Part shown: in pieces, positions 1-64,000 of the stretch
How the letters are laid out: each line of letters opens with the position of its first letter
How positions within the stretch are numbered: position 1 is the first letter of the stretch
NCBI GenBank assembly: GCA_043822105.1
Contig: JBDRCD010000003.1
Span: forward strand, 870-64,869
DNA from: an archaeon
GTDB lineage: Archaea > Nanobdellota > Nanobdellia > Woesearchaeales > GCA-2686295
DNA length: 64,000 nt
Direction: 5' to 3'
Position numbers and translations under genes: made by a program
Notes under the pieces: model-generated
Told to the model about the DNA's origin: nothing
Databases searched by the model: none
Seen by the model: only the letters and a program-made list of their open reading frames with translations

Positions 1-859
1 CCCTTTTTATTGTTGAAGTTGTATGAGCATCATCTTCTTTAAACAAAGTAAATAATTCTTTTCTCTTAAACTCTATTTTTTTGTTATTTACTAACCAGCT
101 CTTAATGTCTTCAATACAACTAACTAATGCGGAGGTGGTTTTTGACTTTGAATCTTTTTGAATTTCTCTTAATTCAATAAGTATGCCTTGTTCATCTTTA
201 GTATCAATAACTTTAATACCAATTGGATATATTGGAGTTCCATCTCTGGATTTAACTTGCTCGAAGCGATATAAATTATCTTCACTATTTTCCTTTCTGA
301 TTCTAAAAACATTGTCTGCCATCCCTGTAAAATCACCACTCCCCCTAATAACATCAAGTGGATCTACACCCTTGCTTCCTTTCTTTGCATGATGTAGAAA
401 AATAAATGAACAGCTAAACTTTTCCATCAACGGTTTAATGTTATCAAAGATTCTTCTTACTTCTTCTACCCTGTCCTCATTTCCAATCATAAATCTAGTA
501 AGAGAATCAATAATGACTACTTTAGGTCTATGAATTTCTATTATTGAAACAAATTCTGCCCATTTTTTTTTATTTATTGTTCCACTCAAAACAAGATTAA
601 TTTTATGGGCTTCATTGTTAATATAAACTAGACTCATATCTTCTTCAAATCCCATCCCTACAATAAGTTTTCTTAATCTTTTTTTCATAAGTCTTGGGTT
701 GTTCTCTTCATCAATATAGACCACTTTACATCTCTTTTTTGTTTCAAATTCATTTAGAAAATCCCTTCCTGTGGATATACAACAACTAGTATATAGAGCT
801 AAATATGTTTTCAAATCTCCTGGCTTACCACCATATACAATGATTCCTTGTTCAGGCAA
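1..859 (-). CDS. RecA-fold AAA_25/RepA-like ATPase. C-terminus runs off the left edge. Probably one gene with 852..1085, interrupted by a frameshift.
   Basis: My own minus-strand translation (absent from the ORF track because it is open at the edge). It reads ...KKILPEQGIIVYGGKPGDLKTYLAL (P-loop-like), KVVIIDSLTRF (Walker B-like) and FIFLHHAKKGSKG (the HHxxK signature typical of plasmid/virus AAA_25 ATPases). There is no in-frame ATG, only TTG at 859..857 directly after a TAA. Confidence 0.65.
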   Translation of the reverse strand, partial: MPEQGIIVYGGKPGDLKTYLALYTSCCISTGRDFLNEFETKKRCKVVYIDEENNPRLMKKRLRKLIVGMGFEEDMSLVYINNEAHKINLVLSGTINKKKWAEFVSIIEIHRPKVVIIDSLTRFMIGNEDRVEEVRRIFDNIKPLMEKFSCSFIFLHHAKKGSKGVDPLDVIRGSGDFTGMADNVFRIRKENSEDNLYRFEQVKSRDGTPIYPIGIKVIDTKDEQGILIELREIQKDSKSKTTSALVSCIEDIKSWLVNNKKIEFKRKELFTLFKEDDAHTTSTIKR

Positions 860-1085
860 TATTTTTTTTTATAATGTAATTTGGTTCTTCAATATCTGAA
901 TTTAAAAGTTCATAACAAGACCATCTTGTCCTGTTTCCTATACTAATTATTTCTTGATTTCTCAGAATATCTGCTTCTTTTTGAGGAATATATTGTGTTT
1001 CTCCTTGTTTGAATGTTTGATAATCTTTAAGATAAGTTACTTTAATTTCCGTTGTAAAACTATTTGTTGTTTTTAGTTTATTCAT
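852..1085 (-). CDS. Hypothetical 77-aa ORF, likely the N-terminal part of the downstream ATPase
   Basis: ORF track. It ends ...EEPNYIIKKNIA* inside an A9 run (T9 on plus, 862..870). Removing one A gives ...NYIIKKILPEQGIIVYGGKPG, the usual lead-in to a P-loop. Confidence 0.5.
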   Translation of the reverse strand: MNKLKTTNSFTTEIKVTYLKDYQTFKQGETQYIPQKEADILRNQEIISIGNRTRWSCYELLNSDIEEPNYIIKKNIA

Positions 1086-1305
1086 TTTTTAACTCCTTGC
1101 CAGAATGATTGATTTCATCATAAAACTCAAAAAACTCTCTTATTAATTTGATTTTATGAGGCATACGTTGTTCGAATCTTTCTGGTAGTTCTTTATACAT
1201 TAAATCACCAATATCTATTAAAAACAGAAATTGAACTTTATAACTTTCATGGACAAAAAGAAGACCAGAACAGGGTAATTTTGAGAAAAATTTAAATATT
1301 AACAA
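1078..1305 (-). CDS. Small hypothetical protein
   Basis: ORF track. Its stop overlaps the start of 852..1085, which suggests an operon. An internal start at MYKELPERF is plausible. Confidence 0.35.
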   Translation of the reverse strand: MLIFKFFSKLPCSGLLFVHESYKVQFLFLIDIGDLMYKELPERFEQRMPHKIKLIREFFEFYDEINHSGKELKNE

Positions 1306-1321
1306 TCATTTATGTTGATAG

Positions 1322-2089
1322 TTGAATATAAAAATGATGAATGTTCCTGAGATAAATCTTAAAAAAATAGATGCGGAGATAGTTTCAAGGCTTGTTTATT
1401 ACAAAGGTTATGATGACAATCATATTAAAATTAAAGGATTCGAACAGACTATGAATATAGTTCGCAAGAAACGGATACCAAAAAACAAAAATTTAAACTC
1501 AGAAAATGGTTGGTTGCGTAAAGAACAAATAGAACAAATAAAAAAGAAAGAATCAAAGCAACAAGCGCCCTACATAGATATTAAAAAAGGAAGACAAAGA
1601 CATCTTAATGAAAGATTGTTGAACAAGTACGAATTAATTGAAAGAAAAGAAGAATATTATATTGAAAGAAGTAGAGAATTAGGCGATAGAACATATGTTT
1701 ATAAACTAAAAACTAGATTTTGGGAGTTTGCACAAATATTTCTTTGGTTCTATAAAAAGGATATTTACTACTTTATGGAATCAGACTATTACAAAGATAA
1801 TCCTTTCATAAAGAAAAGCTATAAGTTTATAAGGGAAGAGATTGATAAAGGAGACATAGAATCTATTACTCTGCCTCCAACACTAATAAAACATATGATT
1901 GAACGAAAAAATTGGTTTTTCTCAAAATCCTTTTATGATATGATTTTAGAGTTTGACTTCGTTGATTTTATTGAGTCATATCTCATAGTTGATTTTGTTC
2001 AATGTGATAATGAAGTGTATAGAAAAAAGTTCAGGGATACTTATGAACTAATAGGAGATGGAAAACTTGAAGCACTTTTTAAAAAATAA
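1322..2089 (+). CDS. Hypothetical protein (255 aa), Lys/Glu/Tyr-rich
   Basis: Long ORF divergent from the ATPase module. I recognise no motif. Confidence 0.45.
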   Translation: MNIKMMNVPEINLKKIDAEIVSRLVYYKGYDDNHIKIKGFEQTMNIVRKKRIPKNKNLNSENGWLRKEQIEQIKKKESKQQAPYIDIKKGRQRHLNERLLNKYELIERKEEYYIERSRELGDRTYVYKLKTRFWEFAQIFLWFYKKDIYYFMESDYYKDNPFIKKSYKFIREEIDKGDIESITLPPTLIKHMIERKNWFFSKSFYDMILEFDFVDFIESYLIVDFVQCDNEVYRKKFRDTYELIGDGKLEALFKK

Positions 2090-2171
2090 ACACAAGGAGG
2101 AATTGAATGGAAAGATTAATGGCGTATACTTGCCTTAATAGAATCAATCCCGCTCGGGGCACTCTATTTTT

Positions 2172-3131
2172 CTATCCTAACATTCCCTGTATCATATTAA
2201 GCAAAAACCCTGTGATTATTATTCCCAATGTCACAACTCCAAAGAATATCAGAATTAGTCTTAGCTTCATTGCTCTTCTTAGTATTATTGCTTCTGGCAA
2301 ACTCAAGGCGGATGTTGCCATCATGAATGCTAATGCAATTCCCAGTGGTATTCCTTTTTCAAATAATACTACTGCTATTGGAACTATTGCTGCGCAGCTT
2401 CCGTACATTGGGACTCCGAGAATGACTGCTAATGGAACTCCAAATACTCCGATGCTTCCTATTGTGTTTGTCAACCATTCTGCAGGAACGTAATTGTGAA
2501 TTATTGCTCCAACACCCACTCCTACTAAAATCCACACCCATATTTTTTTGATTATGTCTTTTGCTTCTTTCCATCCAAAGTGTAATCTTTCTTTTATTGT
2601 TTTGAAAACTTTTTCAGAAGAGTTTGAATCATTAACAATAAAGTCTTTGACCAAATAATTCTTCAGATTCATCTTTCCTAGAATCATTCCTCCAATTGTT
2701 CCAAGCAGTATTCCTGAAACAACATAAGCAAGTGTTATTTTCCATCCAAAGAATCCCAGCATTAGAACAACCAGATATTCATTTACCAATGGAGATGTGA
2801 TAATAAATGAGAATGCAGTACCCAGAGGCACTCCTGCTTCGAGAAAGCCAATGAATATTGGTATTGAGGAACAAGAACAAAAAGGTGTCAGAGCTCCAAA
2901 TATTGAAGCAACAAAGTTACTCCAGCCAGCACCTTTTTTTGTGAGCCAGGTTTTTATCTTTGTTTGGGAAATGTATGTCCTTAAAAAACCTATAATTGTT
3001 ATTAAAACAATTATTAGAAGAATTATTTTTATTGAATCATATAAAAAGAAGTTTATGGACTGTGAAACTCTTGAAGCAGAGTCCATTTGAAATAATCCGT
3101 ATAGTATCCAATTGATTATTTCTTGCAGCAT
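2172..3131 (-). CDS. Predicted permease (COG0701 / ArsP-like, UPF0718)
   Basis: Multi-TM protein with the family-typical segment ALTPFCSCSSIPIFIGFLEAGVPLG. Confidence 0.75.
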   Translation of the reverse strand: MLQEIINWILYGLFQMDSASRVSQSINFFLYDSIKIILLIIVLITIIGFLRTYISQTKIKTWLTKKGAGWSNFVASIFGALTPFCSCSSIPIFIGFLEAGVPLGTAFSFIITSPLVNEYLVVLMLGFFGWKITLAYVVSGILLGTIGGMILGKMNLKNYLVKDFIVNDSNSSEKVFKTIKERLHFGWKEAKDIIKKIWVWILVGVGVGAIIHNYVPAEWLTNTIGSIGVFGVPLAVILGVPMYGSCAAIVPIAVVLFEKGIPLGIALAFMMATSALSLPEAIILRRAMKLRLILIFFGVVTLGIIITGFLLNMIQGMLG

Positions 3132-3235
3132 GAGTCTTCCTCATCTGAGCAGTAGCATTTTTTCTTCTTTGATTTCTTTTCAAGCTTTGAATCAAGATTA
3201 TCAATCAATTTTCCAAAAAAACTTTTTTCAGCCAT
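3116..3235 (-). CDS. Small Cys-rich peptide translationally coupled to the permease
   Basis: MAEKSFFGKLIDNLDSKLEKKSKKKKCYCSDEEDSCCKK. A TATA-like ctatataaag lies about 27 nt upstream of this ATG. Its stop overlaps the permease start. The ORF-track version (3116..3337) starts further upstream. Confidence 0.45.
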   Translation of the reverse strand: MAEKSFFGKLIDNLDSKLEKKSKKKKCYCSDEEDSCCKK

Positions 3236-3360
3236 GTTCACTTTGAAAAACTCGGACTCTTTATATAGTTTGTTTTTAAGTTTGGTTACTATTTGCCCGA
3301 AACATTCATTCTTTTCAATCGAATACTTTAATAACAACCTATTCTTTTTTTTCTATAACC

Positions 3361-3645
3361 ATGAACTATAAAATTAAGTGTGGTAAATGTAAAAAAAATT
3401 ATCAACTTGTTAGCAGATCTGTTCCTTTTGTTGTGTGCTATGAATGTCAAAAGCCTGAAATGCAGAGTGAGATTACTGACCCTAAGATGAAAAAATTATT
3501 TGACATTCCTGAATCCTTCTATAGAGACAATGTGTTTTTGAGAGACATTAAGATTAAATATTTGAAATATGGTGAGTTGTCTGAAAACCAGATAGCTGCC
3601 TTTGAGAAAGTTGTTCTCAAAATGAAGAATAAAGTTGATTCTTAA
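3361..3645 (+). CDS. Zinc-ribbon protein, hypothetical
   Basis: Two CxxC pairs near the N-terminus (CGKC ... CYEC). Confidence 0.5.
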   Translation: MNYKIKCGKCKKNYQLVSRSVPFVVCYECQKPEMQSEITDPKMKKLFDIPESFYRDNVFLRDIKIKYLKYGELSENQIAAFEKVVLKMKNKVDS

Positions 3646-3659
3646 ATAATTAATAGTTA

Positions 3660-4028
3660 TTATCCTCTCGATGAAGTTCCTGAGCCGTAGTTTGCAACGT
3701 GTCCTGGCTGTATGTGACAGGTTCCATAGTCATCGCAGTCATGATATTCATCACAGGTGTAGCCTTTACAGCAGGGTTCCCATTCTCCTCCGCAATTACG
3801 ACAGTCTCCTGCATCGCAGATTAAACCTTCTTCGCATTTATTTCCTTCACAGCATACTCGTCCGTCTGCGTTTCCACAAACATGGCATTTTTCATCAGTG
3901 TCACAGGCATATCCTTCTTTGCATTCACCGTGGGGTCCACAATCTGACGCTTCAGGTATCATACTACACCCAGTCAAAGCAACCATCAATAGAATTCCTA
4001 GAATTGCATAAACTATTTTTAATTTCAT
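3660..4028 (-). CDS. Secreted Cys-rich lipoprotein
   Basis: Signal peptide plus lipobox-like LTGC, followed by a dense repeated Cys pattern (CxxGxxC, CC pairs). Confidence 0.6.
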   Translation of the reverse strand: MKLKIVYAILGILLMVALTGCSMIPEASDCGPHGECKEGYACDTDEKCHVCGNADGRVCCEGNKCEEGLICDAGDCRNCGGEWEPCCKGYTCDEYHDCDDYGTCHIQPGHVANYGSGTSSRG

Positions 4029-4289
4029 TTTTTGTTATACTATTGGATTATAATATAAACTTTTCGCTCGTAACATTTTTTTATGGTTAAATACACAAAA
4101 ATGTTCTTAAAACCCTAAGTAAATAGTAAGCTTTAAATACTTGATTAAATCTCAAATCAAAAATAATGTTTGAGAGGAATGGTACATATCGTAATCAATA
4201 ATAAAGAATGTATAAAAACATCCACCAAACCATCTACAACGTCTTTTCTTATTTTAACTTTATAGTCTTAGATAATAATTCTCTAAAAT

Positions 4290-4862
4290 GTGTGGACTTT
4301 GAAAATGAATAAAGATAGGTTGCAAACTACAAAAAATCTGTTGATTGGGTGCAGAATTCCCAAAGACTATTTCATCACAAAGGGAGTTGGTGAAAGTGAC
4401 ATAACAGTGCATGCAGGTTCTTATCATCTGGCATTGAAGGATGCAGGAATTGAAATATGTAACATTATGACTTATTCTTCAATTCTGCCTGGCATTGCTA
4501 AGAAAATAGAACAGCCAAAAACCTTTACTCATGGTGCAGTCATGGAGGCCATCATGGCTGTTGCGAATGTTAACAAAGGTGAGAGAGCTACTGTTGGAAT
4601 AATACATGGTTGGTTGTACGATAAAAAAACTAACAAGCGATATGGTGGTTTAGTTTGTGAGTACAATGGTCATTTTCCTAGAAGCAAGGCTTTAGCTCAA
4701 TTAAGAGAAAGTCTTAATGAACTCTATAGTAATGGTTTCTCTAGAAAATATGATTTAAGAAATATTTCCAGTGTTTCTGAAAGTTTTATTCCAAAGAAAA
4801 AATTCGGAACTGCATTAGTTGCACTTTGTTTTGTCAATTATGAAATTCCAATTATAAAATAA
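4290..4862 (+). CDS. pdaD: Pyruvoyl-dependent arginine decarboxylase
   Basis: FITKGVGESD...HAGSYHLALKDAGI...NIMTYSSILP is typical of PdaD. The likely start is the ATG at 4305. Confidence 0.8.
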   Translation: MWTLKMNKDRLQTTKNLLIGCRIPKDYFITKGVGESDITVHAGSYHLALKDAGIEICNIMTYSSILPGIAKKIEQPKTFTHGAVMEAIMAVANVNKGERATVGIIHGWLYDKKTNKRYGGLVCEYNGHFPRSKALAQLRESLNELYSNGFSRKYDLRNISSVSESFIPKKKFGTALVALCFVNYEIPIIK

Positions 4863-4865
4863 AAA

Positions 4866-5726
4866 ATGACTAAAAAGAATAATTTTGGAGAACTGCCATC
4901 TGCATACTCGACTTATGAAAATTCTAAAATAGTAATTCTGCCTGTTCCCTATGATGGAACCAGTACTTGGATAAAAGGGGCTGATAAAGGTCCGGATGCA
5001 ATCATCGAAGCGTCTTGTAACATGGAATTATATGATATTAGCACTGATTCAGAGGTTTGTGAAAAAGGAATTTTCACAGACAAACCAGTTGATGGTAATT
5101 CAAAACCAGAAAAAATGGTTGATGCTGTCACTAGGAGAGTTGAAAAACACTTAGGGAATGAAAAATTTACAATAGTCATAGGTGGTGAACATTCTGTTAG
5201 TTTAGGAACAATATTTGCTCATGCGAATAAGTACAAAAATATGTGCGTCCTACAGTTGGATGCGCATTTGGACACTCGTGATTCTTATGAAGGTTCAAAA
5301 TTTAATCATGCATGTGTTATGGCTCGTGCAAAAGAGCTGTGTCCGGTCATACAGGTTGGCATAAGAAGCATGGACTATTGTGAAAAGGAAAACATCAATA
5401 AAAATAATGTTTTCTTTGCAGAAGATATTCAAAGTAATAAAAAATGGATTGATAAGGTTGTTTCAAGATTATCAGATAATGTTTATTTAACCATTGATCT
5501 GGATGTTTTTGATCCTTCAATAATGCCTTCAACAGGCACACCTGAACCAGGCGGACTTCTATGGTATGAAGTGTTAGAACTTTTAACAAGGGTTATGAAA
5601 AGTAAGAATGTTGTAGGATTTGATGTTGTTGAACTTTGTCCAACTGATAATAACAAAGCACCAGATTTTTTGGCTGCAAAATTGATTTACAAACTATTAA
5701 GCTATAAATTTTCAGGAGGAAAATAA
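4866..5726 (+). CDS. speB: Agmatinase (ureohydrolase family)
   Basis: GGEHSVS, LDAHLDTRD, IDLDVFDPS, TGTPEPGG metal-binding motifs. Confidence 0.85.
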   Translation: MTKKNNFGELPSAYSTYENSKIVILPVPYDGTSTWIKGADKGPDAIIEASCNMELYDISTDSEVCEKGIFTDKPVDGNSKPEKMVDAVTRRVEKHLGNEKFTIVIGGEHSVSLGTIFAHANKYKNMCVLQLDAHLDTRDSYEGSKFNHACVMARAKELCPVIQVGIRSMDYCEKENINKNNVFFAEDIQSNKKWIDKVVSRLSDNVYLTIDLDVFDPSIMPSTGTPEPGGLLWYEVLELLTRVMKSKNVVGFDVVELCPTDNNKAPDFLAAKLIYKLLSYKFSGGK

Positions 5727-5728
5727 CG

Positions 5729-6748
5729 ATGAATAAAAAAGACTTATTAAAAAAAGAAATTAAACATATTGATATAAAATCTTTTGATTCAACAAAAATA
5801 ATTGAGTCCATGAAAGATATGTCCTTTACCAGTAGAGAGATTGCGAGAGCGTCTGAAATTCTTAAAAAAATGATTGAAGATAAGAATTGCACCATAATCT
5901 TAACTTTGGCAGGAAGCACAAGTGCTGCTGGTTGCATGCAAATTTATGTTGATATGGTTAAACACAAAATGATTGATGCAATTGTTGCAACGGGCGCATC
6001 AATTGTTGATATGGACTTTTTTGAAGCTCTTGGATTCAAACATTACAAAGGCAGTCAATTTGTGGATGATAAACAGCTAAGAGAACAATATATTGACAGA
6101 ATATATGATACTTATATTGATGAAGAAGAATTGCAATCCTGTGATAGCGCGATTAAAAAAATTGCAGATGGTCTTAAAGCAAAACCTTATTCTTCAAGAG
6201 AGTTCATAAAAGAAATGGGTCGCTATCTTGTAAAAAATTCAAAGAAAAAAGATTCGCTAGTACAGGCGGCTTTTGAAAATGATGTACCAATATTTTGTCC
6301 TGCATTCTCAGATTCAAGTGCAGGTTTTGGTTTAGTAAAGCACCAAATAGAAAACAAAGATTCCCATGTGTCTATTGATTCAGTTAAAGACTTTCGAGAA
6401 TTAACTGATATAAAAATAAAAGCGAATGTTACTGGACTATTCATGATAGGTGGTGGAGTTCCTAAGAATTTTGCTCAGGACACAGTTGTCTGTGCGGAAA
6501 TACTTGGCTTTGATGTTCCAGTCCACAAATATGCTGTGCAGATAACTGTTGCAGATGTAAGGGATGGTGCCTGTTCAAGTTCTACGCTAAAAGAAGCTGC
6601 ATCATGGGGTAAGGTTGACACTGTTTATGAGCAAATGGTTTATGCAGAAGCAACAAGTGTGCTGCCTTTAATTATTAGCTATGTTTTTCACAACTCAAAC
6701 TGGAAGGACAGAAAAAAAATGTCTTGGAGCAAAATATTTCCTGATTGA
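5729..6748 (+). CDS. dys: Deoxyhypusine synthase
   Basis: Length and motifs (LAGSTSAAG, GGGVPKNF) fit the family. It lies immediately downstream of speB. Confidence 0.85.
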   Translation: MNKKDLLKKEIKHIDIKSFDSTKIIESMKDMSFTSREIARASEILKKMIEDKNCTIILTLAGSTSAAGCMQIYVDMVKHKMIDAIVATGASIVDMDFFEALGFKHYKGSQFVDDKQLREQYIDRIYDTYIDEEELQSCDSAIKKIADGLKAKPYSSREFIKEMGRYLVKNSKKKDSLVQAAFENDVPIFCPAFSDSSAGFGLVKHQIENKDSHVSIDSVKDFRELTDIKIKANVTGLFMIGGGVPKNFAQDTVVCAEILGFDVPVHKYAVQITVADVRDGACSSSTLKEAASWGKVDTVYEQMVYAEATSVLPLIISYVFHNSNWKDRKKMSWSKIFPD

Positions 6749-7419
6749 ATAGTTGTTTTCATAACTTTTTTATATTCAACATTTTTCTTTTATTTAACAT
6801 GAATTTATCAGATAAAGAATTTTTAAAAGTGATTAATGGTCTTAATAATCCTTTCAAACTTCAGGATTTTATTCTTTCGCTTTCCTATAATGCTGGTGAA
6901 AGATTATCTGTTCATGATGTTGCAGAATTTCGAAAAGGTGACTGTCTGGAAGCCGCTGTTTTCGCTGTCCTTGTTCTGAAGCATCATGGATACGATGCAT
7001 TTCTGGTTGACCTGGAGGCTGTCAGGGATGAGGATCATGTGCTGGCAGTCTATAGACTTAATGGAAAATATGGTTCAATTGCCCAGAGTAAATTCATGAA
7101 TCTGAGGCAGCGGATGCCTGTTTATTTTTCAATCAAAGAGCTGGTCATGAGTTACTTTAACAGCTATTTCAATTTCTTTGGAGAACTGTCTCTCAGAAAA
7201 TATTCTGAGGCCTTCAGGATTGATGGATTTTTTAAAAGGTTCTCTCTTGAAGATGTCAATTTAATAATGGAAATAGAAAAACAACTTCTGAAAATACCTC
7301 ATAAGGATTTGGGTCTGAATGTTAACCTTCCGAGAGTCAGCAAAGAGAAGTTTTGGTCAGAACTTGAAAAACTTCCTGATAATGTCAGAGTTGGGAAGAG
7401 GTATATTGGTAAAATATAA
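6745..7419 (+). CDS. Transglutaminase-like cysteine protease-fold protein (tentative)
   Basis: FRKGDCLEAAVFAVLVLKHHGYDAF...DEDHVLAVY resembles a Cys-His core. The likely start is the ATG at 6799. Confidence 0.4.
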   Translation: MNSCFHNFFIFNIFLLFNMNLSDKEFLKVINGLNNPFKLQDFILSLSYNAGERLSVHDVAEFRKGDCLEAAVFAVLVLKHHGYDAFLVDLEAVRDEDHVLAVYRLNGKYGSIAQSKFMNLRQRMPVYFSIKELVMSYFNSYFNFFGELSLRKYSEAFRIDGFFKRFSLEDVNLIMEIEKQLLKIPHKDLGLNVNLPRVSKEKFWSELEKLPDNVRVGKRYIGKI

Positions 7420-7533
7420 GCCTTTTTTTCATAAAATTTAAATAATAGTGAATGTATGTTGCGTTAAAATTCAAATCATTATTGAATTGTATTTGAAATG
7501 GTTTGAATAATATAATGTTGGAGGGGATGTGAA

Positions 7534-7596
7534 ATGAGAAAATTCCGATATTCTGGCGACGATGACGATGATGAGAATGATGACGATAACTGGTAG
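7534..7596 (+). CDS. Tiny acidic ORF, MRKFRYSGDDDDDENDDDNW
   Basis: A GGAGGGG Shine-Dalgarno-like sequence lies 7-8 nt upstream, and oligo-T runs follow the stop. Not in the ORF track because it is under 60 aa. Confidence 0.3.
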   Translation: MRKFRYSGDDDDDENDDDNW

Positions 7597-7775
7597 TTAG
7601 AGTTTAATAATTCATAGCTAATTTTTTTATTTTTTGTTTTCTTTTCAACTTCTTTTAAGGTGTTTTTGCAGGTCTATTCAATCATAAAGTTTATATATAA
7701 GAACATCAACAATAGTAGCTTTGGGGTATTTTAGTATATACTTTTGTATTCCAACATATATTTTGTGCTACAAAG

Positions 7776-9551
7776 ATGATTGAAAACCAACTAACCATAA
7801 TCGGAATTTTAATGATATTCTCAATAATAGCAGGATTATTGTCTGCGAAGTTCAAACAACCGCTGGTGCTGGGACTATTGATAATTGGAATGTTCATAGG
7901 ACCAAGTGGATTTGGACTAGTCGGAGATGCCAACATGATTAACTTCATGATAGAGCTGGGTGCAATACTATTTCTATTTGTAATTGGAATGGAATTTTCT
8001 ATAAAACGACTATCAAGAATAGGTTTGAAAGCAATAACAGTAACACTATTCAAAGTTGGAATAATGTTCTTCACCATATTTGTAACAACTGTTCTTTTAG
8101 GGTTTAATACTACAACGGCAGCATTTACAGGAGTAATATTTTCATTTTCAAGCACAGCCATAATAACAAGTATTCTTAGACAAAAACAACTAATAAAAAG
8201 AAGTGAAGTGCCATTGCTGGTTGCAATCTTGGTATTGGAAGACGCTTTTGGAATATTTGCACTAACCTTTTTCAATTCATTAAACAAGGCGGGTGCGGCA
8301 GGGTTGATCACAGCAATACAGCATTTGGTAATAAGCCTCACAATACTTGTCGCAGTTTACCTTCTGGTTGCAAAATTCGCAGAAAGAGTTGTCACATGGG
8401 TTACTAAAAATGCAGGTGAAGAATTCATAATGTTCATAAGCCTGGTATTGTGTGTGGCATTTGCATACTTCAGTTATCTACTCCATCTAAGTCCCAGTGC
8501 AGGTGCATTTTTGGCAGGAAGTGTGATATCAACATTTGCAGAGTCAAAGAAATTTGAGCACTCAATAAAGCCATATTCACTGATGTTCACATCATTTTTT
8601 TTCATAGCAATAGGAACACTGATAGATTTAACTGCCATATCTGAAAATCTGATTTCAATACTTGTTTTGATGACTGTATCGATTGTTAGTTTATTTATAG
8701 CGGTTGGAGTTACAACAAAAGTCTTTGCAAACTTTTCAAATGAAGGTGCAATTTTTAGCACAATAGCAATGCTTCCGCCGGGGGCATTTTCGCTACTGGT
8801 GGCAAGAGAAAGCATGAGTCTTGGATCACAAACAGATCTTGTAACCATAACCTCCGTTGTAATTTTGTTGAGCTCAATATTTATGTCAATAGGAATTGGA
8901 AGCCACAGAAAATTATCAGACCTAATATCAGTAAAAAATGGTTTTCATAAAACCACTAGTTCATTATCGAACTACACAAAAACCTTGTTTGAAGAAATAG
9001 AAATAGAAAATCATCATACAAGAAAACTCAAGTCTTTAATGGGCAGATATCTAAAAACCAGTTTTATATCATTACTGATTGTAGTTATAGCTTCTGAAAT
9101 ATCATCCTACTTCCATACAAATGTTCCGAAATATTTTATATTTGGAGTTGGTCTGCTTGGTGCTGTAATGTTTTTCATAAGGGCCGCTGATTTATTCAAA
9201 AAAGTGATTGAACAGCTGGTACACATATTAACCACTCTTGAAGGAGGCACCAGAATAATGAAAACTCGTAAAATATTAAAAGCAATGATTTACGGTTTGA
9301 TGTTGTCTTTGATTGGTTTGTTTTCTCCGCTGCTGATATATGCTCTTGGATTGAGCGCATGGTTCTTGATAATTTCAGTGGTTGTAATTATTGCAAGTTT
9401 AATCTTGATATCAACTGCCTATAATATACTTGTTAAGGTTTCCTACCAACATAAGTATATAATTCCAAGCTATAAGAAAGTTGACTTCAAAAAGGAATTC
9501 AACAGAAAGATATCGCTGATTAAACAAGGACACGAAAAAAACATTGAATAG
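7776..9551 (+). CDS. Cation:proton antiporter (CPA2/Kef-type) with an extra C-terminal membrane domain
   Basis: About 12 TM segments typical of the Na+/H+ exchanger family, then a further TM-rich tail. Confidence 0.7.
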   Translation: MIENQLTIIGILMIFSIIAGLLSAKFKQPLVLGLLIIGMFIGPSGFGLVGDANMINFMIELGAILFLFVIGMEFSIKRLSRIGLKAITVTLFKVGIMFFTIFVTTVLLGFNTTTAAFTGVIFSFSSTAIITSILRQKQLIKRSEVPLLVAILVLEDAFGIFALTFFNSLNKAGAAGLITAIQHLVISLTILVAVYLLVAKFAERVVTWVTKNAGEEFIMFISLVLCVAFAYFSYLLHLSPSAGAFLAGSVISTFAESKKFEHSIKPYSLMFTSFFFIAIGTLIDLTAISENLISILVLMTVSIVSLFIAVGVTTKVFANFSNEGAIFSTIAMLPPGAFSLLVARESMSLGSQTDLVTITSVVILLSSIFMSIGIGSHRKLSDLISVKNGFHKTTSSLSNYTKTLFEEIEIENHHTRKLKSLMGRYLKTSFISLLIVVIASEISSYFHTNVPKYFIFGVGLLGAVMFFIRAADLFKKVIEQLVHILTTLEGGTRIMKTRKILKAMIYGLMLSLIGLFSPLLIYALGLSAWFLIISVVVIIASLILISTAYNILVKVSYQHKYIIPSYKKVDFKKEFNRKISLIKQGHEKNIE

Positions 9552-9636
9552 AAATCAGTCATAAAATTTATAACAAATATACTATTTTGTATACTGAAAT
9601 ACAAATATTTATAAAAGTATAATTATCTATATATAT

Positions 9637-10770
9637 ATGAATGAGTCTCCCGCTAGAGCTAGTAATAAATCCTTATTTGTAGTTGGAGGAATATTGCTTG
9701 CAATAGTTCTGGGCTGTGCAGCATGGTTCTCCTGCAGAGAATACTGTGTAACCTATTTTTATACCAACTATGCTCTTATTCTAGCAAAAACATTTCTCTA
9801 TGCCAGAAAACTTGTTATAATACTGTTACTATTCATAATCTTTAAGATACTGCAAAGGTTTCTGCTTGAGAAACTAATCAGGTCAATCGCCATTAAAACA
9901 AAAATATCCAATAACTATGAAGGAGTTCTTAAATTGTTGCGATTTGGTTTGTGGGTGGTATTCTCACTAATAGTGTTGGCAATACTGATTGGTAATTTCA
10001 CAACAATATTTGCCTCTTTGGGTTTATTTGCATTTGGTTTGACATTTGCACTTCAAAAACCGATACTGAACTTTGTTGGATGGCTGACAATTATTTCAAA
10101 AAGAATGTATGTTGAAGGTGATAGAATTAAGGTTGGAGCCGTTGTTGGAGATGTTGTGGACATCCAAGTAATGAACACCATTCTTGACGGGATACTTGAT
10201 AATTCCAATGTTTCAAGCGGAAAAAAAGTAATACTTCCAAACGAGCTAATATTATCAACTGATGTTCAGAACTATACGATGGACAGCAACTACATTGTTC
10301 AGGAACTATTGATATCCATAACCTATGAAAGCAACTATCACGAAGCAATCAAGATTTTGAAAAATATAATTCGAGAACAAATTGCAAAGAATAAATCCAA
10401 GTATGTTGATAAGATGATTAAGAATCAGCAGACCGTTGACAAGTTTATCAAACAATTGCTCTCAAAAAAGAACGTCACTGTTGACAAACTGAAAAAAGAC
10501 GTTGAACTGGAAAAACTAAACGAAGAAAAAGAACACATTGAACAGATGATTGATGAATTGGGAGAGCGATTCCAGCCAAAGATACGAGTCGAGATGCTTG
10601 ACTCTGCAATTCAATTGATTGGACAGTTCAAGTGTCCATACGATGAGATTAAAAAGTATAGAACTGCGATAAACCTGAAGTTTATGGATGTAATCAATGA
10701 GCGAGACGACATTTCAATAGCATATCCACATATGCAGCTTGTTCAAACCGATAAGACCAAGAAAAAATGA
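9637..10770 (+). CDS. Mechanosensitive ion channel (MscS family)
   Basis: TM segments followed by GDRIKVGAVVGDVVDIQVMNTIL, the MscS beta-domain signature. Confidence 0.75.
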   Translation: MNESPARASNKSLFVVGGILLAIVLGCAAWFSCREYCVTYFYTNYALILAKTFLYARKLVIILLLFIIFKILQRFLLEKLIRSIAIKTKISNNYEGVLKLLRFGLWVVFSLIVLAILIGNFTTIFASLGLFAFGLTFALQKPILNFVGWLTIISKRMYVEGDRIKVGAVVGDVVDIQVMNTILDGILDNSNVSSGKKVILPNELILSTDVQNYTMDSNYIVQELLISITYESNYHEAIKILKNIIREQIAKNKSKYVDKMIKNQQTVDKFIKQLLSKKNVTVDKLKKDVELEKLNEEKEHIEQMIDELGERFQPKIRVEMLDSAIQLIGQFKCPYDEIKKYRTAINLKFMDVINERDDISIAYPHMQLVQTDKTKKK

Positions 10771-10775
10771 TTATT

Positions 10776-11726
10776 CTAGAACCACTTTCTTTTCTTAAAG
10801 TAGAGTAGCATTCCTGCTATCATTAGAAACATGAGAAGCATCATTATCCAGAAACCATAATGTGCTGTTGAACCCGGCAGGTTTGTGAAGTTGGTTCCGT
10901 ATATTCCTGAAATAACCGTCAGTGGAAGTGCAATTGTAGCAATTATACTAAGAACCTTCATTACTTCGTTCATATTGTTTGAGACCGCAGACATGTAGGC
11001 GTCAAATGTTCCGCCTATGGCTTCTCGATAGTTCTCTATTAAGTCGGAAACTCTAATTGAATGGTCATGTATATCTCTGAAGTACGGCTTTGTTTTACTT
11101 GACAGAAATTTATTGTCTTCCTTTACCAAGAAAGCTATTTTCTCTCTCTGTGGAAGAACAACTTTTTTTATGAATATTATCTGTCTCTTCAAAGCTATTA
11201 TTTTAGCAAGTGATTTTGGGTCAGGTTTTTGTGTAACCTCTTCTTCAATGTCTTCCAGTTCATCATCAATTGTTTCCAGAACAGGAGAATAATTGTCTAT
11301 TTCCTGATCCAACAGAGTGTGAAACAAAAAGTCAACTCCCTTTTGAAATAATCCTATTAATTTGACTTCGTTTTGTTTCAGGTTTTCAAATGTCTCCAGT
11401 TTTATTTTATGGTTTGTTATCAGAAAATTTTTTCCTATTATGAAATTTAATTCTATCAAATCTATTTTTTTTGTTTTTTTAATGCCAAAAAAGATTGAGA
11501 ACAAATAGTTTGGAAACTGTTCATTTTTTATTCTTGTTCCGTTGATTACCAAGTCTTCTGTAGTCAAATGGTGCAGTTCAAACTCACTTTCTAATTTTTT
11601 AGATTCTTCAATGGTTATGTTTGTCACATCAACCCACAGAGGATAATCTCTGAAATTATGTAATTTATCCACAGAACCCTTTTTTAGACCTTCATTGTAA
11701 TAGGTTATTTCAATCAAAAAAATCAC
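10776..11726 (-). CDS. corA: CorA-family magnesium transporter
   Basis: Two C-terminal TM helices with GIYGTNF (a GMN-type motif). GTG start. Confidence 0.8.
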   Translation of the reverse strand: MIFLIEITYYNEGLKKGSVDKLHNFRDYPLWVDVTNITIEESKKLESEFELHHLTTEDLVINGTRIKNEQFPNYLFSIFFGIKKTKKIDLIELNFIIGKNFLITNHKIKLETFENLKQNEVKLIGLFQKGVDFLFHTLLDQEIDNYSPVLETIDDELEDIEEEVTQKPDPKSLAKIIALKRQIIFIKKVVLPQREKIAFLVKEDNKFLSSKTKPYFRDIHDHSIRVSDLIENYREAIGGTFDAYMSAVSNNMNEVMKVLSIIATIALPLTVISGIYGTNFTNLPGSTAHYGFWIMMLLMFLMIAGMLLYFKKRKWF

Positions 11727-11747
11727 CTTGAATTATTTTTATTTTTT

Positions 11748-11785
11748 TGAGGTCCCAAAAATTTTCAATTTTTGATACAATCATT
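11748..11785. repeat. 38-nt intergenic repeat, copy 1 (contains palindrome CAAAAAT-N5-ATTTTTG)
   Basis: tgaggtcccaaaaattttcaatttttgatacaatcatt. It matches 63482..63519 at 37 of 38 positions. It lies between the MscS stop and the corA start. Confidence 0.85.
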
Positions 11786-12707
11786 TCCTAGTAAACCTCT
11801 TATTTTTATCTTTGAACACAATTGTTCTATATGGAAAGGGTATTTCAACTCCTTCCCTATCAAATCTTTTCTTTATGCTTTCGTTAAGGTCACAGCTCAT
11901 AGACCATGCTTTTGCAGGATTTTCACACCATACATAGGCTCTTAGATTAACCGATGAATCTCCAAAACCAATTACTTTGACCTTTACAATGGAATCTTTA
12001 TTTAATTTTTCTTCTTCTGTTCGGTTGTCAATGTGATTTGGATGCTTTAATGATTCCTCTAACATTATTTTCTTTGCTTTGTCAACGTCCGAGTCATAGC
12101 TTATCCCAAATTCAATCCAATTACAGATTTTTTCATCTCCGATTGTTGAGTTTTCTAGCACTTCATTGTTTATGACTGAGTTAGGTATAATTATTCTTTT
12201 GTTCTCAAAATTTTTTATTACTGTGTGTCTTAATGTAATGTCTTCAACTATTCCTCTTACCTCGGTGCCTATTTTCAAACGGTCACCTATTCTAAAAGGT
12301 TTGAATATAACAATGAAAATTCCACTTATGATGTTTGAGAATGCTTGTTGGGAAGCAAATCCAATTATAATTGCGAGAATTCCTGCACCTGCAAGTAGAG
12401 AAACTGCCAAAGTTCTCAGAGAAGGAATCATGTAAATTGCAATGCCAATTCCAATCAAGTAAATGCTTGCTGAAACAAGATACCTGATAAAAGTATATCT
12501 TGTGGGATCAACATGAAGTATTTTAGATGATCTCTTGAAAGCTTTCTTTAGAATAAAACCAACTATTCTAACAACTAAAAAAGTAATTACAAATATTGAA
12601 ACAATCAATAGTATTCTTCCAAAACCATCAATAAGAATTTGTTTTATATCAGGAAAAGCCATGATAAATATATCCTGATGTTCTTTATAAATATTGCGAA
12701 TCCACAA
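11781..12707 (-). CDS. Small-conductance mechanosensitive channel (MscS family)
   Basis: FKPFRIGDRLKIGTEVRGIVEDITLRHT signature. The likely start is MAFPDIK at 12662. Confidence 0.8.
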   Translation of the reverse strand: MWIRNIYKEHQDIFIMAFPDIKQILIDGFGRILLIVSIFVITFLVVRIVGFILKKAFKRSSKILHVDPTRYTFIRYLVSASIYLIGIGIAIYMIPSLRTLAVSLLAGAGILAIIIGFASQQAFSNIISGIFIVIFKPFRIGDRLKIGTEVRGIVEDITLRHTVIKNFENKRIIIPNSVINNEVLENSTIGDEKICNWIEFGISYDSDVDKAKKIMLEESLKHPNHIDNRTEEEKLNKDSIVKVKVIGFGDSSVNLRAYVWCENPAKAWSMSCDLNESIKKRFDREGVEIPFPYRTIVFKDKNKRFTRK

Positions 12708-12754
12708 AATTTAAATAACTCCTGCTTAATCAAATATTAAACTTATAGGGAGGA

Positions 12755-13318
12755 ATGCACAAAATGGTTTCAACATTATGGATTGTTATAATTATAGTAG
12801 CTGTTATAGTTCTATTAATTATAGGATTATTCAACAGACTTATTAGATTGAAGAACCAAGTCAAGAACTCTTTTGCTCAGATTGATGTTCAGCTTAAGAG
12901 ACGAAATGATTTGATTCCAAATTTGGTTAATGCTGTCAAGGGTTATATGAAGCATGAAAAGTCAACTCTTGAAAATATTACTAAGGCCAGAGCGGCTGTT
13001 ATGCAAGCTACTACTCCTGGTGAAAAAGGAAAAGCAAGTAATATGTTGAGTCAAACTTTGAAAAGCTTGTTTGCAGTTTCAGAGAATTACCCTGATTTGA
13101 AGGCTAATCAAAACTTCTTACAATTACAGGAAGAATTGGCTGGAACAGAGAATAAGATTGCTTATTCAAGACAACACTACAACGACATTGTTATGGTCTT
13201 CAACACCAAGATAGAAACTTTCCCAAACAATACAATTGCAGGAATGCTTGGTTTTAAGAAAGAAGCATCTTTCGAAGCATCAGCTGAAGAAAGAAAGAAT
13301 GTTAAAGTAGAATTCTGA
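12755..13318 (+). CDS. lemA: LemA family protein
   Basis: N-terminal TM segment plus NRLIRLKNQV...QLKRRNDLIPNLV, typical of LemA. Confidence 0.8.
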   Translation: MHKMVSTLWIVIIIVAVIVLLIIGLFNRLIRLKNQVKNSFAQIDVQLKRRNDLIPNLVNAVKGYMKHEKSTLENITKARAAVMQATTPGEKGKASNMLSQTLKSLFAVSENYPDLKANQNFLQLQEELAGTENKIAYSRQHYNDIVMVFNTKIETFPNNTIAGMLGFKKEASFEASAEERKNVKVEF

Positions 13319-14217
13319 TGCGAATAGCTTTTGATGATATAAGAAGGAACAATGTGAAAACATGGTTCCTCATTTTTTTATTTTTCATACTTGTATCTCT
13401 GTTTGGTGTTGCTTTTGGTTTGTACATGGGCAGTATTGTCTTTGGTTTGATTATAACAACTATTTTTGGAGTAATCTATACTTTAGTTGTTTTTTCTTCA
13501 GGCGACAAGATGATTATGAGCATTTCTGGTGCTAAAGAAGTTACTAAGCAAGAATATCCTCACTTGTTTCACACTGTTGAAGGATTGGCATTGGCTGCAG
13601 GCTTGCCTACACCCAAATGCTATGTTATTAAAGATACTGCTTTGAATGCTTTTGCAACCGGAAGAAAGCCTGAATCTGCTTCTATAGCTGTTACAACTGG
13701 TTTATTGGAAAAGTTGAATAGACAGGAGTTAGAAGGAGTTGTTGCTCATGAGATGAGTCATATAAAAAACAATGATATCAAAGTTATGATGCTCGCTGCT
13801 GTTCTCGTTGGTGTTATTTTGTTATTAAGTCAATTTTTGTTAAGAAGCTTCTTATGGGGTGGAAAAGGCGGTGGTAAGAAAGGTAGTGGTAATGCTGCTC
13901 TTGTTATGATAGTTGTAGGATTAGTTCTTGCTATATTGGCGCCTATTATTTCTGAACTGATTAAAATGTCTATTAGCAGAAAGAGAGAGTACATGGCAGA
14001 TGCATCTGGTGCAATGTTGACCAGGTATCCTCCTGGCTTGGCTAGCGCTTTGAAGAAGATTTCTAAAGATCCAGACCCATTGGTTGACACTGCGAATAAA
14101 GCAACCGCACACTTGTTTATCAGCTCGCCATTTAGAAGGAAGAAAAGTGGTCGTAGTAGATTGTTTTCTACGCACCCGCCAATAGAAGAAAGAATTAAAA
14201 GATTGAAGGAGATGTAA
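13318..14217 (+). CDS. htpX: HtpX-like M48 zinc metalloprotease
   Basis: HEMSHIKNND (HExxH) with TM helices. Start overlaps the lemA stop. Confidence 0.85.
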   Translation: MRIAFDDIRRNNVKTWFLIFLFFILVSLFGVAFGLYMGSIVFGLIITTIFGVIYTLVVFSSGDKMIMSISGAKEVTKQEYPHLFHTVEGLALAAGLPTPKCYVIKDTALNAFATGRKPESASIAVTTGLLEKLNRQELEGVVAHEMSHIKNNDIKVMMLAAVLVGVILLLSQFLLRSFLWGGKGGGKKGSGNAALVMIVVGLVLAILAPIISELIKMSISRKREYMADASGAMLTRYPPGLASALKKISKDPDPLVDTANKATAHLFISSPFRRKKSGRSRLFSTHPPIEERIKRLKEM

Positions 14218-14257
14218 TTGCAAAAACTTATAAATAGTTGCTGTTTTTGTTCCAATC

Positions 14258-14455
14258 ATGCCAAGAATGCCAACATATGACAGACGAAGGAGAACTTCAG
14301 ACAGATTATCCAGAGACAGGGCTAAAAGACCTAAAACATTCATATCTGAAGAATCTGCAAAGAAATATGCTGAAGCTCACAACCTGAAAAACTATAAAAT
14401 GGTTAACATTTCAACCATTAACAGCAAACTAAAAATCAAACTTGTTCTGAAATAA
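14258..14455 (+). CDS. Small basic hypothetical protein
   Basis: ORF track only. Arg/Lys-rich N-terminus. Confidence 0.3.
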   Translation: MPRMPTYDRRRRTSDRLSRDRAKRPKTFISEESAKKYAEAHNLKNYKMVNISTINSKLKIKLVLK

Positions 14456-14473
14456 ACATTAATAAACTCTAAA

Positions 14474-15487
14474 TTGTTTTCTAAAGTAATGATAAACACA
14501 ATCTCCATCGAGAAAGCATTGAAACTCAAAGACGCTGTATTTATTGATACTCGTTCTCCAAAGGAGTTTGCAGAAGATAATATTCTCGGTGCCATCAGCT
14601 GCCCTATTTTTTCTGATGAAGAAAGAAAAGAAATAGGAATTTTGTATAAGAAGGACCAAGGTAAAGCTTTTGAAAAAGGAAAAGCGATTTATGAAAGCAA
14701 AGTTGATAACTTCATCAAGAAGTACAAGAAGTTTGATAAAAACAAGCCAATAGTTGTCTATTGCTGGAGAGGTGGAATCCGTTCTGAAACCATAACTAAG
14801 CTTATAGAAAGTCTTGGTTACAACGCTTTTCAACTTGTAGGAGGTCATAAAGCTTTCAGAGGTTTTATCAGAGATAAACTGGAGAATTACAAGCTTCCTT
14901 TCAAACTCGTTGTTTTGCAGGGACTTGCCGGCTGTGGAAAAACCGATCTGATTAAAGAGTTGAAACCGTCCATTGATCTGGAAGAACTTGCAGGGCATAG
15001 AAGCTCTCTTTTTGGTGCCATTGGGCTTGAACCAAAATCTCAGAAAATGTTTGAGAGCAGATTATGGTTCAAACTGGAAGAGTTAAAGCAAGAAAAAACA
15101 GTTTTCATCGAAGGCGAAGCAAAGAAGATTGGAAATATATTTGTTCCTGACTTTTTATTTGGTGCAATGCAGAAAGCAATGACAGTCTATGTGAATACTT
15201 CTCTAAAAGAGCGTGTTAAAAGAATTGTTAGGGATTATTTCTCGCATGGAGAAGACGAGGAAATTAAGAATATTATTTCAAAGCTTAAGGTTTCTTTAAG
15301 CAATAAAGTTGTTGAAGAAATGCATAAACAAGTAGATAACAAAGAATATGAGAAAGTTGCAGAGCATTTGCTTGTAAAATACTACGATGATAGATATGTA
15401 CATGCAAATAAAGATATAAAATATTCTTTTGAAGTTAACAATGATTCTGTAGAAAAAGTAGTTAAGGAATTAGTTAAACTCCTATAA
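14474..15487 (+). CDS. selU: tRNA 2-selenouridine synthase-like (rhodanese + P-loop)
   Basis: VVYCWRGGIRSE rhodanese active site followed by LQGLAGCGKTDLI P-loop. Confidence 0.75.
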   Translation: MFSKVMINTISIEKALKLKDAVFIDTRSPKEFAEDNILGAISCPIFSDEERKEIGILYKKDQGKAFEKGKAIYESKVDNFIKKYKKFDKNKPIVVYCWRGGIRSETITKLIESLGYNAFQLVGGHKAFRGFIRDKLENYKLPFKLVVLQGLAGCGKTDLIKELKPSIDLEELAGHRSSLFGAIGLEPKSQKMFESRLWFKLEELKQEKTVFIEGEAKKIGNIFVPDFLFGAMQKAMTVYVNTSLKERVKRIVRDYFSHGEDEEIKNIISKLKVSLSNKVVEEMHKQVDNKEYEKVAEHLLVKYYDDRYVHANKDIKYSFEVNNDSVEKVVKELVKLL

Positions 15488-16301
15488 TTCCAGGATTTAC
15501 AAGAAGAATAATCCCCAGTAGTAGCATTATTGCTCCGCCTATGAACTTTATTAGAGCCATTGTCTCTTTCTTTATTTGTTTACCTTTGAATGTAAGTCCG
15601 AATACTGTTACGATAACTACTAGGGGTGTTACATAGAATAAATTATAGAGTGCTAAATACAAGTAATGGCTGAACCCTGTTATTGAATGCCCTGTCAGTA
15701 TTCCAGTGTATATTATTGGAAAGCCTGCAGTACACGGCAGTTCAACTAAAGAAGAAAAAATAGCTAGGATTATTGATGCACCAATCAGCGTTGGTATTGA
15801 CCCTCTTTTTATCAAATCGGCGACTTTCTGTATTCTTTCTTTTAATGGTCCTACAAAACTATCTTGGACCATCAGAGTTATTCCTTTTCTGTAGAAGAAT
15901 AACTCCTTAACATTGATTAGTCCTGCTATTATTGCGAGCAACGCTATTGTTATTCTCAGAGGTGTTATGAACCCAACGTATTTGAACACGTTTAGCCATG
16001 CAGCCATGAATAGGAAATAAAAAATGTAAACCACAACTATAAAGCTATATCCTACTGCAAATATTCTTTTTCTTGATTGAGATTCTGTCAGTATTAAACT
16101 TAAAAGCATTGTAAGAATGAATAAATTGCAGGGATTAAATCCGTCAACCATTGAAATTATTATTGTGAACAGAGGTAATGGTAGTTTGTTTCCAAACTCT
16201 GTTAATGCGTAGGGATCAACTTTTTGAAGAAAAATGTATGCTAGAATAATTATACCTGTTGTAATTCCAATAATTAATAGTTTTTTGTAACTCTCTTTCA
16301 T
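15474..16301 (-). CDS. CcdA/DsbD-like membrane thiol-disulfide transporter (tentative)
   Basis: Polytopic membrane protein with Cys in TM segments (GFNPCNLF, ELPCTAGFP). Confidence 0.45.
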   Translation of the reverse strand: MKESYKKLLIIGITTGIIILAYIFLQKVDPYALTEFGNKLPLPLFTIIISMVDGFNPCNLFILTMLLSLILTESQSRKRIFAVGYSFIVVVYIFYFLFMAAWLNVFKYVGFITPLRITIALLAIIAGLINVKELFFYRKGITLMVQDSFVGPLKERIQKVADLIKRGSIPTLIGASIILAIFSSLVELPCTAGFPIIYTGILTGHSITGFSHYLYLALYNLFYVTPLVVIVTVFGLTFKGKQIKKETMALIKFIGGAIMLLLGIILLVNPGIIGV

Positions 16302-16594
16302 TTTAGCTTGTAGTTGCCACCTTCTATTTTTATTGCTTTTCCATTTACTATGGCATCTGCTATTTTCTTTCTTGCAGAAATTATTAATCTGTGAAACGTT
16401 GGTTGTGAAATATCCATTTTCTTAGCTGCTTCTCCTTGTTCTATTCCTTCTAGATCCTTTAATCTTATTGCTTCAAATTCGCTTACAGAAACTATTGATT
16501 CGTTTAATTCAGATAAGGGTACACCTCGTGGTTTAAAATAGGTAATATTCGGCTCAGAGTGTACCCTTCTATGTCTTCTTGGTCTGGGAGACAT
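16298..16594 (-). CDS. DUF134 (UPF0251) predicted DNA-binding protein
   Basis: MSPRPRRHRRV...FKPRGVP...EFEAIRLKDLEGIEQGEAAKKMDISQPTFHRL. Start refined to the ATG that overlaps the upstream TAA. Confidence 0.75.
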   Translation of the reverse strand: MSPRPRRHRRVHSEPNITYFKPRGVPLSELNESIVSVSEFEAIRLKDLEGIEQGEAAKKMDISQPTFHRLIISARKKIADAIVNGKAIKIEGGNYKLK

Positions 16595-16737
16595 TATCTT
16601 CTTCCTCTTCTGCAACCGCAGCCTCTTCTTAAGGATCTTGCTTTATCTAGGTTTTCATCGCTTCCTTTGCAGTTTCCCATTCCTCTTCCAGTTCTTGGTC
16701 CTTTTCCTTCAGGTCCTGTTCCGTCTTTATTTGACAT
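16594..16737 (-). CDS. DUF5320-like small Gly/Arg-rich protein
   Basis: Not in the ORF track (47 aa): MSNKDGTGPEGKGPRTGRGMGNCKGSDENLDKARSLRRGCGCRRGRR. GGAGG lies upstream. This family is the usual partner of DUF134 genes. Confidence 0.65.
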   Translation of the reverse strand: MSNKDGTGPEGKGPRTGRGMGNCKGSDENLDKARSLRRGCGCRRGRR

Positions 16738-16770
16738 TTTTTTACCTCCAATGTTTATTTTGGATGGTTC

Positions 16771-16788
16771 CAAAAATCATGATTTTTG
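16771..16788. repeat. Perfect 18-bp palindrome CAAAAATCATGATTTTTG
   Basis: Its flanks (ggttc...atac) resemble the 38-nt repeat. It lies between the 16875..17348 gene and the DUF5320 operon. Confidence 0.7.
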
Positions 16789-16874
16789 ATACCTCCATTA
16801 TGAATATATATTCATTAATTATATATAAATGTTTCTATTTTTTGTAAAAAATAAAGAGAAAAAGAACTGAAAAA

Positions 16875-17348
16875 TTAGTACAGCATAACTACATCTGCGT
16901 ATCTCTGTATCTCTGTTCCCGGATAATTGAACTGTATGAACAAAGGTTTTCTGTTGGTTGTTTCCAAATCGCTGCAGACAAGCTCTGCTTCAATCTCTTC
17001 ACCGCTTGCAAAATCCTTTCCGATTAACAGTTCATCGCAGTTGTCTCCGTAAATCTTGGTCACATAAACATAGTTTTCAGAACTTACGATGAGTCTTATT
17101 TTCTCATCTGTTACTCCGTACTTCTCGCATGTGAATGGTGCGCCTATTTCACATTCTGCATCTAACCAGATTGTTCCAAGTTCGCCTTCAATAGTTTCCT
17201 GTTTAGGCTCATCTAGAGTGGTTTCTTCTACAACATTTATTGAATCAGTGGATTCAGATTCGGTTGTTGTGATTGTGTCAGCCTGCTCAACACAGGATAC
17301 CAGCAACAAAGTCAATATTAATCCCAAAATTATAGTTATTGTTTTCAT
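16875..17348 (-). CDS. Secreted lipoprotein, hypothetical
   Basis: Signal peptide with LLVSC lipobox, acidic mature part. Confidence 0.55.
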   Translation of the reverse strand: MKTITIILGLILTLLLVSCVEQADTITTTESESTDSINVVEETTLDEPKQETIEGELGTIWLDAECEIGAPFTCEKYGVTDEKIRLIVSSENYVYVTKIYGDNCDELLIGKDFASGEEIEAELVCSDLETTNRKPLFIQFNYPGTEIQRYADVVMLY

Positions 17349-17440
17349 TTTAGATAGAGTTCTTGGTTTTCAATTAAAAAGTTTTTGATTTCACAAACTT
17401 TAAATAGTCTAATTAACAGCGTTTAATTCAAGGTGATAAT

Positions 17441-18010
17441 ATGATAAAAAAACTATTAATTATGTTGGTTGCACTGTTTTTGGTCAGCTCATTTGTTGTG
17501 GCTGAACAACAGCAGGGACAGCCGGAAGTAACTGCAACAGGTGCTCCTGAAGATGCAGGTATGCCTGAAGAACCACAAGGTGCTCCTGAAGACGCTGGAG
17601 AAGGACAAGGAGAAGGCGAACCTGAACTAATTATGGCTCAGGAAGAAAACCAAGCCCAGAACCAAGGTGAAGAAAAAGGTCTAAAAGAGCAAAACAAAGA
17701 AATGCTTCAAACAGGTCTTGAAAACGCTTTAGGAAACGTTAAAAACGAAAACGCCAAGCAGATGCTGCAGCAGAACATGGAGAAATTCCAGGAAATGTAT
17801 CAACAAAGACTAGAAAAAATGGAAGGTCTTGAGATAACTGAAGTTGATGAAGAAACTGGTGCTGTTAAGATGAAAGCAAAAGAACAGGTAAAGTTCCTGG
17901 GTTTCATCAAAGGAACAGCCACCCAGAAATTCGAGATGGACGGCGAAGGCAACATGGTTGAGAAGAAGCCATGGTACAGATTCATGTACAAAGAGGCTTT
18001 CGAAGAATAA
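17441..18010 (+). CDS. Secreted acidic low-complexity protein
   Basis: N-terminal signal peptide with Glu/Gln/Gly-rich repeats. Confidence 0.5.
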   Translation: MIKKLLIMLVALFLVSSFVVAEQQQGQPEVTATGAPEDAGMPEEPQGAPEDAGEGQGEGEPELIMAQEENQAQNQGEEKGLKEQNKEMLQTGLENALGNVKNENAKQMLQQNMEKFQEMYQQRLEKMEGLEITEVDEETGAVKMKAKEQVKFLGFIKGTATQKFEMDGEGNMVEKKPWYRFMYKEAFEE

Positions 18011-18082
18011 ACCTAATTTTTTTCTTTTTTTTTCATTAATTTTTTATACTACTTCTCTTTTTATTTTTTACAGGTGATATGA

Positions 18083-18370
18083 ATGATGCAAGAGGAAATG
18101 TTAAAGTTAAGTTCTAAAACAAAGGATATGCGAAGAGCTATTGACTCTCTGAGAGAAGAATTGGAAGCTGTTGATTACTACAATCAAAGAGCTGATTCCT
18201 GTAGTAACAAAGAGTTAAAAAAGATTCTGCTCCACAATGCAAAGGAAGAGAAAGAGCACGCTGCAATGCTCATTGAATGGATAAGGCAGAATGATAAAGA
18301 GTTTGCTTACGAGCTAAAGGATTATCTGTTCATGAAAAATAAAGATATAACTGCTCACGAGAATCATTGA
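18083..18370 (+). CDS. Encapsulated-ferritin-like (EncFtn family) protein
   Basis: LREELEAVDYYNQRAD...LLHNAKEEKEHAAMLIEWIRQND matches the EncFtn signature as I recall it. Confidence 0.65.
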   Translation: MMQEEMLKLSSKTKDMRRAIDSLREELEAVDYYNQRADSCSNKELKKILLHNAKEEKEHAAMLIEWIRQNDKEFAYELKDYLFMKNKDITAHENH

Positions 18371-18996
18371 TTATATTTTTTGAATTCTTCTTGTATATAT
18401 ATTCTTCCTCTGTTTATCCTGGATTTTACAGTTCCAAGAGGTATGTCTAATATGTTTGACATGGTGTTGTAATCCAAATCCTGTATGTCACGCATAATTA
18501 TTGCTGTTCGGAATTGTCTTGGTGTATTCTCTAATATTTTATAGATTCTGTGTTCATTTAATCTTTTTTCTAATAGTTCGTCTGAACCCAATTCGCCATT
18601 GCCAACTGCTTCTTCCAGTTTAACATCACCGTCAAATTCTCCTGTTTTGGTTTTCACATTACTCATTGGCGTCTCATTTCTTCTTTTCATCTTTCTTAGT
18701 TCAGTAAACGCCAGGTTTTGGGCCAATGTATAAATCCATGTTGATATATTTCCTTTTTTTCTCGTATACTTGTGTATTTTTGTATAAGTGTTTCTAAATG
18801 CTTCCTGAACTATGTCTTCAGAAGTTTTTACAGTACTATAATTCTTGAGAATTTTTCCAATAAAGTCAGATAATTTATCAAAATATCTTATGTATAGTTC
18901 TTCAAAGGCTTTATCGTCGCCATTTTTTAGTTTTATGGCTAGATTATCATTGCTTTCCTGTTCATATATTCTCATTGCTGCCGGAAATCTGTTCAC
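18364..18996 (-). CDS. Sigma-70 family (ECF-type) sigma factor-like protein
   Basis: Region 2-like: FEELYIRYFDKL...DIVQEAFRNTY...STWIYTLAQNLAFTELRK. Region 4-like: FRTAIIMRDIQDLDYNTMSNILDIPLGTVKSRINRGR. Confidence 0.75.
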   Translation of the reverse strand: MNRFPAAMRIYEQESNDNLAIKLKNGDDKAFEELYIRYFDKLSDFIGKILKNYSTVKTSEDIVQEAFRNTYTKIHKYTRKKGNISTWIYTLAQNLAFTELRKMKRRNETPMSNVKTKTGEFDGDVKLEEAVGNGELGSDELLEKRLNEHRIYKILENTPRQFRTAIIMRDIQDLDYNTMSNILDIPLGTVKSRINRGRIYIQEEFKKYNQ

Positions 18997-19020
18997 ATTT
19001 ATATATATTGTTTGAAAAAC

Positions 19021-19296
19021 CTAGAAATATTGTACTTTGAAATCTTTGAAATCTCCTTTGAAATCACTCCATTTCTCATCAACTTTTACAACGTTTGCAA
19101 ACCAAGGTCCTTCTCTGCAATATTCTAACAGCTGTTTGAGAGTATCTTCTTCTCCTTCTGCAACAGCTTCAACTGTCTTGTCAGGTAGGTTTCTCACAAA
19201 GCCTGTCAATCCCAGTTTATTTGCACTCCTTGATGTGAAAAACCGGAAACCAACTTTCTGTACCCGTCCATGTATTATCAAATGAAGCCTTTTCAT
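19021..19296 (-). CDS. acyP: Acylphosphatase
   Basis: IHGRVQKVGFRFF...GLTGFVRNLPDKTVEAVAEG signature. Confidence 0.85.
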   Translation of the reverse strand: MKRLHLIIHGRVQKVGFRFFTSRSANKLGLTGFVRNLPDKTVEAVAEGEEDTLKQLLEYCREGPWFANVVKVDEKWSDFKGDFKDFKVQYF

Positions 19297-19430
19297 GATT
19301 TCATGATGCTTCTTGTATTTTTATAGTTTTTCAAAACAACAAAAATTAGGAATTTTTGAGCTATTGTCTTTTGAGAACAAAAACCTTTTTATACAACCTG
19401 CTTAAACATTGTTAACTATAACAAAAATAT

Positions 19431-20009
19431 ATGTATATTTTTGAACATTTAAAACAAAAAAAGGTTTCAAATATGATTACAAAAGATACATTAATCGGAG
19501 AAGTTGTTGACAAGTTTCCAGCAGCAGTTGATATTCTTTTGGAAGAAGGAGTTCATTGTGTAGGCTGTGGAGCAGCAAATTTTGAAAGCGTTGAGCAGGG
19601 TCTTGAGGTCCATGGAAAAACCAAAGAAGAAATAGCTGATGTTGTTAAAAGAATGAATGTGGCAGTAAAAGAAGCTGAAAAAAACAAAGATACAATTACA
19701 ATTACAAAAATAGCAGCTGAGAAAGTTAAAGAAATTATGAAGAAGGATAAAAAACAAGGACAGCATCTTAGAATTTCTATTTCAGAAAGTTGCTGTGGAG
19801 CAGAGTATGGTTTGGAATTTGTAAAAGAAGAAAACAAAGACGATAAAGTATTTGTTGTAGAAGGAGTAAAATTTTTGGTTGATAAGAAAAGCTTTGCTTT
19901 GATGAAAGGATCAAAGGTTGATTTCATAGACAATATTCAGGGAACAGGTTTTAAGATAACCAATCCAAATGAGAAATCAGGTTGTGCCTGCGATGATTCT
20001 TCTTGTTAA
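19431..20009 (+). CDS. DUF1858 domain fused to an IscA/HesB-type Fe-S assembly domain
   Basis: N-terminal part: GEVVDKFPAAVDILLEEGVHCVGCG. C-terminal part: LRISISESCCGAEYGLEF...FKITNPNEKSGCAC. The likely start is MITKDT at 19473. Confidence 0.65.
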   Translation: MYIFEHLKQKKVSNMITKDTLIGEVVDKFPAAVDILLEEGVHCVGCGAANFESVEQGLEVHGKTKEEIADVVKRMNVAVKEAEKNKDTITITKIAAEKVKEIMKKDKKQGQHLRISISESCCGAEYGLEFVKEENKDDKVFVVEGVKFLVDKKSFALMKGSKVDFIDNIQGTGFKITNPNEKSGCACDDSSC

Positions 20010-20954
20010 TTTATTTGAAACTTTTACTTTAAACAAATCATAGTTTCTATTTTCCATTAGAATTCTAGATTCTTCTCCGCCTTCTAAAATCATTTTTACA
20101 AATCTAAATTGTCTATTCCAGTTGTAAAGAGCATCTTCAAAATTTCCATGATGAGCAATTAAATGCGATAAATAATTAGCACCAGACCTTTTCCAATCAT
20201 CACTATTGTTAAAATCTCCAACGCCATATTTTTGCCAAGTACTGGCAAGGAATTGAAATTCTCCCATTGCTCCAAAATCATTGGATGCTATTTGAAAAAT
20301 GTCCATATTACTTTTCTCTGCTATTTTAAATAATGCAGGAATTTGAGGGTAAACCAGTTCGTCAACTCTATGATTAAGAATGTACAATGTTAAAAGAGCA
20401 TTTATTGCAAGCTTATCGCCTGTAACTGTTCCAAAGACTGTTTCAAAAGCTGACAGAGAAGGAATCAATTGAGTTGGAACATTTGTATAGTCTCTATTAA
20501 TCTCTCTTAAAACAGAGTCATTTTCTGCAATATACTCAGGCATTGCTTCAACTCTTTTATCAAAACTATGTCTTTTCTTATACACCTCGTACTTTGCAGG
20601 CTTCTTCTCTTCATCTAGGACAACATATTTTGCAGTGCTTGTATAAATTTCAAATCTAGGATCAAATAGTATTGGTGTGATGTCAATACCATAATTCGCT
20701 TTCATTTTGTCCACTAAAGGTTGAAATGGCTCTGTAATAACTTTTTCAACAGAATCTTTCGTAGAAATTAAATCAGCTAACTTTATTTGCATATCAAGAA
20801 TTGTGGAATCTAAAGTGCTTTTTTGAATTGCTGCGGTTATATGCTGATCATTTAATAAGTTTATAGAATCATTCTTTGCGTTCACAATATCTGCTTTTGA
20901 TTGAGCATATACAACTGCAGAACAGAGTAATACTATTGAGGCGAGTCCCTTCAT
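19977..20954 (-). CDS. Secreted MltB/SLT_2-like lytic transglycosylase domain protein
   Basis: Signal peptide. The C-terminal GAMGEFQFLASTWQKYGVGDFNNSDD resembles the GAMGQxQFMPST signature of MltB-type enzymes. Confidence 0.6.
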   Translation of the reverse strand: MKGLASIVLLCSAVVYAQSKADIVNAKNDSINLLNDQHITAAIQKSTLDSTILDMQIKLADLISTKDSVEKVITEPFQPLVDKMKANYGIDITPILFDPRFEIYTSTAKYVVLDEEKKPAKYEVYKKRHSFDKRVEAMPEYIAENDSVLREINRDYTNVPTQLIPSLSAFETVFGTVTGDKLAINALLTLYILNHRVDELVYPQIPALFKIAEKSNMDIFQIASNDFGAMGEFQFLASTWQKYGVGDFNNSDDWKRSGANYLSHLIAHHGNFEDALYNWNRQFRFVKMILEGGEESRILMENRNYDLFKVKVSNKLTRRIIAGTT

Positions 20955-20984
20955 AAAACAACAGAAAAAACTTCTTCTTTATAT

Positions 20985-21248
20985 TTATTTGGAAAAAATC
21001 TCTTTTAGTTTTTCAATTATTTTAAGAGATTCTATCATTGGCTCACCATCAATAGTAAGCAGCGGAACTCTTCTTTCAATCCTGTTGAAGGTCAAATCTT
21101 TGTATTCTTTCTGGTTTTCTTCGTTGCTCCAGATTTCTTTAATGAGTATTTTTAGATTGTTTTTCTCCAGAAAGTCAGTAACCCTCTTACAATATGGGCA
21201 GCCTTCTCCGATGTAAAGAACAAGTTTTGGCTTAGTCATCCTATACAA
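20985..21248 (-). CDS. Glutaredoxin-like protein
   Basis: CPYC active site within a thioredoxin-fold-length protein. Confidence 0.75.
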   Translation of the reverse strand: MYRMTKPKLVLYIGEGCPYCKRVTDFLEKNNLKILIKEIWSNEENQKEYKDLTFNRIERRVPLLTIDGEPMIESLKIIEKLKEIFSK

Positions 21249-21489
21249 GGTCTTTTTTATTCTCTAAGTCCTTGATTTTGATTACATTCACAGGACAACT
21301 CTGGGCTGCATCTTTGGCTTCACCAAGATTGTTTACTTCCAGTTCGAAAAGTCCTGGTTTTACTTCTTTTCCACCGATAAGATCTGCTTTGCCGTCTGCA
21401 TTCATTTTGAAAAGTTTAGGATCTAAAGCTGCGCAGGCTGCTGCTCCAATGCATGCATCCCTGTCATATATGATTTTGAACTTTGCCAT
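21241..21489 (-). CDS. Small ferredoxin
   Basis: MAKFKIIYDRDACIGAAACAA...AQSCPVNVI. The ORF-track N-terminal extension to 21906 is antisense to the ROK gene and is rejected. Confidence 0.7.
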   Translation of the reverse strand: MAKFKIIYDRDACIGAAACAALDPKLFKMNADGKADLIGGKEVKPGLFELEVNNLGEAKDAAQSCPVNVIKIKDLENKKDLV

Positions 21490-21571
21490 TTTCGGTACCT
21501 CAACTTGAACTATCTTTGAACTTGTTTTTATATTTTTTGGTGGAATGGTTGAAGAAAGATTTAAATAAGTA

Positions 21572-22426
21572 ATGGTCAATAGTATTCTTATGAGATTGGG
21601 TATTGATGTTGGCGGAACTAAAATTGAGGGAGCATTAGTAAACGACAACGGACAAATAATTGACAGCATCAGGAAACCAACAGAAGCTGATAAGGGAAAA
21701 AAACAGGTTCTAAAGAATATTTTGTTTGTGATACAGGCACTAAATAGCGATGATGTTAAGTCTATTGGAATTGGACTTCCTGGAACAATAGGTGAAGATG
21801 GAAAACTGCTCTTTGCAACACACATTTCTTGTATTAATGGTTTAAACGTTGCTAAGGAGATAGAAAAAAATATTGGTAAAAAAGTTAAGCAGGAAAACGA
21901 TGCCAATTGTTTTGCACTTGCAGAAAGAAGATTTGGTGCTGCAAAAGGTTACAGAAATGTAGTGGGTGTAATCCTGGGGACTGGCATTGGTGCAGGGGTC
22001 ATAATTAATAGCGAACTTTACAAAGGATTCTCCGGTTCTGCAGGAGAGTTTGGATTTATGAGGTTCTCTGAGAAAGAAAGTTTTGAACAAATATGTTCTG
22101 GTATAGGAATTGTCAAGAGATACAAAGAAAAAAGAGGCAGAATAGAAAATCCTGATCCAGCCAATATTTTTGCTTCAGGAGAATTAATTGCAAGAGAAGT
22201 TGTTGAAGAAACCTATAACTATCTGGGAAGATTTTTTGTGAACATAATTTGTGCGGTTAATCCGGAGATAATTGTTCTTGGAGGAGGTCTGAGCAATCTT
22301 CCAATGACTGGAAGAATAGTTCAGGAACTCAAGAAATACCCTTTTCCAGTGTTATTAAAGAATGTAAACATCGTGAAAAACAAACTTGGTGATAGCTCAG
22401 GTGTTATTGGTGCTGCTTTTTTATAG
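21572..22426 (+). CDS. ROK-family sugar kinase
   Basis: GIDVGGTKIEGALV plus ROK-type Gly-rich motifs. Confidence 0.8.
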   Translation: MVNSILMRLGIDVGGTKIEGALVNDNGQIIDSIRKPTEADKGKKQVLKNILFVIQALNSDDVKSIGIGLPGTIGEDGKLLFATHISCINGLNVAKEIEKNIGKKVKQENDANCFALAERRFGAAKGYRNVVGVILGTGIGAGVIINSELYKGFSGSAGEFGFMRFSEKESFEQICSGIGIVKRYKEKRGRIENPDPANIFASGELIAREVVEETYNYLGRFFVNIICAVNPEIIVLGGGLSNLPMTGRIVQELKKYPFPVLLKNVNIVKNKLGDSSGVIGAAFL

Positions 22427-22495
22427 ATGAACCGAAATCTTTATATACTTGTATAGCAAATTAACTATTAATCACACTCTAGGAGGGACTATACC

Positions 22496-22885
22496 ATGAA
22501 AAGCCTTTTTTCATTGAAGAAATTTGCAAGAAAAGTGCCAGCAGATGAAGATGACGCTGCTGGAGACGAGTATGTAGAGATTGACACAGATTCGGAGCGT
22601 GAAAAATCATCCAAAATCATTGTCAGACCATTTGTAATGGAAGATTTCTCAGATATTAAGGATATTCTTGATACTATTAGAGAAGGTTACACAATTGCTC
22701 TTATTAATATCAAACCTTTGAAAGATAAGGATCTTGTTGAGCTGAAAAGAGCCATAAACAAGCTGAAAAAGACCTGTGACGCAATCAAAGGAGACATTGC
22801 TGGTTTTGGTGATGATTACATTGTTGTAACGCCTCAGTTTGCAGAGATCTACAGAAGCAAGACAACAAATAATATAGAAGAATAA
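22496..22885 (+). CDS. sepF: Cell division protein SepF homolog (DUF552)
   Basis: IVRPFVMEDFSDIKDILDTIREGYTIALINI...GDIAGFGDDYIVVTP. Confidence 0.8.
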   Translation: MKSLFSLKKFARKVPADEDDAAGDEYVEIDTDSEREKSSKIIVRPFVMEDFSDIKDILDTIREGYTIALINIKPLKDKDLVELKRAINKLKKTCDAIKGDIAGFGDDYIVVTPQFAEIYRSKTTNNIEE

Positions 22886-22936
22886 GCAATCAATTCTTTC
22901 TCTTTTTGATATTAGAACTATTTATTTAATTTCGTT

Positions 22937-23027
22937 CAAAAATCAAAGATTTTTGGCGCAACAGAAACAAAGTTTCTGAGCTTCAAAAAACTTGTTTTTT
23001 GGCGCGCCAACAGATATTTTTCTGTTG
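22937..23027. repeat. Series of four short hairpins/palindromes in the sepF-ZPR1 spacer
   Basis: The four are CAAAAATC-aaa-GATTTTTG, CAGAAAC-aaa-GTTTCTG, CAAAAAAC-tt-GTTTTTTG and CAACAGA-tattttt-TCTGTTG. TTGGCGC follows the first and third. A 12-bp palindrome TTGGCGCGCCAA is also present. Confidence 0.75.
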
Positions 23028-23114
23028 AGCGTTTTTAATTACCTCTTTTTAAATTTTATTGGTTTACATTATAGAACTTCTTGAGTATATGTTGAAAAAC
23101 AACAATATATTTAA

Positions 23115-23675
23115 ATGAAATTTTTCAGTAAAGAACACATGGTCGAGAAAGAAGAAACCAATGGAGCCCCAAGTGTTATAGAGGGTGAAATGTGTCCTTT
23201 TTGTCATGAAAAAAAGTTGGCTTTAAGAGAGATGGAAAGAGACATTCCCTACTTTGGTCTGGTCTATGTTTTTTCCATGGACTGCGCTGGATGTGGGTAT
23301 CACAAAGCAGACGTTGAAGCAGCAGAGAACCATGGGAAAGTTAAATACACTCTTGAGATTGATTCTGAAGAAGATATGAAAATAAGAGTTGTGAAGTCAA
23401 GCACTGCAACTATAAAAATAGCTCACGTTGGAAGCATTGAACCGGGTGACGCTTCAAATGGATATGTTACAAACGTTGAAGGTATTCTTAACAGAATGAA
23501 AAAACAGGTTGAAAACATCAGAGATGAGTCCGATGATAAAGCAGATGTTAAGAAAGCCAAGAATATTATCAAAAAACTTACAAAAGTCATGTGGGGTCAA
23601 GAAAAGATAAAAATGACTTTGGAAGATCCTAATGGTAATTCTTCGATAATTTCAGAAAAAGCAGTGAAAAATTAA
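23115..23675 (+). CDS. ZPR1-type zinc finger protein
   Basis: CPFC...CAGCGY zinc ribbon followed by a ZPR1-like beta domain. Confidence 0.7.
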   Translation: MKFFSKEHMVEKEETNGAPSVIEGEMCPFCHEKKLALREMERDIPYFGLVYVFSMDCAGCGYHKADVEAAENHGKVKYTLEIDSEEDMKIRVVKSSTATIKIAHVGSIEPGDASNGYVTNVEGILNRMKKQVENIRDESDDKADVKKAKNIIKKLTKVMWGQEKIKMTLEDPNGNSSIISEKAVKN

Positions 23676-23733
23676 CTACTTTTTCTGGACTTTCAAGAAA
23701 TTGAAAATATCTGAGAAAGCTGTTAAAGGGTAA

Positions 23734-25308
23734 TTATTTACTATAACCTATTATTCTATCACTATCTTCAGATATTTGATGTCTTCTGTTTTTAACAAGA
23801 TTAAATAGGAATGAGTAAGGTTTATCAATGTATGAATTTATTGCAGCTGTTAAACCATTTATTTCTTTTGAACAATCCGGATTATCTCTTTGTTGAGGAT
23901 CACCAGTTACAATGCATTTGCTTCCTGGTCCTATTCTTTGAAGGATGGTTTTCATCTCGTATGGTGTGAAATTTTGTGCTTCATCTACTATTACAATTTT
24001 ATCTGTAGCTGTTATTCCTCTAATGTAACCTGATGCTAGTACTTCTATAATTTCATTCTTAGGATTAAGATGGGCTGATTCTGAAAAAACTCTTTTTGAA
24101 ATATCACTATCTCTTTTTAATCCATATTTAGTGTCCATTTTTGGATGAACAAATAAACTTTCAAAGGGTATAATTTTTCCCATAGATGTTTCTTTAAATG
24201 AATATTCAAATGGTTTTAGATGTTTCATAATCTTATCAAGTAAATGTCCTGGTTCTGTTCCTTCATCTCTTTTTGGTCCGCCTATAACATCATTAGGTTT
24301 CAGAATAATTATTTGGTTGAAATATCCTCCTTTATCTTCTGAATCAGGCATTCCTCTTAAAGCTCTTGTTTTATCATTATACCATAATGTTAAATCCAAT
24401 GCTGTAGCCAAAGCAAGTAAAGTTTTTCCAGAACTATGGCCTCCGCAGATAAATGATAAGTTCACATTTGGATTTAATAAGCCATATTGGAATGCAATAT
24501 ATTGTTCCATATCTAATGGTGTTACTCCAACAACTGACTTCATATGATGATTTCCTATGTGCATAATTCTGCTTTTTTCTTGTTCTGAGAACAATCGAAG
24601 TCTTTTATTATCTGCACCTATAATCTTTGTTCCTGAATTATTCCTTTTCAAATCTCCTTCAACAATTGCCCAACGTGTTTGGTTAGGATCTGGAGATAAG
24701 TGCTGAACTATTTGGTTAAGATATAATTTATCATTTAACAACTCCATTGCGTCTTCTAAAGGCAGAGGTCTGTTAGGATGTTTGTAAAGTTCTTCAAATA
24801 ACTTATTAGTACCTATTACTTTTCCTTTATTAACTATGTCTGCATTTATTGTTAAAAAATCAGGGCCTGCTACAGACAATCCTGCTGATTTATATTTTAA
24901 ACGGGATTTTGGACTGGTAGTAATAATTTCAGGAGTCTTTTCTTGTAACTTCCATTGAGTTTTTATTTTTTCTTCTAATGCTTCTATGGATTTGCCTGTC
25001 TCAAACTTTTCTGTATTTACAACTGCTACATCTAATTTATCAGAATAATTATACCTTGCGATGGCACCATCTACGTTTATTAGTTCTAATTTCTCTGTAC
25101 TGTTTACAGCTTCAGTTCCTCCATCACTATATTCTCCTTTGCGTTTGTTGTCTGGATAAAGTATATCAAGAAAATAGGAAGGAATTATCAGAATGTTTTT
25201 TAACTTAGCATTATCTGGTCTTCCTAAATTTTTAAACACTTCTGGGCCTGCGTTTATATATACGTCAGGTAATGGTATTTTAATTCCATGATATTGATTT
25301 TCAGTCAT
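23734..25308 (-). CDS. PhoH-like ATPase with a long N-terminal extension (YlaK-like)
   Basis: GGHSSGKTLLALA (Walker A) and IVIVDEAQNFTPYEMKTILQRIGPGSKCIVTGDPQQ. Confidence 0.75.
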   Translation of the reverse strand: MTENQYHGIKIPLPDVYINAGPEVFKNLGRPDNAKLKNILIIPSYFLDILYPDNKRKGEYSDGGTEAVNSTEKLELINVDGAIARYNYSDKLDVAVVNTEKFETGKSIEALEEKIKTQWKLQEKTPEIITTSPKSRLKYKSAGLSVAGPDFLTINADIVNKGKVIGTNKLFEELYKHPNRPLPLEDAMELLNDKLYLNQIVQHLSPDPNQTRWAIVEGDLKRNNSGTKIIGADNKRLRLFSEQEKSRIMHIGNHHMKSVVGVTPLDMEQYIAFQYGLLNPNVNLSFICGGHSSGKTLLALATALDLTLWYNDKTRALRGMPDSEDKGGYFNQIIILKPNDVIGGPKRDEGTEPGHLLDKIMKHLKPFEYSFKETSMGKIIPFESLFVHPKMDTKYGLKRDSDISKRVFSESAHLNPKNEIIEVLASGYIRGITATDKIVIVDEAQNFTPYEMKTILQRIGPGSKCIVTGDPQQRDNPDCSKEINGLTAAINSYIDKPYSFLFNLVKNRRHQISEDSDRIIGYSK

Positions 25309-25322
25309 CTCGCTTCAACTTT

Positions 25323-25832
25323 TTATCTCTGTGTAAATATTCTTTCAACTAGATTATAATCTTGTATCATACTATATTTGCCTATTAATTCTCCAATATT
25401 TCTTACTTCATGATATATTTCAACGCCTTTTCTTCTTAGTTTGTCGTTAATGTTTCTGTCAAGAATGTCTGTATTTTTTATAATTCCATGCAACAACTTG
25501 CTTTTCTTTTGTGGGTCTTTATTTTCTAGTTGTTTTTGGAATTTGGATATTACGTCATAAGAATCATCAACAATATTATCGATTGCATAATTCAATTTGA
25601 TATATATAGATTTCATCTCTCTAAATTTATTTTCTATAGGGGATTGCGATGGATTTTTAAAAGATGAAATTGCTGCAACTATTGCATATCCTATAACCAC
25701 TCCAAGTTCGTCTTGATTCTCTATATTATAAGAAAGTTCATTAAAAAGATTATACAACTGTACTTTGGTTTTTTTCTTCTTTTTCATGTTAGATGCTAAA
25801 CGTTGCCAACCCCCTAGATTATTGAATACCAA
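25323..25832 (-). CDS. Hypothetical protein upstream of the PhoH-like gene
   Basis: ORF track. The likely start is MKKKKKT at 25787. Confidence 0.4.
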   Translation of the reverse strand: MVFNNLGGWQRLASNMKKKKKTKVQLYNLFNELSYNIENQDELGVVIGYAIVAAISSFKNPSQSPIENKFREMKSIYIKLNYAIDNIVDDSYDVISKFQKQLENKDPQKKSKLLHGIIKNTDILDRNINDKLRRKGVEIYHEVRNIGELIGKYSMIQDYNLVERIFTQR

Positions 25833-25923
25833 TTTACTATTTAAAAGTTTCTATTCGAGAATGGTTACATACTCTCGTTTTCTCCAAAACCTTTATATAT
25901 CATAATAATTCACAATCGTTAAG

Positions 25924-26058
25924 ATGTACAAATCAAAAGAAAATGAATATCACAGCAATGATTATGATAGTTCAGAATCTTTATACGTTGTAAACAATCA
26001 TTCCAGAGGCGCTTGCAAAGGAACCTGCAGGTCAATGGGAGTTTGTACCTGTTCTTAA
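25924..26058 (+). CDS. Small ORF with a Cys-rich C-terminus (44 aa)
   Basis: MYKSKENEYHSNDYDSSESLYVVNNHSRGACKGTCRSMGVCTCS. A TATA-like ctttatatatc lies upstream. Its stop abuts the argS stop. Not in the ORF track. Confidence 0.3.
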   Translation: MYKSKENEYHSNDYDSSESLYVVNNHSRGACKGTCRSMGVCTCS

Positions 26059-27756
26059 TCACATCTCATTAGGTGCTTCAATCCCTAATAATTCTAAACC
26101 ATTCTTTAGAACCTGTTTAACAGCCAGAATCAAAGCAAGCCTTGCACTTCTAACATCCTTATCAGCTTTCAGTACCTGATGTTTATGATAGAACTCATTA
26201 AAACTCTGAGCAAGTTCTAAAACATATCTTGCAACCATTGAAGGTCTGTAATTCCTAGAAACGCTTTCTACAATTGAAGGATATGCTGCTAGTTTATTTA
26301 TCAAATCAGTTTCTTCTTTTGATTTCAAAAATGAATAATCTACAATTCCAAGCTTTGTAAAACCTTTTTTCAAAATAGAATTAATCCTTGCGTGGGCATA
26401 TTGAACATAAGGACCTGTTTCGCCTTCAAAAGACAGCCATTCATTAAGATTAAAGACAATTACTCTGTTACTATCTTGGTTGAGCATTCCAAATTTCAAA
26501 GCCCCAAGACCAATCATTTTAGCAGTGTCATCAACTTTTTTCTTTGACCAATCAATATGTCTTTTCTTAACTTCTTGTTCTAAAGAATTCATTAGTTTAC
26601 TTTGAAGTTCAGAGAATAAAATTATGTTTCCTTCTCTTGAACTCATCTTTCCTTCAGGAAGCATCACAAGCTCATAGCTTACGTGGTGGCAGTTCTTAGC
26701 GTTTCTGAAGCCCATTAGCTCCAATGTCTTAAAGACCTGCTTAAAATACATTTTCTGTTCGCTACCAACAACATAGAGTGACCTGTCAATCTTATACTCT
26801 CTAAACTTCTTGGCAGCAAGAGCAAGATCCTTTGTGGAATAAAGAGAAGTTCCATCACTTTTCAAAACAAGGAACACATCAAGACCATACTTTTTCAAAT
26901 CAATAATAAGTGCTCCTTCACTTTTCTTAAAAAGACCTTTTTTTGAATATTCTTCAATTAGCTTCTTTCCTGGCTTTTCAACATCACTCTCATAGAAAAA
27001 CTTGTCAAACTTCACCCCGAGCCAATTGTAAATATCATTGAATTCATCAAGGCTCCACTTTCTTGTTTTTTTCCAAAGCTTGATTTCACTGTTCTCTTTC
27101 TTTGCTTCAAGCTTTTGAAGCATTTCTGAAACTTCATTTTTATAGGACTCTTTTTCTTCAAGCTTTTTAACAGCCTTTGAATACAGCTCTCCAAGCCATT
27201 CTCCTCTGTTTTTTGCAGGAACCTTTCCTTTGAAGAAATTCTTGTAATACCAGAGACATTTAGCAATGTGAGCGCCGACATCACCCATGTAGTTGGCTGC
27301 GACAACATTATAACCATTGGCTCTCATGATTCTCACCAAAGAATCTCCAACTGCAACGTTTCTCAGATGCCCCACATGAAAAGCCTTGTGGGTGTTGGGC
27401 TGTGAATATTCAATCATGACTTTTTCTTTTTTCTTGCTTCCTCTTCCATAAGCATCTTTTTTCTTGAGAACTTCACCGATGACTTGCTTGCTGATGACTC
27501 CTCGGTTTATGAAGAAGTTAAGATATGGTCCTGCAACTTCAATTCTGCTAATATTTTTTGTAAGCTTAACCTTTTTTGCAAGATATTCAGATATGACGTG
27601 AGGATTCTTTTTCATATCCTTTGAAAGCACAAAGCAGGGAAACGCGAAGTCTCCATACTTTAGATCAGGAGGAATCTCCAGTTGATCATCTATCTGCTTA
27701 GGAGTTAATGTAGTTTCTTTCTGCAGAATCTTAATAACTTCGTTTCGATAGCTCAT
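26059..27756 (-). CDS. argS: Arginyl-tRNA synthetase
   Basis: Class I motifs (SQPNTHKAFHVGHLRN) with ArgRS length and domain order. Confidence 0.9.
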   Translation of the reverse strand: MSYRNEVIKILQKETTLTPKQIDDQLEIPPDLKYGDFAFPCFVLSKDMKKNPHVISEYLAKKVKLTKNISRIEVAGPYLNFFINRGVISKQVIGEVLKKKDAYGRGSKKKEKVMIEYSQPNTHKAFHVGHLRNVAVGDSLVRIMRANGYNVVAANYMGDVGAHIAKCLWYYKNFFKGKVPAKNRGEWLGELYSKAVKKLEEKESYKNEVSEMLQKLEAKKENSEIKLWKKTRKWSLDEFNDIYNWLGVKFDKFFYESDVEKPGKKLIEEYSKKGLFKKSEGALIIDLKKYGLDVFLVLKSDGTSLYSTKDLALAAKKFREYKIDRSLYVVGSEQKMYFKQVFKTLELMGFRNAKNCHHVSYELVMLPEGKMSSREGNIILFSELQSKLMNSLEQEVKKRHIDWSKKKVDDTAKMIGLGALKFGMLNQDSNRVIVFNLNEWLSFEGETGPYVQYAHARINSILKKGFTKLGIVDYSFLKSKEETDLINKLAAYPSIVESVSRNYRPSMVARYVLELAQSFNEFYHKHQVLKADKDVRSARLALILAVKQVLKNGLELLGIEAPNEM

Positions 27757-28880
27757 TTTAAGGTTTTATTGAATGGCCAATACCAGTTCTTTCTTGTAAA
27801 TAGGTAGTGCTTCTCTATAAACTTTTTGATTATTATGACAGGAAATCCTCTTCTGACACGTTTTTTTCTGAGCATAATACCTCTGTTTTTGCCAATTGAT
27901 ATAAGATAAGGAACATCCTTTGGTTTATGAACTTTCTTTTCTCCGCCTTTAATATCTGCAATGATATTTTTTGCAACGGTCTCTGCTTCCTGAATTGCAG
28001 TAAGAGCTGTTTGTGGTTGAGGATTATGATATATGTATGCGCAGTCACCGACGGCATAGATGTAGGGTCTCGCGGTCTGCAAGTACTCATTGGTTATTAT
28101 TGCTCCTCTTTCATTGGTTCTCAGTCCCATCTTATGAACTATTAGAGGAGGCTTTATTCCGCAGCACCAAACAATTGTGTTGGTGAATATCTCTTTTTTA
28201 TTGTCAAGTATTATTTTTCCTTTCTCTGCTTTCTTGACTCTGCTGCCTGTCCTTATTTCAACAGCTTTTTTCTTCAGAACTTTTATTGCATAATCAATGG
28301 CTTTTTTAGGAAAACTCTTCATGATGGTCTTGCCTGATTCTACTATGATTACTTTTGCTTTTCCCTTGCTCATATCTGCAATTTCACCGGCAACTTCCAC
28401 ACCCGTAAGGCCACCACCACATACGACAATGTTGATGGGTTCCTTGTAGAACTTTGCTTTGTCAAGGTCATTTTGCACTTGTCTGTATATCTTCTCTGCG
28501 TCGAAGACATTCTTCAGTTCAAAGGCATACTCTTTGATGCCCTGTGTTCCGAAGTAGTTTGTGACCCCGCCAACGGCTATTACCAAATAATCAAACTCCA
28601 GATGTCTTGATCCTGTAACAACTATTTTATCCCAGGGTCGTACCTGAATAATCTCGTCTTTGTAGAATATTATTCTCTCTTTGCGATAGAGATTTTCAAG
28701 ATTAATCATAATATCGCTTCTTTTTAAGTTCCCAACCATTACTTTGTGAAGAGAAACCTGATAAGTGAAGTATGCGCTCTTGTCAATCACTCTGATGTCA
28801 AGACTATGATTCATCTCTCGAAGTCTAAGAGCAGATTCCATGCCTCCGAAACCAGAACCCAGAATAACTACTTTAGTCAT
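27753..28880 (-). CDS. NDH-2-like FAD-dependent pyridine nucleotide-disulfide oxidoreductase
   Basis: KVVILGSGFGG and VCGGGLTGVE dinucleotide-binding motifs. Confidence 0.75.
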   Translation of the reverse strand: MTKVVILGSGFGGMESALRLREMNHSLDIRVIDKSAYFTYQVSLHKVMVGNLKRSDIMINLENLYRKERIIFYKDEIIQVRPWDKIVVTGSRHLEFDYLVIAVGGVTNYFGTQGIKEYAFELKNVFDAEKIYRQVQNDLDKAKFYKEPINIVVCGGGLTGVEVAGEIADMSKGKAKVIIVESGKTIMKSFPKKAIDYAIKVLKKKAVEIRTGSRVKKAEKGKIILDNKKEIFTNTIVWCCGIKPPLIVHKMGLRTNERGAIITNEYLQTARPYIYAVGDCAYIYHNPQPQTALTAIQEAETVAKNIIADIKGGEKKVHKPKDVPYLISIGKNRGIMLRKKRVRRGFPVIIIKKFIEKHYLFTRKNWYWPFNKTLK

Positions 28881-28929
28881 AATATGAAAAAGATAAGAGA
28901 TTGTTTAAAAATTTTGCTTTTAGAAACAA

Positions 28930-28952
28930 TGAGCCCAGGAGGATTGGCGAAC
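28930..28952. repeat. Degenerate duplicate of the tRNA-Arg 3-prime end
   Basis: tgagcccaggaggatt matches tgagcctaggaggatt (29025..29040) at 15 of 16 positions, followed by a related cgaac. Confidence 0.7.
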
Positions 28953-29013
28953 AACGAATACTTGTTGATAGCTAACGTCCGTAGGATATTCACTGCGTGA
29001 AATCCCACATAGT
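28951..29013 (+). repeat. tRNA-adjacent conserved structured element, copy 1
   Basis: ACAACGAATACTTGTTGATAGCTAACGTCC, then hairpin (GTAGGATATTCAC/GTGAAATCCCAC), then ATAGT. Homologous to 37389..37442. Confidence 0.7.
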
Positions 29014-29024
29014 AAAAAGAAAAG

Positions 29025-29180
29025 TGAGCCTAGGAGGATTCGAACCCCCGTCTATCGGTATCCACACAACCTTTCTCTGAGAGCTTGACGAGTTTACGAG
29101 GAAACTCTCGGTTTTCCCCAGGCTTTTCTTAAAAGGCTGTTCCGAAGCCGATTGCACTATCCAGGCTATGCTATAGGCCC
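29025..29180 (-). tRNA. tRNA-Arg(TCG) with an ~82-nt intron in the anticodon loop
   Basis: Hand-folded cloverleaf. Acceptor GGGCCTA/TAGGCTC, D arm GCAT/GTGC, anticodon stem ATCGG/CCGAT with loop CTTCGG...A, T arm GGGGG-TTCGAAT-CCTCC. Confidence 0.8.
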
Positions 29181-29244
29181 ACAAAGTTTCATAGAACTAC
29201 ATATATTAAATATCTTACGGATTTTTTTTATAAGAATGAAAAAT

Positions 29245-29535
29245 CTATTTTTTCTTTCGCTTCAGTGTAATTTCAATGGTTGAAACTCTTACGTCTTTTC
29301 CTTCCTGATTCTTGAACTCTTCTGAATCAATTGCTATTCCTTTGGTTTCTATCTGGTCTTTCAAAAATCTGTTCAATGCCACTTGTGCAACGTCTACAGC
29401 TCTGCTAATAAATTTTCCCCTTGCCTTTATTATTACTTCTGTCGCTTCTTTAGTTGTAAACTGTATGACGACGCTAGTCACGTAGTTCATAAACGGTTTT
29501 CCGCCTATAAATATAGAGTTGTCTTTGTCTACCAT
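29245..29535 (-). CDS. albA: Chromatin protein Alba
   Basis: IFIGGKPFMNYVTSVV...IKARGKFISRAVDVAQV...VSTIEITL. Confidence 0.9.
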   Translation of the reverse strand: MVDKDNSIFIGGKPFMNYVTSVVIQFTTKEATEVIIKARGKFISRAVDVAQVALNRFLKDQIETKGIAIDSEEFKNQEGKDVRVSTIEITLKRKKK

Positions 29536-29547
29536 GTTTATCCCCCA

Positions 29548-29727
29548 CTATTTCTTAAGTCTGGTAATGTACCCTGCGATTGTATTCTTTATCTTTTTGG
29601 ATGGTATATTGGCAAATCCATCCACCAGTTTCTTGTTCTGTTCGAAGTTGTTGGTTAATTCTTCCCCATGAATCTCTACAATCTGATGAGTCACTCTCTT
29701 TACTTGTTGTGTCTTAATTCTTCCCAT
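29548..29727 (-). CDS. rps17e: 30S ribosomal protein S17e
   Basis: MGRIKTQQVKRVTHQIVE...NIPSKKIKNTIAGYITRLKK. Start refined relative to the ORF track. Confidence 0.85.
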   Translation of the reverse strand: MGRIKTQQVKRVTHQIVEIHGEELTNNFEQNKKLVDGFANIPSKKIKNTIAGYITRLKK

Positions 29728-29846
29728 TTTACCTTTGAAAAACTCCAATCTCTTTATAAAGATTATGAAAATCAACAACATTTTCGAAAATTATATAAAC
29801 TCACAGACCAAAAACAGCATTAAATAAATTTTTAGGGGGTAATAGT

Positions 29847-30011
29847 ATGAAACACGAATGTTCTGGTTGGATTGGCTGGTTAGTTCTTCTTGTGGGTCTT
29901 TTCTACCTATTGGTTGACTACGGCGTAGGATGGATGGGCTGGTGGAAATTAAGCTGGTTCACAACAGTACTTATTTTATTTGGATTGCACAAAATAACCA
30001 AAAAGAAATAG
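29847..30011 (+). CDS. Small Trp-rich membrane protein (54 aa)
   Basis: MKHECSGWIGWLVLLVGLFYLLVDYGVGWMGWWKLSWFTTVLILFGLHKITKKK. AGGGGG lies 7 nt upstream. Not in the ORF track. Confidence 0.5.
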   Translation: MKHECSGWIGWLVLLVGLFYLLVDYGVGWMGWWKLSWFTTVLILFGLHKITKKK

Positions 30012-30083
30012 GTTCAAAAATTTTTTATTTTTATTTAATTTTTTTTTCTTATTCTCAGAATTAGTATAAAAAAAGGAAATAAA

Positions 30084-30326
30084 TTATTCTGCTTCTTGTA
30101 CTATCTTTATTGCACTAACCAGCCCCCATATCCATATTCCTATAACCAAAGGTATTCCTATCAGTATTAATGACAGAACCATTCCTACTATGGATAAAAT
30201 CAACTGGGTAACTCCAGTTTTTGTATCTCCACCAACTATTGTTCCAATGCCTGTTGGGAAAATAAATATGTTCAAAAGAAGCGCTGCAATAGCGATTCCC
30301 TGTGTTGTTTTCTTCTTCTTGGCCAT
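30084..30326 (-). CDS. Small two-TM membrane protein
   Basis: ORF track. Two hydrophobic helices after a Lys-rich N-terminus. Confidence 0.5.
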   Translation of the reverse strand: MAKKKKTTQGIAIAALLLNIFIFPTGIGTIVGGDTKTGVTQLILSIVGMVLSLILIGIPLVIGIWIWGLVSAIKIVQEAE

Positions 30327-30338
30327 AAATAAAACCCC

Positions 30339-31745
30339 CTAACCAGATACCATAACCCTATTGGAATAGATAGTTCTTTCTTTCTTTTTATCGAGGAAAG
30401 TTGCTCTGCTTCCAGGCAGTGATATGTTTCCAATTATCTTGAGTTTTGACTTGATTTCATAGGTGATTATCCTTTCTTCGAAAGGTTCAAGATTTTCAAG
30501 ATTCCACTTGATTATTGTTCCTTTCTTTTCCTGCTTTGTTATTTTCTCAGGATGGATTGTTCCAAGAGTTTTTGTTTTCAGAACTTCAGCGATTCCAGGA
30601 ACCCTGTCAAAAACAGTGACTCTGTCAATTGGGTTTTTGGATCTGTTCTTTACAAACAATCTGAGCTTTAAATGCTCAACTCCCTCTTCTGCTGATATGA
30701 CTGTTACAATTGCTTCTTTGGTCATCAGAACAGGACTTCTGAAAGAGTAGTACAATATCAGTATCACAATTGCCAGTATTATAATTCCAATTGGAATTCT
30801 GTAGTTAGTTGTGACATTAATTGTAACCAACTCCTGTGGTTCAATTGTAACATCCCACTGAAGAACAGGTTCTCCGCCAATCTTTGCAGAGGTTCCTTTT
30901 ATATCAGAGTATGTGAATATCCTCTTAATCAGAGGCATTGGGATGCTGATTGTTTCTGTTTTCTTTGTATTTCCATCATTTTCAACTGTTATAACCTGGG
31001 TTGTCTTGAAAAAGAAACTTTCAGGAACAAGTTTGCTGGAAACATCTGAATAGGCTATAACTTCATAGTTCTGAGTTGACTGACTGATTGTGACATTTTT
31101 TACTATCAACTGAACATTCAATGGGTAAAGTCCTGGTTCCTGCGTTGAATCAATTTCAAACAGGTACTCGGTTCTTTTCTCTTCCAAAGGACCCAGGGAG
31201 GCTGCAAATTCTTTGTAAAAAAGTTTTCCATCGATAAGAACCTGCATTTCAGAAATATCAAGTGCATTTCTGTTTTTCATGAAAACTGAAATAGGAACCT
31301 TATTTCTTGGGTCAACCTGTTTGTCTATGGTTGCACTGAACTGTATTGAAGGTCTGTATTCTCCAAATATAGGATCATATGGTCTGATGTTTATCTGGAA
31401 TAGTTCGTTTTTGAATTCTCCTGATTTTGCAGATTTTATTTTGACATTGACAACATATATTCCAAGAGGGATTTGGGAACCAGGGTCTATTTTGAGAGTT
31501 ACATGATCAACTCCTGTAGTGATTGCTGCCTGTTGAGTTAATAGTATCCATGATGGATCCTGTGTTGAAAATGTCAGCACATCTGGAGTTGTAAGCATGT
31601 TGGTAATTGTAAGGTCGAATTCTGCAACCTCGCTGATGAAAATATTCTCTTTTATCGGTTCTTGCGAAACATAGAAACTGGTTGCAGAAACTGAAAAAGC
31701 TGCCATTATTAGCAAAATTGGTAAAATTATAAGTTTGGTCCTCAT
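30339..31745 (-). CDS. Membrane-anchored cell-surface protein, hypothetical
   Basis: Signal peptide, beta-rich ectodomain, one TM helix (IPIGIIILAIVILILYY) and a C-terminal domain. Confidence 0.5.
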   Translation of the reverse strand: MRTKLIILPILLIMAAFSVSATSFYVSQEPIKENIFISEVAEFDLTITNMLTTPDVLTFSTQDPSWILLTQQAAITTGVDHVTLKIDPGSQIPLGIYVVNVKIKSAKSGEFKNELFQINIRPYDPIFGEYRPSIQFSATIDKQVDPRNKVPISVFMKNRNALDISEMQVLIDGKLFYKEFAASLGPLEEKRTEYLFEIDSTQEPGLYPLNVQLIVKNVTISQSTQNYEVIAYSDVSSKLVPESFFFKTTQVITVENDGNTKKTETISIPMPLIKRIFTYSDIKGTSAKIGGEPVLQWDVTIEPQELVTINVTTNYRIPIGIIILAIVILILYYSFRSPVLMTKEAIVTVISAEEGVEHLKLRLFVKNRSKNPIDRVTVFDRVPGIAEVLKTKTLGTIHPEKITKQEKKGTIIKWNLENLEPFEERIITYEIKSKLKIIGNISLPGSRATFLDKKKERTIYSNRVMVSG

Positions 31746-31853
31746 ATTATCCCTCGAATGTAGTTATAATTATACTCATATTTAAACTTTTCCATAGGCT
31801 ATAGTTAAGTATAAAAGCATGACTGGATTTCTTGAGCGTCAAATAACTATAAA

Positions 31854-32519
31854 ATGACTTCAGAAGCACTAACAAACGGGAAGATAACAGAGAAATTTTT
31901 GAATGATTACTATATTAATCCAAAAAATGAATCTTTAAAGAAAATTATTGATGAAAGGAAAGATAATCCTAGGCTAGGATGTATAAAAGGAATTCCTATT
32001 GAACTTGAACGGGTAATCAAAAGTTCTGTTCAATCACTAAATGATGGGGATGGCGTTGATTCTGTTGTTGGCTGGGTTAGTAGAACAACTAGAACTCAAG
32101 GACATCATTTTTATAATATGAAAACTCTATTACATGCAATAGAAATTGCAGAAGAAATCTATGGTATTAAACTGGAAGTTTATAACAAAACAGCGAAGGA
32201 CTTGTCTGTTAGAGACTTAAAAAGAATAAAAAAAGATTGTGACAGTTCAAAAAGCACTGCTCAAATTCTTATAGATAATCAATTGAAAAATAGAACTGTA
32301 ATAACTTATGCTCTAAAGAAGCTTGTGAAGTATAACCTGGAACAAGAAAAGAAAAATGTGACTCCTTCTGTTCCAGAAACAATAGTTCTAAAAAAAACTG
32401 TTAAAGATGAAGTTAACATTCCACTATATGAAAGAAATAAAGAAACTATTCCTGTTGCGTCTGCTAAAAGAGTAGTAAAATATGTTGTAGTTGCAAGTAT
32501 ATTCAAAACTTCTAGTTAA
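31854..32519 (+). CDS. Hypothetical protein
   Basis: ORF track only. Confidence 0.4.
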   Translation: MTSEALTNGKITEKFLNDYYINPKNESLKKIIDERKDNPRLGCIKGIPIELERVIKSSVQSLNDGDGVDSVVGWVSRTTRTQGHHFYNMKTLLHAIEIAEEIYGIKLEVYNKTAKDLSVRDLKRIKKDCDSSKSTAQILIDNQLKNRTVITYALKKLVKYNLEQEKKNVTPSVPETIVLKKTVKDEVNIPLYERNKETIPVASAKRVVKYVVVASIFKTSS

Positions 32520-33768
32520 CAATGTAGTATTCTACAGGATAATAAGAATAGGTGTCTCCGCCGTAGATGTGTATAGGACAGCAGGCCTGTTCATCATAGG
32601 TTGGTTGTGATATGAAACAATCTGTATTGTCTGGTCCTCCAAAGACAACTGAATCTGTTAGCCAGTTATCAAAATCCGATGTGTAATCCTTTTGGCATGC
32701 TGAAGTCACTTCTCCATAGCATTGTTCTGCAACTTCGCAGTCAAGGGTTGCAGGATCCCAATAGCTTCCTGCAGGACAGCAATGTCTTGCATCATTTATA
32801 TCAGGAGCATAGGCAGGTAATGGATCAATAAATTCAAGCTCTCCTTTTGAACAGTAATAGTCGGTTCCGCTGTATGTATCTTCGGTTGTGCTTACACCGC
32901 ATGGCTGCATAGTTGCATGGCACTCTGTATCTCCGCAGTCTGTGTATACATCAATGTCATCGTCAATGTCATTTGTGCAATCCTCGGAAAGTGCACAGCA
33001 CTCTTTATTAGCATAATTTCCAGAACAGTTTGCAACATGGCTTCCGCCTGGTAAAACATCGTTAGGATAGAACTCATAAATGCACTCTGCATTGCAGCTT
33101 CCACTGGTTATTACTTCACACTGGGCTCCACTTCCGCCAAGATTTCCAACCTGATAATATTTTAGATTTACATCAACTTCTGATTTGTGTCCGCCTTCAA
33201 CAACTGTGCTTGAATCATTCTGTAAAACAGCATAGACTGCTCCTCCGGGAGGAGCCTGATAAACTTTTGCTGTTAGGTCTGTGTTGCAGCATACAGCGTA
33301 TGGATAAAGTACTTTGTTTGAATCTTCAAATCCGCGAGCATGAGCGTTTGTAAGATGGGAAAGTCTTATCATCTCTATTTCATTTGCAATGCAGTTGCCC
33401 AGTCTTAACTGGCAGGAAAAGTTTCCTATCGGAGGAGGTATGATTGCATTTATATTAATTGAATCAGTGTCAATCTCAGCACCATCATCAACTGTCAAAA
33501 GAACATTGTAGGTTCTGTTTGCAGTGTATTGTACAACCGGATTCTGAAGGTTAATCTGGGATGAGAAACGAAGGTTAACAGCAGGACTGCCAAAATCCCA
33601 GGTATAGGATGCTCCAGGAAGACCGGCAGTATAGTTTCCGCGAAAGAAAACATTTTCATTTGTAGCCCAGCCTGTTCCGTCTGCAGGTGTTTCGATTATT
33701 GCAACTAGAGCGCTGACACTAATGGTCGTTAGAATAAATATAATAAATATTGAAAAAATCTTTCTCAT
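32512..33768 (-). CDS. Secreted PKD-domain, Cys-rich surface protein
   Basis: Signal peptide, a PKD-like WDFGSP...YNVLLTVDDG segment, and a very Cys-rich C-terminal half. Confidence 0.6.
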   Translation of the reverse strand: MRKIFSIFIIFILTTISVSALVAIIETPADGTGWATNENVFFRGNYTAGLPGASYTWDFGSPAVNLRFSSQINLQNPVVQYTANRTYNVLLTVDDGAEIDTDSININAIIPPPIGNFSCQLRLGNCIANEIEMIRLSHLTNAHARGFEDSNKVLYPYAVCCNTDLTAKVYQAPPGGAVYAVLQNDSSTVVEGGHKSEVDVNLKYYQVGNLGGSGAQCEVITSGSCNAECIYEFYPNDVLPGGSHVANCSGNYANKECCALSEDCTNDIDDDIDVYTDCGDTECHATMQPCGVSTTEDTYSGTDYYCSKGELEFIDPLPAYAPDINDARHCCPAGSYWDPATLDCEVAEQCYGEVTSACQKDYTSDFDNWLTDSVVFGGPDNTDCFISQPTYDEQACCPIHIYGGDTYSYYPVEYYIVN

Positions 33769-33822
33769 ACCAACTTCCTCTTTTAGAATATTCTACGAAG
33801 TATTGATATATAAATTTTGTTA

Positions 33823-34227
33823 CTATTTCTTCAGCTTAGAACTCTTATAAACTTCAGGCTTGAAAGCTTTTGCTCTGACAATCTTAAAATTACTTAACCC
33901 TCTTTTTTTAAGTTCTTCTTCAAGCTCATCTTCTTTTGCGAACTGATCATAGCCAATGCAAAGAATAGCTGGTTTCTCGTCGATGACAACTTTCAGAATA
34001 TCATTTTTATTACCAAGAACTGCTTTGTCAACGTATTTGCACTCAGATACTGCTTTTAGTCTTTCTTCTTCTGAATTCCACTGTTCTCTTTCTTTGAATT
34101 TGTTAAGATTGTTTTCCCTGCTGACAACTACCACAAGATAGTCTCCTAATGCTTTTGCCTGCTTGAAATAATTCTCGTGTCCTTTGTGAAACGCGTCGAA
34201 GGAGCCGAAGGCCATGACTTTAATCAT
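33823..34227 (-). CDS. Cytidylyltransferase-family nucleotidyltransferase (RibL / FAD synthetase-like)
   Basis: AFGSFDAFHKGHENYFKQAKALGDYLVVVVSRE resembles the archaeal RibL layout. Confidence 0.6.
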   Translation of the reverse strand: MIKVMAFGSFDAFHKGHENYFKQAKALGDYLVVVVSRENNLNKFKEREQWNSEEERLKAVSECKYVDKAVLGNKNDILKVVIDEKPAILCIGYDQFAKEDELEEELKKRGLSNFKIVRAKAFKPEVYKSSKLKK

Positions 34228-34322
34228 AACCTAAGAATGAAAACTATTCTTTTAAATATTTGCAAAAATTAAGTAAAATTTATATAGTCTGAATGTTTTA
34301 AAAGTTAAAAGAGGTGTAGCTA

Positions 34323-34781
34323 ATGGTTGACGATTATGAACTTCTTCCCCATGAAGAACTGGAAAGACTTAGAAGGGAAGTTGAGCATCTAAAGAAAAAT
34401 CCCTATTCCGGCAATAAAAAGAACCAAAACCTTCTAGATTCAATGGACAGTTTAACTTCTTCAATAAACAGACTGATAGCAATATTTGAAGGCACACAGG
34501 AAGGATTGATAAAAGAGTATAAAGATGCAAGTCCTACAAAATTGCTTGTAAAAATATCTGAGGAAAACGCTAAGATTGCAGAAGGCATAGTGGCTGTTGC
34601 TGAGATGCTGAAAGGTGATAGGCCGATGCAGTCCAGAAGACCTATGACTTCAAATATGCCGCCTCCTCCAACGCGAAGTTCAGAACAGATGCCTTCGCCT
34701 CCAGGAATGGGTGAATTGAGGGTTCCGGATGTGGATTTTGAACCTGAGAAAAAAGGATTATTTGGTAAATTCAGAAAATGA
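34323..34781 (+). CDS. Coiled-coil protein with a Pro-rich C-terminus, hypothetical
   Basis: ORF track. Its stop overlaps the next gene. Confidence 0.45.
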   Translation: MVDDYELLPHEELERLRREVEHLKKNPYSGNKKNQNLLDSMDSLTSSINRLIAIFEGTQEGLIKEYKDASPTKLLVKISEENAKIAEGIVAVAEMLKGDRPMQSRRPMTSNMPPPPTRSSEQMPSPPGMGELRVPDVDFEPEKKGLFGKFRK

Positions 34782-35230
34782 GTATTCCATCAAGAGATTT
34801 CTTAATTGCTTCAGGAGATTCATTTAGGACTACTGTTAAAGTCAAAAAAGACGGAAAAATAGACTCTTTTAGCTTTGAAACAACCGATTCCAAGGAAGAG
34901 CTAAACATGGAATTGGAAAAAGCAGAGAAGATTCTGAAAACCTTAAAAGGTAAACTCAGTAAAAATAAGCTGAAAATCATAACCGGAAAAATAAGATTCT
35001 TGAGAACTCAGATTGGTGAGTATAAGGAGGAACTGCGTAATCATCCTCTGGAACATAAAGGAGAAGTTATAACGCCACCAATATTTGAAGATTTATATCA
35101 TGAACTGGATGAACTCGATGCAGAACTTAATATTCCTACAAGAAAAAAAGAGAAAGAGATTTCTGAAATGGATGAACTTCCAATGCCTCCATCAAGCCTT
35201 CTGGATATACCGCCACCTCCTGAGAAGTAG
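34778..35230 (+). CDS. Coiled-coil protein with a Pro-rich C-terminus, hypothetical
   Basis: ORF track. Ends ...LPMPPSSLLDIPPPPEK. Confidence 0.45.
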   Translation: MSIPSRDFLIASGDSFRTTVKVKKDGKIDSFSFETTDSKEELNMELEKAEKILKTLKGKLSKNKLKIITGKIRFLRTQIGEYKEELRNHPLEHKGEVITPPIFEDLYHELDELDAELNIPTRKKEKEISEMDELPMPPSSLLDIPPPPEK

Positions 35231-35282
35231 CAGTATTACAAAACAAAAATAAGAATATTTTTGAATATAATTTTATACCAAA

Positions 35283-35454
35283 ATTATAAATCTTTAGCCA
35301 TCAACGTTCTTCTACCGTTGGCTTTTGCACGTTCAATTGATTCGAGAATCAGTGCTTTTACTTTTTCGTTCAAAGCAACTGAGAAATCACCTGCAATGTT
35401 CATTTCACCGGCTATTTCTTTCACTTTTGCTTTAACGATGAACAGATCTGACAT
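35283..35454 (-). pseudogene. Small DUF1931/histone-fold-like ORF with an apparent 1-nt frameshift
   Basis: The frame from the ATG at 35454 gives MSDLFIVKAKVKEIAGEM, then stops. The next frame gives NIAGDFSVALNEKVKALILESIERAKANGRRTLMAKDL*. Removing one G near 35395 joins them into a 56-aa protein. Confidence 0.4.
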
Positions 35455-35466
35455 GTTTGCATCCTC

Positions 35467-37134
35467 CTATTTATGTGTATAAATAAAATATAATATATTA
35501 TTAGCTTTCTTTTCCAGTCTGCAGAATCCAAACCTTTCAAACTGGATTATTTCTCCTATTTTCAGATTTGAAACCATTGGTTCAGCAATGCCTTTTATTA
35601 CTTTTTTGTCAGGCATCAGAACATTTACATCGACAAGGTCTTTTGTGAACGGAAGCCAGTGCATTATCAGCTTTCCTTCTTTTTTGTAATCATCATAGCT
35701 CTTTCCTTTGTATATGAAATATCCGTTCTTCTTGACAAAATTCATGCAGTCCATCAGCCTGTATAGCTGTTTATCCTTGAATTTTTTGATATCATTTTGT
35801 GACAGGTAGAACAAATCAGATGTTTTGAAGCTTCTCATACCTCTCTTTGGAAAATCAGGATGTAATTGCAGCTCTATCTTCATCTTTGGAGCGTCCTGCA
35901 TTCTTACCCTTACAGGTTTTTCTATGAAGAAATAACGATTGCAGTTTGCATCCAGAAGTCTTTTATTGTGAACTATCAGGTCGTCCCAAGTCTTGGTTGA
36001 CTCTGCCTTTGTTATTCCGGTGCTTAAAACAAAGTTCTTGACTGCTTCCGGCAGGAAACCTCTTCTTTTCAGGGCCACAAGGGTGGTGAGTGACGGATCG
36101 TCCCAACCGGTTAGTTTTTTGGAATCAACGAGCTCCCTTATTTTTCTGCCTGAACTTTCCACTCCCTCCATGTTGAAACGTGCAAATTCATAGATTGAGG
36201 TTTCGTTGAGACCTAGAAGTTTTTGAATGTATCTCTGTAGTTCATTTCTAAGCTCAAACTCTTTCGATCTAAATCTGTAGGTTACTCCTTCAATGCCGTC
36301 CATTACAGCGTTTTCAAAATCATAGTTTGGCCAGACAGTAAATTTATCTCCGAGTCTGCAGTGTGGTTTTTTTATTATTCTGAATATTGTTGGGTCCCGC
36401 ATGGAGCTGTTTTTGTGCTTCATATCAATTTTTAACCTCATAATTGCTTTACCTTCGGCAAAAGTAGGCATTTTTCTCCACATCAAAAGGTTCTCTTTGA
36501 TATGTTTGTATCTGCAGTCACAGGCTTTACCTTTCATTCTACCTTCCTTGATTTTCTCCTGATTGCAGGTACATATGTATGCTTTTCCAAGGTTGATTAG
36601 TTTGTCTGCGTGTCTGTAGAATTCCATCATGTGATCCGATGCGTAGTCGATTAAATCGGGTTTTATGCCCAGCCATTTGTAGTTATCCAGATGTATTTTG
36701 TAAAAATTGGTCTTTGCCAGCTCAGGATTGGTATCTTCAAATCTTAGTATGAATTTTCCGTTATGGCTCTTTGCAAATTCATAGTTTATGAACAAAGACT
36801 TTGCATGTCCAATGTGTGGATATTTGCTTGGTTCTGGTGGAAATGCAGTTACAACTTTTCCTTCAGTTTTGAAAGGCTCAAAAATTCCTCTTTTTATCTT
36901 TTCTTTCTTTTCTAGAAGTTCAGGTGCAAGCTCTCTAAGCCTTTTTTCCTGCTCTGCCGGCTTCATGGCATTGACTTTTTTTATGATTTCAGAAACTTTC
37001 TTGCTGAGATTTTTCATGTCTTTTTTGACAGAAGGATCGGCCTTGAAAACACAACCGATGACTGCTCCAGGGTTTGCCTTGCCCTTGAACTTCACAGCGT
37101 TCTCCAGAGCGTATTTTTCTATGAGTTTATCCAT
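35467..37134 (-). CDS. gltX: Glutamyl-tRNA synthetase (archaeal type)
   Basis: PSKYPHIGHAKS (HIGH motif) with archaeal/eukaryotic GluRS length and domain order. Confidence 0.9.
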   Translation of the reverse strand: MDKLIEKYALENAVKFKGKANPGAVIGCVFKADPSVKKDMKNLSKKVSEIIKKVNAMKPAEQEKRLRELAPELLEKKEKIKRGIFEPFKTEGKVVTAFPPEPSKYPHIGHAKSLFINYEFAKSHNGKFILRFEDTNPELAKTNFYKIHLDNYKWLGIKPDLIDYASDHMMEFYRHADKLINLGKAYICTCNQEKIKEGRMKGKACDCRYKHIKENLLMWRKMPTFAEGKAIMRLKIDMKHKNSSMRDPTIFRIIKKPHCRLGDKFTVWPNYDFENAVMDGIEGVTYRFRSKEFELRNELQRYIQKLLGLNETSIYEFARFNMEGVESSGRKIRELVDSKKLTGWDDPSLTTLVALKRRGFLPEAVKNFVLSTGITKAESTKTWDDLIVHNKRLLDANCNRYFFIEKPVRVRMQDAPKMKIELQLHPDFPKRGMRSFKTSDLFYLSQNDIKKFKDKQLYRLMDCMNFVKKNGYFIYKGKSYDDYKKEGKLIMHWLPFTKDLVDVNVLMPDKKVIKGIAEPMVSNLKIGEIIQFERFGFCRLEKKANNILYFIYTHK

Positions 37135-37186
37135 GTGTTAAGAAGTGGTTATATGGTTTATATAGTTTGTGAAAATTACGAAAATA

Positions 37187-37267
37187 AGATTTTTGGAATT
37201 ACAGAAAGAAAATCTTTCTGGAATGCAAAATCAGAGAGTTTTGCATATTCAAAGCCCAGAAGCTTTG
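37187..37267. repeat. Hairpin series upstream of tRNA-Ala, related to 22937..23027
   Basis: aagatttttgg, then CAGAAAG-aaaat-CTTTCTG, ATGCAAAA-tcagagag-TTTTGCAT and CAAAGC-ccagaa-GCTTTG. Confidence 0.65.
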
Positions 37268-37313
37268 AAAATAGAAAGCATTAAAAGAAATAGATAATTT
37301 TAGAATATTGTTT

Positions 37314-37387
37314 GGGCTCTTAGCTCAGTCCAGTAGAGCGCTTCGTTCGCAACGAAGAGGCCGTGGGTGCGAATCCCACAGAGTCCA
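37314..37387 (+). tRNA. tRNA-Ala(CGC), no intron
   Basis: Acceptor GGGCTCT/AGAGTCC with G3:U70, anticodon loop TTCGCAA, T arm GTGGG-TGCGAAT-CCCAC. Confidence 0.85.
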
Positions 37388-37388
37388 T

Positions 37389-37442
37389 ACAACTAATACT
37401 AGTTGACGGCTAACGTCCGTACGACATAAAGTCGTACATAGT
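37389..37442 (+). repeat. tRNA-adjacent conserved structured element, copy 2
   Basis: ACAACTAATACTAGTTGACGGCTAACGTCC, then hairpin (GTACGAC-ataaa-GTCGTAC), then ATAGT. Confidence 0.7.
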
Positions 37443-37467
37443 GGTTTTTGAGAACCACAGAGTCCAT
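37441..37467 (+). repeat. Degenerate duplicate of the tRNA-Ala 3-prime end
   Basis: T-arm-like GTGGTT...AACCAC followed by ccacagagtccat, which is identical to 37376..37388. Confidence 0.75.
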
Positions 37468-37535
37468 TAATTAACACTACTAGTTAGTAGTAAATAATCG
37501 AAACATTTAAATAAGAGTTCTGCCTATAATCACCT

Positions 37536-38204
37536 ATGAATGCATTTGAAGAATTTTTAAAGAATCAGGAACGAATTTATACTAAATTCAAAAACTCTGA
37601 AAATGATGTAAAAACAAATGGAATAGAAAGAAATTTTCGTTTGGATATGCAAGGATTTGTAATATCGATAATACATCCAGATTACGTAAATGAAAGTGTT
37701 CTGAATTTTTCAGAAAGAATAAAAGATGTTTCTCCAGCAATAATCTATCCTGCAGACGGACTGCATACAACACTGTCAACCTATCAAAACAAAGAATATG
37801 ATGGAACAGACTATGATAAGGATTTGGCAGATAAGTTATGTGATTCTGTCAGATCTGTACCAAACAAACAGCAATTTGCAATTAACTTTCCTATGTGGTT
37901 ATACAATACAAATTCTGTTTTTGTTGCAGGTTATTCCGATAAAATATTTTTTGAACTAGGTAATCAAATTCATAATAATGCTTTTAAAAAAAACATTACT
38001 CTAAATAAACAATGGGGCAGTCATATTACCGCAGCAAGATTTTTAGAAGAAAAAAATGGCAATGAGCTAACAGATTTTTTTAAACTAATGGAAGAAGCAC
38101 CTGTTATCGGAAAAAGCATTCCAACGCATATAAAAGTTGGATATCAGAGAATTACTGATGACGGATTTACCTATGAACCAATTGAATTGTTTCCTCTTGG
38201 TTGA
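37536..38204 (+). CDS. 2H phosphoesterase superfamily protein (LigT / cyclic phosphodiesterase-like)
   Basis: Two HxT/Sx motifs at the expected spacing: GLHTTLS and GSHITAARF. Confidence 0.6.
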   Translation: MNAFEEFLKNQERIYTKFKNSENDVKTNGIERNFRLDMQGFVISIIHPDYVNESVLNFSERIKDVSPAIIYPADGLHTTLSTYQNKEYDGTDYDKDLADKLCDSVRSVPNKQQFAINFPMWLYNTNSVFVAGYSDKIFFELGNQIHNNAFKKNITLNKQWGSHITAARFLEEKNGNELTDFFKLMEEAPVIGKSIPTHIKVGYQRITDDGFTYEPIELFPLG

Positions 38205-38373
38205 TTATTGTTCTCTAGTATATCAACCATTATGGGAGTTATTTTTTCAAATAGTGTCTTTATCTTGCTTTTCTTTGCCAAAAGAATCCACCTTGCTTAC
38301 CTTGTTCTTGTATTTGGTTTTATTTATAGTTTTCGTTATATTTTTAAACAAAGGCTTGATTTCTCTGTTAGTC

Positions 38374-38447
38374 GGGCGGATAGCTCAGTCCAGTAGAGCG
38401 CTTCGTTCGCAACGAAGAGGCCGTGGGTGCGAATCCCACAGAGTCCA
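38374..38447 (+). tRNA. tRNA-Ala(CGC)-like second copy with a mispaired acceptor stem (possible pseudo-tRNA)
   Basis: Nucleotides 8-74 (38381..38447) are identical to 37321..37387. The 5-prime strand is GGGCGGA, as in tRNA-Ala(GGC), so pairs 5-68, 6-67 and 7-66 are mismatched. Confidence 0.6.
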
Positions 38448-38457
38448 CTATTTTAGT

Positions 38458-38985
38458 TTAAAATAATAAATGTTTAGGACTTCTATCAAAATATGCTTGG
38501 TCTGGAATTAGAACTCTAGAAAATACATACATAAGTTTGTAAAAGGATTGAAGTTTTTCTGCAGGCATAGAAATAGTTCCATTAACATGATATATTATTT
38601 CAGATAACTCGCTTGAAACACCTGCGATGCTTTTTTTTTCTTTAGGATTCTCTGCTAAGACTGCTGCTTTTCCCAGAATTTTGGGATAATATATCTCTTC
38701 AAAAGTCAAATCAGTAATAGAATTAATCGGAGGCCTTGTTTTTGGGTCTGGGGGAACATATGCCAGTGCTTCTTTTAAATTTCTAGAAAAATCTCTCATA
38801 GAATTTACTCCTTTGCCATATTTATCATAGAGGCTCTTAATATCATCAGGATTTCTCCAAATACCCTTTAAAAACTTTGATAATAATTCCATTTCGTAAG
38901 AAAAACTTTTATCTTTCCAATCAAAAGGTTCTTTTCTCTTAAAAACTTCTTTTGGTGTTGCAGTTTTATAAGGCCAGTTAGTCAT
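38458..38985 (-). CDS. Hypothetical protein
   Basis: ORF track only. Confidence 0.4.
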   Translation of the reverse strand: MTNWPYKTATPKEVFKRKEPFDWKDKSFSYEMELLSKFLKGIWRNPDDIKSLYDKYGKGVNSMRDFSRNLKEALAYVPPDPKTRPPINSITDLTFEEIYYPKILGKAAVLAENPKEKKSIAGVSSELSEIIYHVNGTISMPAEKLQSFYKLMYVFSRVLIPDQAYFDRSPKHLLF

Positions 38986-39067
38986 TTCAATTAGGAATTA
39001 AGAGAAGTATTTATGTCTTTTTGAATATCTGTTTTCAGTTTAATTTATAAACAAACTTCTCATCCTT

Positions 39068-40261
39068 TTGGCTATGACTCAAAGCTACGAATCCAACATA
39101 TGGAAATATTACCTATTTAGATTTGTGAGTGCACTAGAATTAACAATCTCAATCTTTGTGCTCTTTTTGCTGGCCAATGATCTTTCAATGGTTCAAATAA
39201 TGCTATTGGAAAGTATTTTCATGATAACAATTTTGCTTCTCGAGGTTCCAAGTGGAGTTTTTGCAGACATATTTGGTCGGAAAAAAGCTTTGGTTTTATC
39301 CCTGCTATCTGCATCTGTGGGTTTCATTGTGTTTGGAATTGGAAACACTTTTTGGGTGTTTCTAATTGCTCAACTATTGGTTGCTTTGGGCTGGTCATTG
39401 GAATCAGGAGCTGATTCGGCTTTGGTCTATGATTCTCTAAAAGAAATCAACAAGGAAAAAGACTATGCAAAAGTGTTTGGCAGGTCAACATTCATTGCTC
39501 ATTTTACATGGGCTGGTTCAGCCTTACTAAGTGGTTTTCTGGCAATTTATCTGGGCTATAAAAATCTCTTCTTTATGACTGCTTTTTTATTTTTTCTTGG
39601 TTCTTTGATGGCTCTGTGGTTTAAAGAACCTCCAATTCATAAAAAAGTAGCTGGAAAGAACTATCTGGCTCATTTAATTGATGCAGTCAAATTTACCTAT
39701 AATCATAAAATTGTTAGAAACCTAATAATCTTTTATGGAATGTTTGCAGCCATAACTCATCTTGCATGGTTTGTGATTCAACCTTTCTATGACTCCAGTG
39801 CTTTGCCAAAGTATTTCGTTGGAATAGCAGTATCCATCTATTGTTTATTTGCAGGAATGGGTAGTTTGATAGGATACTATTTTATGGCCAAAATAAAAGT
39901 AGAAAAATTACCTTTTTTACTGCTGTTAATTGCCAGCATTTCATTTATAGGATTATTTTTTATCGGTCCACTATATGGTTTGATACTAATAGCAATAATG
40001 TCTCTTGCAAGTGGAGTTAGAGATATCTATGTAAGCAAAGGAGTGCAGGAGAATACCGATTCACACCATAGAGCAACCGTTGGTTCAATACAAAGTTTTT
40101 CCAAAAGCATAATGTATGCAATATTTGCTCCAATTTTAGGATATTTAGTTGATGTATTTACGCCGGGAGCAGCGTTCTTGTTAATGGGAATAGGATTACT
40201 GTTATTTTGTATATATTATCTAATTATGGTGAAATTAAGTAGAAACAAAGCAGTTCTTTAG
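39068..40261 (+). CDS. MFS transporter
   Basis: Twelve predicted TM helices with a GVFADIFGRKK-type loop motif. Confidence 0.75.
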   Translation: MAMTQSYESNIWKYYLFRFVSALELTISIFVLFLLANDLSMVQIMLLESIFMITILLLEVPSGVFADIFGRKKALVLSLLSASVGFIVFGIGNTFWVFLIAQLLVALGWSLESGADSALVYDSLKEINKEKDYAKVFGRSTFIAHFTWAGSALLSGFLAIYLGYKNLFFMTAFLFFLGSLMALWFKEPPIHKKVAGKNYLAHLIDAVKFTYNHKIVRNLIIFYGMFAAITHLAWFVIQPFYDSSALPKYFVGIAVSIYCLFAGMGSLIGYYFMAKIKVEKLPFLLLLIASISFIGLFFIGPLYGLILIAIMSLASGVRDIYVSKGVQENTDSHHRATVGSIQSFSKSIMYAIFAPILGYLVDVFTPGAAFLLMGIGLLLFCIYYLIMVKLSRNKAVL

Positions 40262-40299
40262 ATAATTTTTTAAACCACTGTTGAATTTCTCTGACTTAT

Positions 40300-40412
40300 G
40301 GGCGGATAGTTCAGTCTGGTAGAACGCTTGGTTGGCATACAAAGAGCCGGCTCTTTGAGTTTGGCTTGTTCCAAAAATCAAGAGGCCCCGGGTTCAAATC
40401 CCGGTTCGTCCA
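40300..40412 (+). tRNA. tRNA-Ala(GGC) with a ~39-nt intron
   Basis: Acceptor GGGCGGA/TTCGTCC with G3:U70, anticodon stem CTTGG/TCAAG, loop TTGGCA plus an intron containing the palindrome AAAGAGCCGGCTCTTT, T arm CCGGG-TTCAAAT-CCCGG. Confidence 0.8.
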
Positions 40413-40503
40413 TACTTTTAATTTTTCTTAACACCGTTTTATTCTTATAAGAATATTTTTGTCAGGAGTGTTTATATACTATTAGACGAGAAAATAATAT
40501 ATC

Positions 40504-40788
40504 ATGGATATTTCACTGGTTAAAAGGATGATTGCAGAGCAAAGGCCCTTCAGATCATGTGATATTTCTCTGTTGTTGGGACTTGACCTGACAAAACATG
40601 TTTTAGAAACTGCGCCTGAGGGCTATGGTATACCAAAAGAAGATGCAGGAACAAAAGAAGGAGAAAGAATTGTTTACCTGCAAAATGCAGGTCCTGAAAT
40701 TGTTCAAACAGCAGTATCTCAAAAACAATGGGCAAACCAAAAGTACTTTTATTACAGACCATTAAAAGTATATGAACCTACTTCTTAA
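40504..40788 (+). CDS. Hypothetical protein
   Basis: ORF track only. Confidence 0.35.
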   Translation: MDISLVKRMIAEQRPFRSCDISLLLGLDLTKHVLETAPEGYGIPKEDAGTKEGERIVYLQNAGPEIVQTAVSQKQWANQKYFYYRPLKVYEPTS

Positions 40789-40836
40789 CAGCAATCTTTT
40801 TAAACAGTTCAGTTATTCTTGAGAGTAAAGGGTGGT

Positions 40837-41593
40837 ATGAATAGCAAAAGCAAAAAAAACAGAAACAAGTGTTTCTAAGGTTCGGACAAAATCCAAACAG
40901 CCAAAAGCAAAAGCTGTTGGAGTTCAGACAAAATCCAAACCTTCTAAAAAATACAAGGCAATATTTTTTGACTTCTGGGGAACAGTAGTAGAGAACGGAA
41001 TATTTCCCAGTCCGGTAAGGCAGGCACAACGAATTCTAAGAATAAATGTTCCTTTTCCAGAATACATACAGAAGTTTGAAAGTTCATTCATGACCAAGAA
41101 ATTTGACACACTAACAGAGTATTTTCGCAATGTAACAAAGGAGTTTGGAACAAATCCGCCTGAATTTGTCTATGAGAAACTTGTAGGTATGTGGAATAAG
41201 AACACTATTCTTTGCAAACCATTTCCAGAGACAATTGAAGTGTTGGATGAATTAAAGAAAGATTACAAGCTGGTATTGATTTCAAACACAGACTGTTTGT
41301 CTGTTCCACAGCTGCTTGAAAAGTTTGACCTTAACAAGTATTTTGATGAAGTGGTCCTTTCATGTGATATTGGCTCTTTGAAAACAGACAAGGAGATATT
41401 TGAGATGCCACTTAAAAAACTGAAGCTGAAAAAAACAGAAGTTATAATGGTAGGCGACTCTATTCCAACAGACATTGAAGGCGCTGCAAAAGCAGGAATT
41501 GCAGGAATTCTTGTCGACAGACGTGGAACAAGAGAGTTTGAGAACAAGATTTCTAGCTTAACTGAACTTAAAGAAAAACTTGAAAATGAATGA
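40837..41593 (+). CDS. HAD-superfamily hydrolase with an apparent frameshift in an A8 run near the 5-prime end
   Basis: Motif I (KAIFFDFWGT) lies upstream of the ORF-track start at 41090 and in the same frame. The only SD-preceded ATG (40837) is one frame off. An A8 run at 40852..40859 separates them. C-terminal part: LISNTD...MVGDSIPTDIEGAAKAG. Confidence 0.6.
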
Positions 41594-41996
41594 TTGTATT
41601 TTTTGCAAGATTGTGAATACAGGTGAGATTCCCTCATCTAAGATATACGAAGATAATGAGTTCTATGCTTTTCTAGATATTAACCCAATAAACAAAGGAC
41701 ATGTACTTGTAGTTCCAAAAACTCATTGTAGAAATTTGCTTGATTTTCCAAGAAACCAGGAAGCTGATGCTATGGAAGTTCTGAAAAAAGTTGCAAAAGC
41801 AGTAGTAAAAGCTACAAATGCAGATGGATTTAACATGGGAATGAATAACGAACCAGCTGCAGGGCAAGTAATATTTCACGCTCACTTTCACATAATCCCT
41901 AGATTTAAAGACGATGGCCTTCATTCTTGGCCTGATAAGAATTATGATGAAGGGGAGATGGAGAAATACAGACAAGAAATAGTTAAATATATATAG
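41580..41996 (+). CDS. HIT-family (histidine triad) protein
   Basis: HAHFHIIPR histidine triad. Confidence 0.85.
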   Translation: MKMNDCIFCKIVNTGEIPSSKIYEDNEFYAFLDINPINKGHVLVVPKTHCRNLLDFPRNQEADAMEVLKKVAKAVVKATNADGFNMGMNNEPAAGQVIFHAHFHIIPRFKDDGLHSWPDKNYDEGEMEKYRQEIVKYI

Positions 41997-42020
41997 GAAA
42001 CTTTTTTCTTTTTAGTCGTT

Positions 42021-42142
42021 GTCGGCGTAGTATAGCCTGGTTAATGCCCCAGACTCATATATTTGAGTGTTGAGCTGAAAAGCGATGATAATAACTTGAT
42101 GGGGATATCTGGTGATCGGGGGCTCAAATCCCCCCGCCGACA
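42021..42142 (+). tRNA. tRNA(CAT) with a ~47-nt intron. Elongator Met or Ile2 cannot be distinguished by eye.
   Basis: Acceptor GTCGGCG/CGCCGAC (G1:C72, so not an initiator), anticodon stem CCAGA/TCTGG, loop CTCATA plus intron, T arm GGGGG-CTCAAAT-CCCCC. Confidence 0.75.
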
Positions 42143-42196
42143 CTATTTTCTTTTTTCTTCAAAAAGTTTATAAAGTTTAGTTTCTAGTGAAGTAAT

Positions 42197-43477
42197 ATGT
42201 TAGATATTAAGAATATAAGAGAAAACCCAAAAGAAGTAAGGAAAAACCTTGCAAAAAGAAAAGACCCTGCTCTTCTAAAGATATTTGACAACATTCTAAG
42301 TATTGATGAAAAGTACAGAAAAATTTTATACTCTGTTGAACAATTGAAAGCTCAAAGAAATAAAAGTAGTCTTCAGATTAACGAGCTGAAAAAAGCAAAG
42401 AAAGATTTCAAAAAAGTAATAGTGCAGGTTCAAAACATTAACAAAGAAATGGCCAGGAAAGAAGGAGAATTGGTAAATATAAGGGCAAAGTTAAATGGGG
42501 ATTTGATGCGCCTACCTAATCTACTGCATGAAAGCGTTCCTGTGGGAAAGGACGATTCCGACAATGTGGAAGTGAAAAAAGTTGGAAAACTTCCAAAGTT
42601 TGGTTTCAAGCCAAAGAATCACTTGGAACTGTTGGAGAATATAAAACTTATTGATTCGGAGCGAGCAAGTAAGAATACAGGCAGTGGATTTTTTTATCTA
42701 AAAGGAGATCTTGCTTTGCTGGACTACGCTCTTCAAATGTTTACAATAGATTTTCTGTTAAAAAGAGGATTTACACTTGTAGAACCACCACATATGATGC
42801 GAAGAAAACCCTATGAAGGAGTAACTGACCTCGCAGACTTTGAAAACGTGATGTATAAAATTGAAGGTGATGATTTATATCTAATTGCAACTTCAGAGCA
42901 TCCAATGGCTGCGATGCATATGAACGAAATACTCAACGCAGAGAATATGCCTATAAAACTCTGTGGAATAAGTCCATGCTATAGACGAGAAGTTGGTTCC
43001 CATGGAAAGTATACTAAAGGTCTCTTTAGAATGCATCAGTTTAACAAAATAGAACAGTTTGTTTTCTGTCACCCAAAGGATTCATGGAAAATGCATACAG
43101 AACTACAGAAAAACTCTGAAGATATATGCAAAGAACTGGGCATTCCCTATCGCGTTGTAAACGTATGCACAGGGGATTTAGGAACACTTGCAGCAAAGAA
43201 ATTTGACACAGAAATGCTCATGGCAGATGGAAACTATAGAGAAGTTGGTTCAAACTCTAACTGCACAGATTATCAGGCAAGAAGACTTGGAATAAGATAC
43301 CAGGAAAGCGAAGGAAAACCAGTGGCAGGATATGTTCATACATTAAACAACACAGCCGTTGCAACAAGTCGAATAATGATTGCCATAATTGAGAACAATC
43401 AGAACAGAGATGGTTCTATAAATATTCCTAAAGTTCTACAGAAGTATATGGGGAAAAAGTTTATTAAGAAGAATTAG
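42197..43477 (+). CDS. serS: Seryl-tRNA synthetase
   Basis: N-terminal coiled coil and class II motifs (YRREVGSHG..., TLNNTAVATSR). Confidence 0.9.
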   Translation: MLDIKNIRENPKEVRKNLAKRKDPALLKIFDNILSIDEKYRKILYSVEQLKAQRNKSSLQINELKKAKKDFKKVIVQVQNINKEMARKEGELVNIRAKLNGDLMRLPNLLHESVPVGKDDSDNVEVKKVGKLPKFGFKPKNHLELLENIKLIDSERASKNTGSGFFYLKGDLALLDYALQMFTIDFLLKRGFTLVEPPHMMRRKPYEGVTDLADFENVMYKIEGDDLYLIATSEHPMAAMHMNEILNAENMPIKLCGISPCYRREVGSHGKYTKGLFRMHQFNKIEQFVFCHPKDSWKMHTELQKNSEDICKELGIPYRVVNVCTGDLGTLAAKKFDTEMLMADGNYREVGSNSNCTDYQARRLGIRYQESEGKPVAGYVHTLNNTAVATSRIMIAIIENNQNRDGSINIPKVLQKYMGKKFIKKN

Positions 43478-43959
43478 AATATTCTGTTGAAATAATTCAT
43501 AACTTTCTTTGGAACGCTTTTTTCTGTTTTGAAAATATCTGGACTGACTTTAAGAGTGTCGTTCTCATGGGCAATGTACATGCTTCCTTTGTTCATAATG
43601 AAATAAACATCATTGAATTTTGCTGTTTCTGAATAACCATTATTGGCTCTTTTTTCAAGGCCAGAAAACATATCTTGGTTGGTTGGTAGCATGTCATAAT
43701 ATATTGGTAGTTTTTTTTTAGATTCGGAGTTGAGAAGATAGGTCTCGTTCTTTCCATAATCATTTGTTTCCCAATTAACTTCCAGTCCAGAAGGATTATT
43801 GAAGAAGTTTTTCTCAATTGGTTGTCCTCCGTCGAAAAGATTATAGTCTAACTTTCTTAGTTCTGAATGATTTACATATGCTATAAGAGCAACCGTGAAC
43901 AGACTAAGCTTAGCAAACACAGCCCAACTAAAGTTTCCAAGTTTTCCCATTTTTTTCAC
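43474..43959 (-). CDS. Membrane-anchored hypothetical protein
   Basis: ORF track. One N-terminal TM helix. Confidence 0.4.
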   Translation of the reverse strand: MKKMGKLGNFSWAVFAKLSLFTVALIAYVNHSELRKLDYNLFDGGQPIEKNFFNNPSGLEVNWETNDYGKNETYLLNSESKKKLPIYYDMLPTNQDMFSGLEKRANNGYSETAKFNDVYFIMNKGSMYIAHENDTLKVSPDIFKTEKSVPKKVMNYFNRIF

Positions 43960-43975
43960 CTTGTGTGATGGGATT

Positions 43976-43993
43976 CAAAAATATCAATTTTTG
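43976..43993. repeat. Palindrome CAAAAAT-atca-ATTTTTG (same family as the 38-nt repeat core), possible bidirectional terminator
   Basis: Flanked by GGGA...TCCC. It lies just downstream of the last gene of the long minus-strand operon. Confidence 0.6.
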
Positions 43994-44115
43994 TTTTCCC
44001 ATTTTAGAAAGACTTAGAAGAAAATGTTTAATAAGTTTTTTTGGGGAAATTTCGGAGAATTTGCGGTGGTGAGAAGGACGACAGGGGTTATTTCTATGTC
44101 TTCTTAAGTTATTTT

Positions 44116-44760
44116 CTATCTTTTATATTTGAGTTCTCGTAATCTTCTTTCTGTCTCTTCTTTTACTGCTCTCATACCTGCTCCATCATCATTTTTTTGA
44201 TTGAATGAATCCCTTACTTGTCTAAGAGATTTTCCATTGTGATAACGTGCGCTAGGATTTATCGCCAATGCTTCATCGAAGACTTTTATTGTAGTAGCCC
44301 AGTCACCTTGCAATCTAAATGAATCACCCAGTATCATATACCAGTAGTCATCCTTTGGGTATCTTTGTGTTCCCATGAAAAAAAATAACTGTCTGTTTTT
44401 TCTTTCTTTTTTTGTTCTTCCAAAACTATCTGTAGTCTTTTTTACTTTGTTCATGTAGGATTCATCTATATTTATTGCTTTCTCGAAATAATCCCAAGCT
44501 ACATTTTGTAATCCAAAGTATTTTTTGTTTAGCTCTTTTATTCCTTTATTATAGAGTTCTTCTGCTTCTTTTATTTTATCTTCGCTTAAGATAGTGGGTT
44601 TTGTTATTTTCTTTGGTTTAGTTTCCATATTATCTTTTTGTTGGATTGTATTTTCTTCTTTTGTTGGCTTTCTGTCTTTTATCTTGTTTTCTATTCCGCC
44701 AGATATTATCTCTGTTTCCCTGTCTTTGATTTTCTTCTCTATCCCGCCTTGTTCTACCAT
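44116..44760 (-). CDS. TPR-like protein, paralog 4, with a duplicated GGIE(K/N)KIKDR N-terminal motif
   Basis: MVEQGGIEKKIKDRETEIISGGIENKIKDRK... with TPR-like helices in the C-terminal half. Confidence 0.65.
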   Translation of the reverse strand: MVEQGGIEKKIKDRETEIISGGIENKIKDRKPTKEENTIQQKDNMETKPKKITKPTILSEDKIKEAEELYNKGIKELNKKYFGLQNVAWDYFEKAINIDESYMNKVKKTTDSFGRTKKERKNRQLFFFMGTQRYPKDDYWYMILGDSFRLQGDWATTIKVFDEALAINPSARYHNGKSLRQVRDSFNQKNDDGAGMRAVKEETERRLRELKYKR

Positions 44761-44761
44761 T

Positions 44762-45340
44762 TTACATGCTCAATATTTCATTTAAAGTTATATTTCTGTG
44801 GCGTATCTCTTCTGCTCTTCTTTTGTACTGCTCAAAAGGAACGCTGTACTCAGCTTCCTTGTCTGCCTCATTCCATCCTTGCTTGAATGCTTTAATGACA
44901 TTCCAATTGGTGTCTATATTATTGTTCAGATTGCTCTGCTTTACTGCTTGCCATCTATCAAAGTAGTCTTCCATCTTTTCCTTGTAAATCCTGAAAAGGA
45001 TATCTCTTGAATCTCTGTTATGTGGATTTATAAACAAAGATATCTTCAGCAGCTTCTCCTCTACTTCATCATTACCTTGACTTTCTGCGTTGGCCATAAT
45101 GTACTTTGAGAATCCTGAATCATGATAGAGCGTGGTTCTTCCTTGTTGGAGCAATTTCACTATTTTGACATATCGGTCAACTACTGAAGGAAAATCATCA
45201 GCAAGCAATTTATCTGCGATTGAATACTCCTCTTTTTGTATATGATATTTTATCTTTTGCTCTCTTGTCAGATTCTCATAACTAATTTCTCTCTTTCTGT
45301 TTTTGATTTTCTTTTCTATCCCGCCTGGTTCTGATATCAT
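44762..45340 (-). CDS. TPR-like protein, paralog 3, with the GGIEKKIKNR N-terminal motif
   Basis: MISEPGGIEKKIKNRKREISY... Confidence 0.6.
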   Translation of the reverse strand: MISEPGGIEKKIKNRKREISYENLTREQKIKYHIQKEEYSIADKLLADDFPSVVDRYVKIVKLLQQGRTTLYHDSGFSKYIMANAESQGNDEVEEKLLKISLFINPHNRDSRDILFRIYKEKMEDYFDRWQAVKQSNLNNNIDTNWNVIKAFKQGWNEADKEAEYSVPFEQYKRRAEEIRHRNITLNEILSM

Positions 45341-46251
45341 ATTTTATCCATCCCGTATCCTTTCATTATGGCTTTGTTTGCTTCTTCTTCATTCTTTCCT
45401 TGATCTCTTAACAAGTGTCCAAGGGCTCTTTGATTTGTTATATTTTTAGGATTAATCATTGTTGCAATTCTGTAACTATGCTCAGCTGTTTCTAAGTCAT
45501 TTAAGTATAGTTTTGAAATTAAACCTTTCAATCCCCAAGCTCTTCCGCTGTTTGGGTTTCTCAGTAAAATTCTGTTTAAAACCTTCATAGCTTTCTGATA
45601 ATCTTCTTTTTTGTAATATTCATTCATTTCACTGAACATTTCTTCTTCTCTTTCTGGTGATAATTTTTCAGCTCTTTTTGTTTCTGTTTTGAGTAATATT
45701 TTGTCAATTGAATCGAACAGATTTTTTCTATAATTCACAAATTCTTTTTTGAGTTCATCTCTTTTCATTCCTATTGTGTATTCTGTGTTGCTATCAGCTA
45801 TTGCTTTCTTATTCCCATAACTATCTTCTATTTCCAGAATTTCTTTGTATTGATCTTCTGGAACAGAGAATTGCTCCATTAAAATTCTTTTTCCTATAAG
45901 GTCATATGCTTGATCAGCTAATTTTTTTGCTTCTTGCACAGTCAATTCCTGATTTGTCTGTGGCACTGCAGGCATATCATCTCTATATTTTATGGCGTCT
46001 GCAACAACGCCTTTCAGCACAATTTCTAGACCTTTATCTGGTATTTGTCCTTCTTTGAATACAAATGAAATATTCTTTTCAAGACTAGCTAATGAATACT
46101 TTTCTTTGTTTTTTAAAGCAGCAACTATCTCTTCATCTTCTGAAAGTGGTTCTTCTATTGTTCTTCCTTTTATCTTCTCTTCTATTGCACCTGGAACTAC
46201 TTCTTTGTCTCTGTTTTTGATTTTTTTTTCTATCCTGCCTTGTTCTATCAT
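45337..46251 (-). CDS. TPR protein, paralog 2, with a duplicated motif
   Basis: MIEQGRIEKKIKNRDKEVVPGAIEEKIKGRT... with C-terminal TPR repeats (YQKAMKVLNRILLRNPNSGRAW...). Confidence 0.65.
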   Translation of the reverse strand: MIEQGRIEKKIKNRDKEVVPGAIEEKIKGRTIEEPLSEDEEIVAALKNKEKYSLASLEKNISFVFKEGQIPDKGLEIVLKGVVADAIKYRDDMPAVPQTNQELTVQEAKKLADQAYDLIGKRILMEQFSVPEDQYKEILEIEDSYGNKKAIADSNTEYTIGMKRDELKKEFVNYRKNLFDSIDKILLKTETKRAEKLSPEREEEMFSEMNEYYKKEDYQKAMKVLNRILLRNPNSGRAWGLKGLISKLYLNDLETAEHSYRIATMINPKNITNQRALGHLLRDQGKNEEEANKAIMKGYGMDKI

Positions 46252-46252
46252 T

Positions 46253-47143
46253 TTAAAAACCCATTTTCACTTTCATTATCTTCATGGAAGTTTTTATGCT
46301 TTCAACACCATGTCCTGCCTGGTCTTCAACAAGTCTCTTTTCCTTGAGTGCTGGAAGGTAGCTTGGTATCTGTTCTAATGCCATGTTGACATGCTGTATT
46401 GCCTTGTCAACTCTTCCGTTTTCTCTGTATATTTGGCTTAAACCAATATGAGCATCGATGTGTTCCGGATCCAATTCTAGGGCTTTTTTCAGTTCTCTCA
46501 ACGCAGCTGTTTTATTTTTCCATTTGAGATATGTAAAACCTATACCATATTGTGCTTTGATGTTTTCAGGATCTAATTTTAATGCTTTCTTGAAATAGCT
46601 TATAGCTTCAGTATGTCTGTTATTTATCTCAAGAGCAACACCTGTGAAGTATTGCATATGGACATTCTTTGGAGCTAGTTTAGCCGCTTTTTTTAGATTG
46701 GAAATTCCTTTGCTGTAGAAATCACTCTTTTTTTTCCGAACTCGTTTCTCCAGTATCTGATGCATGCCAAGATTGAACAGAGCGACGCTGTTGTTATCAT
46801 TTATCTTCAATGCTTTCTCATAAATCCTTATCTTGTTTTTAGAAACTCCTGCCCATTCAAAGACAACAGCATAATTGTTCCAACTCATAGAATCATAGCT
46901 ATCTTCTTTTACTTTTCCAAGATAATACTTTCTGGCTAACTGATAGTTATCATCACACATGTGTTTTATGCCCTCACTCTCATCTTTGTCTTTAATAATT
47001 CTAATATTCTCAAAACCTTTTACTTTTGGTAGAGGAATTATAATCTCATCCAATCCAGTACTGTTCTTAATAATAGTTCTCTCTACTTCTATTTCTCTGT
47101 TTTTGATTTTCTTCTCTATCCCACCACTTTCTACTTGTGCCAT
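46253..47143 (-). CDS. TPR protein, paralog 1, with the GGIEKKIKNR N-terminal motif
   Basis: MAQVESGGIEKKIKNREIEVE... with several canonical TPRs (EAISYFKKALKLDPENIKAQYGIG...). Confidence 0.7.
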   Translation of the reverse strand: MAQVESGGIEKKIKNREIEVERTIIKNSTGLDEIIIPLPKVKGFENIRIIKDKDESEGIKHMCDDNYQLARKYYLGKVKEDSYDSMSWNNYAVVFEWAGVSKNKIRIYEKALKINDNNSVALFNLGMHQILEKRVRKKKSDFYSKGISNLKKAAKLAPKNVHMQYFTGVALEINNRHTEAISYFKKALKLDPENIKAQYGIGFTYLKWKNKTAALRELKKALELDPEHIDAHIGLSQIYRENGRVDKAIQHVNMALEQIPSYLPALKEKRLVEDQAGHGVESIKTSMKIMKVKMGF

Positions 47144-48495
47144 GGCTTCACCTGATACTTTTCATAGAAATCTGCTTTTCCGCTTGTTATCTCATCAAGT
47201 GTGTATCTGGACTTTTTAGCATAGGCGCTGTCTTTTGCTCGTTCTCCCTGCTCAACTGTCATAGGTGGACCCCATAAGAATGCTTTCTCACAAATCATGT
47301 CTTCAGTGTTTTTAAAATCATTGGTAAGCACACTATTGAGAAGTTTATATTCATCTTCAGTAACTTTCTCGAATTGATTCATGGTATCTGTCGCTAACAA
47401 ATCCTTTTTTGGCATTGAAACGACATTTTTTTTCCTTCCCTGTTTGAGGAATGCATTATACGTGCTCACAATTTCAGCTATGGTCTCATGACTTATCAAA
47501 TTATAATTATTGTCTCCTCTGTATTTGTGAGTATTCTTTAGAATATCATCAAGCTTATTTTTCATTCTTAAAAATGTTTGATAATCTTCATTCTGATCAA
47601 CAGGCAAAGTCTTTGTCATCTTTGGTCCTTCACTTACATCTCTATAGAAGTCCTCTGTAGACTGGTAAGCAAAGTCTTCAAGATACTTTCCTTTTGGGAG
47701 TGTTTCAGGAGCCACTTTTGCGATGGCTCTCATCAAGATGTATTTAGTACCATCATCAACATCCAGTTTGTTGATTTCCTGCATTGCAAATTCAAAGTAG
47801 TCATATTTATCATCCCATAATGCATGAGGTGTTTGATGACTTGGATGCAATAACTGGAAGTACACAACTCCAATTGCAAATCTATCTGTCTGTGGTGTGA
47901 AAAGTTTTCCTTTTTGCTTTCCCGAGTTCTCCATTAGTTCGAAACTTCTATATCCTTCTGTGCTCTGATAACTGTATGTCATTTCTTCATTTGTTGCAGT
48001 ACCAAAATCAGATACCTTGTAGATTTTTCCTACACGAAGTATATTTGATGATTTTCCATCTCTGTGAAAAAGTCCCTTCTTATGTAAAGCTACATACCCT
48101 CTCAGTGTATGTCTTATTATTTTCTTTGCAGTTGCAGGGTCCATTACTTTTCCTTCTGTAATTAAATCATCAAGAATATCATCAACACTTTCATCTGCTT
48201 TCTCCATTAGAACTCCATAATATTTGCCAAATCTCAAAGGTTCATCGTCAAATATCCTTATTATATGTTCATGAGGTCCTACAATTCTTTTTACTCTGTA
48301 AGCTCTCTCACACTCTTCTTTTCCTGTTGGTCTTGTTGGAATCTTAAGAAAAAGTTCCATATTAGTGCTTGTTTCATAGACTTCTACAAGTGCTGTTCGA
48401 TTCCAGATGGTGATATCTATATCGTTTTTTGAGAATCTTTCACTCTTCTTGATAAGACTCCTGATATTCATTTCAAGCTTTCTTTTCGAACTCAC
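47131..48495 (-). CDS. Eukaryotic-like Ser/Thr protein kinase with a ~160-aa C-terminal extension
   Basis: Catalytic loop LFHRDGKSSNIL and SDFGTA (DFG). No clear Gly-rich loop. Confidence 0.75.
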   Translation of the reverse strand: MSSKRKLEMNIRSLIKKSERFSKNDIDITIWNRTALVEVYETSTNMELFLKIPTRPTGKEECERAYRVKRIVGPHEHIIRIFDDEPLRFGKYYGVLMEKADESVDDILDDLITEGKVMDPATAKKIIRHTLRGYVALHKKGLFHRDGKSSNILRVGKIYKVSDFGTATNEEMTYSYQSTEGYRSFELMENSGKQKGKLFTPQTDRFAIGVVYFQLLHPSHQTPHALWDDKYDYFEFAMQEINKLDVDDGTKYILMRAIAKVAPETLPKGKYLEDFAYQSTEDFYRDVSEGPKMTKTLPVDQNEDYQTFLRMKNKLDDILKNTHKYRGDNNYNLISHETIAEIVSTYNAFLKQGRKKNVVSMPKKDLLATDTMNQFEKVTEDEYKLLNSVLTNDFKNTEDMICEKAFLWGPPMTVEQGERAKDSAYAKKSRYTLDEITSGKADFYEKYQVKPWHK

Positions 48496-49379
48496 TTTGG
48501 AATCACCCCGTATAATAGTCCTGTTGCATTATCTCCTTTCATACTGTTCATGCTTACGTCATAGTCTTCTTTCTCCATTGTTTCTACTATCTTTTTTATC
48601 TCCACAGGATTGTTTATCCTGTCTATGAAGGTTTTTTCTATGTCTTCCAACCTGTTCGAACTGATAATATCAAGCATCTCTCTCTGTGTTACTGTCTTTG
48701 TGACTCCATCTGTGAATAGTCCAATTACCTGATTTTGTTTTGGTCTTATTTTATGCATATCAATTTTTAATCCAGAACCTTTTCCCAAATAACTTGTAAG
48801 TCCAAGTATTGAGCCTATTACTTGTTTTTTTGTAGGTGATAGCTTTTCTGCATATTCTGGGTAATGATGATGCTCATCTGTTACTTTTTCTACATATCTT
48901 TCTCCTTCCAAATTGAAAAGTGCAACCATTCCATCACCGACATGTGCTATGTAGCCTGTTTTTTTTGGAATAAAAAGGATGTCAATTGTGGTTCCTCCTT
49001 TATCCTCAAGAAAACTAACTTTTTTGTTTTCCATCATTGCATGTAGAGCATAGTTTGTATCGCTTATGGTTTCTTCAAGAATTGAAGGTATATTTTCTAA
49101 ACTCAGCTCTTTATTTTGAATATTTTCATAAGTTTCATTTAGTTCATTCACTATCATATCTACTGCGAACTTACTGCAGAATTTGCCACCTTCATATCCA
49201 CCCATTCCGTCTGCAACAACATAGATTCCTTTATCAACATCATAATAATAATTATCTTGATTTTCTTCTCTGTTTCCAATCTCAGAGAATGCAATGACAT
49301 GAGGAACTGCTTCTCGTTGTATAATTTTTGGTGTTCCCAACAATTCTATAATATTCTTTGCGTTTTTAATGAAGTTCAT
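48492..49379 (-). CDS. PP2C-family Ser/Thr phosphatase
   Basis: NQDNYY, VADGMGGYEGG, LFTDGV and GDNATGLL motifs. ATGA overlaps on both sides. Confidence 0.8.
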   Translation of the reverse strand: MNFIKNAKNIIELLGTPKIIQREAVPHVIAFSEIGNREENQDNYYYDVDKGIYVVADGMGGYEGGKFCSKFAVDMIVNELNETYENIQNKELSLENIPSILEETISDTNYALHAMMENKKVSFLEDKGGTTIDILFIPKKTGYIAHVGDGMVALFNLEGERYVEKVTDEHHHYPEYAEKLSPTKKQVIGSILGLTSYLGKGSGLKIDMHKIRPKQNQVIGLFTDGVTKTVTQREMLDIISSNRLEDIEKTFIDRINNPVEIKKIVETMEKEDYDVSMNSMKGDNATGLLYGVIPK

Positions 49380-51820
49380 TTTTTTATTACCTCTGCATCA
49401 AAAGTACTGAATTCTTTCATTCCTTCTACCTGTTCCATATGCATTTCTCCTTTTTCATGGAATATTGCATAGAGCTTATCTGGCTCTTGCGCTGCCATTA
49501 TGACATTCTTGTTAGGCATCCATATATTTGCATCTTGAAGATCAGAGTCTTTAAGTTCATAGTAGATAGAAGGCTTTTCTGCAAACAAATTCTTTTTGTT
49601 CTTGAAATTCTCTACTTTTATCCCTTCTTCAGTAAGGGTTGCTACTTGAAATCCTCTGTTGTCTATGTGAATAAAATCAAATGAATCATATCTTGTTTCA
49701 AATGATACTGGGTTAAACTTTCCTTCCAAGTCGACAGCTACAACGCCTTCTCCATTTTCGGTTGTGTAAAACAACACTTTTTCTATCTCAGAAGTTTTTT
49801 GTACAGCACCAATGTTTTCTTCTGAAGTGTAGATTTCTTCCATTATCTCATCGTCGAAAAGACTGACTTTGTTGTTGGAAGTTACTAGTATTTTTCCCTG
49901 ATAGGGTGTGAGTGAAATTATATCATCTTCAACTCTTTGGAGATCAAAGAATTCATTTGAGTCCCTGTTATACTTTGAGATGGTAGTCTCTCCATTTTCT
50001 TTTTTCAGGAAATAGATTTCATTATTGTTCACAACCATCTCTTCAAGCCTAAAATCAACATCCTCACTTGTTATAGGCTTTGACACATATGTAGGTGTTG
50101 AGTCATTGTTAATATCAAAAGTGAATATTCTGTACTCCATTGTCTTGTTACCATGTGGTCTTTCTGCGACAACAAATATTTCTTTATCAGATACTTTAAA
50201 TTCTCCGATTCCCATTTTTTGATGCTCTCTTTCTCTCCAGTCATATTCTCCTTCTTCTCGTGGGATACTTACTGTATATTCGAGAGCTCTGTGTATGAGA
50301 TTATTCTTTAATGGAGTACCCAGAATAACTCTTTTCTGTTCGCTAGAAGGTAGGTATATTTCTGTGTCGATTGATTTTGCGAGTTTTGTTTTTAGTTTCT
50401 CTTCTTTATTACCTATCAATTCTTTCACAATATTCTTTGCACCTTCAATTATCACTTCGACTAAAGTTTCTTGCTCTTTCTTTTCAGGTATTTCAGGTAA
50501 TCCATCTGTTCTTGGATTTAATTCTTGTATATATCCTTTTTCAGCGAGTAAACTTGTAAGCTCTTGAACTATTTTTGTTCCCTTTCTAAAGTCTTTTTCA
50601 CATTCAGAACTTAAACTCTCCATAATTGCTACTTCAGGAGTTATTACTGTTCCTCCTTTTATTTCAAAATTAAGTCCTGCAAAACCATTAAATTCTTTGT
50701 GATAAATGCTTCCTCTGAAAGTTTTTTCTGGTTTTTCTGAGACTATTGCAGCAGTCAATGGTAGAAGAGTATTTCTAATTGTGTCAATGGAAGTAACTTC
50801 ATTTTTTTCTTTGAAATCAATACCATATTTTTTGACTTTGTCTAATAATAGATTTCCTATGTTTTCACTTTCTTCACCAAAAATGACTTGAAATGAAATA
50901 CTTCCAAACTTAATTTTTGTGTATTCAAAGGCCATGAATTCTCCGTGACTTCCATATATTGGTGGAGATTCTATTTCTCCTTTGTATACTTCCCCTGTGA
51001 AATCAAAATAAACGTCCTTTATTGCAGTCTTTAATCTTGCGACATCCGTATCTGCAGGTCCTATTATTCTGTTTACAGGAATATCTGCTTCTGCGGCGAA
51101 TACATAATTTGTGATATCAATGTCATTAACTAAATTAACAACTGTTCCTTGATAGCCTTTCAGGACACTGCCTAAATGTTTTAATCCAACTATGTTTCCC
51201 GGGAGAAGATTGAATCTGCTTATGTTAATTCCTGTTTCTTGCTGGAATCCGGTTATTATGGCTTCCAAATCTAGACTTTGTTTCAGAGCTGTATTCAAAT
51301 AAATCAACGCGTCTTGATAACTTTTTGGATTGCCTTTTATGGTTGTTCTGATTTTATTAACTACTTCTTGTTTACTTAGATTTTCGAGATTTTTTGCAAT
51401 ATTTTTGAAATTATATCTTGAAAACAAAACTAACATATCTGATTCTTCGCTGTTGTCTTTTGCATTCTCTGTTATTTCAGTCAAATCCTCTATTTGCCAA
51501 AATCTCTTAAATTTGACTTTTTCTACTATTTTGTCATAATCTTTCCATTCTAAAGAATTGAAGTCATTGTGAAACTCTATTGCTGCATCTTCAACACTAT
51601 TTCTAATCCAAACATTGACTTGTTTTATATTGGAATCTGGTTCTAGAATTAATGGCTCTAATCCTCTGACATAGTTTTTTCCGATATTGCCATAGCCTAT
51701 GACGTTTATTGTGTAATCTCTCCAAGAATCCTTTGTCTGAGCAGTACCTCTTTTAACCTGTTTTTCAAGAAATTCTAAAAACTCCTTTCTTTCTGTTTTG
51801 TCTTCTTCTTCGGCTCCCAA
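49376..51820 (-). CDS. LDH/MDH-like Rossmann domain fused to a ~380-aa beta-rich (propeller-like) C-terminal domain
   Basis: INVIGYGNIGKNY, NLVNDIDITN...NRIIGPADTDVARLK and GSHGEFMAFEY parallel the LDH/MDH motifs (GxGxxG, NPVD...RVIG..T.LD..R, GEHG). TTG start. Confidence 0.55.
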   Translation of the reverse strand: MGAEEEDKTERKEFLEFLEKQVKRGTAQTKDSWRDYTINVIGYGNIGKNYVRGLEPLILEPDSNIKQVNVWIRNSVEDAAIEFHNDFNSLEWKDYDKIVEKVKFKRFWQIEDLTEITENAKDNSEESDMLVLFSRYNFKNIAKNLENLSKQEVVNKIRTTIKGNPKSYQDALIYLNTALKQSLDLEAIITGFQQETGINISRFNLLPGNIVGLKHLGSVLKGYQGTVVNLVNDIDITNYVFAAEADIPVNRIIGPADTDVARLKTAIKDVYFDFTGEVYKGEIESPPIYGSHGEFMAFEYTKIKFGSISFQVIFGEESENIGNLLLDKVKKYGIDFKEKNEVTSIDTIRNTLLPLTAAIVSEKPEKTFRGSIYHKEFNGFAGLNFEIKGGTVITPEVAIMESLSSECEKDFRKGTKIVQELTSLLAEKGYIQELNPRTDGLPEIPEKKEQETLVEVIIEGAKNIVKELIGNKEEKLKTKLAKSIDTEIYLPSSEQKRVILGTPLKNNLIHRALEYTVSIPREEGEYDWREREHQKMGIGEFKVSDKEIFVVAERPHGNKTMEYRIFTFDINNDSTPTYVSKPITSEDVDFRLEEMVVNNNEIYFLKKENGETTISKYNRDSNEFFDLQRVEDDIISLTPYQGKILVTSNNKVSLFDDEIMEEIYTSEENIGAVQKTSEIEKVLFYTTENGEGVVAVDLEGKFNPVSFETRYDSFDFIHIDNRGFQVATLTEEGIKVENFKNKKNLFAEKPSIYYELKDSDLQDANIWMPNKNVIMAAQEPDKLYAIFHEKGEMHMEQVEGMKEFSTFDAEVIKK

Positions 51821-51854
51821 TGCTCACACCGAACCTGTAATCTTGTCGACATTT

Positions 51855-51870
51855 AAATAGTTAACTATTT
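51855..51870. promoter_or_regulatory. Perfect 16-bp palindrome AAATAGTTAACTATTT in the 67-bp spacer between the 813-aa and 814-aa genes
   Basis: Overlaps a TATA-like tttaaata on the minus strand, about 35 nt upstream of the TTG start. Confidence 0.5.
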
Positions 51871-51887
51871 TTTAGTGACAAAAACTC

Positions 51888-54329
51888 TTAATCTACTCTT
51901 TGCCCTTCTAAAACAGCCATTAAGTCTATTTCATTCTCTAGAGAGTAAGCGCAGACCTGATTATCTTCAAAGAAGCAGTCTTTTGCACAGTATTTTCCTG
52001 TCTTTTTTTCCATCTCTTTCTTGATATCAAGTGATAACTGCAGGTCACCATTCATAATTCTTTCCTTAAATTCAACTGTTTTGTAAACTTCGTGCATGAC
52101 TTCACGTCTGTACCATTCGTGAGGTTCGATGATTGAAATCCCTTCATATTCTTGTTTTCTATAAGAATTTATATTGAGAAACTTTGGCTGATCTTCTTCA
52201 AAGTTAAGGAACTGGTCGTTGAAAGAGTTCTTATCCAGCATGACTATGATATTTCCTGTTTTATAGCCTTGTTCTTTCATGAATTTCTCAACCATCATTC
52301 CGTAGAATGTGACTTGTTTTTTGTAGTAAGTCTCCATTGTACTAATTTTTCTGTTTGTTTTTTTGTCGATAATAACTATATCATAAACATTATTATCATC
52401 TTTCAGAAAAAACAATGTATCTGGGTGAAAAGATATGGTAAAATCTTTATCTGTTATTGGATTATGTAGAGTATCTTCAAACAGTATCTCGCAGTAATGG
52501 TCAGAAGGAACCGGCTCGTCAACTCCCGGAATTAAGGTTAATGTCTCATAATGTACTAGTCCATCAAATGGTTGATAGGTAAGCTCATGTAATTTTGTAC
52601 CTCTGTGAGCTGCAATAGGTTCTCTTAGTATGTGGTCTAAAAATCTGTGAAACTCTCCTTCTCTACCCTTTTGTACAATTGGTTTTAGAATATCATAAGT
52701 ATCTAATCTCATTCCTCTGGCTATGACTCTTTGTCTAGCACAGTTGACATGTGCTGAAAGTTCAGAACCTCTGAAATCTGCCGAAAGATCCAGTTTCTCG
52801 GATTGTTCTGATAAGAAAGTTGCTTTCCTTCCAAAGAAATTCTCTGATTTCAAATCAAATATTGGTGTTTTTCCAGCAATGTATTCTTGCCATGGAATAA
52901 CTCTCTTATCTTCACTAGTTATATTGGCTTTTATGGTTCCTTCGAAGAACATTAGTTCGACAAGTCTAGGCTCAACTCTTATGTTACCTGAAGTTGTTCT
53001 TACCATGTATTTATTGACTATTTCAAGACCTCTTTTTGTTATGAATTTCGGAACAAGATCTGTCTGGTTAGGATGTCTTCCTTTTATGTTTTCTTCCAAT
53101 AGCACCCAAGGATATTCTTTTGATTGCTTGTATCTTATGATGTTTGCTTTTGGTACTTTTATTCTTGTATATTTCTTTGCATGATTTCCAGTCCATATCG
53201 ATTCGGCTGTCTGCAGAAATCCAGTAAGCTTATTTATTGCTATCCCAGAATGAATGCCGTGGGCTTCTTGTTTTCCTGAAAGAATGCCTTCGAATCCTCC
53301 AATGTACTGAATTGGAATGTTGAGGCCGGAAAACTTAATGGCCTGTTTTATTATGTCAGAAGAGGCGCTGGTCTTTTCCATGTATAGAGGCAGTCCTTCC
53401 AGGTCATAATTGTTAATCATGTTCTTTATACTTGGCTCCAGAATCTCAAGGTATTTTTTCCATTTTACGGCCATCACCATCTTTCCGAGTTTTACAAGTC
53501 GGGCATGATGTTTTACAAACTCATCAACAGTTGTTAGTTTAGGTCTGTACACATCTTTTTTGAAATCAGCAGGACTCTTTGTGACTGATTTTTTTATGGG
53601 CTTAACATCTAACAGCCTTTCCCGATACCTGAATGTGGGGATAGAATTATCAGCGGGCTTTGTCAGTGATCCTATGGCGACCGCTCCAACTTTCTCAATA
53701 ATTTCTTTATACTCATTATATAGTACTTCATCTTCCTTTAACTCATACAATGATAATCTTTTGAAATCATTATGAGCATACAAATTTTCGAAAGTATATT
53801 TTTTCAGATCTTCAGCCAGAATATCTTCCAGTTTTATATTTCCTTCATTATCTCTTTTAATCAGTGGAACAAAGGTCCATGGTTGCATGAACATCAGAAC
53901 TATTTTATCAAGAAATTCAGGATCGAGTGTTTTAGCGATATCCAGAAGAGAATTTGTGAATCTGAATTCAGGTGAATAAGGGTCCAATCCGTCCCTTAGG
54001 CCATGTTCATCGATACTCAAGCCATTGGTTGGTATTATTATTTTATCTTCAAAGAATTTTTGTTCATTTTTCAGTTTTTCATACAACTTTCTCTCTGCGA
54101 ACCTAAACTTTTTCATTCGCCCGATTACTTGGGGCTCGAATGCTTTTACAATAATCATTTCCAGCAGGTTTATCATCTCTGCATTTTCCTTTGGATCGGC
54201 AGCAAAGGTGTTTAGATATGGCAGGAAATCTATGGATGTCCAAATGTTTTCCTTATCAAAAACATCAGAAAGCATATTGAACAGTGTATACTGTTGTTTA
54301 ACTATGTGAATGTTGTCAACACTTGGCAT
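51888..54329 (-). CDS. Large protein: ~530-aa unknown N-terminal region plus a Cas4/RecB-like PD-(D/E)xK nuclease C-terminal domain with Cys residues suggestive of an Fe-S cluster
   Basis: LSAHVNCARQ (N-terminal Cys), GTKLHEL, ISFHPD, YDIVIIDKK (D/ExK), KQVTFY (QxxxY) and KYCAKDCFFEDNQVCAY (three C-terminal Cys). No P-loop seen. Confidence 0.55.
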   Translation of the reverse strand: MPSVDNIHIVKQQYTLFNMLSDVFDKENIWTSIDFLPYLNTFAADPKENAEMINLLEMIIVKAFEPQVIGRMKKFRFAERKLYEKLKNEQKFFEDKIIIPTNGLSIDEHGLRDGLDPYSPEFRFTNSLLDIAKTLDPEFLDKIVLMFMQPWTFVPLIKRDNEGNIKLEDILAEDLKKYTFENLYAHNDFKRLSLYELKEDEVLYNEYKEIIEKVGAVAIGSLTKPADNSIPTFRYRERLLDVKPIKKSVTKSPADFKKDVYRPKLTTVDEFVKHHARLVKLGKMVMAVKWKKYLEILEPSIKNMINNYDLEGLPLYMEKTSASSDIIKQAIKFSGLNIPIQYIGGFEGILSGKQEAHGIHSGIAINKLTGFLQTAESIWTGNHAKKYTRIKVPKANIIRYKQSKEYPWVLLEENIKGRHPNQTDLVPKFITKRGLEIVNKYMVRTTSGNIRVEPRLVELMFFEGTIKANITSEDKRVIPWQEYIAGKTPIFDLKSENFFGRKATFLSEQSEKLDLSADFRGSELSAHVNCARQRVIARGMRLDTYDILKPIVQKGREGEFHRFLDHILREPIAAHRGTKLHELTYQPFDGLVHYETLTLIPGVDEPVPSDHYCEILFEDTLHNPITDKDFTISFHPDTLFFLKDDNNVYDIVIIDKKTNRKISTMETYYKKQVTFYGMMVEKFMKEQGYKTGNIIVMLDKNSFNDQFLNFEEDQPKFLNINSYRKQEYEGISIIEPHEWYRREVMHEVYKTVEFKERIMNGDLQLSLDIKKEMEKKTGKYCAKDCFFEDNQVCAYSLENEIDLMAVLEGQRVD

Positions 54330-54381
54330 AACTACTTGAGAATAAGAAAAAGTATAAAAAGTTTGCCTTATTCTGCAAAAC
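54330..54381. promoter_or_regulatory. 52-bp divergent promoter region with an inverted repeat AGAATAAG-N19-CTTATTCT around a TATA-like gtataaaaag
   Basis: Inverted-repeat arms lie at 54340..54347 and 54367..54374. This is the only spacer between the two divergent operons. Confidence 0.6.
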
Positions 54382-57300
54382 GTGAAAGAGAATAATTCAT
54401 CAGAGGAGATTAGAGTAGTAACTCATTTAGCTACAGATAGAAGTTTGATTGGTTCTTTGAATTCTAATGTAAAGATTGCTTCTTGGGCTGTAGATACAGA
54501 AAATAACAGATTTGTTGATCCACGAACAGATGTTCTAAGCATACCTTTGAGATTTCCGACAGACCATTTTAAGGAGGAAGGTAGACCAGAAGCACAGGAT
54601 CTTATAAGAGCGAGAATTACTGAATTTAGAGACATGACAAAGAAGGATCTTCAGACAATAATTGACAAGAAGAATGCTATGCTTGAACAAAGAAATCCTG
54701 GAACAAAGGCTGCAAAGAAGATAGAAGATGAGATAAAAGAGATAAGAAAAGTACAATACAGAATTAATAGATTGATAAAAAGAGGTGAAACAGCGAGGAA
54801 TAAATACGGGGACTGGGTTTATGTTATTCAATCTCCTCACTTGAGCAATATTCAGCTGACGACAGTAAACGATCTTTATCATAACAATAAACACTACACC
54901 AAAACAACTGATCTCATAAAACTTGATGTTGGATTTCCATACAATGAAATGTTATTTGTAGATGGGAAGAGTAATACTATAGGGAAACACTTTGCAACAC
55001 TATCAGATAAAAAACACTACAATCTTGATACATTTGTCAACAGCTCTATGATGGCAAGCGATTTGGAAACAACCGAATGGCAAAAACTTATCTACTCTCC
55101 AGAAGACAAGCTGAAAAGCACTCTGGAACTGATAAAAGAGTACAAGCTTGCAGAGAATGAAGAGAATCTGACAGAACTTATGGAAAACACAAAGTCTCAG
55201 ATTCTTGAATTGGTGAGAAAGAAAAAAGATAGTGTAAGAGAAGAACAGATTGTTATTGGCACTATAGCTTATGCTGAGAATCCTCTCAAGTTTTGGCAGG
55301 AAAAGGACCTGTCGCAGTTAAAGACTTTCCTGATAACGGATATGCCTGTTGAAGATTCCCTTGATGTTGATATACCTTTAATTGGGGGAACCATAAACCC
55401 AGAGATATACAAAGTCAGCAACCATGAAGAAATAATGAAAGTCATGAGCGATATAACTCAGGAATACAATCCCTTCTCAATGACTGGGCATTTCTACTTT
55501 AAATTTGACAATGGAAAACCAGGGGAACTTGGTTTGGAATATAATACCGGAATAGATGGTGAAAAACCAGAATATCAATGGGGGTTGCTTAACAAATTTG
55601 TACAGATAAGAATTGCAAGAGGAAGGCTTGATCTTGACCCGGCGCTGTATTACCAACATTATGCTCCATGGACTGTGAATAATAAGCTAGATACTGTTTT
55701 TGAAGACCTAACAGGTGTGTTTGAGAAGAAAGAGATGACTCATACAGAGCTAGAGGAAAGAATACAGACAATACTTAAAGGGGGTATTTCCGAGAAAGAG
55801 AAACTTGAATTTGGAAGGCTTCTGCATAAGTATGCTGTAAGGGATTCAATAAAATCTCTGATAAATGGGGTGATTCTTCTTCCTGAAGTGGCTGCATTGT
55901 CTATGCTTTATAGGACTCCATTTCACAGAGTATGCTCAACTGACAAGAAAAGACTTTCTGAAGAATACTGGAATAAGAGAAGTCTGGAAGATACACTGAC
56001 TTTCCGTTATGAACATCCAAGGAATGAGAAACTTACTATGAGTTTTCAACTGTCAAAAACCTACAAGAAAGCAAAGTCTGGATTCATTGAATGGGAGGAT
56101 TTCAAGATATCGGATTGGCATGAAAGAATTTTAAAACACTACGGAAACTTTGGTAATTATAAAAAAGGATTCCAGAAAGCAAGGCTGATATATCTTCATC
56201 CTCATGTCAAAGCTCTCAAAGATTTCTTTGCTGATGATGAGAATGCCATGCGAATATTTAATTTGAATTTTGACGATAGAAAAAGCAGGATAAGAATGTA
56301 CAAAGGACTGGAAGCGATAGTAGAATATCCTTTGTTTAAACTATTGGATCTTTCAACTCAGAAACTTTACAATTATATGACTAACAATGGGCATCCAGAT
56401 TTGGAAGAGAAATTCAGCAGGGAATTTGGGCTTGATCTCACGGAATCCAACATAAGGAAGTATCATAATGATATAGTGAGATATTTCAGAAACATTGGTA
56501 AGGGCTTGAAGAATGAAGAAGTTCTCAACACCTACAAGAATTTCATACTGGTAAAAGAAAGCGATACTATAGATGATTTCTGCAATAGAATAGAGGAATT
56601 CAACTTTGGGACTGTTATGGGAAAGATGGATGCTATATCAATTGGAAACCATAAGTTTGGAGGAGTGATTGACGGCCAGATGATGAATTTTGGATTTTCA
56701 GACCCTAAATCCAATAAAGGCAAGAAGAATGAAGCTGCAAAAGAGATTCTCCAACTAGTTATGGACAAGGTATTGAGAGAGAAAGATTATGCTTCTGCAT
56801 TAAAGGCTGTTAGAGACATTTCTTGGGGGATACAGAACAGTATGATAGAAGAAGACGCTCTACAGTACAAGATAGAAGCGAAGAGGAATTTTTCAGAGTA
56901 TTCTTCAGCGGCTACGCTATGGGCAAAAGATGAATATGTTAAGAGGAGAATAAAGAAGGGAGAGATTATGATATACCATGCAGACACTAATGAACTGCTT
57001 GCAGATATGCTAGGAATCGCAGTTGATTTCTCGTCTGGACAGCCAATGTATTTTTCTACAGATAATGGCAAAAATATGCTAGAGAAAGATTTTGAAGATG
57101 AGTTGGAAGATAACTATAAGATGAAAAAGAAAGGCAAAATAAGAGAGTTGGTAGAATGCGTTGTGCCAACGACTCTAAAGCAATACCCTATTCTTTTTGA
57201 AGAGATGTCGGACATGGAGTTTGACTATGATGAACAGATAAGAGAACAGCAGGTAATGAACAGGGTTATATGTGGTGTAGCCACCGATGAACATATAGAT

Positions 57301-57405
57301 ATGCTGGTGAAACTATACAAAAAAATATCTCTTAATTATGAGCCTCCGAAGAAACAACCCAAACAAAAAATAGAGAATCCTGCTCAGATAACCATTGGTT
57401 TCTAA
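54382..57405 (+). CDS. Highly diverged family-B DNA polymerase-like protein. Exonuclease motifs are present. Canonical polymerase motifs are not recognisable.
   Basis: MASDLETTEW (Exo I, DxE), FYFKFDNG (Exo II-like), KYAVRDSIKSL (Exo III, YxxxD) and LLPEVAALSMLYRTPFHRV (like ...ELSRLSG...). In the motif A, B and C positions I find LIYLHPHV, YKGLEAIVEYPLF and VKESDTIDDF. GTG start. Confidence 0.6.
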   Translation: MKENNSSEEIRVVTHLATDRSLIGSLNSNVKIASWAVDTENNRFVDPRTDVLSIPLRFPTDHFKEEGRPEAQDLIRARITEFRDMTKKDLQTIIDKKNAMLEQRNPGTKAAKKIEDEIKEIRKVQYRINRLIKRGETARNKYGDWVYVIQSPHLSNIQLTTVNDLYHNNKHYTKTTDLIKLDVGFPYNEMLFVDGKSNTIGKHFATLSDKKHYNLDTFVNSSMMASDLETTEWQKLIYSPEDKLKSTLELIKEYKLAENEENLTELMENTKSQILELVRKKKDSVREEQIVIGTIAYAENPLKFWQEKDLSQLKTFLITDMPVEDSLDVDIPLIGGTINPEIYKVSNHEEIMKVMSDITQEYNPFSMTGHFYFKFDNGKPGELGLEYNTGIDGEKPEYQWGLLNKFVQIRIARGRLDLDPALYYQHYAPWTVNNKLDTVFEDLTGVFEKKEMTHTELEERIQTILKGGISEKEKLEFGRLLHKYAVRDSIKSLINGVILLPEVAALSMLYRTPFHRVCSTDKKRLSEEYWNKRSLEDTLTFRYEHPRNEKLTMSFQLSKTYKKAKSGFIEWEDFKISDWHERILKHYGNFGNYKKGFQKARLIYLHPHVKALKDFFADDENAMRIFNLNFDDRKSRIRMYKGLEAIVEYPLFKLLDLSTQKLYNYMTNNGHPDLEEKFSREFGLDLTESNIRKYHNDIVRYFRNIGKGLKNEEVLNTYKNFILVKESDTIDDFCNRIEEFNFGTVMGKMDAISIGNHKFGGVIDGQMMNFGFSDPKSNKGKKNEAAKEILQLVMDKVLREKDYASALKAVRDISWGIQNSMIEEDALQYKIEAKRNFSEYSSAATLWAKDEYVKRRIKKGEIMIYHADTNELLADMLGIAVDFSSGQPMYFSTDNGKNMLEKDFEDELEDNYKMKKKGKIRELVECVVPTTLKQYPILFEEMSDMEFDYDEQIREQQVMNRVICGVATDEHIDMLVKLYKKISLNYEPPKKQPKQKIENPAQITIGF

Positions 57406-57445
57406 TCTCGCAAAACATATAAACCATTGAATTTTACAATTGCTC

Positions 57446-59512
57446 ATGATTATAAATTCTCTCAAGCTGAAAAACATCCGTTCCTACAAAAAAGAAGAAA
57501 TAGTTTTTCCAGAAGGGTCAATAATGCTTTCAGGTGACATTGGTGCCGGGAAAACAACAATTCTTTTATCCATAGAGTTTGCTCTTTTTGGCATAATGAG
57601 GGGACAGCTAACAGGCGGAAGTCTTCTGAGGCATGGTACAAGTGAAGGATACGTTGAGCTGACATTTACCATCGACGATAAAAAAATAGTCATTAAAAGA
57701 TATCTTAAGAGAAAAAATAAAACCGTTGCACAGGATTCAGGTCACATTATTATTGGCGAAGAAAAATATGAACTGACACCCGTTGAGTTGAAGTCAAAAA
57801 TACTTGAACTGATAGGCTACCCAGACGAGCTTCTGACAAAGTCAAAATCTCTAATATTCAGATACACAGTTTACACGCCTCAGGAGGAGATGAAGCAGAT
57901 ACTTCTGGAAAGTCAGGACGAAAGACTTGAAGTTATCAGAAGGATATTCAACATTGATAAATACAAGCGCATAAAAGACAACACTTTGAATTATCTCAAG
58001 CATTTGAGAATAAAAAAAACTGAGTTTGAAACCAGAATTGAAGACTTGGAAGAGAAAAAGAAAGAGTATTCCAACTACAATGAAAAAATAAAGACCATAA
58101 AAGAAGAAGCTGCAAAAATACAGCTTTTGATTGATGATATTACAAAGAAATTCAATGAACAGCAGTCAAAGGTTAAAGTTCATGAAGAAAAGATAAAAGA
58201 AATAGAATCATTGAAAGGACAGATTGAAATCAAAACCAGCAACATCAGCAACAACAAAACAAATGTCAAAAACAGTGATCAAGAACTGAAAGAACTCAAC
58301 AGTGCAATTCTCAAACTGGATGAAGAACTGAAAGACGTGACAATGATTGACATAAAAAAGCTGAAAAAGCAAAGAGAAGAGTTAGTTAAAGAAAAAGAGA
58401 AACTGTCCGACAACCTTGAAAAAATAAGAGATAGGGAAGCAGAGTTCACAGCAAAAAAGAACAGCTCCAAAGAAATCATGAAAAAACTACTGTCACTCGA
58501 CAAATGTCCTGTCTGCGAACAGATGGTTGATTCTAATCACAAAAAACACGTCAATGAAAGAGAAAATAAAAACATTGTCAATGTTGAAGAACAGCTATTA
58601 AAACTCCAGGATTTGAAAAGAAAGCGAAAAAGTGCTCTTGATGAACTGGAAAAAAAGATAGGTGACCTGACAAACAACATCAACAGGAACGAGCTGATAT
58701 CCATAAAAAAAGAACAGCTTGACAGCAACATAAAAGAAAAAGAACAGATAATGAAGGATCAGATTCTCACAAAGTCCGTCATTGAAAAAGAAGAACAGGA
58801 CGTAATTGACATAAAAAAACAGTTGGAATCACACAGGGACATTGAAAAGATATATTTACAGGAAAAACAGACATTGGAATTGATAAGATCCCAGAAACAG
58901 TCACAGGACATAAGAAGGGCAGAGCAGCTTCGGGAAGTAAAAACTTTGGAAGAAGTAAAACTGAGAGTCAAAGAGGAGATAAACAAAAAAGAAGAGTCAA
59001 AGAAAAGTCTGGTCTATGTCAACGAAGTGCAGAACTGGATACACAAGTTTTTCATGAACGTAATCTACATGATGGAAAAACAAATCATGCTGACAATCTA
59101 TCAGGAATTCAACGAGTATTTTCAGGAATGGTTCAATATTCTAATTGAGGAAGAGACCCTCAATGTGAGGCTTGACGAGACATTCACACCTCTGATAGAA
59201 CAGAACGGCTATGACACATACATTGCAAATCTTTCAGGCGGAGAAAGAACCTCAGTTGCACTGGCCTACAGACTGGCGCTGAACAAAGTTATCAACGATT
59301 TCATGGGACTTATAAAAACAAAGGACCTGCTGATACTGGATGAGCCGACAGACGGATTCTCATCTGACCAGCTGGACAAGATAAGGGATCTTTTGGAGAT
59401 AATAAACATCAGACAGGTAATCCTTGTTAGCCATGAGCCAAAGCTAGAAAGCTACGTTGATCATATTCTAAGAATACATAAAAAAGAACATCTAAGCAAA
59501 GTAATTGCTTGA
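57446..59512 (+). CDS. Rad50/SbcC-like SMC ATPase with a short coiled coil and a CxxC zinc hook
   Basis: GDIGAGKTT (Walker A), YTPQEEM (Q-loop), LDKCPVCEQ (hook), LSGGERTSVALAYRLAL (signature), LLILDEPTDGF (Walker B), ILVSHEP. Confidence 0.8.
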   Translation: MIINSLKLKNIRSYKKEEIVFPEGSIMLSGDIGAGKTTILLSIEFALFGIMRGQLTGGSLLRHGTSEGYVELTFTIDDKKIVIKRYLKRKNKTVAQDSGHIIIGEEKYELTPVELKSKILELIGYPDELLTKSKSLIFRYTVYTPQEEMKQILLESQDERLEVIRRIFNIDKYKRIKDNTLNYLKHLRIKKTEFETRIEDLEEKKKEYSNYNEKIKTIKEEAAKIQLLIDDITKKFNEQQSKVKVHEEKIKEIESLKGQIEIKTSNISNNKTNVKNSDQELKELNSAILKLDEELKDVTMIDIKKLKKQREELVKEKEKLSDNLEKIRDREAEFTAKKNSSKEIMKKLLSLDKCPVCEQMVDSNHKKHVNERENKNIVNVEEQLLKLQDLKRKRKSALDELEKKIGDLTNNINRNELISIKKEQLDSNIKEKEQIMKDQILTKSVIEKEEQDVIDIKKQLESHRDIEKIYLQEKQTLELIRSQKQSQDIRRAEQLREVKTLEEVKLRVKEEINKKEESKKSLVYVNEVQNWIHKFFMNVIYMMEKQIMLTIYQEFNEYFQEWFNILIEEETLNVRLDETFTPLIEQNGYDTYIANLSGGERTSVALAYRLALNKVINDFMGLIKTKDLLILDEPTDGFSSDQLDKIRDLLEIINIRQVILVSHEPKLESYVDHILRIHKKEHLSKVIA

Positions 59513-59857
59513 TTAATCCTGCTTTGGTGTGAACAGCACAAAAGATCCTTCATTATGCTGAGAATTGTTGTCATGAGACAGGATATCATATTCTTTGATA
59601 ATTGCTTGCTTTTCCATATTTGAGATATAGTTCAGAATAGTTGTTTCAACACCATATTTGGCTGCAATATCCTTTGAATCACCTGTAAGGCTGATCGTCC
59701 AAGTATCTCTTGCTATAGAAATCATGTTGGATGGATTTACAAACTGCAGATTTATTCCTGCGGCTCCGTCAACAGCAATATTTGAAATAGAATAGACTTC
59801 CTGTTTTTCATAGTTGTCGATTAACTCTCTTATTGCTTTTCCTATATTATCTTGCAT
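59513..59857 (-). CDS. Hypothetical protein, convergent with and abutting the Rad50-like gene
   Basis: ORF track only. Confidence 0.4.
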   Translation of the reverse strand: MQDNIGKAIRELIDNYEKQEVYSISNIAVDGAAGINLQFVNPSNMISIARDTWTISLTGDSKDIAAKYGVETTILNYISNMEKQAIIKEYDILSHDNNSQHNEGSFVLFTPKQD

Positions 59858-59923
59858 CTTAACTTTTTAGGAAATCTTAATTATTTATAAAACTTTATTA
59901 AACAAAGATAGTTTTCATGTTCT

Positions 59924-60847
59924 ATGGCAGAATTTCCAAAGCTAAAAAACAAGGCAATTCTAAGTCCGATGGCTGGTGTGACTGACGTTGCATTTAGAGC
60001 TCTCGCTAGAAAATATGGTGCAGGTTTGACCTATACGGAGTTTGTAAGCAGCGCAGCAATTGTCAGAGGCAACAAGACAAGCCTTCGGATGCTTGACACT
60101 GACCCTTCTGAAAAACCGGTTGCTGTTCAGCTTTTTGGAAGCAATGTAACAGAGGTTGTTGAAGCTGCAAAACTATTGGAAAAAAGATTTGATGTTATTG
60201 ACATAAACTGCGGTTGTCCGGCCTGGAAAGTTATAAAGACAGGTGCGGGAAGCGAGATGCTGAAGGAGCCGAAAGGCGTTGCAAAGCTTGTCAGTAAACT
60301 AACATCTGTGGTTAGTAAGCCAATAACAATCAAGATACGAATTGGAATCGATGAAAAGAATATCAATGCGGTTGAAGTTGCAAAGGCAGCTGAGAAGGCC
60401 GGTGCAGCAGCAATAGCGGTTCACGGCAGAACACAGGTTCAGGGCTACAGCGCAGAGGCCGACTGGAAAATAATAAAGCAGGTAAAGAAAGCAGTTAGCA
60501 TTCCTGTGATTGGAAACGGAGACGTTGACAGTCCTGAAGTTTTCAAGAAACGACTGGAAGAAAGCGGAGTTGACTACATAATGATTGCCAGAGCAGCAAT
60601 GACAAACCCCTACATTTTCAAGCAGATAAATGATTTTGTGAAAATAGGAAAATACAATAAAAAAAGTAAGGAAGAACAGTTTCTGGAGTATTTAGAGTTT
60701 GCAGAGAAGTACAAAATACCCTATCCTGCTGTGAGACACCACGCAATAAAGTTTTCAAGAGGAATTGTGGGCGGTGCAAAACAAAGGCAGGAAATGCTAA
60801 AATGCAAGACGACGGTTGATTTAAAGTCAACATTTCAAAAGCTTTAA
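59924..60847 (+). CDS. dus: tRNA-dihydrouridine synthase
   Basis: LSPMAGVTDVAFR, DINCGCP and HGRT motifs of Dus TIM-barrel flavoenzymes. Confidence 0.85.
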   Translation: MAEFPKLKNKAILSPMAGVTDVAFRALARKYGAGLTYTEFVSSAAIVRGNKTSLRMLDTDPSEKPVAVQLFGSNVTEVVEAAKLLEKRFDVIDINCGCPAWKVIKTGAGSEMLKEPKGVAKLVSKLTSVVSKPITIKIRIGIDEKNINAVEVAKAAEKAGAAAIAVHGRTQVQGYSAEADWKIIKQVKKAVSIPVIGNGDVDSPEVFKKRLEESGVDYIMIARAAMTNPYIFKQINDFVKIGKYNKKSKEEQFLEYLEFAEKYKIPYPAVRHHAIKFSRGIVGGAKQRQEMLKCKTTVDLKSTFQKL

Positions 60848-60872
60848 ATAAGAAGCTTCTTTTATTATTCTC

Positions 60873-61274
60873 ATGAGGTTTACGAAGATAACCATAATAA
60901 GCTCCAGAAAACCACAGGAGCACGACATAAACGAGCAGCTGCAATGGTTTGGTGGAAGTCTTGGTCTTTTTGGCATAAGAGACAAGGACAAGAGCTGTTT
61001 TCGTGTGTTTATAGTTCTTCTAAAGAATCTAAAAGAAGAAGGGCCCATAAGCTCCGATGAAATAGCAGACAGAACTGGTCTTACCAGAGGAACGGTTGTT
61101 CATCATTTAAACAGGCTGATGAGTTCAGGAATAGTAACTTCTGAAAAAGGCGGTTATCAGCTGAAAGTTGATAAGTTGGAAGACCTTGTAGACATCATAA
61201 AAGACAATGTTGACAGGACATTTGACAATCTGAAGAACATAGGCAAGGATTTGGATAAGAAGTTGGGGTTATGA
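60873..61274 (+). CDS. Winged-helix (ArsR-like) transcriptional regulator
   Basis: ISSDEIADRTGLTRGTVVHHLNRLMSSGIV helix-turn-helix. Confidence 0.65.
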   Translation: MRFTKITIISSRKPQEHDINEQLQWFGGSLGLFGIRDKDKSCFRVFIVLLKNLKEEGPISSDEIADRTGLTRGTVVHHLNRLMSSGIVTSEKGGYQLKVDKLEDLVDIIKDNVDRTFDNLKNIGKDLDKKLGL

Positions 61275-61275
61275 A

Positions 61276-62265
61276 ATGGGAAAGCTGCCTTTTGAAGAGA
61301 AAAAAAAAGATATTCTTGTTAAAAGAGATAGTTCTACGAGCCCAAAGTTCGGAAAAAAGCCTGAAGATAGAGATATCAATGAGCTGATTGAGTATGGTGT
61401 TGTCAATATTGACAAGCCGGATGGACCAAGCAGTCATCAGGTTTCAGCCTATGCAAGAGATATTCTCGAACTGAAAAAGGCAGGTCATTCAGGAACTCTT
61501 GATCCTGGAGTCACGGGTGTGTTGGTTGTTTCTCTTGGAAACGCAACAAGAATATCACAGGCACTTCTGACAGCAGGGAAAGAATATGTATGCCTCATGA
61601 AACTTCACAAAGAAGTCGATGAAAAGACAATCAGGAAAACCATGGCACAGTTTGTCGGAAAGATAAGACAGTTGCCTCCTGTGAAAAGCGCTGTGAAAAG
61701 ACAACTGAGATTCAGAACAATATATTATCTGGATATTTTAGATATTGACAAAAAAGAAATTCTGTTTGTGGCGGGAACCCAGGCAGGAACCTACATCAGG
61801 AAACTCTGTCATGACATCGGAGAAGTGTTGGGTGTTGGAGCCAACATGTTTGAGCTTCGAAGAACAAAAGTAGGTCCATTCAATGAAAGTACATTATGTA
61901 CACTGCAGGATCTGAAGGATGCCTATTATTTCTACAAAAAAGATGAGGATGAAACCATGCTCAGAAAACTAATTCTTCCGGTGGAGTTTGCAGTAGAGCA
62001 TATGCCGAAGATTTGGGTTATGGACACAACCGTTGACACTCTTTGCCATGGAGCAAGCCTGAAAGTTCCTGGAATAGCAAAGCTTCATTCAGGAATTGAA
62101 CCTGACATGAAAGTAGCTGTTATGACACTTAAGGATGAGTTAATAATGACTGCAGTTGCAACACTTAGTTCTCAGGTAATACTTAAGGAGCAAAAAGGAA
62201 TAGCTGCGAAGCCGGAACAGGTATTTATGAATCCAGGAGTTTATCCAAAACTCGAAACTGCATAA
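61276..62265 (+). CDS. cbf5: H/ACA RNP pseudouridine synthase Cbf5 (TruB family with PUA domain)
   Basis: NIDKPDGPSSHQV, GHSGTLDPGVTGVL and a C-terminal PUA-like segment. Confidence 0.9.
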   Translation: MGKLPFEEKKKDILVKRDSSTSPKFGKKPEDRDINELIEYGVVNIDKPDGPSSHQVSAYARDILELKKAGHSGTLDPGVTGVLVVSLGNATRISQALLTAGKEYVCLMKLHKEVDEKTIRKTMAQFVGKIRQLPPVKSAVKRQLRFRTIYYLDILDIDKKEILFVAGTQAGTYIRKLCHDIGEVLGVGANMFELRRTKVGPFNESTLCTLQDLKDAYYFYKKDEDETMLRKLILPVEFAVEHMPKIWVMDTTVDTLCHGASLKVPGIAKLHSGIEPDMKVAVMTLKDELIMTAVATLSSQVILKEQKGIAAKPEQVFMNPGVYPKLETA

Positions 62266-62297
62266 TATTTTTATAATATGAATGCTTTTTTCTTGCC

Positions 62298-62999
62298 ATG
62301 AAGAGGATAATACTGCTTTTTTTGATTGTTCTGTTGCTTGCAGGATGCAGCAGAAAAGAAGTTTTTTTTACAGATCAGGGAATAGAAGAGTTAAATAACT
62401 CATTTAACGGTCAGATAATAGAGAAGGAGGTCAGTATAGAAGATGCGCCTCCGATGTATGATATTGTTTACCATGCCGATGAACAAACCTACAGGAACTA
62501 TTTTAGACCGGAACTGAGGTCTGCTCTTGACTGGATTGTTAACAACACTCCTAAGAATTCTGTTTTTCTGAACTGGTGGGATTATGGACACATGATTCGT
62601 GGATATACGGGAAGGAGTGTTATTGTTTTCAGCCCTTCTGAAGATCTGCTGTGGACTCTTGCCAGCGGTGAATGGGATGAGGAAAGCAGTGGTCCATTTG
62701 CTACTGATGAAGATACCCAGGACGTTTCATTTGCATTGTTTGGGGATGATATTGAAGCCACGAGGCTTATAATGGAGAAGCATGGTGCCTATTACATATT
62801 TGTAACGTCAATTGATAAAGACATATTTGAATACACTCTTTTCTATAAAATGTATTCTGAGGAAGAGTTTTCTGAAGATGAGAAAACTCAAAAGATAGAA
62901 GAAGCAATCATAACTAAACTGTTGAACGGAGAGGCTTTTGAAGGTTTCAATGTTGCATACGCAGACCAGTATGTTAAGATATATCAGCGAATCTATTGA
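62298..62999 (+). CDS. Lipoprotein carrying a WWDYG motif (AglB/STT3 C-terminal-domain-like) without the TM core
   Basis: Signal peptide with LLAGC lipobox. FLNWWDYGHMIRGYTGRSVIV. Confidence 0.5.
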   Translation: MKRIILLFLIVLLLAGCSRKEVFFTDQGIEELNNSFNGQIIEKEVSIEDAPPMYDIVYHADEQTYRNYFRPELRSALDWIVNNTPKNSVFLNWWDYGHMIRGYTGRSVIVFSPSEDLLWTLASGEWDEESSGPFATDEDTQDVSFALFGDDIEATRLIMEKHGAYYIFVTSIDKDIFEYTLFYKMYSEEEFSEDEKTQKIEEAIITKLLNGEAFEGFNVAYADQYVKIYQRIY

Positions 63000-63462
63000 A
63001 AACCTTTACTTCGTATAAATGCAGAAAATTTTCCATCCTTGCATTAAACATATCATGTTTGTCTCTTGTCAGAACATCTGCTCCAACATGAATTGCAGCT
63101 GCTAGAATTACAGCGTCGCTTGGATCATGCTCGTTTGTATTGAGTTCTGGAATTGTAGATTTTGCAAAAGAACGCTCCATTTTCATGTTTCCAGGATGAA
63201 CAGGAACTGTAAGAATAGGAATCTTATTTTTTTTCAGGAACTTTCTAATGGCTATGTTTATGTCATTGTGAACATGATTATGAATAAACAAATATTCTTC
63301 GACGTTGAAAGAGGTGATTGCAAACTTTTTCTTTTTCATGAGTTTCTTTAACTTTTTTTCTTTGTGGTTCTCAAAAGTGTAGATAAGAAAACAAGTGTCG
63401 ATGAGATAATCTACTTTCTCATCCAATGTAATTCTTGGTAGAGAGCGGAATAGTTCAATCAT
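62974..63462 (-). CDS. PIN-domain protein
   Basis: YLIDTCFLI...FNVEEY...DAVILAAAIHVGADVLTRDKH acidic residues. Start refined to the GGAGG-preceded ATG (MIELFRS). Confidence 0.65.
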   Translation of the reverse strand: MIELFRSLPRITLDEKVDYLIDTCFLIYTFENHKEKKLKKLMKKKKFAITSFNVEEYLFIHNHVHNDINIAIRKFLKKNKIPILTVPVHPGNMKMERSFAKSTIPELNTNEHDPSDAVILAAAIHVGADVLTRDKHDMFNARMENFLHLYEVKVFNRFADIS

Positions 63463-63481
63463 AATTTGTTCCTCCAAATTA

Positions 63482-63519
63482 TGAGGTCCCAAAAATTTTT
63501 AATTTTTGATACAATCATT
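63482..63519. repeat. 38-nt intergenic repeat, copy 2
   Basis: tgaggtcccaaaaatttttaatttttgatacaatcatt. Matches 11748..11785 at 37 of 38 positions. It lies between the DUF357 stop and the PIN start. Confidence 0.85.
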
Positions 63520-63802
63520 AATCATCTACAGTGAATAACCTAGAATCACTGACTTTAAACAGACCAATCCTTGCACCTGCATCGAGCCAACCATGGGCAT
63601 AGTTAAGTGCGCCATAGGCAAGAACATAATCTCCTTTCTCCCTAAAATGCTTTGCATCGGAGAAATACCTTGTAGCCATGTCTAAGAAATCCTCAGCCTC
63701 TTTTTTTCTATTTTCATCGAGTTTTCCTTGAACTGCATTTAAAGCTTCTTTTGTTATTGAAAAGTATTTGTCAAGCTTTTCATCAGTAATTTTATTGTTC
63801 AT
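63518..63802 (-). CDS. DUF357 family protein
   Basis: EDFLDMATRYFSDAKHFREKGDYVLAYGALNYAHGWLDAGARIGL. Start refined to MNNKITD. Confidence 0.7.
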   Translation of the reverse strand: MNNKITDEKLDKYFSITKEALNAVQGKLDENRKKEAEDFLDMATRYFSDAKHFREKGDYVLAYGALNYAHGWLDAGARIGLFKVSDSRLFTVDD

Positions 63803-63867
63803 GATGAGAAAGAGGGAGTGAGAGTATAAAAAAGTTTGGAAATTCTTAAACTCTTTCTGTGGTTTCA

Positions 63868-64000
63868 TTAAATAGATTTTGTTATATCAAATTTTTTGTG
63901 TAATCTAGTAACAATTCCTACAATATTAGTTTTTCCTCTATGATCTTGACCGAGACCGGCAATCATTTTATCATATGCTTCATTTTCGCTTATTACGGAT
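63868..64000 (-). CDS. C-terminal end of an unidentified protein (partial, runs off the right edge)
   Basis: My translation reads ...SVISENEAYDKMIAGLGQDHRGKTNIVGIVTRLHKKFDITKSI*. The open frame reaches the window edge. Confidence 0.35.
   Translation of the reverse strand, partial: SVISENEAYDKMIAGLGQDHRGKTNIVGIVTRLHKKFDITKSI

What the first reader, a model, noticed from the sequence alone, without database searches (positions are those of the whole stretch)
37314..38447. Two tRNA-Ala(CGC) copies bracket a 2H-phosphoesterase gene, and the second copy has a hybrid 5-prime end and a broken acceptor stem
**What the sequence shows**
- 37321..37387 and 38381..38447 are identical over 67 nt, which is positions 8 to 74 of the tRNA.
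- Copy 1 starts GGGCTCT and pairs perfectly with AGAGTCC, including G3:U70.
- Copy 2 starts GGGCGGATAG, which is exactly the 5-prime end of the separate tRNA-Ala(GGC) at 40300.
- As a result, three base pairs at the bottom of copy 2's acceptor stem cannot form.
- Between the copies lie a short conserved element, a 13-nt third copy of the tRNA 3-prime end, and a gene for a LigT-like 2H phosphoesterase. That enzyme class acts on 2-prime,3-prime-cyclic phosphate RNA ends and on tRNA splicing or repair intermediates.

**Interpretation**
- The arrangement looks like a tRNA-targeted insertion, or a recombination between tRNA-Ala isoacceptor genes, that trapped an RNA-end-processing gene.
- Alternatively, the hybrid copy could be a non-canonical tRNA-like RNA.
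Basis: seen in the sequence. Interest (0 to 1): 0.62.

Follow-up and report, generated by a model that had tools for sequence, protein, structure and literature searches.

The report
Chimeric, probably dead tRNA-Ala gene copy
In this tiny groundwater archaeon, a second tRNA-Ala(CGC) copy is a patchwork of two different alanine tRNA genes, so its acceptor stem cannot close; it is most likely a recombination scar in a rearrangement-prone tRNA locus, not a new kind of RNA.

Summary
The window comes from a DPANN archaeon (Woesearchaeota/Nanoarchaeota-like).

- **The two copies.** tRNA-Ala(CGC) at 37314-37387 is canonical. The copy at 38374-38447 differs only at tRNA positions 5-7 (GGA instead of TCT). 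That leaves G5·A68, G6·G67 and A7·A66 unpaired.
- **Origin of copy 2.** Its first 10 nt and about 45 nt of upstream promoter are homologous to the tRNA-Ala(GGC) gene at 40300. Positions 8-73 are identical to copy 1. Copy 2 is therefore a GGC-5'/CGC-3' chimera made by recombination or gene conversion between isoacceptor genes, and is probably defunct.
- **Not an assembly artefact.** An independent read-derived contig spans copy 2 and both flanks exactly.
- **The 222-aa protein.** It is a real but divergent LigT-like 2H phosphoesterase. It behaves as a resident DPANN gene, not trapped cargo. No functional link to the tRNA copies was found.
- **The element and the third copy.** The "short conserved element" is a covariation-supported structured module. 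In relatives it is a bulge-helix-bulge intron in the tRNA T-loop (position 59/60). Here it sits after an intact tRNA, followed by a duplicate of the tRNA 3' end. The same layout recurs at other tRNA genes in this clade.

Interest in the chimera is modest. The intron-like element with its 3'-end duplications is the more interesting lead.

The parts
37314..37387 (+). tRNA-Ala(CGC), copy 1. Canonical cloverleaf with acceptor GGGCTCT/AGAGTCC, G3:U70 and A73. It has an unusual D-loop (AGUCCAGUA, A at position 18) and T-loop (UGCGAAU, G at position 55).
   Evidence: Rfam 66.2 bits. ARAGORN calls Ala(cgc). Cloverleaf minimum free energy -30.6 kcal/mol. The orthologue in L003 has the same acceptor stem and T-loop.
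37389..37444 (+). Structured hairpin module: ACAACnnATACnnGTTGAnnGCTAACGTC, a variable hairpin, then TAGTGG. It is homologous to T-loop (59/60) bulge-helix-bulge introns of DPANN tRNA genes. Here it lies just after the discriminator of copy 1.
   Evidence: Fold z-score -3.9. Eight homologues give 92% paired cells and 10 pairs with changes on both sides; slid controls give 23-39%. The module is intronic in L004, L195, L196 and L191. No Rfam family matches.
37445..37467 (+). TTTTTGAGAA followed by a 13-nt repeat of the tRNA 3' end (CCACAGAGTCCAT, tRNA positions 62-73 plus one nt). This is the 'third copy'. It probably derives from a 3' exon or an att-like duplicate.
   Evidence: family D5. The 22-mer TTTTTGAGAACCACAGAGTCCA is identical in relative L003 at the same place, although the rest of the spacer is unalignable. 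Its tail resembles the intron 3' end of L021, GAGAAAG|TCCCGA.
37536..38204 (+). 222-aa LigT-like 2H phosphoesterase from a divergent family that Pfam does not cover. The motifs are H77-T-T and H163-x-T165...R168.
   Evidence: The family alignment gives the invariant and near-invariant residues. The profile matches PDB 1vdx and 2fyh at E about 3e-5, with both HxT motifs aligned. The AlphaFold2 model has pLDDT 97. Top Foldseek hits are 1vdx and E. coli LigT.
38331..38373 (+). Promoter-like upstream flank of copy 2, with a TATA-like TTTTTAAA at 38341-38348. It is a diverged paralogue of the tRNA-Ala(GGC) upstream flank.
   Evidence: family D1. Identity is 27/45 in register, against a mean of 12.7 (sd 3.1) for window 45-mers.
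38374..38447 (+). Copy 2, a chimeric tRNA-Ala. Positions 1-10 are GGC-type (GGGCGGATAG). Positions 8-73 are identical to copy 1, with anticodon CGC. Acceptor pairs 5:68, 6:67 and 7:66 are broken.
   Evidence: An exact independent contig spans 38349-38502.
38458..38985 (-). 175-aa ORF with no homologue in the protein collection searched and no Pfam hit. It is part of the DNA between copy 2 and the GGC gene.
39068..40261 (+). MFS transporter gene. It is a resident DPANN gene: homologues at 76% and 63% identity lie in other contexts, away from any tRNA.
40257..40299 (+). Upstream flank and promoter of tRNA-Ala(GGC). It is the second member of the imperfect direct repeat shared with 38331-38373.
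   Evidence: The last 19 nt match a related strain's contig at 16/19.
40300..40412 (+). tRNA-Ala(GGC) with a canonical anticodon-loop intron of about 40 nt. The acceptor is GGGCGGA/TTCGTCC. It is the donor type for copy 2's 5' end.
   Evidence: Rfam 54.5 bits. ARAGORN with introns allowed. Orthologues in L003 and L004.

Best explanation
Copy 2 (38374-38447) is a chimeric tRNA-Ala gene that is most likely non-functional. Its promoter, leader and first 10 nt come from a tRNA-Ala(GGC)-type locus. The body from about position 11 to the discriminator comes from the neighbouring tRNA-Ala(CGC) gene.

**How it probably arose (inferred).** The two isoacceptor genes are similar enough to recombine in register, either by a crossover or by a gene-conversion or template-switch tract. 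The junction lies in the shared TAG at positions 8-10. The two genes have different acceptor stems, GGGCGGA/TTCGTCC versus GGGCTCT/AGAGTCC. Swapping the 3' strand but not the 5' strand therefore leaves three purine-purine mismatches at the base of the stem.

**Why the body is still identical to copy 1 (inferred).** The flanks have diverged, yet the body matches copy 1 exactly. This fits a recent conversion, or continuing conversion from copy 1, which lies 1 kb upstream. Positions 5-7 sit at the very edge of the homology and escape it.

**Setting.** The interval between the CGC and GGC genes is a rearrangement hotspot in this clade and holds different genes in each relative. The LigT-like gene is a bystander there.

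**Shown versus inferred.** The chimeric composition, the flank homology, the broken stem and the reality of the junction in reads are shown. The mechanism and the lack of function are inferred.
For: - **Composition.** The copies are identical except at tRNA positions 5-7. GGGCGGATAG is the 5' end of the GGC gene.
- **Flank homology.** The upstream 45 nt match the GGC gene's upstream flank at 27/45 in register. Only 4 of 127,910 window 45-mers reach that level, and those 4 include the self-match and the GGC hit. Upstream flanks of the other tRNAs score 14-23.
- **Limits of identity.** Identity to copy 1 stops exactly at the discriminator. The downstream flanks are unrelated.
- **Broken stem.** The Rfam alignment flags the acceptor pairs as non-canonical and drops from 66.2 to 46.9 bits. 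ARAGORN does not call it Ala. The cloverleaf is weaker. No complementary strand lies nearby.
- **Comparative order.**
  - L004 has CGC and GGC genes 85 nt apart.
  - L003 has them 3.7 kb apart with four unrelated genes between.
  - More distant relatives have a single tRNA-Ala between GluRS and HAD-HIT.
  - None has a hybrid.
- **Related strain.** Its contig follows 38228-38354 and then continues into a proximal promoter that matches the window's GGC gene at 16/19, but copy 2's own proximal flank at only about 11/19. This suggests 38355-40280 is extra DNA in the window.
- **Real junction.** An independent contig matches 38349-38502 exactly.
Against: - If copy 2 were an old, dead gene, its body should have diverged as its flanks have. 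Yet 67/67 nt match copy 1 and 10/10 match the GGC gene. This needs recent or repeated conversion. It could instead mean selection on a functional RNA.
- A conversion tract that includes positions 66-68 has only GTCCA as its 3' homology, which is short for classical homologous recombination.
- The related-strain evidence rests on two unlinked 151-nt contigs at depth 2.
- No close relative carries the locus, so the age and polarity of the events are not established.
- No RNA data exist for this organism.
Confidence: 0.6

Rival explanations
1. Integration scar. A mobile or circular DNA carrying a tRNA-Ala-like attachment region, together with orf175 and the MFS gene, recombined with the chromosomal tRNA-Ala(GGC) promoter and 5' end. 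The recombination was either site-specific or a single Campbell-type crossover. The hybrid would be the element-side junction, and the roughly 53-nt imperfect repeats (promoter plus GGGCGGATAG) would be the junction repeats.
For: - Imperfect direct repeats at 38331-38383 and 40257-40309 bracket 1.9 kb.
- The related-strain contig is mosaic. Its distal promoter is identical to copy 2's side, and its proximal promoter is like the GGC side, as a single crossover predicts.
- Short duplicates of tRNA 3' ends that stop exactly at the discriminator recur at five tRNA genes in this clade. That is the classical signature of integration at tRNA genes.
- A published precedent exists: a tRNA-Thr 5' fragment lies 1.8 kb upstream of the intact gene, flanking a recombinase-encoding insertion (PMC3293823).
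Against: - No integrase or recombinase is present in the ORFs scanned.
- MFS is a vertically inherited DPANN gene, with homologues at 76% and 63% identity elsewhere, not typical cargo.
- GC content is the same as the surroundings.
- An element-borne tRNA would already have had to be the GGC/CGC chimera, so a recombination between isoacceptor sequences is still needed.
- Integration at the 5' end of a tRNA gene is unusual (own knowledge).
Confidence: 0.15
2. Unequal crossing-over between tandem CGC and GGC genes on sister chromosomes produced the order CGC - hybrid - GGC in one step. Later insertions then separated the three genes.
For: - The gene order CGC, hybrid (GGC-5'/CGC-3'), GGC is exactly what this predicts.
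- L004 shows the required tandem ancestor, with the two genes 85 nt apart.
Against: - The model predicts that the spacer is duplicated on both sides of the hybrid. The two intervals share nothing apart from the promoter, and the downstream flanks are unrelated.
- It does not explain the mosaic similarity of the related-strain contig.
- Diverged promoter copies alongside a perfectly identical body would still need later conversion.
Confidence: 0.1
3. Copy 2 is a functional non-canonical tRNA-like RNA. Examples would be a tRNA-Ala with a partly open acceptor stem, or a regulatory or decoy RNA. Selection would maintain it.
For: - Conservation is sharp and limited to the tRNA-like 74 nt, while both flanks are diverged.
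- A TATA-like box lies at the usual distance.
- G3:U70 and A73, the AlaRS identity elements (own knowledge), are intact.
- The Rfam score is still above the gathering threshold.
Against: - No alternative valid fold exists.
- Three consecutive purine-purine mismatches sit next to the stem junction.
- L003, L004 and the other relatives have no counterpart.
- The body's identity is equally well explained by conversion from copy 1.
Confidence: 0.1
4. Assembly artefact: a chimeric join inside a repeated tRNA sequence in a metagenome-assembled genome.
For: A 67-nt exact repeat is the kind of sequence that causes mis-joins. The source is a metagenomic contig.
Against: A read-derived Logan contig from another run covers 38349-38502 with no differences, spanning both junctions. 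Other exact contigs cover 37132-37368 and 37383-37533.
Confidence: 0.03

Closest known systems
tRNA gene fragments and disrupted tRNA genes produced by recombination with mobile DNA in archaea (Caldiarchaeum subterraneum tRNA-Thr(GGU) locus; Sugahara et al. 2012, PMC3293823)
   Same: A partial tRNA gene lies about 1.8-1.9 kb upstream of the intact gene of the same type, with inserted DNA between them. There is heterogeneity between related strains. Intron gain or loss occurs at the same loci.
   Different: Here the fragment is fused in register to the body of a different isoacceptor gene, giving a full-length chimera. No recombinase gene is present. The intervening genes look like resident genes.
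Concerted evolution and gene conversion among paralogous tRNA genes, and the chimeric tRNA pseudogenes it produces (general knowledge)
   Same: A tract of perfect identity is confined to the tRNA body while the flanks have diverged. The junction lies in a conserved tRNA segment.
   Different: The donor and recipient have different acceptor stems, so the tract breaks the stem. That makes the chimera visible and probably inactivates it.
Integration of archaeal plasmids and viruses into tRNA genes, leaving direct repeats of the tRNA 3' part (SSV-type and pNOB8-type integrases; own knowledge, and cited in PMC3293823)
   Same: Short direct repeats of the tRNA 3' end stop at the discriminator. They occur downstream of window Ala(CGC), window Arg(UCG), L003 Ala(CGC), L003 Ala(GGC) and L018 Ala(GGC).
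   Different: The inserts are only 50-90 nt and there is no integrase. One insert family is the same sequence that serves as a T-loop intron elsewhere, and it occurs in both orientations.
Non-canonical archaeal tRNA introns at position 59/60, cut at bulge-helix-bulge motifs, and 'intron transposition' (Thermoproteales; DPANN epsilon2-type endonuclease, PMC3239211; reviews PMC4033280, PMC4090602)
   Same: L004, L021, L191, L195 and L196 carry T-loop introns. In each, the central helix between T-loop nt 54-57 and the intron 3' end covaries (UUCG:CGAA versus UUCA:UGAA). The same intron module occurs in tRNAs of different identity.
   Different: In the window the module is not inside the tRNA. It follows an intact 3' end and precedes a duplicated 3' end. 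The window's T-loop UGCG cannot form the central helix.
LigT/ThpR-type 2H phosphoesterases (P. horikoshii PH0099, PDB 1vdx; E. coli LigT, PDB 5ldi)
   Same: Two HxT motifs and the same fold (TM-score 0.78, normalised to the target).
   Different: Only about 15% identity. There is an extra N-terminal helix of about 28 residues. No member reaches a Pfam threshold. The substrate is unknown.

Membership tests
Canonical functional tRNA-Ala (tested on copy 2) | Seven-base-pair acceptor stem | tested here: not met
   Only pairs 1:72 to 4:69 form. Pairs 5:68, 6:67 and 7:66 are G·A, G·G and A·A. Copy 1 meets this feature.
Canonical functional tRNA-Ala (tested on copy 2) | G3:U70 and discriminator A73 (AlaRS identity elements) | tested here: met
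   Read directly from the sequence.
Canonical functional tRNA-Ala (tested on copy 2) | D, anticodon and T arms; covariance-model score above threshold | tested here: met
   Rfam RF00005 scores 46.9 bits against a gathering score of 29, but only with four acceptor positions deleted. ARAGORN fails to call it Ala.
Canonical functional tRNA-Ala (tested on copy 2) | Expressed, end-processed, CCA-tailed and aminoacylated | not testable with these tools
   Only DNA runs hold this organism, and at low depth.
2H phosphoesterase superfamily, LigT-like (222-aa ORF) | Two H-x-T/S-x motifs about 85-95 residues apart | tested here: met
   H77-T-T-L and H163-I-T-A. H77 is invariant. T78, T79, H163, T165 and R168 are conserved in at least 90% of 92 family members.
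2H phosphoesterase superfamily, LigT-like (222-aa ORF) | The 2H fold | tested here: met
   The AlphaFold2 model has pLDDT 97.2. Foldseek gives 1vdx at E 1.7e-8 and TM-score 0.78 (target-normalised), followed by E. coli LigT. The profile matches 1vdx at E 2.8e-5.
2H phosphoesterase superfamily, LigT-like (222-aa ORF) | Match to a curated Pfam 2H family | tested here: not met
   The protein has no hit. Only 1 of 92 members touches LigT_PEase, at E 0.006.
2H phosphoesterase superfamily, LigT-like (222-aa ORF) | Cyclic phosphodiesterase or 2'-5' ligase activity | not testable with these tools
   Needs an enzyme assay.
Integrated mobile element at a tRNA gene | Integrase or recombinase gene inside or beside the insert | tested here: not met
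   The ORFs between 23.7 and 47.1 kb scanned against Pfam include no integrase or transposase. orf175 has no detectable family.
Integrated mobile element at a tRNA gene | Direct repeats derived from the tRNA gene at both ends of the insert | tested here: met
   There is a 13-nt repeat of the 3' end at 37376-37388 and 37455-37467. There is also an imperfect repeat of about 53 nt at 38331-38383 and 40257-40309.
Integrated mobile element at a tRNA gene | Empty site in related genomes | tested here: inconclusive
   Two unlinked low-depth contigs of a related strain fit an empty site for 38355-40280. L003 and L004 lack the hybrid but are too distant to decide.
Archaeal bulge-helix-bulge tRNA intron (element 37389-37454) | Lies inside the tRNA and interrupts it | tested here: not met
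   It starts after discriminator A73 of an intact tRNA.
Archaeal bulge-helix-bulge tRNA intron (element 37389-37454) | Bulge-helix-bulge motif at the exon-intron boundaries | tested here: not met
   The window T-loop UGCG cannot pair with the UGAG/GAGAA tail. L004 and L021 do form T-stem, 3-nt bulge, UUCA:UGAA helix and 3-nt bulge.
Archaeal bulge-helix-bulge tRNA intron (element 37389-37454) | Homology to bona fide introns | tested here: met
   The same module is the T-loop intron of tRNA-Ala, tRNA-Val and tRNA-Arg genes in L004, L191, L195 and L196.
Split or trans-spliced tRNA | Separate half genes with complementary leader and trailer sequences | tested here: not met
   No complementary partner for GGGCGGA or AGAGTCC lies between 36.5 and 41 kb, other than the intact genes themselves.

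The most novel reading that the evidence does not exclude
The locus may preserve intermediates of DNA-level mobility of a tRNA intron.

The proposal is that a small structured element inserts into or next to the T-loop region of DPANN tRNA genes, in either orientation. On insertion it duplicates the tRNA 3' end, or the 5' end as at L192.

- If the first duplicate is lost, the element persists as a bulge-helix-bulge-spliced T-loop intron.
- If the first duplicate is kept, the element persists as a harmless appendage after an intact tRNA.
- Recombination between the duplicates would give precise intron loss.

The chimeric copy 2 would be a by-product of the same recombination-prone tRNA neighbourhood.
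Probability: 0.2. Interest if true: 0.7.

Novelty: new member of a known kind. Interest (0 to 1): 0.42.

Why it matters
**The chimera.** It is a clean natural example of how recombination between isoacceptor genes with different acceptor stems can make a tRNA gene that looks almost perfect but cannot fold. This matters for annotation. Covariance models still score it above threshold, so MAG annotation would count it as a second tRNA-Ala(CGC).

**The wider pattern.** The same structured module appears in three settings: as a T-loop intron, as a post-tRNA appendage with a duplicated 3' end, and in antisense orientation at another tRNA. If this reflects mobility, it would bear directly on an open question: how non-canonical archaeal tRNA introns are gained, moved and lost.

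**The protein.** The 2H family is a sizeable uncharacterised clade and would be worth an enzyme assay. Nothing here ties it to the tRNA copies.

Tried and rejected
- **Exact searches for the tRNA body or its 3' part in GTDB representative genomes.** These found only L003's genome.
- **The single metagenome scan, using the D-arm 20-mer.** It returned unrelated tRNAs that share the odd D-loop and no relative of the locus.
- **The 14-specified-base pattern GTTGANNGCTAACGTC in genomes.** It returned only chance bacterial hits and wasted a scan. The longer pattern worked.
- **Structure prediction from a 3-sequence alignment.** It failed, with pLDDT 39. It succeeded with 92 sequences.
- **Rfam at a permissive threshold over 37250-38520.** No family matched the hairpin element.
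- **A tandem-duplication origin for the third copy.** The insert and the post-repeat flank are not similar: 161 of 1000 shuffles score as well.
- **Similarity of copy 2's downstream flank to the CGC or GGC downstream flanks.** None found.
- **A hidden compensating strand for copy 2.** None found.
- **A split integrase or other function for orf175.** It has no homologue at all.
- **MFS as foreign cargo.** Rejected, because homologues at 76% and 63% identity sit in other chromosomal contexts.
- **Recovering the related strain's tRNA between its two contigs.** Nothing was laid there.
Full report
**What the window is.** The region carries archaeal-type tRNA genes with anticodon-loop introns. GC content is 33-36%. 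The glutamyl-tRNA synthetase gene (35467-37134, minus strand) is 77% and 74% identical to MAGs labelled archaeon, Nanobdellati, Woesearchaeota or Nanoarchaeota. The organism is therefore a DPANN archaeon. Low-depth exact matches occur in groundwater and biofilm metagenomes.

**Checking the observation.**
- tRNA-Ala(CGC) at 37314-37387 is a canonical cloverleaf with acceptor GGGCUCU/AGAGUCC, G3:U70 and A73. It scores 66.2 bits in Rfam and ARAGORN calls it Ala(cgc).
- The second copy, 38374-38447, differs only at tRNA positions 5-7 (family D3). Pairs 5:68, 6:67 and 7:66 become G·A, G·G and A·A.
- The covariance model reaches 46.9 bits for copy 2 only by deleting four acceptor positions. ARAGORN returns a meaningless tRNA-Trp call. 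The cloverleaf loses 5 kcal/mol and its z-score falls from -3.1 to -1.5.
- GGGCGGATAG is the 5' end of the intron-containing tRNA-Ala(GGC) at 40300-40412.
- The 13-nt third copy of the 3' end lies at 37455-37467 (family D5).
- A Logan contig from an independent run matches 38349-38502 without a difference. The chimera is therefore present in reads and is not a scaffolding error.

**The protein.**
- On its own the 222-aa ORF has no Pfam or PDB sequence hit, and the word-based search found only two homologues.
- An exhaustive profile search found 411 representative clusters.
- In an alignment of 92 members, H77 is invariant. T78, T79, H163, T165 and R168 are conserved in at least 90%.
- The profile matches the Pyrococcus 2'-5' RNA-ligase-like proteins 1vdx and 2fyh at E about 3e-5, with both HxT motifs aligned.
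- The AlphaFold2 model built on this alignment has pLDDT 97. Its best structural matches are 1vdx and E. coli LigT.
- The label 'LigT-like 2H phosphoesterase' is therefore right, although the family is not covered by Pfam.
- The two homologues whose genomic context was examined lie next to an inositol-monophosphatase-family gene. In L002 that gene is followed by HIT and an intron-containing tRNA-Met, the same HIT-tRNA pair that lies downstream in the window. The gene looks like a resident of this neighbourhood, not cargo.

**Where copy 2 comes from.**
- The 45 nt upstream of copy 2 match the 45 nt upstream of the GGC gene at 27 positions in register. Window 45-mers average 12.7 (sd 3.1), and only four of 127,910 reach 27, including the self-match and the GGC hit. 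Upstream flanks of copy 1, tRNA-Met and tRNA-Arg score 14-23.
- Copy 2 therefore sits on a GGC-type promoter and leader and begins as a GGC-type gene. From about position 11 to the discriminator it is the CGC gene.
- Identity with copy 1 ends exactly at A73, and the downstream flanks are unrelated.
- The two parental genes have different acceptor stems, so a chimera with one strand from each cannot pair.
- No complementary strand that might rescue the stem lies between 36.5 and 41 kb.

**Comparative context.** The ancestral order in the wider clade is GluRS, then one tRNA-Ala on the other strand, then HAD, HIT, tRNA-Met and SerRS (L016, L018, L021, L028). The closest relatives have two Ala genes and no hybrid:
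- L004 has CGC and GGC only 85 nt apart.
- L003 has them 3.7 kb apart, with four unrelated genes between.
- The window has LigT, the hybrid, a 175-aa ORF without homologues and an MFS transporter between them.
- The MFS gene has homologues at 76% and 63% identity that are not next to tRNAs. The interval is therefore a rearrangement hotspot that collects resident genes, not an island of foreign DNA.
- No integrase was found among the ORFs scanned between 23.7 and 47.1 kb.

**A partial 'empty site'.**
- Run X3 holds a related strain. One 151-nt contig aligns to 38228-38354, with 19 substitutions almost all inside 38258-38319. It then continues TTGAATTTATCTAATTTATGGG.
- Those 19 nt match the proximal promoter of the window's GGC gene (40281-40299) at 16/19. 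They match copy 2's own proximal flank at only about 11/19.
- A second contig joins a GGC-type 3' end (…TTCAAATCCCTGCCCGTCCA) to the homologue of 40419-40493.
- This fits a relative in which the LigT-downstream spacer runs straight into the GGC gene. In that case 38355-40280 (hybrid, orf175, MFS) would be extra DNA in the window, bounded by imperfect repeats of about 53 nt covering the promoter and the first 10 nt of the tRNA.
- The contigs are unlinked and at depth 2, and a search for the piece between them found nothing. I treat this as suggestive only.

**Mechanism.**
- I favour homeologous recombination or gene conversion between the two isoacceptor genes, with the junction in the shared TAG at positions 8-10.
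- The body's perfect identity to copy 1, against diverged flanks, points to a recent or repeated conversion from the gene 1 kb upstream. Positions 5-7 lie at the edge of the homology and escape it.
- A one-step unequal crossover between tandem genes predicts the observed order. It also predicts a duplicated spacer, which is absent.
- A Campbell-type or site-specific integration explains the repeats and the mosaic contig. It lacks a recombinase and still needs a pre-existing chimera.
- A functional non-canonical RNA cannot be excluded, because conservation is confined to the 74 nt. No fold, covariation or orthologue supports it.

**The 'short conserved element' and the third copy.**
- The 56 nt after copy 1 (37389-37444) fold into hairpins with z = -3.9.
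- The same module occurs on the plus strand at about 28951-29013. That is antisense to tRNA-Arg(UCG) (29180-29025, minus strand). It lies between that tRNA's 3' end and a 16-nt repeat of it at 28945-28930.
- In relatives the module lies inside a T-loop intron, between positions 59 and 60. This holds for tRNA-Ala(GGC) in L004 and L191, tRNA-Val(UAC) in L195 (the same genome as L003) and tRNA-Arg(UCU) in L196.
- Eight copies give 92% paired cells and ten pairs with changes on both sides, against 23-39% paired cells for slid controls. No Rfam family matches.
- In the true introns, T-loop nt 54-57 pair with the intron's 3' end (UUCG:CGAA or UUCA:UGAA) next to 3-nt bulges. This is a bulge-helix-bulge motif.
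- In the window the tail is TTTTTGAGAA and the T-loop is UGCG, so this helix cannot form. The element is not spliceable in that way and follows an already complete tRNA.

**Duplicated tRNA 3' ends across the clade.**
- Duplicates 50-90 nt downstream of the gene, ending at the discriminator, also occur at L003 Ala(CGC), L003 Ala(GGC) and L018 Ala(GGC). None was seen in the upstream control regions.
- The L003 GGC repeat starts at position 60, exactly where the orthologous L004 gene has its intron.
- L192 shows the mirror image: a 17-nt duplicate of the 5' end of tRNA-Glu, then the module, then the intact gene.
- The 22-mer TTTTTGAGAACCACAGAGTCCA is identical in the window and L003, although the rest of the spacer is unalignable. 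I cannot explain this.
- These facts fit either scars of integration at tRNA genes or intermediates of intron gain and loss. They do not decide between the two.

**Verdict.** The recombination reading is supported, and the 'trapped RNA-repair gene' reading is not. Copy 2 is best filed as a chimeric, probably inactive tRNA-Ala gene in a recombination-prone tRNA locus. That is a known kind of object, comparable to the tRNA fragments and disrupted genes described by Sugahara et al. (PMC3293823). The intron-like module with exon duplications is the part that deserves follow-up.

Noticed in passing
window 28930-29180 (minus strand): tRNA-Arg(UCG), with an intron of about 82 nt, is followed by a 79-nt insert (29024-28946) and a 16-nt repeat of its own 3' end with one change (AATCCTCCTgGGCTCA, 28945-28930). 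The insert carries the same hairpin module as 37389-37444, but in the opposite orientation relative to the tRNA.
   Followed up: partly
L004 4540-4697(-), L021 6372-6524(-), L191, L195, L196 (coordinates): tRNA-Ala, tRNA-Val and tRNA-Arg genes of related DPANN genomes carry T-loop (59/60) introns that share this module. Their bulge-helix-bulge central helix covaries with T-loop nt 57. Rfam does not call the L004 gene, and ARAGORN misses or mis-delimits these genes. L191 holds two tandem modules in one intron.
   Followed up: partly
L003 745-963(-) and 4588-4733(-); L018 6150-6290(-); L192: Short duplicates of tRNA ends flank small inserts at several tRNA genes. 3'-end repeats that stop at the discriminator occur at L003 Ala(CGC), L003 Ala(GGC) and L018 Ala(GGC). 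A 17-nt 5'-end repeat lies upstream of tRNA-Glu in L192. The inserts differ in sequence.
   Followed up: partly
window 37445-37467 and L003 4588-4609(-): The 22-mer TTTTTGAGAACCACAGAGTCCA is identical in two genomes whose GluRS proteins are only 77% identical, while the neighbouring spacer is unalignable. The reason for this conservation is unexplained.
   Followed up: no
window 37327-37335 and 37367-37373; L003; L028; L060-L070: tRNA-Ala(CGC) has A at position 18 (D-loop AGUCCAGUA) and G at position 55 (T-loop UGCGAAU), instead of the near-universal G18 and U55. L028 has UGCGAUU. All 11 unrelated metagenomic tRNAs found with the same D-arm have xGCGAAx or xGCAAAx T-loops. This suggests covariation of the 18-55 tertiary pair.
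   Followed up: no
L003 964-987(-) and 4734-4757(-): An identical 24-nt GC-rich hairpin leader (ATGGTGTCGACGGAAATGACCGTC) lies directly before both tRNA-Ala genes of L003. L004 has a similar CAACGG...CCGTTG hairpin directly before its tRNA-Met.
   Followed up: no
window 40441-40454: The palindrome ATTCTTATAAGAAT lies upstream of the 94-aa ORF. Many unrelated high-depth contigs in runs X1 and X3 match it. It recurs upstream of genes in L003 and L004. It is probably a shared promoter or operator motif of these archaea.
   Followed up: no
L191 (MGIZ01000043.1): This contig is labelled Candidatus Yanofskybacteria, a CPR bacterium. It carries an archaeal-type tRNA-Ala with a T-loop bulge-helix-bulge intron, so it is probably mis-binned.
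   Followed up: no
L194 (about 7800-8000, minus strand): A tandem array of at least three copies of the hairpin module, with no tRNA called nearby.
   Followed up: no
window 38361-38446: ARAGORN reports a 'tRNA-Trp(cca)' here. This is a mis-fold of the chimeric tRNA-Ala copy and would mislead automatic annotation.
   Followed up: yes

Follow-up and report, generated by a model that had tools for sequence, protein, structure and literature searches.

A conserved divergent gene pair of Woesearchaeota encoding a putative Cas4/RecB-type nuclease fusion and a family-B polymerase-fold protein without polymerase carboxylates

The main finding of this study is that, among the ten genes of an island in a 64-kb archaeal window (the whole stretch of DNA that was analysed), only the head-to-head genes p813 and p1007 appear to form a conserved functional module, and that three units of independent inheritance would have come together here by chance: this pair, a rad50 gene (p690) and an orphan operon. 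Our best explanation, to which we give a probability of about 0.5 as a whole, is that p813 and p1007 make up a two-nuclease processor of DNA ends or junctions, passed on by vertical inheritance, and represent neither a defence island nor a phospho-regulated system.

The ten open reading frames have the coordinates, strands and lengths (Table 1) listed in an earlier reading made from the letters alone, and the 52-bp spacer between p813 and p1007 is likewise as described there. That sequence-only reading also placed all eight minus-strand genes in a single operon, which probably does not hold, as p813 is set apart from p814. Because the 67-bp gap between them contains a T5 run and TATTTAAAT, a TATA-like element, the minus strand probably comprises two transcription units, of which the gap is the likely boundary. 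From p814 to TPR1, the seven genes follow one another closely, with 1-nt gaps (TPR1/TPR2 and TPR3/TPR4) or overlaps of 4 nt (TPR2/TPR3, kinase/PP2C and PP2C/p814) to 13 nt (TPR4/kinase). The island is indeed bounded by serS on the left and dus on the right, but a 161-aa ORF intervenes between serS and TPR1, and the tRNA lies to the left of serS. Searches with Pfam, NCBIfam and PADLOC-type profiles found no Mre11, Cas1, integrase or helicase in the region, as had been stated, and there is no break in base composition across it.

Table 1. Features of the region, with positions in the 64-kb window.
Feature	Coordinates	Strand	Length	Remarks
tRNA	42021-42142			intron-containing; left of serS
161-aa ORF	43474-43959	minus	161 aa	between serS and TPR1
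Four tagged genes	44116..47143	minus		N-terminal GGIEKKIKNR tag common to all
TPR1	44116-44760	minus		tagged; weak TPR, below Pfam cut-off
TPR2	44762-45340	minus		tagged; no TPR match (Pfam)
TPR3	45337-46251	minus		tagged; weak TPR, below Pfam cut-off
TPR4	46253-47143	minus		tagged; clear TPR (Pfam)
Hanks-type Ser/Thr kinase	47131..48495	minus	454 aa	H144RDxKxxN, D163FG; ~230-aa C-terminal extension
PP2C-type Ser/Thr phosphatase	48492..49379	minus	295 aa	D57GMGG, T223DG, D283NAT
p814	49376..51820	minus	814 aa	first gene of orphan operon; LDH/MDH-like Rossmann domain and beta-rich C-terminal half
p813-p814 gap	51821..51887	minus	67 bp	p813 stop to p814 start; T5 run and TATTTAAAT
p813	51888..54329	minus	813 aa	pair partner 1; conserved N-terminal ~520 aa and C-terminal ~290-aa putative nuclease
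Divergent spacer	54330..54381		52 bp	between p813 and p1007; central TATA-like element TATAAAAA
p1007	54382..57405	plus	1007 aa	pair partner 2; full-length family-B DNA polymerase fold, DEDDy 3'-5' exonuclease
p690 (Rad50)	57446..59512	plus	688 aa	adjoins the pair but is not conserved with it
114-aa ORF	59513..59857	minus	114 aa	convergent with rad50; accompanies rad50 and not the pair

The evidence for a conserved pair is its synteny. Counting loci that include upstream DNA, homologues of p813 and p1007 are divergent neighbours in 15/15 genome loci located through p1007 and in 16/16 located through p813, and the two genes are head to head in 7/7 metagenome loci. Pair loci come from ~21 GTDB species, all of them Woesearchaeota/Nanobdellota, and the neighbours in relatives are housekeeping genes: aEF-1alpha (the next commonest neighbour after the partner gene), S10 and Cbf5. 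The window and its closest relative (L001) have flanking wHTH and Cbf5 genes in common. In the 52-bp spacer, TATAAAAA is flanked by an inverted repeat, AGAATAAG/CTTATTCT, and the equivalent spacers of relatives, mostly 16-95 bp long, have a central TTTATAAA-type element. The spacer is probably a shared bidirectional promoter, and p813 and p1007 would probably be co-expressed from its central TATA element.

This distribution bears on the proposal that the pair defends against viruses or plasmids by degrading the ends of invading DNA. Cas4-family and DEDD exonucleases do recur in defence and CRISPR adaptation, and solo-Cas4, which p813 resembles, is common and over-represented in DPANN, where a role in defence or repair has been proposed (PMC5704561). 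The pair also diverges faster than its surroundings (48% identity vs 65-93% for neighbouring housekeeping genes), which would fit conflict-driven genes as well. However, we consider a defence role unlikely given the single fixed arrangement among housekeeping genes in every sampled locus, the lack of an integrase or composition break, the absence of relatives from the viral contigs searched and a PADLOC scan that matched no system, as the sequence-only reading had expected. Moreover, the evolution of solo-cas4 genes is generally that of ordinary genes inherited vertically, including in DPANN (PMC5704561).

The protein p1007 combines the family-B DNA polymerase (PolB) fold and a complete exonuclease with the loss of the polymerase carboxylates; the original description of a protein with a DEDDy exonuclease and no canonical polymerase motifs is thus upheld by an alignment of 49 family members, hhalign, an AF2 model and Foldseek. 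PolB3-type polymerases are its best PDB matches, both by profile (Pfu PolB at 4.7e-28; 98.7% probability in hhalign, colinear over 701 columns) and by structure (KOD/9°N/Tgo PolB at E 2.5e-19 over ~950 columns, for an AF2 model with pLDDT 86.8 and pTM 0.88). The resemblance to Pfu, KOD, 9°N and Tgo enzymes extends to fold, domain order, ExoI/ExoII/ExoIII, a GR-x-x-x-D segment and the KKRY/thumb region. The exonuclease residues D227, D376, Y484 and D488 are kept in 49/49 members and E229 in 48/49. Unlike in PolB3-type polymerases, the aspartates of motifs A and C are missing (H606 and N716-T-Y in p1007): across the family, the motif A position is F/T/H/N, and the DTD of motif C has become N716 (45/49 members) followed by variable residues. 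Two insertions (65-131 and ~240-285) and the constant pairing with p813 also set p1007 apart. In the AF2 model the first insertion is a long helical hairpin, the second lies in the exonuclease domain, and there is an extra helical region at the C terminus.

We propose as the ancestor of p1007 an archaeal PolB3-type polymerase, whose metal-binding aspartates were lost. Since the fold and the complete exonuclease are kept without them, p1007 could hold a primer-template or duplex/ssDNA junction and degrade the 3' end, but would not extend it. Sequence-based verdicts of a "dead polymerase" can be mistaken: PolB2/Dpo2, long called inactive, turned out to be active, as a translesion-synthesis extender (PMC8764526). 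That p1007 likewise still polymerizes through a non-canonical active site seems very improbable, even though D774 is present in 41/49 members and the fingers-like positions K636/R638 show fair conservation, since Dpo2 keeps one motif C Asp, whereas the 49 diverse members have no conserved acidic residue at or beside the motif A/C positions, and Pfam DNA_pol_B matches 0/49 of them (DNA_pol_B_exo1 matches 12/49).

Comparison with other degraded PolB proteins highlights similarities and differences. Like PolB2/Dpo2, which occurs with arCOG07300 and an inactivated RadA and for which a role in repair has been proposed (PMC4104785), p1007 is a PolB paralogue with degraded catalytic motifs in a conserved small neighbourhood. 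However, PolB2 has both its polymerase and its exonuclease centres degraded, the motif C Asp apart, whereas p1007 has an intact exonuclease and no polymerase carboxylates, and its partner is a Cas4-like fusion instead of a RadA-like protein and a small helical protein. The C-terminal PolB module of Pol epsilon has also kept the PolB fold after loss of polymerase chemistry, but that module has an inactive exonuclease as well, forms part of a fusion with an active PolB, and lacks a nuclease partner.

The second member of the pair, p813, carries in its C-terminal ~290 aa a putative Cas4/RecB-type PD-(D/E)XK nuclease with four cysteines, an assignment supported by motif order together with HMM matches below threshold. 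As in Cas4, solo-Cas4 and RecB-AddB-Dna2 nucleases, an upstream Cys, His, Asp, D/E-x-K, QxxxY and a C-terminal CxxC-x(n)-C follow one another in canonical order, here as cysteines C530, C781, C785 and C793 and motifs GTxxH577-581, HPD635-637, D650/D655-x-K657 and Q672xxxY676. This motif set, read correctly from the start, is borne out by an alignment of 13 homologues in which C530, H581, D637, D650, D655, K657, Q672, Y676, C785 and C793 are invariant. The HMM matches are phrog_1706 "CRISPR/Cas associated" (weak, 6e-4) and PDDEXK_1 (3/13 family members, best 0.008); profile searches of the PDB found no nuclease, and the AF2 model has a pLDDT of 35. Unlike the Cas4 and RecB-AddB-Dna2 nucleases, p813 falls under the cut-off of every family searched and comes without Cas1/Cas2 or a helicase domain; it is about four times larger than Cas4 because of its conserved 520-aa N-terminal domain, for which we detected no relatives and which could alter this reading.

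Characterised relatives of this type of nuclease cut 5' strands or flaps. Beside the 3' exonuclease of p1007, p813 would supply a Cas4/RecB/Dna2-type nuclease with a four-cysteine (Fe-S type) cluster, and from fold, motifs, synteny and distribution we infer that the two interact as a motor-less machine of two nucleases with opposite polarities, which would trim DNA ends, flaps or junctions in chromosome repair or replication of Woesearchaeota. DNA-end processing, initially suggested for the whole island, is still plausible for the pair alone. The idea of two nucleases, one per strand polarity, acting on one DNA end, with one subunit a catalytically degraded relative, recalls AddAB/AdnAB, as an analogy and not as homology of the complex. 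Unlike AddAB/AdnAB, the pair has no helicase/translocase motor, and a DEDDy PolB exonuclease would provide its 3'-5' activity in place of a second RecB nuclease.

The C-terminal tail of p1007, disordered in the AF2 model, ends in AQITIGF, and 11/49 relatives end in Qxx[LIM]F-COOH (vs 0.02 expected); the pair may be tethered via this QxxLF-type tail, which no more than about one family member in five has. Such a PIP-like motif in part of the family, the retention of the whole PolB fold and the fact that Dna2 uses the same Fe-S PD-(D/E)XK nuclease type as p813 would also suit a pair that is a replication factor rather than a repair factor, in which p1007 is a non-catalytic replisome scaffold or in-trans proofreader and p813 a Dna2-like Okazaki-flap nuclease. 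In addition, a bacterial-type PolB of the B7 kind is found in Woesearchaeota and could have taken the place of the ancestral PolB3 (PMC7544198). We regard this as possible but doubtful: the invariant DEDDy residues argue for catalysis and not for pure scaffolding, PCNA binding is putative, and no replisome genes lie near the pair loci. It nevertheless overlaps the two-nuclease processor that we favour, differing only in the process served.

The neighbouring p690 is the ordinary housekeeping Rad50 of this clade. It has a Walker A (G32-T39), zinc hook (C356PVC), signature (S599GGE), Walker B (630-636) and H-loop (663-665), passes the AAA_23/SbcC Pfam cut-offs, and matches NCBIfam Rad50 models at 3e-40 and archaeal Rad50 heads in the PDB at 1.5e-20. 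The zinc-hook assignment and the ATG at 57446 thus stand—the latter is the most likely start because the homologue aligns from there—but the product has 688 aa, not 689. Although p690 shares the ABC ATPase motifs and the zinc hook with the Rad50 of Mre11-Rad50, it has a short coiled coil, and in its clade rad50 occurs without an adjacent mre11. We found at least 476 full-length orthologous loci; among the best 80, whose neighbourhoods were analysed, Mre11 is directly upstream of rad50 in 31, and the pair is within 6 kb in none. Loci without the pair include relatives with a 63-65% identical Rad50 that keep the order rad50-dus-HTH-cbf5. The 114-aa ORF downstream, for which a family search gave no match, has a homologue adjoining rad50 in another relative (L019), and a 121-aa ORF occupies its position in the closest relative.

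These data also bear on the sequence-only proposal that all ten genes form one DNA-end-sensing machine—Rad50, PolB exonuclease and Fe-S nuclease—regulated by the kinase/PP2C and TPR adaptors. The genes do physically adjoin in the window, and in the closest relative rad50 also follows downstream of the homologue of p1007, separated from it by an additional 332-aa gene. However, this adjacency is confined to these two close lineages and is not seen around the pair elsewhere, the 67-bp gap splits p813 from the p814 operon, and none of the 40-odd related pair loci, that of the closest relative among them, has the kinase, PP2C, p814 or the tagged proteins. The expected co-occurrence was therefore seen for p813 and p1007 and not for Rad50, the kinase, PP2C, p814 or the tagged genes; with conserved synteny lacking for eight of the ten genes, a single system is largely refuted already, and we rate it as extremely improbable. 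Because only the pair is syntenic, control by phosphorylation and TPR adaptors has no comparative support, and neither has the defence role.

The p814-PP2C-kinase-tagged-protein operon is instead a separate, lineage-specific signalling operon, with no relative in any set searched. For p814 there was no homologue in 5.8 billion clusters, and the kinase has no close relative in GTDB genomes. Several of the identities first proposed for these genes were confirmed. The kinase (Pkinase at 3.1e-18) and the phosphatase (PP2C_2 at 1.7e-14) are above Pfam cut-offs, the latter also matching an Stp1/IreP model at 1.9e-29. In p814, G42xGxxG, R202, N232, D259/R263 and H292 align with LDH catalytic residues in PDB matches to LDH/MDH at 0.006-0.05, and TIGR01771 L-LDH is matched at 5.7e-6, far under its cut-off. 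The four tagged genes had been taken for TPR paralogs; the tag is real, but only TPR4 is a clear TPR protein, and similarity is limited to the ~17-aa tag, the remainder of the four proteins being without detectable similarity. Neither the GTDB genomes nor the JGI metagenomes contain the GGIEKKIKNR pattern. In the window it occurs in six copies, all at the N termini of these four genes and nowhere else, and the DNA differences within the tag are mostly synonymous.

The first finding of this study is that the 15-kb region, which had been read from its sequence alone as a single ten-gene island for DNA-end processing under phospho-control, is a juxtaposition of three units: a conserved head-to-head gene pair encoding the PolB-like protein p1007 and the Cas4/RecB-like nuclease fusion p813, a housekeeping block around the Rad50 gene p690, and an orphan signalling operon (p814, PP2C, kinase and the four tagged genes TPR4 to TPR1). 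The idea of one system is unsupported, since only the pair is syntenic, the kinase, PP2C, p814 and TPR genes are absent from the closest relative locus (L001), and Rad50 loci occur without the pair. Our ORF table reproduces the gene coordinates of that earlier reading exactly. However, its eight-gene minus-strand operon needs amending: from p814 to TPR1, seven genes are indeed tightly packed, with junctions that are either 1-nt gaps or overlaps of 4-13 nt, but between p813 and p814 there is a 67-bp gap containing a T5 run and a TATTTAAAT element. Pfam matches in the region comprise Pkinase, PP2C_2, AAA_23/SbcC and TPR, with none for p814, p813 or p1007. The left flank consists of housekeeping genes (HAD, HIT, an intron-containing tRNA, serS and a 161-aa ORF), the right flank of a 114-aa ORF, dus, a wHTH gene and Cbf5 (DKCLD domain), and there is no break in base composition across the region. 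This DKCLD domain, together with the names of the nearest homologues, assigns the organism to Woesearchaeota, a lineage of DPANN. This case calls for caution, as it illustrates that a neighbourhood of genes that looks striking in one genome can have arisen by accident. Two side observations concern the flanks. Two tRNA genes with introns (113 and 122 nt) were found with Rfam and both missed by ARAGORN. The wHTH regulator, which adjoins Cbf5, shows unusually strong conservation, being 93% identical to its L001 counterpart, compared with 70% for Cbf5, 65% for Rad50 and 48% for the pair.

Coordinates of genes and other features in the window and in two related loci
Feature	Sequence	Position	Strand
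tRNA gene with intron	window	40300-40412	
tRNA gene with intron	window	42021-42142	
TPR1	window	44116-44760	minus
TPR2	window	44762-45340	minus
TPR3	window	45337-46251	minus
TPR4	window	46253-47143	minus
Tag-bearing region (TPR1 to TPR4)	window	44116-47143	
Kinase	window	47131-48495	minus
PP2C	window	48492-49379	minus
p814	window	49376-51820	minus
p813	window	51888-54329	minus
Pair spacer	window	54330-54381	
p1007	window	54382-57405	plus
p1007 hairpin arm	window	54574-54774	
p1007 exonuclease-domain insertion	window	55099-55236	
p1007 C-terminus	window	57303-57405	
p690 (Rad50)	window	57440/57446-59512	plus
Small ORF convergent with rad50	window	59513-59857	
wHTH regulator	window	60873-61274	
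Small ORF convergent with rad50	L019	8048-8401	
Extra 332-aa gene	L001	13102-14100	
Small ORF convergent with rad50	L001	16220-16585	

The structural characterization of p1007, showing that it is a PolB that has retained its proofreading site and lost the canonical polymerase site, is another outcome of this study. A word-indexed search recovered a single relative, while HMMER, run exhaustively over 1.84 billion representatives, recovered 62, of which 49 make up our family alignment. The protein has the domain order of PolBs (N-terminal, exonuclease, palm, fingers and thumb), and hhalign aligns it colinearly with Pfu PolB (98.7% probability, residues 21-973 against 9-756, 701 columns). For the exonuclease and thumb segments, the Pfu reference sequence used there is consistent with the PDB profile alignment, in which the family profile matches Thermococcales PolB (4.7e-28) over the exonuclease region and the KKRY/thumb region. 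When the AlphaFold2 model computed from the 49-sequence alignment (pLDDT 86.8, pTM 0.88) was searched with Foldseek, it matched the full-length KOD, 9°N, Tgo and Pab PolBs over ~950 columns (best E 2.5e-19, on the order of ~1e-19), viral PolBs being poorer matches than archaeal ones. ExoI (DxE), ExoII (NxxxFD) and ExoIII (YxxxD) are all present, with D227, D376, Y484 and D488 in 49/49 members and E229 in 48/49, and Pfam DNA_pol_B_exo1 matches 12/49 members; the DNA_pol_B polymerase-domain model matches 0/49. The catalytic Asp of motif A (DxxSLYPS) is missing, its column at a strand-helix junction being occupied by F, T, H, N, Y, S or A; in motif C, on a hairpin, DTD has given way to N716 (45/49) and variable residues after it; and the 49-member alignment contains no conserved acidic residue in the palm. 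Because the exonuclease motifs are invariant and the motif A and C aspartates absent, we conclude that proofreading and polymerase sites have had opposite fates, and the agreement between hhalign, AlphaFold2, Foldseek and motif columns upholds the original description of a PolB-like protein with a DEDDy exonuclease but without canonical polymerase motifs. A note of caution comes from PolB2/Dpo2, which was predicted to be dead and later proved active (PMC8764526), although Dpo2, unlike the p1007 family, keeps one motif C Asp.

The model of p1007 also shows two insertions that canonical PolBs do not have, a long two-helix hairpin arm in the N-terminal domain (residues 65-131) and, within the exonuclease domain, an inserted helical segment (residues ~240-285), and these predicted elements could be partner-binding surfaces. 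At the other end of the protein, Q-x-x-[LIM]-F is the exact carboxyl terminus in 11/49 family members (P0011, P0014, P0019, P0024, P0034, P0039, P0041, P0042, P0052, P0056 and P0062), against 0.02 expected by shuffling. This tail lies where archaeal PolBs carry their PCNA-binding peptide and resembles a truncated PCNA-interacting peptide in both position and chemistry, which makes clamp interaction a candidate function and a lead worth following. The window protein itself ends in AQITIGF, and its tail is disordered in the model. No known PCNA clients with which to compare QxxLF were found among 1220 sampled ORFs.

For p813, the partner of p1007 in the pair, searches found relatives 49% and 28% identical to it, and many more were recovered through genomic context. 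The initial assignment to Cas4/RecB-like nucleases holds for the motifs. In 13 homologues, the order His, Asp, (D/E)xK, QxxxY, which is that of Cas4/RecB/AddB/Dna2-type Fe-S nucleases, is represented by invariant GTxxH581, HPD637, D650/D655-x-K657 and Q672xxxY676. C530, C785 and C793 are invariant as well and C781/782 is found in most of these homologues, yielding a C-terminal C-x2-3-C-x7-C pattern; the four cysteines, one upstream and three C-terminal, are putative Fe-S cluster ligands. However, p813 has no significant match to curated family models or solved structures, and statistical support for a nuclease is weak (phrog_1706 at 6e-4, and PDDEXK_1 in 3/13 homologues, at best 0.008). PDB profile searches with either the full-length protein or its C-terminal domain retrieved no nuclease, scans of all 13 members against PHROGs and NCBIfam added nothing further (no match at all in NCBIfam), and an AlphaFold2 model from a 3-sequence alignment was unusable (pLDDT 35). 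The N-terminal ~520 aa contain many invariant charged residues and have no detectable relatives outside the p813 family, making this conserved domain a good target for structure determination. The possibility that it is a hidden palm domain or Mre11 was rejected because hhalign found no relationship between the p813 family and PolB, the p1007 family or a DPANN Mre11 alignment. A stand-alone Cas4, sought as an hhalign reference, was not present in ~1.2 Mb of collected DPANN loci.

Wherever the sampled loci include the upstream DNA, the two genes of the pair lie together. L001 (48% identity) has the p813-like and p1007-like genes head to head, followed by an extra 332-aa gene, rad50, the small ORF, wHTH and Cbf5, while a 26-28% identical relative keeps the divergent pair alone. 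From the p1007 side, a scan of GTDB species genomes, seeded with an 8-sequence subset of the 49-sequence alignment, identified 15 loci, and a p813 homologue is head to head in 15/15. From the p813 side there are 17 loci, with a p1007 homologue head to head in 16/16 of those having upstream DNA, and the same arrangement is seen in 7/7 informative metagenome loci. The pair is distributed over ~21 species, which are Woesearchaeota/Nanobdellota without exception; viral contigs contain no relative of it, and after the partner genes themselves, aEF-1alpha is the neighbour seen most often. The divergent spacer generally measures 16-95 bp and has one palindromic TATA element of the TTTATAAA type at its centre, ~26-28 nt away from either start codon (in the window, L001, L005-L009, L014 and L017); in the window, the inverted repeat AGAATAAG/CTTATTCT lies on either side of this element. 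The arrangement suggests one shared bidirectional promoter, which would produce near-leaderless transcripts. As a side observation, the 332-aa protein encoded by the extra gene of L001 is helical, and in L002 two genes (87 and 240 aa) are called in the corresponding region. Mre11 was considered as an identity for the 332-aa protein and rejected, and no confident family match was found.

What might the pair do? p1007 would provide a 3'-5' exonuclease of the DEDDy type, carried on a PolB scaffold that binds DNA junctions, to which p813 would add a Cas4/Dna2-type nuclease. That the two genes are invariably linked head to head, are inherited vertically and sit in a housekeeping context points to a role in genome maintenance, through the trimming of ends or flaps during repair or replication, and not in defence; that p813 and p1007 interact, as well as their substrate and polarity, is what we infer. 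If the two proteins act together, this would represent a DNA-end-processing machine of novel construction and give solo-Cas4-type nucleases a concrete housekeeping partner. More ambitiously, and with perhaps one chance in five of being correct, an ancestral PolB3 of Woesearchaeota may have become a stand-alone, possibly clamp-tethered 3'-5' exonuclease that, with a Cas4-like Fe-S nuclease bearing a wholly new 520-aa domain, forms a previously unknown end-resection/flap-processing machine that partly stands in for Mre11, NurA or Dna2 in these reduced genomes. If true, it would establish the "exonuclease-only PolB" as an enzyme class, the first of its kind, tied to an obligate nuclease partner. 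PolB paralogues that have been inactivated, such as PolB2, Pol epsilon-C and poxvirus F12, form a recurring and poorly understood theme, to which we add a small-genome DPANN clade that retains a PolB without polymerase site, its proofreading site perfectly conserved, locked to a Cas4-like nuclease gene. Unlike in p1007, where the exonuclease is intact, the exonuclease site is degraded in both PolB2, which has RadA-like partners (PMC4104785), and Pol epsilon-C, and the partners of each differ. Surveys of PolB diversity name B7 and B9 PolBs in Woesearchaeota and do not mention the p1007 family; a Cas4 survey (PMC5704561) describes vertically inherited solo-Cas4 in DPANN and does not mention a polymerase link. 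Our full-text literature searches found no description of the pair.

The second unit is the rad50 block. The proposal that p690 is a zinc-hook Rad50-like ATPase is borne out by its head motifs and hook (Walker A 32-39, CPVC 356, SGGE 599, LLILDEP 630 and VSH 663) and by archaeal Rad50 heads in the PDB, which match both lobes. NCBIfam Rad50 models also match, although below the equivalog cut-off (best 137.9 bits vs 700), and p690 is a short, divergent DPANN form of Rad50. It has orthologues in at least 476 full-length loci, and in the best 80 of these (L019-L098) the pair is never within 6 kb of rad50, while Mre11 (Metallophos) is directly upstream in 31. Loci with an upstream Mre11 are mostly Pacearchaeota-like and farther from the window; Mre11 is absent from both the window and L001 and does not adjoin rad50 in the clade nearest the window. 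In L019 (Rad50 65% identical), the rad50-small ORF-dus-HTH-cbf5 block is kept with no pair upstream. The small ORF (114-121 aa), which is convergent with rad50, conserved in close relatives and without family match, slightly overlaps the 3' end of rad50 in L019 and L001. As had been expected, PADLOC detected no full gene set of a known defence system, and p813, p1007 and p814 gave no match. p690 matched an LmuB model of Lamassu (1e-32), an identity that we reject as generic, since such a match is expected of any SMC/Rad50 protein and there is no effector gene such as LmuA.

The third unit is the second operon, whose suggested link to the pair comes down to adjacency in one genome, the operon being absent from the other pair loci. 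The kinase and PP2C calls were correct, with scores above Pfam gathering cut-offs (Pkinase 66.6 bits vs 31.7, PP2C_2 54.3 bits vs 24), and both enzymes look catalytically competent judging from their motifs (HRDxKxxN and DFG; DGMGG, TDG and DNAT). The N-terminal half of p814 scores 25.9 bits against TIGR01771 (cut-off 303) and aligns weakly but consistently with LDH/MDH structures in the PDB (E 0.006-0.05), GxGxxG, R202, N232, D259/R263 and H292 coinciding with catalytic residues. The only homologue of p814 in the searched databases is itself, and the kinase has no relatives in GTDB genomes. The last four genes had been described as TPR paralogs. They do have a tag in common, but the rest of their sequences show no detectable similarity, pairwise similarity being confined to ~17 N-terminal residues containing GGIEKKIKNR, and only TPR4 is clearly above the Pfam TPR cut-offs (TPR1 and TPR3 are below, TPR2 has no match). 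The DNA pattern of the tag was found in neither GTDB genomes nor JGI metagenomes. There are six copies of the tag, which is duplicated in two of the four proteins, and most of the nucleotide differences among these copies are synonymous, which indicates that it is under selection as a short peptide motif, plausibly one on which the kinase, the phosphatase or the p814 beta-rich domain docks.

What the first reader, a model, noticed from the sequence alone, without database searches (positions are those of the whole stretch)
44116..47143. Four tandem TPR paralogs share a conserved N-terminal peptide GGIEKKIKNR, duplicated in two of them
**The four N-termini**
- Paralog 1: MAQVESGGIEKKIKNREIEVE
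- Paralog 2: MIEQGRIEKKIKNRDKEVVPGAIEEKIKGRTIEE
- Paralog 3: MISEPGGIEKKIKNRKREISY
- Paralog 4: MVEQGGIEKKIKDRETEIISGGIENKIKDRKPT

**Interpretation**
- Beyond this ~15-aa tag the proteins diverge strongly in sequence and length (192-304 aa), although all look TPR or helical-repeat.
- A conserved N-terminal tag on otherwise divergent paralogs resembles a docking, sorting or modification signal.
- The pattern is conserved head plus variable body, as in polymorphic protein families.
- The genes lie directly downstream of a kinase and a PP2C phosphatase, and of a protein with a propeller-like domain that could bind such a peptide.
- I do not recognise this motif from any described family.
Basis: seen in the sequence. 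Interest (0 to 1): 0.7.

Follow-up and report, generated by a model that had tools for sequence, protein, structure and literature searches.

The report
Shared N-terminal peptide in kinase operon
Four adjacent genes in an uncultivated DPANN archaeon, co-transcribed with a protein kinase and phosphatase, begin with the same 10-15 residue peptide although the rest of each protein is unrelated; the peptide is real, under selection, undescribed and so far seen in only two genomes, and is most likely a docking handle, though that is untested.

Summary
Four abutting minus-strand genes (44116-47143) start with G-[GRA]-I-E-x-K-I-K-x-R, and two of them carry the motif twice, 16 residues apart. The motif occurs six times in the window and nowhere outside these heads (0.12 expected). 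Outside the head the four proteins are not detectably related, so uniform divergence after tandem duplication is rejected.

Only p1 is a solid TPR protein. p2 and p4 score below Pfam cut-offs and p3 has no hit.

One related contig keeps the same gene order. There the gene at p1's exact position starts MVQEGDIEKKL but has a beta-helix body. So the head is kept while the body changes.

Codon comparisons indicate selection on the peptide, plus extra DNA similarity among the four first copies.

Searches of 1.84 billion protein representatives, GTDB genomes, JGI metagenomes, viral contigs, Pfam, NCBIfam, PADLOC, PHROGs and Rfam found no other instance and no described family.

Best reading (inferred, not shown): a lineage-specific short docking peptide that ties interchangeable repeat proteins to a partner in the kinase/PP2C operon. 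It is new but very narrowly distributed, so interest is moderate.

The parts
46253..47143 (-). p1: head-tagged protein, 296 aa. Single head, low-confidence region 23-100, five-TPR core at about residues 100-260.
   Evidence: ORF. Pfam TPR_17/19/2/1 at E 1e-19 to 1e-20. AF2 TPR core pLDDT 80-95, head coil pLDDT 27-37. Its start codon overlaps the kinase 3' end.
47096..47125 (-). Head copy of p1 (GGIEKKIKNR), followed by EIEVE.
45337..46251 (-). p2: head-tagged protein, 304 aa, double head, weak C-terminal TPR-like region.
   Evidence: ORF. TPR hits below Pfam cut-offs. No homologue among 5.8e9 proteins except itself.
46210..46239 (-). First head copy of p2 (GRIEKKIKNR).
46162..46191 (-). Second head copy of p2 (GAIEEKIKGR), 16 residues after the first.
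44762..45340 (-). p3: head-tagged protein, 192 aa, single head, body without any family match.
   Evidence: ORF. No Pfam, NCBIfam, PADLOC or PHROG hit. ATGA overlap with the p2 stop.
45296..45325 (-). Head copy of p3 (GGIEKKIKNR).
44116..44760 (-). p4: head-tagged protein, 214 aa. Double head, about 40-residue K/E/T/P-rich linker, one sub-threshold TPR.
   Evidence: ORF. TPR_1 26.9 bits against a cut-off of 27.8.
44719..44748 (-). First head copy of p4 (GGIEKKIKDR).
44671..44700 (-). Second head copy of p4 (GGIENKIKDR), 16 residues after the first.
47131..48495 (-). Hanks-type Ser/Thr kinase, 454 aa, with a conserved C-terminal extension of about 220 aa of unknown fold. Candidate receptor of the heads.
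   Evidence: Pfam Pkinase 3e-18. HRDGKSSN and DFG motifs read in the sequence. One homologue at 56-58% identity conserved over the full length, including the extension.
48492..49379 (-). PP2C-type Ser/Thr phosphatase, 295 aa.
   Evidence: Pfam PP2C_2 1.7e-14. NCBIfam Stp1-like 1.9e-29, below cut-off. 63% identical orthologue in L012.
49376..51820 (-). 814-aa first gene of the operon. It has a remote LDH/MDH-like region (about residues 170-385) and a C-terminal part predicted all-beta (about 537-800). Candidate hub or receptor.
   Evidence: PDB phmmer: 16 of the 17 hits listed are LDH/MDH, E 0.006-0.64. TIGR01771 5.7e-6. No Pfam hit. AF2 unusable, pLDDT 38, strands only in the C-terminal part. 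C-terminal homologue in L012.
51852..51859 (-). TATA-box-like TATTTAAA 32-39 nt upstream of the TTG start of the 814-aa gene. Likely promoter of the seven-gene operon (read by eye).
   Evidence: Sequence. All downstream genes overlap or abut.

Best explanation
**What it is.** The head is a lineage-specific short linear peptide module of about 10-15 residues. Its consensus is G-G-I-E-K-K-I-K-[N/D]-R-x-x-E-[I/V], and it is sometimes present twice at a fixed 16-residue spacing. It sits at the flexible extreme N-terminus of otherwise unrelated repeat proteins: TPR, TPR-like, one unknown body and, in a relative, a beta-helix.

**Where it sits.** These proteins are encoded in one tightly coupled operon in a Woesearchaeota-type DPANN archaeon. 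The order is an 814-aa LDH-like/beta-rich protein, a PP2C phosphatase, a Hanks-type kinase, then p1 to p4.

**Proposed mechanism.** The head is a common docking handle. It tethers interchangeable adaptor or substrate proteins to one shared partner made from the same mRNA. The partner is most plausibly the kinase's conserved 220-aa C-terminal extension or the C-terminal domain of the 814-aa protein. Two heads would give higher avidity. This would be the non-covalent counterpart of archaeal kinases that carry TPRs fused to the catalytic domain.

**Shown.**
- The head exists, is N-terminal, and is confined to these genes.
- It is conserved while the bodies are unrelated.
- It is kept across two genomes on different bodies.
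- It is linked to the kinase module in both.
- Comparisons of older copies indicate selection on the amino-acid sequence.

**Inferred.** That it binds anything, and what it binds.
For: - **Head versus body.** BLASTP aligns only residues 1-17 to 1-42 (E 1e-3 to 5e-9), and bodies give no hit better than E 0.08. Smith-Waterman z-scores are 7.6-14.5 for heads and at most 2.35 for bodies, about 0 for p3.
- **Second genome.** L012 keeps the order 814-aa homologue, PP2C (63% identity), kinase (56-58%). The next gene starts MVQEGDIEKKLEE. Its ATG lies in the same conserved CCATGG (Pro-Trp codons of the kinase) as p1's. Its body is a right-handed beta-helix (Pfam 2.2e-8). Its N-terminus is the best non-self hit of the head profile among 1052 six-frame segments.
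- **Peptide-level selection.** First copies compared with second copies and L012 share codons at about the random expectation (45 of 80 against 39.4) while keeping the amino acids.
- **Internal duplication.** The motif is repeated at identical spacing in p2 and p4. This fits a binding motif and not an initiation signal.
- **Flexible tail.** The head is predicted as a low-confidence coil detached from the confident TPR core. In p4 it is followed by a K/E/T/P-rich linker.
- **One operon.** All seven genes overlap or abut.
- **Precedent.** Sulfolobus ePKs ArnC, SiRe_2030 and SiRe_2056 carry fused TPRs thought to mediate protein-protein contacts (PMC5300886, PMC5682000).
Against: - No binding partner was tested, and no multimer prediction was possible.
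- There are only two loci. The L012 head is diverged (IEKKLEEM instead of IEKKIKNR) and scores weakly (6 bits).
- The four first copies share rare codons GGC, GGG and ATC more than expected (41 of 54 against 26.8, P about 0.002). Part of the similarity is therefore due to DNA-level processes.
- Hydrophobic-moment analysis gives no clear helix or strand signature.
- The receptor domains have no confident fold.
- The low pLDDT of the head in a single-sequence model is weak evidence of disorder.
Confidence: 0.42

Rival explanations
1. **Concerted evolution only.** The heads are similar because a 50-95-nt 5' segment is homogenised by gene conversion, or was recently spread by recombination among tandem genes. 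An example would be duplication of a two-gene unit, single-head gene plus double-head gene. On this view the peptide has no specific function.
For: - First copies share rare codons (GGC 14%, GGG 6%, ATC 13% usage): 41 of 54 identical codon pairs against 26.8 expected, P about 0.002.
- The 51-nt repeat is at 80-82% identity, and p2/p4 share 95 nt at 79%.
- The junction TAA-A-ATG is identical at p1/p2 and p3/p4, and the array alternates single, double, single, double heads.
Against: - The head is kept in a second genome whose flanking proteins are only 56-63% identical, and there it sits on a different body.
- First and second copies keep the amino acids with near-random codon sharing.
- Conversion explains similarity between copies. 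It does not explain why a frame-preserving peptide persists at the N-terminus of every gene.
Confidence: 0.15
2. **Regulatory signal rather than docking handle.** The head is a phospho-acceptor context for the adjacent kinase, an N-terminal degron, or the site of another modification. It would set the stability or activity of p1-p4.
For: - The genes are immediately adjacent to and translationally coupled with a kinase and a PP2C.
- Ser, Thr or Tyr lies within 1-7 residues after the core in 5 of 6 window copies and in L012 (read).
- The position at the extreme N-terminus suits N-degron-type recognition.
Against: - The invariant core (I-E-K-K-I-K-x-R) has no Ser, Thr or Tyr.
- The positions of nearby hydroxyl residues are not conserved.
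- No protease or modification enzyme is encoded in the operon.
Confidence: 0.15
3. **Localisation peptide.** The head is a basic amphipathic segment that binds membrane or nucleic acid and brings the proteins to a common place, not to a protein partner.
For: - The heads are Lys/Arg-rich with two or three Ile/Val. Net charge is 0 to +4 in five of six window copies.
- The N-terminal position resembles membrane-targeting sequences (own knowledge).
Against: - Helical hydrophobic moment is unremarkable (percentiles 1-92) and mean hydrophobicity is strongly negative.
- Acidic residues are conserved inside the motif.
- The L012 head is net negative.
Confidence: 0.1
4. **mRNA-level element.** The conserved 5' coding sequence acts on the RNA, for instance as a purine-rich unstructured region that promotes re-initiation at tightly coupled start codons. 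The peptide would be a by-product.
For: - All four genes start within -4 to +1 nt of the preceding stop, or overlap it.
- There is DNA-level excess similarity among first copies.
- The sequence is A-rich.
Against: - The motif is duplicated 48 nt downstream in p2 and p4, where no initiation occurs.
- The equally coupled PP2C and kinase genes lack it.
- Synonymous differences occur within the motif, and the amino acids are kept in L012 with different codons.
- There is no Rfam match.
Confidence: 0.07

Closest known systems
Encapsulation peptides of bacterial microcompartment cargo, and encapsulin cargo-loading peptides (own knowledge)
   Same: A short conserved terminal peptide, joined by a poorly conserved linker to unrelated proteins encoded in one operon. 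It tethers them to a shared partner and is sometimes repeated.
   Different: No shell or encapsulin protein was seen among the operon proteins scanned. There is no sequence resemblance. The amphipathic-helix signature is not clear. The context is a kinase/phosphatase operon in a DPANN archaeon.
Linear docking motifs for protein kinases and phosphatases, such as the MAPK D-motif (own knowledge)
   Same: A basic-hydrophobic short motif lying outside the phospho-acceptor site, found on diverse partners of one kinase. The genes here sit next to a Hanks-type kinase and a PP2C.
   Different: By reading, the D-motif pattern (basic cluster, spacer, hydrophobic-x-hydrophobic) fits p1 and, with alternative anchors, p3 and p4a. 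It does not fit p2a, p2b or p4b. The kinase is a remote prokaryotic Hanks-type enzyme and not a MAPK. No binding has been shown.
Archaeal Hanks-type kinases with fused TPR domains (ArnC/Saci_1193, SiRe_2030, SiRe_2056; PMC5300886, PMC5682000)
   Same: An archaeal Ser/Thr kinase is associated with TPR modules thought to mediate protein-protein contacts.
   Different: Here the TPR and other repeat proteins are separate genes. Each carries the shared N-terminal peptide, and there are several bodies of different kinds. The kinase shares only generic catalytic-domain similarity.
Polymorphic protein families with a conserved N-terminal region and variable C-terminal domains (own knowledge)
   Same: A conserved head with bodies that are replaced or diverge beyond recognition. 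The genes lie in tandem, and the conserved 5' DNA could mediate recombination.
   Different: The head is only 10-15 residues and is not a folded trafficking domain. There is no signal peptide, secretion system, toxin or immunity gene in the operon. The bodies are repeat scaffolds.

Membership tests
TPR repeat proteins (Pfam clan TPR) | Significant match to TPR repeat models above the gathering score | tested here: met
   This row is for p1 only. TPR_17, 19, 2, 1, 11, 16, 8 and 14 all score above cut-off, E down to 6e-20. The AF2 helical-repeat core has pLDDT 80-95.
TPR repeat proteins (Pfam clan TPR) | The same criterion, applied to p2 and p4 | tested here: inconclusive
   The best hits are TPR_1 at 23.6 bits (p2) and 26.9 bits (p4) against a cut-off of 27.8. 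Body-to-body Smith-Waterman z-scores against p1 are 1.5-2.1.
TPR repeat proteins (Pfam clan TPR) | The same criterion, applied to p3 | tested here: not met
   No TPR hit at E up to 0.1. No NCBIfam, PADLOC or PHROG hit. Body z-scores against the other bodies are -0.06 to 0.61.
Paralogous gene family (common descent of the whole genes) | Detectable similarity along the gene bodies | tested here: not met
   With residues 1-40 removed, no BLASTP hit is better than E 0.08. The best shuffle-calibrated z-score is 2.35, for p2-p4. Only the heads are demonstrably homologous.
Hanks-type (eukaryotic-like) Ser/Thr protein kinase | Pkinase domain with catalytic HRD-x-K-x-x-N and DFG motifs | tested here: met
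   Pfam Pkinase at 66.6 bits against a cut-off of 31.7. HRDGKSSN and SDFGTA are read in the translation. A glycine-rich loop is not obvious.
PP2C phosphatase | PP2C or PP2C_2 domain above the gathering score with metal-binding Asp motifs | tested here: met
   PP2C_2 at 54.3 bits against a cut-off of 24. DGMGG, GDG, TDG and GDN motifs are read in the sequence.
WD40 or other beta-propeller (C-terminus of the 814-aa protein) | Propeller fold or repeat-family match | tested here: inconclusive
   No Pfam hit. The AF2 model has mean pLDDT 38, with only short strands in residues 537-800. A fold search was not run because the model is unusable.
Double-glycine leader peptides (bacteriocin-type) | A 15-30-residue leader ending in Gly-Gly, plus a C39 peptidase or ABC exporter nearby | tested here: not met
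   The Gly-Gly lies at residues 5-8, and the G-G is part of the internally repeated motif. No peptidase or transporter domain is found in the operon proteins.
MAPK-type D-motif docking site | Basic cluster, 2-4 residue spacer, then hydrophobic-x-hydrophobic | tested here: inconclusive
   Checked by reading the sequences only; no regex was run. p1 (KIK-NRE-IEV) fits, and p3 and p4a fit with alternative basic anchors. p2a, p2b and p4b do not (sequences).
Known anti-phage defence systems (PADLOC) | System-specific protein models for several components | tested here: not met
   Only generic kinase-domain matches (mad6, PD-T4-6, Stk2) and one weak TPR match. PP2C, the 814-aa protein and p2-p4 have no hit.
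Any described protein or RNA family for the head itself | A match covering residues 1-35 of p1-p4, or the corresponding RNA | tested here: not met
   No Pfam, NCBIfam, PADLOC or PHROG hit lies in the head region. There is no Rfam match. The head profile finds only p2, p3 and p4 in 1.84e9 representatives.

The most novel reading that the evidence does not exclude
A DPANN archaeal lineage uses a eukaryote-style short linear motif system. One about 15-residue N-terminal peptide, single or tandem, plugs interchangeable repeat-protein adaptors (TPR, beta-helix and others) into a kinase/PP2C/LDH-like hub. The conserved 5' DNA doubles as a recombination joint, which lets bodies be swapped behind a constant handle.
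Probability: 0.3. Interest if true: 0.6.

Novelty: new variant of a known kind. Interest (0 to 1): 0.42.

Why it matters
- **If the head is a docking handle.** It would be a rare prokaryotic, and specifically DPANN, example of a modular short-linear-motif interaction system around a Ser/Thr kinase and phosphatase pair. It would show how such a module changes its partners: a 15-residue handle is kept while the body is swapped.
- **Testability.** The idea can be tested with a synthetic peptide and four or five recombinant proteins.
- **Limits.** The motif is known from only two loci of uncultivated organisms, and no phenotype or pathway is attached. The immediate impact is therefore modest.

Tried and rejected
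- **Strict back-translated motif in GTDB genomes.** 11 hits, all chance. Five are the C-terminal helix of a long, RarA-like bacterial ORF in KSB1 and Cytophagia MAGs.
- **Start-anchored pattern M-x-[EQ][EQ]-G-x-IEKK.** 52 GTDB hits and 75 JGI metagenome hits, all unrelated. They are winged-helix 'EEGLIEKK' segments, pyruvate-phosphate dikinase, or spurious ORFs.
- **Viral contigs.** None, by motif or by kinase.
- **Relatives through neighbours.** The 814-aa protein and the kinase alignment found nothing in GTDB or JGI.
- **Head profile, word-indexed search of 5.8e9 proteins.** Nothing at E up to 10, so it is uninformative for such a short profile.
- **AF2 of the 814-aa protein.** Unusable (pLDDT 38), so no fold search was run.
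- **Amphipathic-helix idea.** The hydrophobic moment is inconclusive, so no conformation is claimed.
- **Bacterial-type promoter and terminator scan.** At background level, and not relevant to an archaeon.
- **Defence-system, viral and Rfam explanations.** No support.
- **Low-complexity and uniform-divergence explanations.** Rejected.
- **Exact look-up of the source contig for p2.** Not on record.
Full report
**1. Observation**

The region 44116-47143 holds four minus-strand ORFs of 296 aa (p1), 304 aa (p2), 192 aa (p3) and 214 aa (p4). In each, the ATG is the first possible start, 1-6 codons after an in-frame stop, so the conserved peptide is truly N-terminal.

The genes are tightly coupled:
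- The p1 ATG lies 13 nt inside the 3' end of the kinase gene.
- p1/p2 and p3/p4 are joined by TAA-A-ATG.
- p2/p3 are joined by an ATGA overlap.

In the six-frame translation of the whole window, G-x-I-E-x-K-I-K and I-E-x-K-I-K-x-R occur six times, all in these heads. p1 and p3 have one copy. p2 and p4 have two copies spaced 16 residues apart.

Within-protein shuffles of 51 window proteins give 0.12 expected IE.KIK matches (maximum 2) against 6 observed. A much looser pattern occurs 9 times, 6 of them in the heads. The motif is therefore not a general Lys/Glu-rich feature of this genome.

At the DNA level:
- The 30-nt consensus has 4 hits at up to 3 mismatches against 0 expected.
- The repeat finder reports a 51-nt unit present 4 times at about 80-82% identity, and 95 nt at 79% between p2 and p4.

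**2. Head versus body**

BLASTP between the four proteins aligns only residues 1-17 to 1-42 (E 1e-3 to 5e-9). With the first 40 residues removed, no pair gives a hit better than E 0.08.

Shuffle-calibrated Smith-Waterman z-scores:

| Comparison | z-score |
|---|---|
| Heads within the window | 7.6-14.5 |
| Bodies, any pair | at most 2.35 |
| Bodies, pairs involving p3 | about 0 |

Uniform divergence after tandem duplication is therefore rejected.

'Four TPR paralogs' is only partly right:
- p1 is a clear five-TPR protein (Pfam E about 1e-20, AF2 core pLDDT 80-95).
- p2 and p4 have single TPR hits just below Pfam's cut-offs.
- p3 matches nothing.

The alternation of single, double, single, double heads, together with the identical TAA-A-ATG junctions, suggests an ancestral two-gene unit that was duplicated. 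If so, the bodies have since diverged or been replaced beyond recognition.

**3. Context**

The upstream genes overlap one another and p1:
- A Hanks-type kinase (47131-48495). Pfam Pkinase scores 66.6 bits and the HRD and DFG motifs are present. It has a C-terminal extension of about 220 aa with no family match.
- A PP2C phosphatase (48492-49379).
- An 814-aa protein (49376-51820).

The 814-aa protein has no Pfam hit. Residues about 170-385 are remotely LDH/MDH-like: 16 of the 17 PDB hits are LDH or MDH at E 0.006-0.64, and TIGR01771 matches at 5.7e-6. Its C-terminal third is predicted as strands only, but the AF2 model is unusable (pLDDT 38).

A TATA-like TATTTAAA lies 32-39 nt upstream of the 814-aa start. 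This suggests a seven-gene operon spanning 44116-51820.

PADLOC, PHROGs, NCBIfam and Rfam give only generic kinase, PP2C and TPR matches, and nothing for the head.

The window is archaeal. Cbf5 is at most about 72% identical to Woesearchaeota/Nanoarchaeota MAGs, which places it in DPANN.

**4. Distribution**

| Search | Result |
|---|---|
| p2 against 5.8e9 proteins | only itself |
| Kinase against 5.8e9 proteins | one relative, P0003, 56-58% identity, on a 3.9-kb Logan contig (L012) |
| Kinase family and 814-aa protein in GTDB representatives, JGI metagenomes, viral contigs | nothing |
| Two back-translated tag patterns in the same collections | 11 + 52 + 75 + 0 hits, all unrelated on inspection |
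| 42-column head profile, exhaustive HMMER on 1.84e9 representatives | only p4, p2 and p3 at E up to 0.001 |

The head in this form is thus known only from this genome.

**5. The second genome**

L012 keeps the order 814-aa homologue, PP2C (63% identity), kinase. The next gene starts MVQEGDIEKKLEEMTKDSG.

- Its ATG is embedded in the same conserved CCATGG (the kinase's Pro-Trp codons) as p1's ATG. The two genes are therefore positional orthologues.
- Its N-terminus is the best non-self hit of the head profile among 1052 six-frame segments, although it scores weakly at 6 bits.
- Head-to-head z-scores against the window heads are 3.7-6.6.
- Its body is a right-handed beta-helix (Pfam Beta_helix 2.2e-8) with no similarity to p1 (z 1.05).

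The head is kept across genomes while the body differs. This is the strongest support for 'constant head, variable body'.

**6. Peptide-level or DNA-level constraint**

Codon usage from the window's genes gives the expected codon sharing.

- **First copies against second copies and L012.** Identical codons at same-amino-acid positions number 45 of 80 against 39.4 expected. Synonymous sites are essentially randomised while the residues are kept. This indicates purifying selection on the peptide.
- **Among the four first copies.** Sharing is 41 of 54 against 26.8 expected (simulation P about 0.002). It includes rare codons GGC, GGG and ATC. There is therefore also a DNA-level component, either gene conversion or recent spread of the head segment.
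- **p2 and p4 second copies.** These share their own codon choices (AAG, ATA). The double head thus predates the p2/p4 split.

**7. Mechanism**

The head is a short N-terminal segment, predicted as a low-confidence coil detached from the TPR core in p1. In p4 it is followed by a low-complexity linker. It is sometimes duplicated at fixed spacing, it sits on unrelated scaffolds, and it lies in the same operon as a kinase, a phosphatase and a large two-part protein.

The best-supported reading is a shared docking handle that brings interchangeable adaptor or substrate proteins to one partner of the operon. The candidates are the kinase's conserved C-terminal extension and the 814-aa C-terminal domain. 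Sulfolobus kinases with fused TPRs give a covalent precedent (PMC5300886, PMC5682000).

This step is inference. No binding test or multimer prediction was possible, and the hydrophobic-moment analysis does not settle helix against strand.

The rivals are:
- Concerted evolution without a function.
- A phospho-site, degron or other modification signal.
- Membrane or nucleic-acid targeting.
- An mRNA-level re-initiation element.

The last is disfavoured for two reasons. The motif is duplicated internally where no initiation occurs, and it is absent from the equally coupled PP2C and kinase genes.

**8. Novelty and verdict**

No described family covers the head. The general principle is known: a conserved terminal peptide on diverse proteins of one operon. 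This instance differs in its sequence, its kinase/PP2C context and its DPANN host. I file it as a new variant of a known kind.

The function is untested and the distribution is two loci, so interest is moderate (0.42). The most novel reading still open is a swappable-adaptor docking system in which the head DNA serves as a recombination joint. I give that a probability of about 0.3.

Noticed in passing
window 18364-18996 (-): An ECF-type sigma-70 factor ORF lies in an otherwise archaeal (DPANN) contig. Pfam Sigma70_r2, Sigma70_r4_2 and Sigma70_ECF all score above their cut-offs. A bacterial-type sigma factor is unexpected in an archaeon, so this may be a horizontally acquired gene.
   Followed up: partly
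window 19977-20954 (-): A lytic transglycosylase ORF (Pfam SLT_2, E 6.9e-21) with an N-terminal hydrophobic segment lies about 1 kb from the sigma-factor ORF. It is a murein-degrading enzyme in a DPANN genome and could act on bacterial cell walls.
   Followed up: partly
window 49376-51820 (-): The 814-aa protein has an unusual architecture: a remote LDH/MDH-like Rossmann region (residues about 170-385) fused to a large all-beta C-terminal part. It has no Pfam family and only one known homologue, in L012.
   Followed up: partly
window 51888-54329 (-): An 813-aa orphan ORF with no Pfam hit. Its C-terminal part has a weak PHROG 'CRISPR/Cas system associated' match (residues 573-706, E 6e-4). By eye it shows an IIDKK / QxxxY / terminal Cys cluster that resembles Cas4/RecB-type nucleases. 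It has its own TATA-like box.
   Followed up: partly
window 54382-57405 (+) and 57440-59512 (+): A 1007-aa ORF with no Pfam match sits directly upstream of a Rad50/SbcC-like ATPase (AAA_23, E 2.2e-20). Both are divergently transcribed from the 813-aa ORF. This may be a DNA-repair cluster with an unrecognised partner.
   Followed up: no
L001, L002, L007, L008, L010 (GTDB loci): The string GIEKKIKDRL recurs at the C-terminal end of a long, RarA/MgsA-like ORF ('...YYRPTENGIEKKIKDRL...') in KSB1 and Cytophagia MAGs. This is a coincidental match in an unrelated context and not an N-terminal tag.
   Followed up: yes
window 38361-38446 (+): The tRNA-Trp gene is 86 nt long, probably because it contains an intron, as is common in archaea.
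   Followed up: no
window 43474-43959 (-): A 161-aa ORF lies 156 nt downstream of p4. It has an N-terminal hydrophobic anchor, no family match and no head. A GGTGA lies just before an internal ATG at 43950, so the true start may be that ATG. Whether it belongs to the operon is unclear.
   Followed up: no
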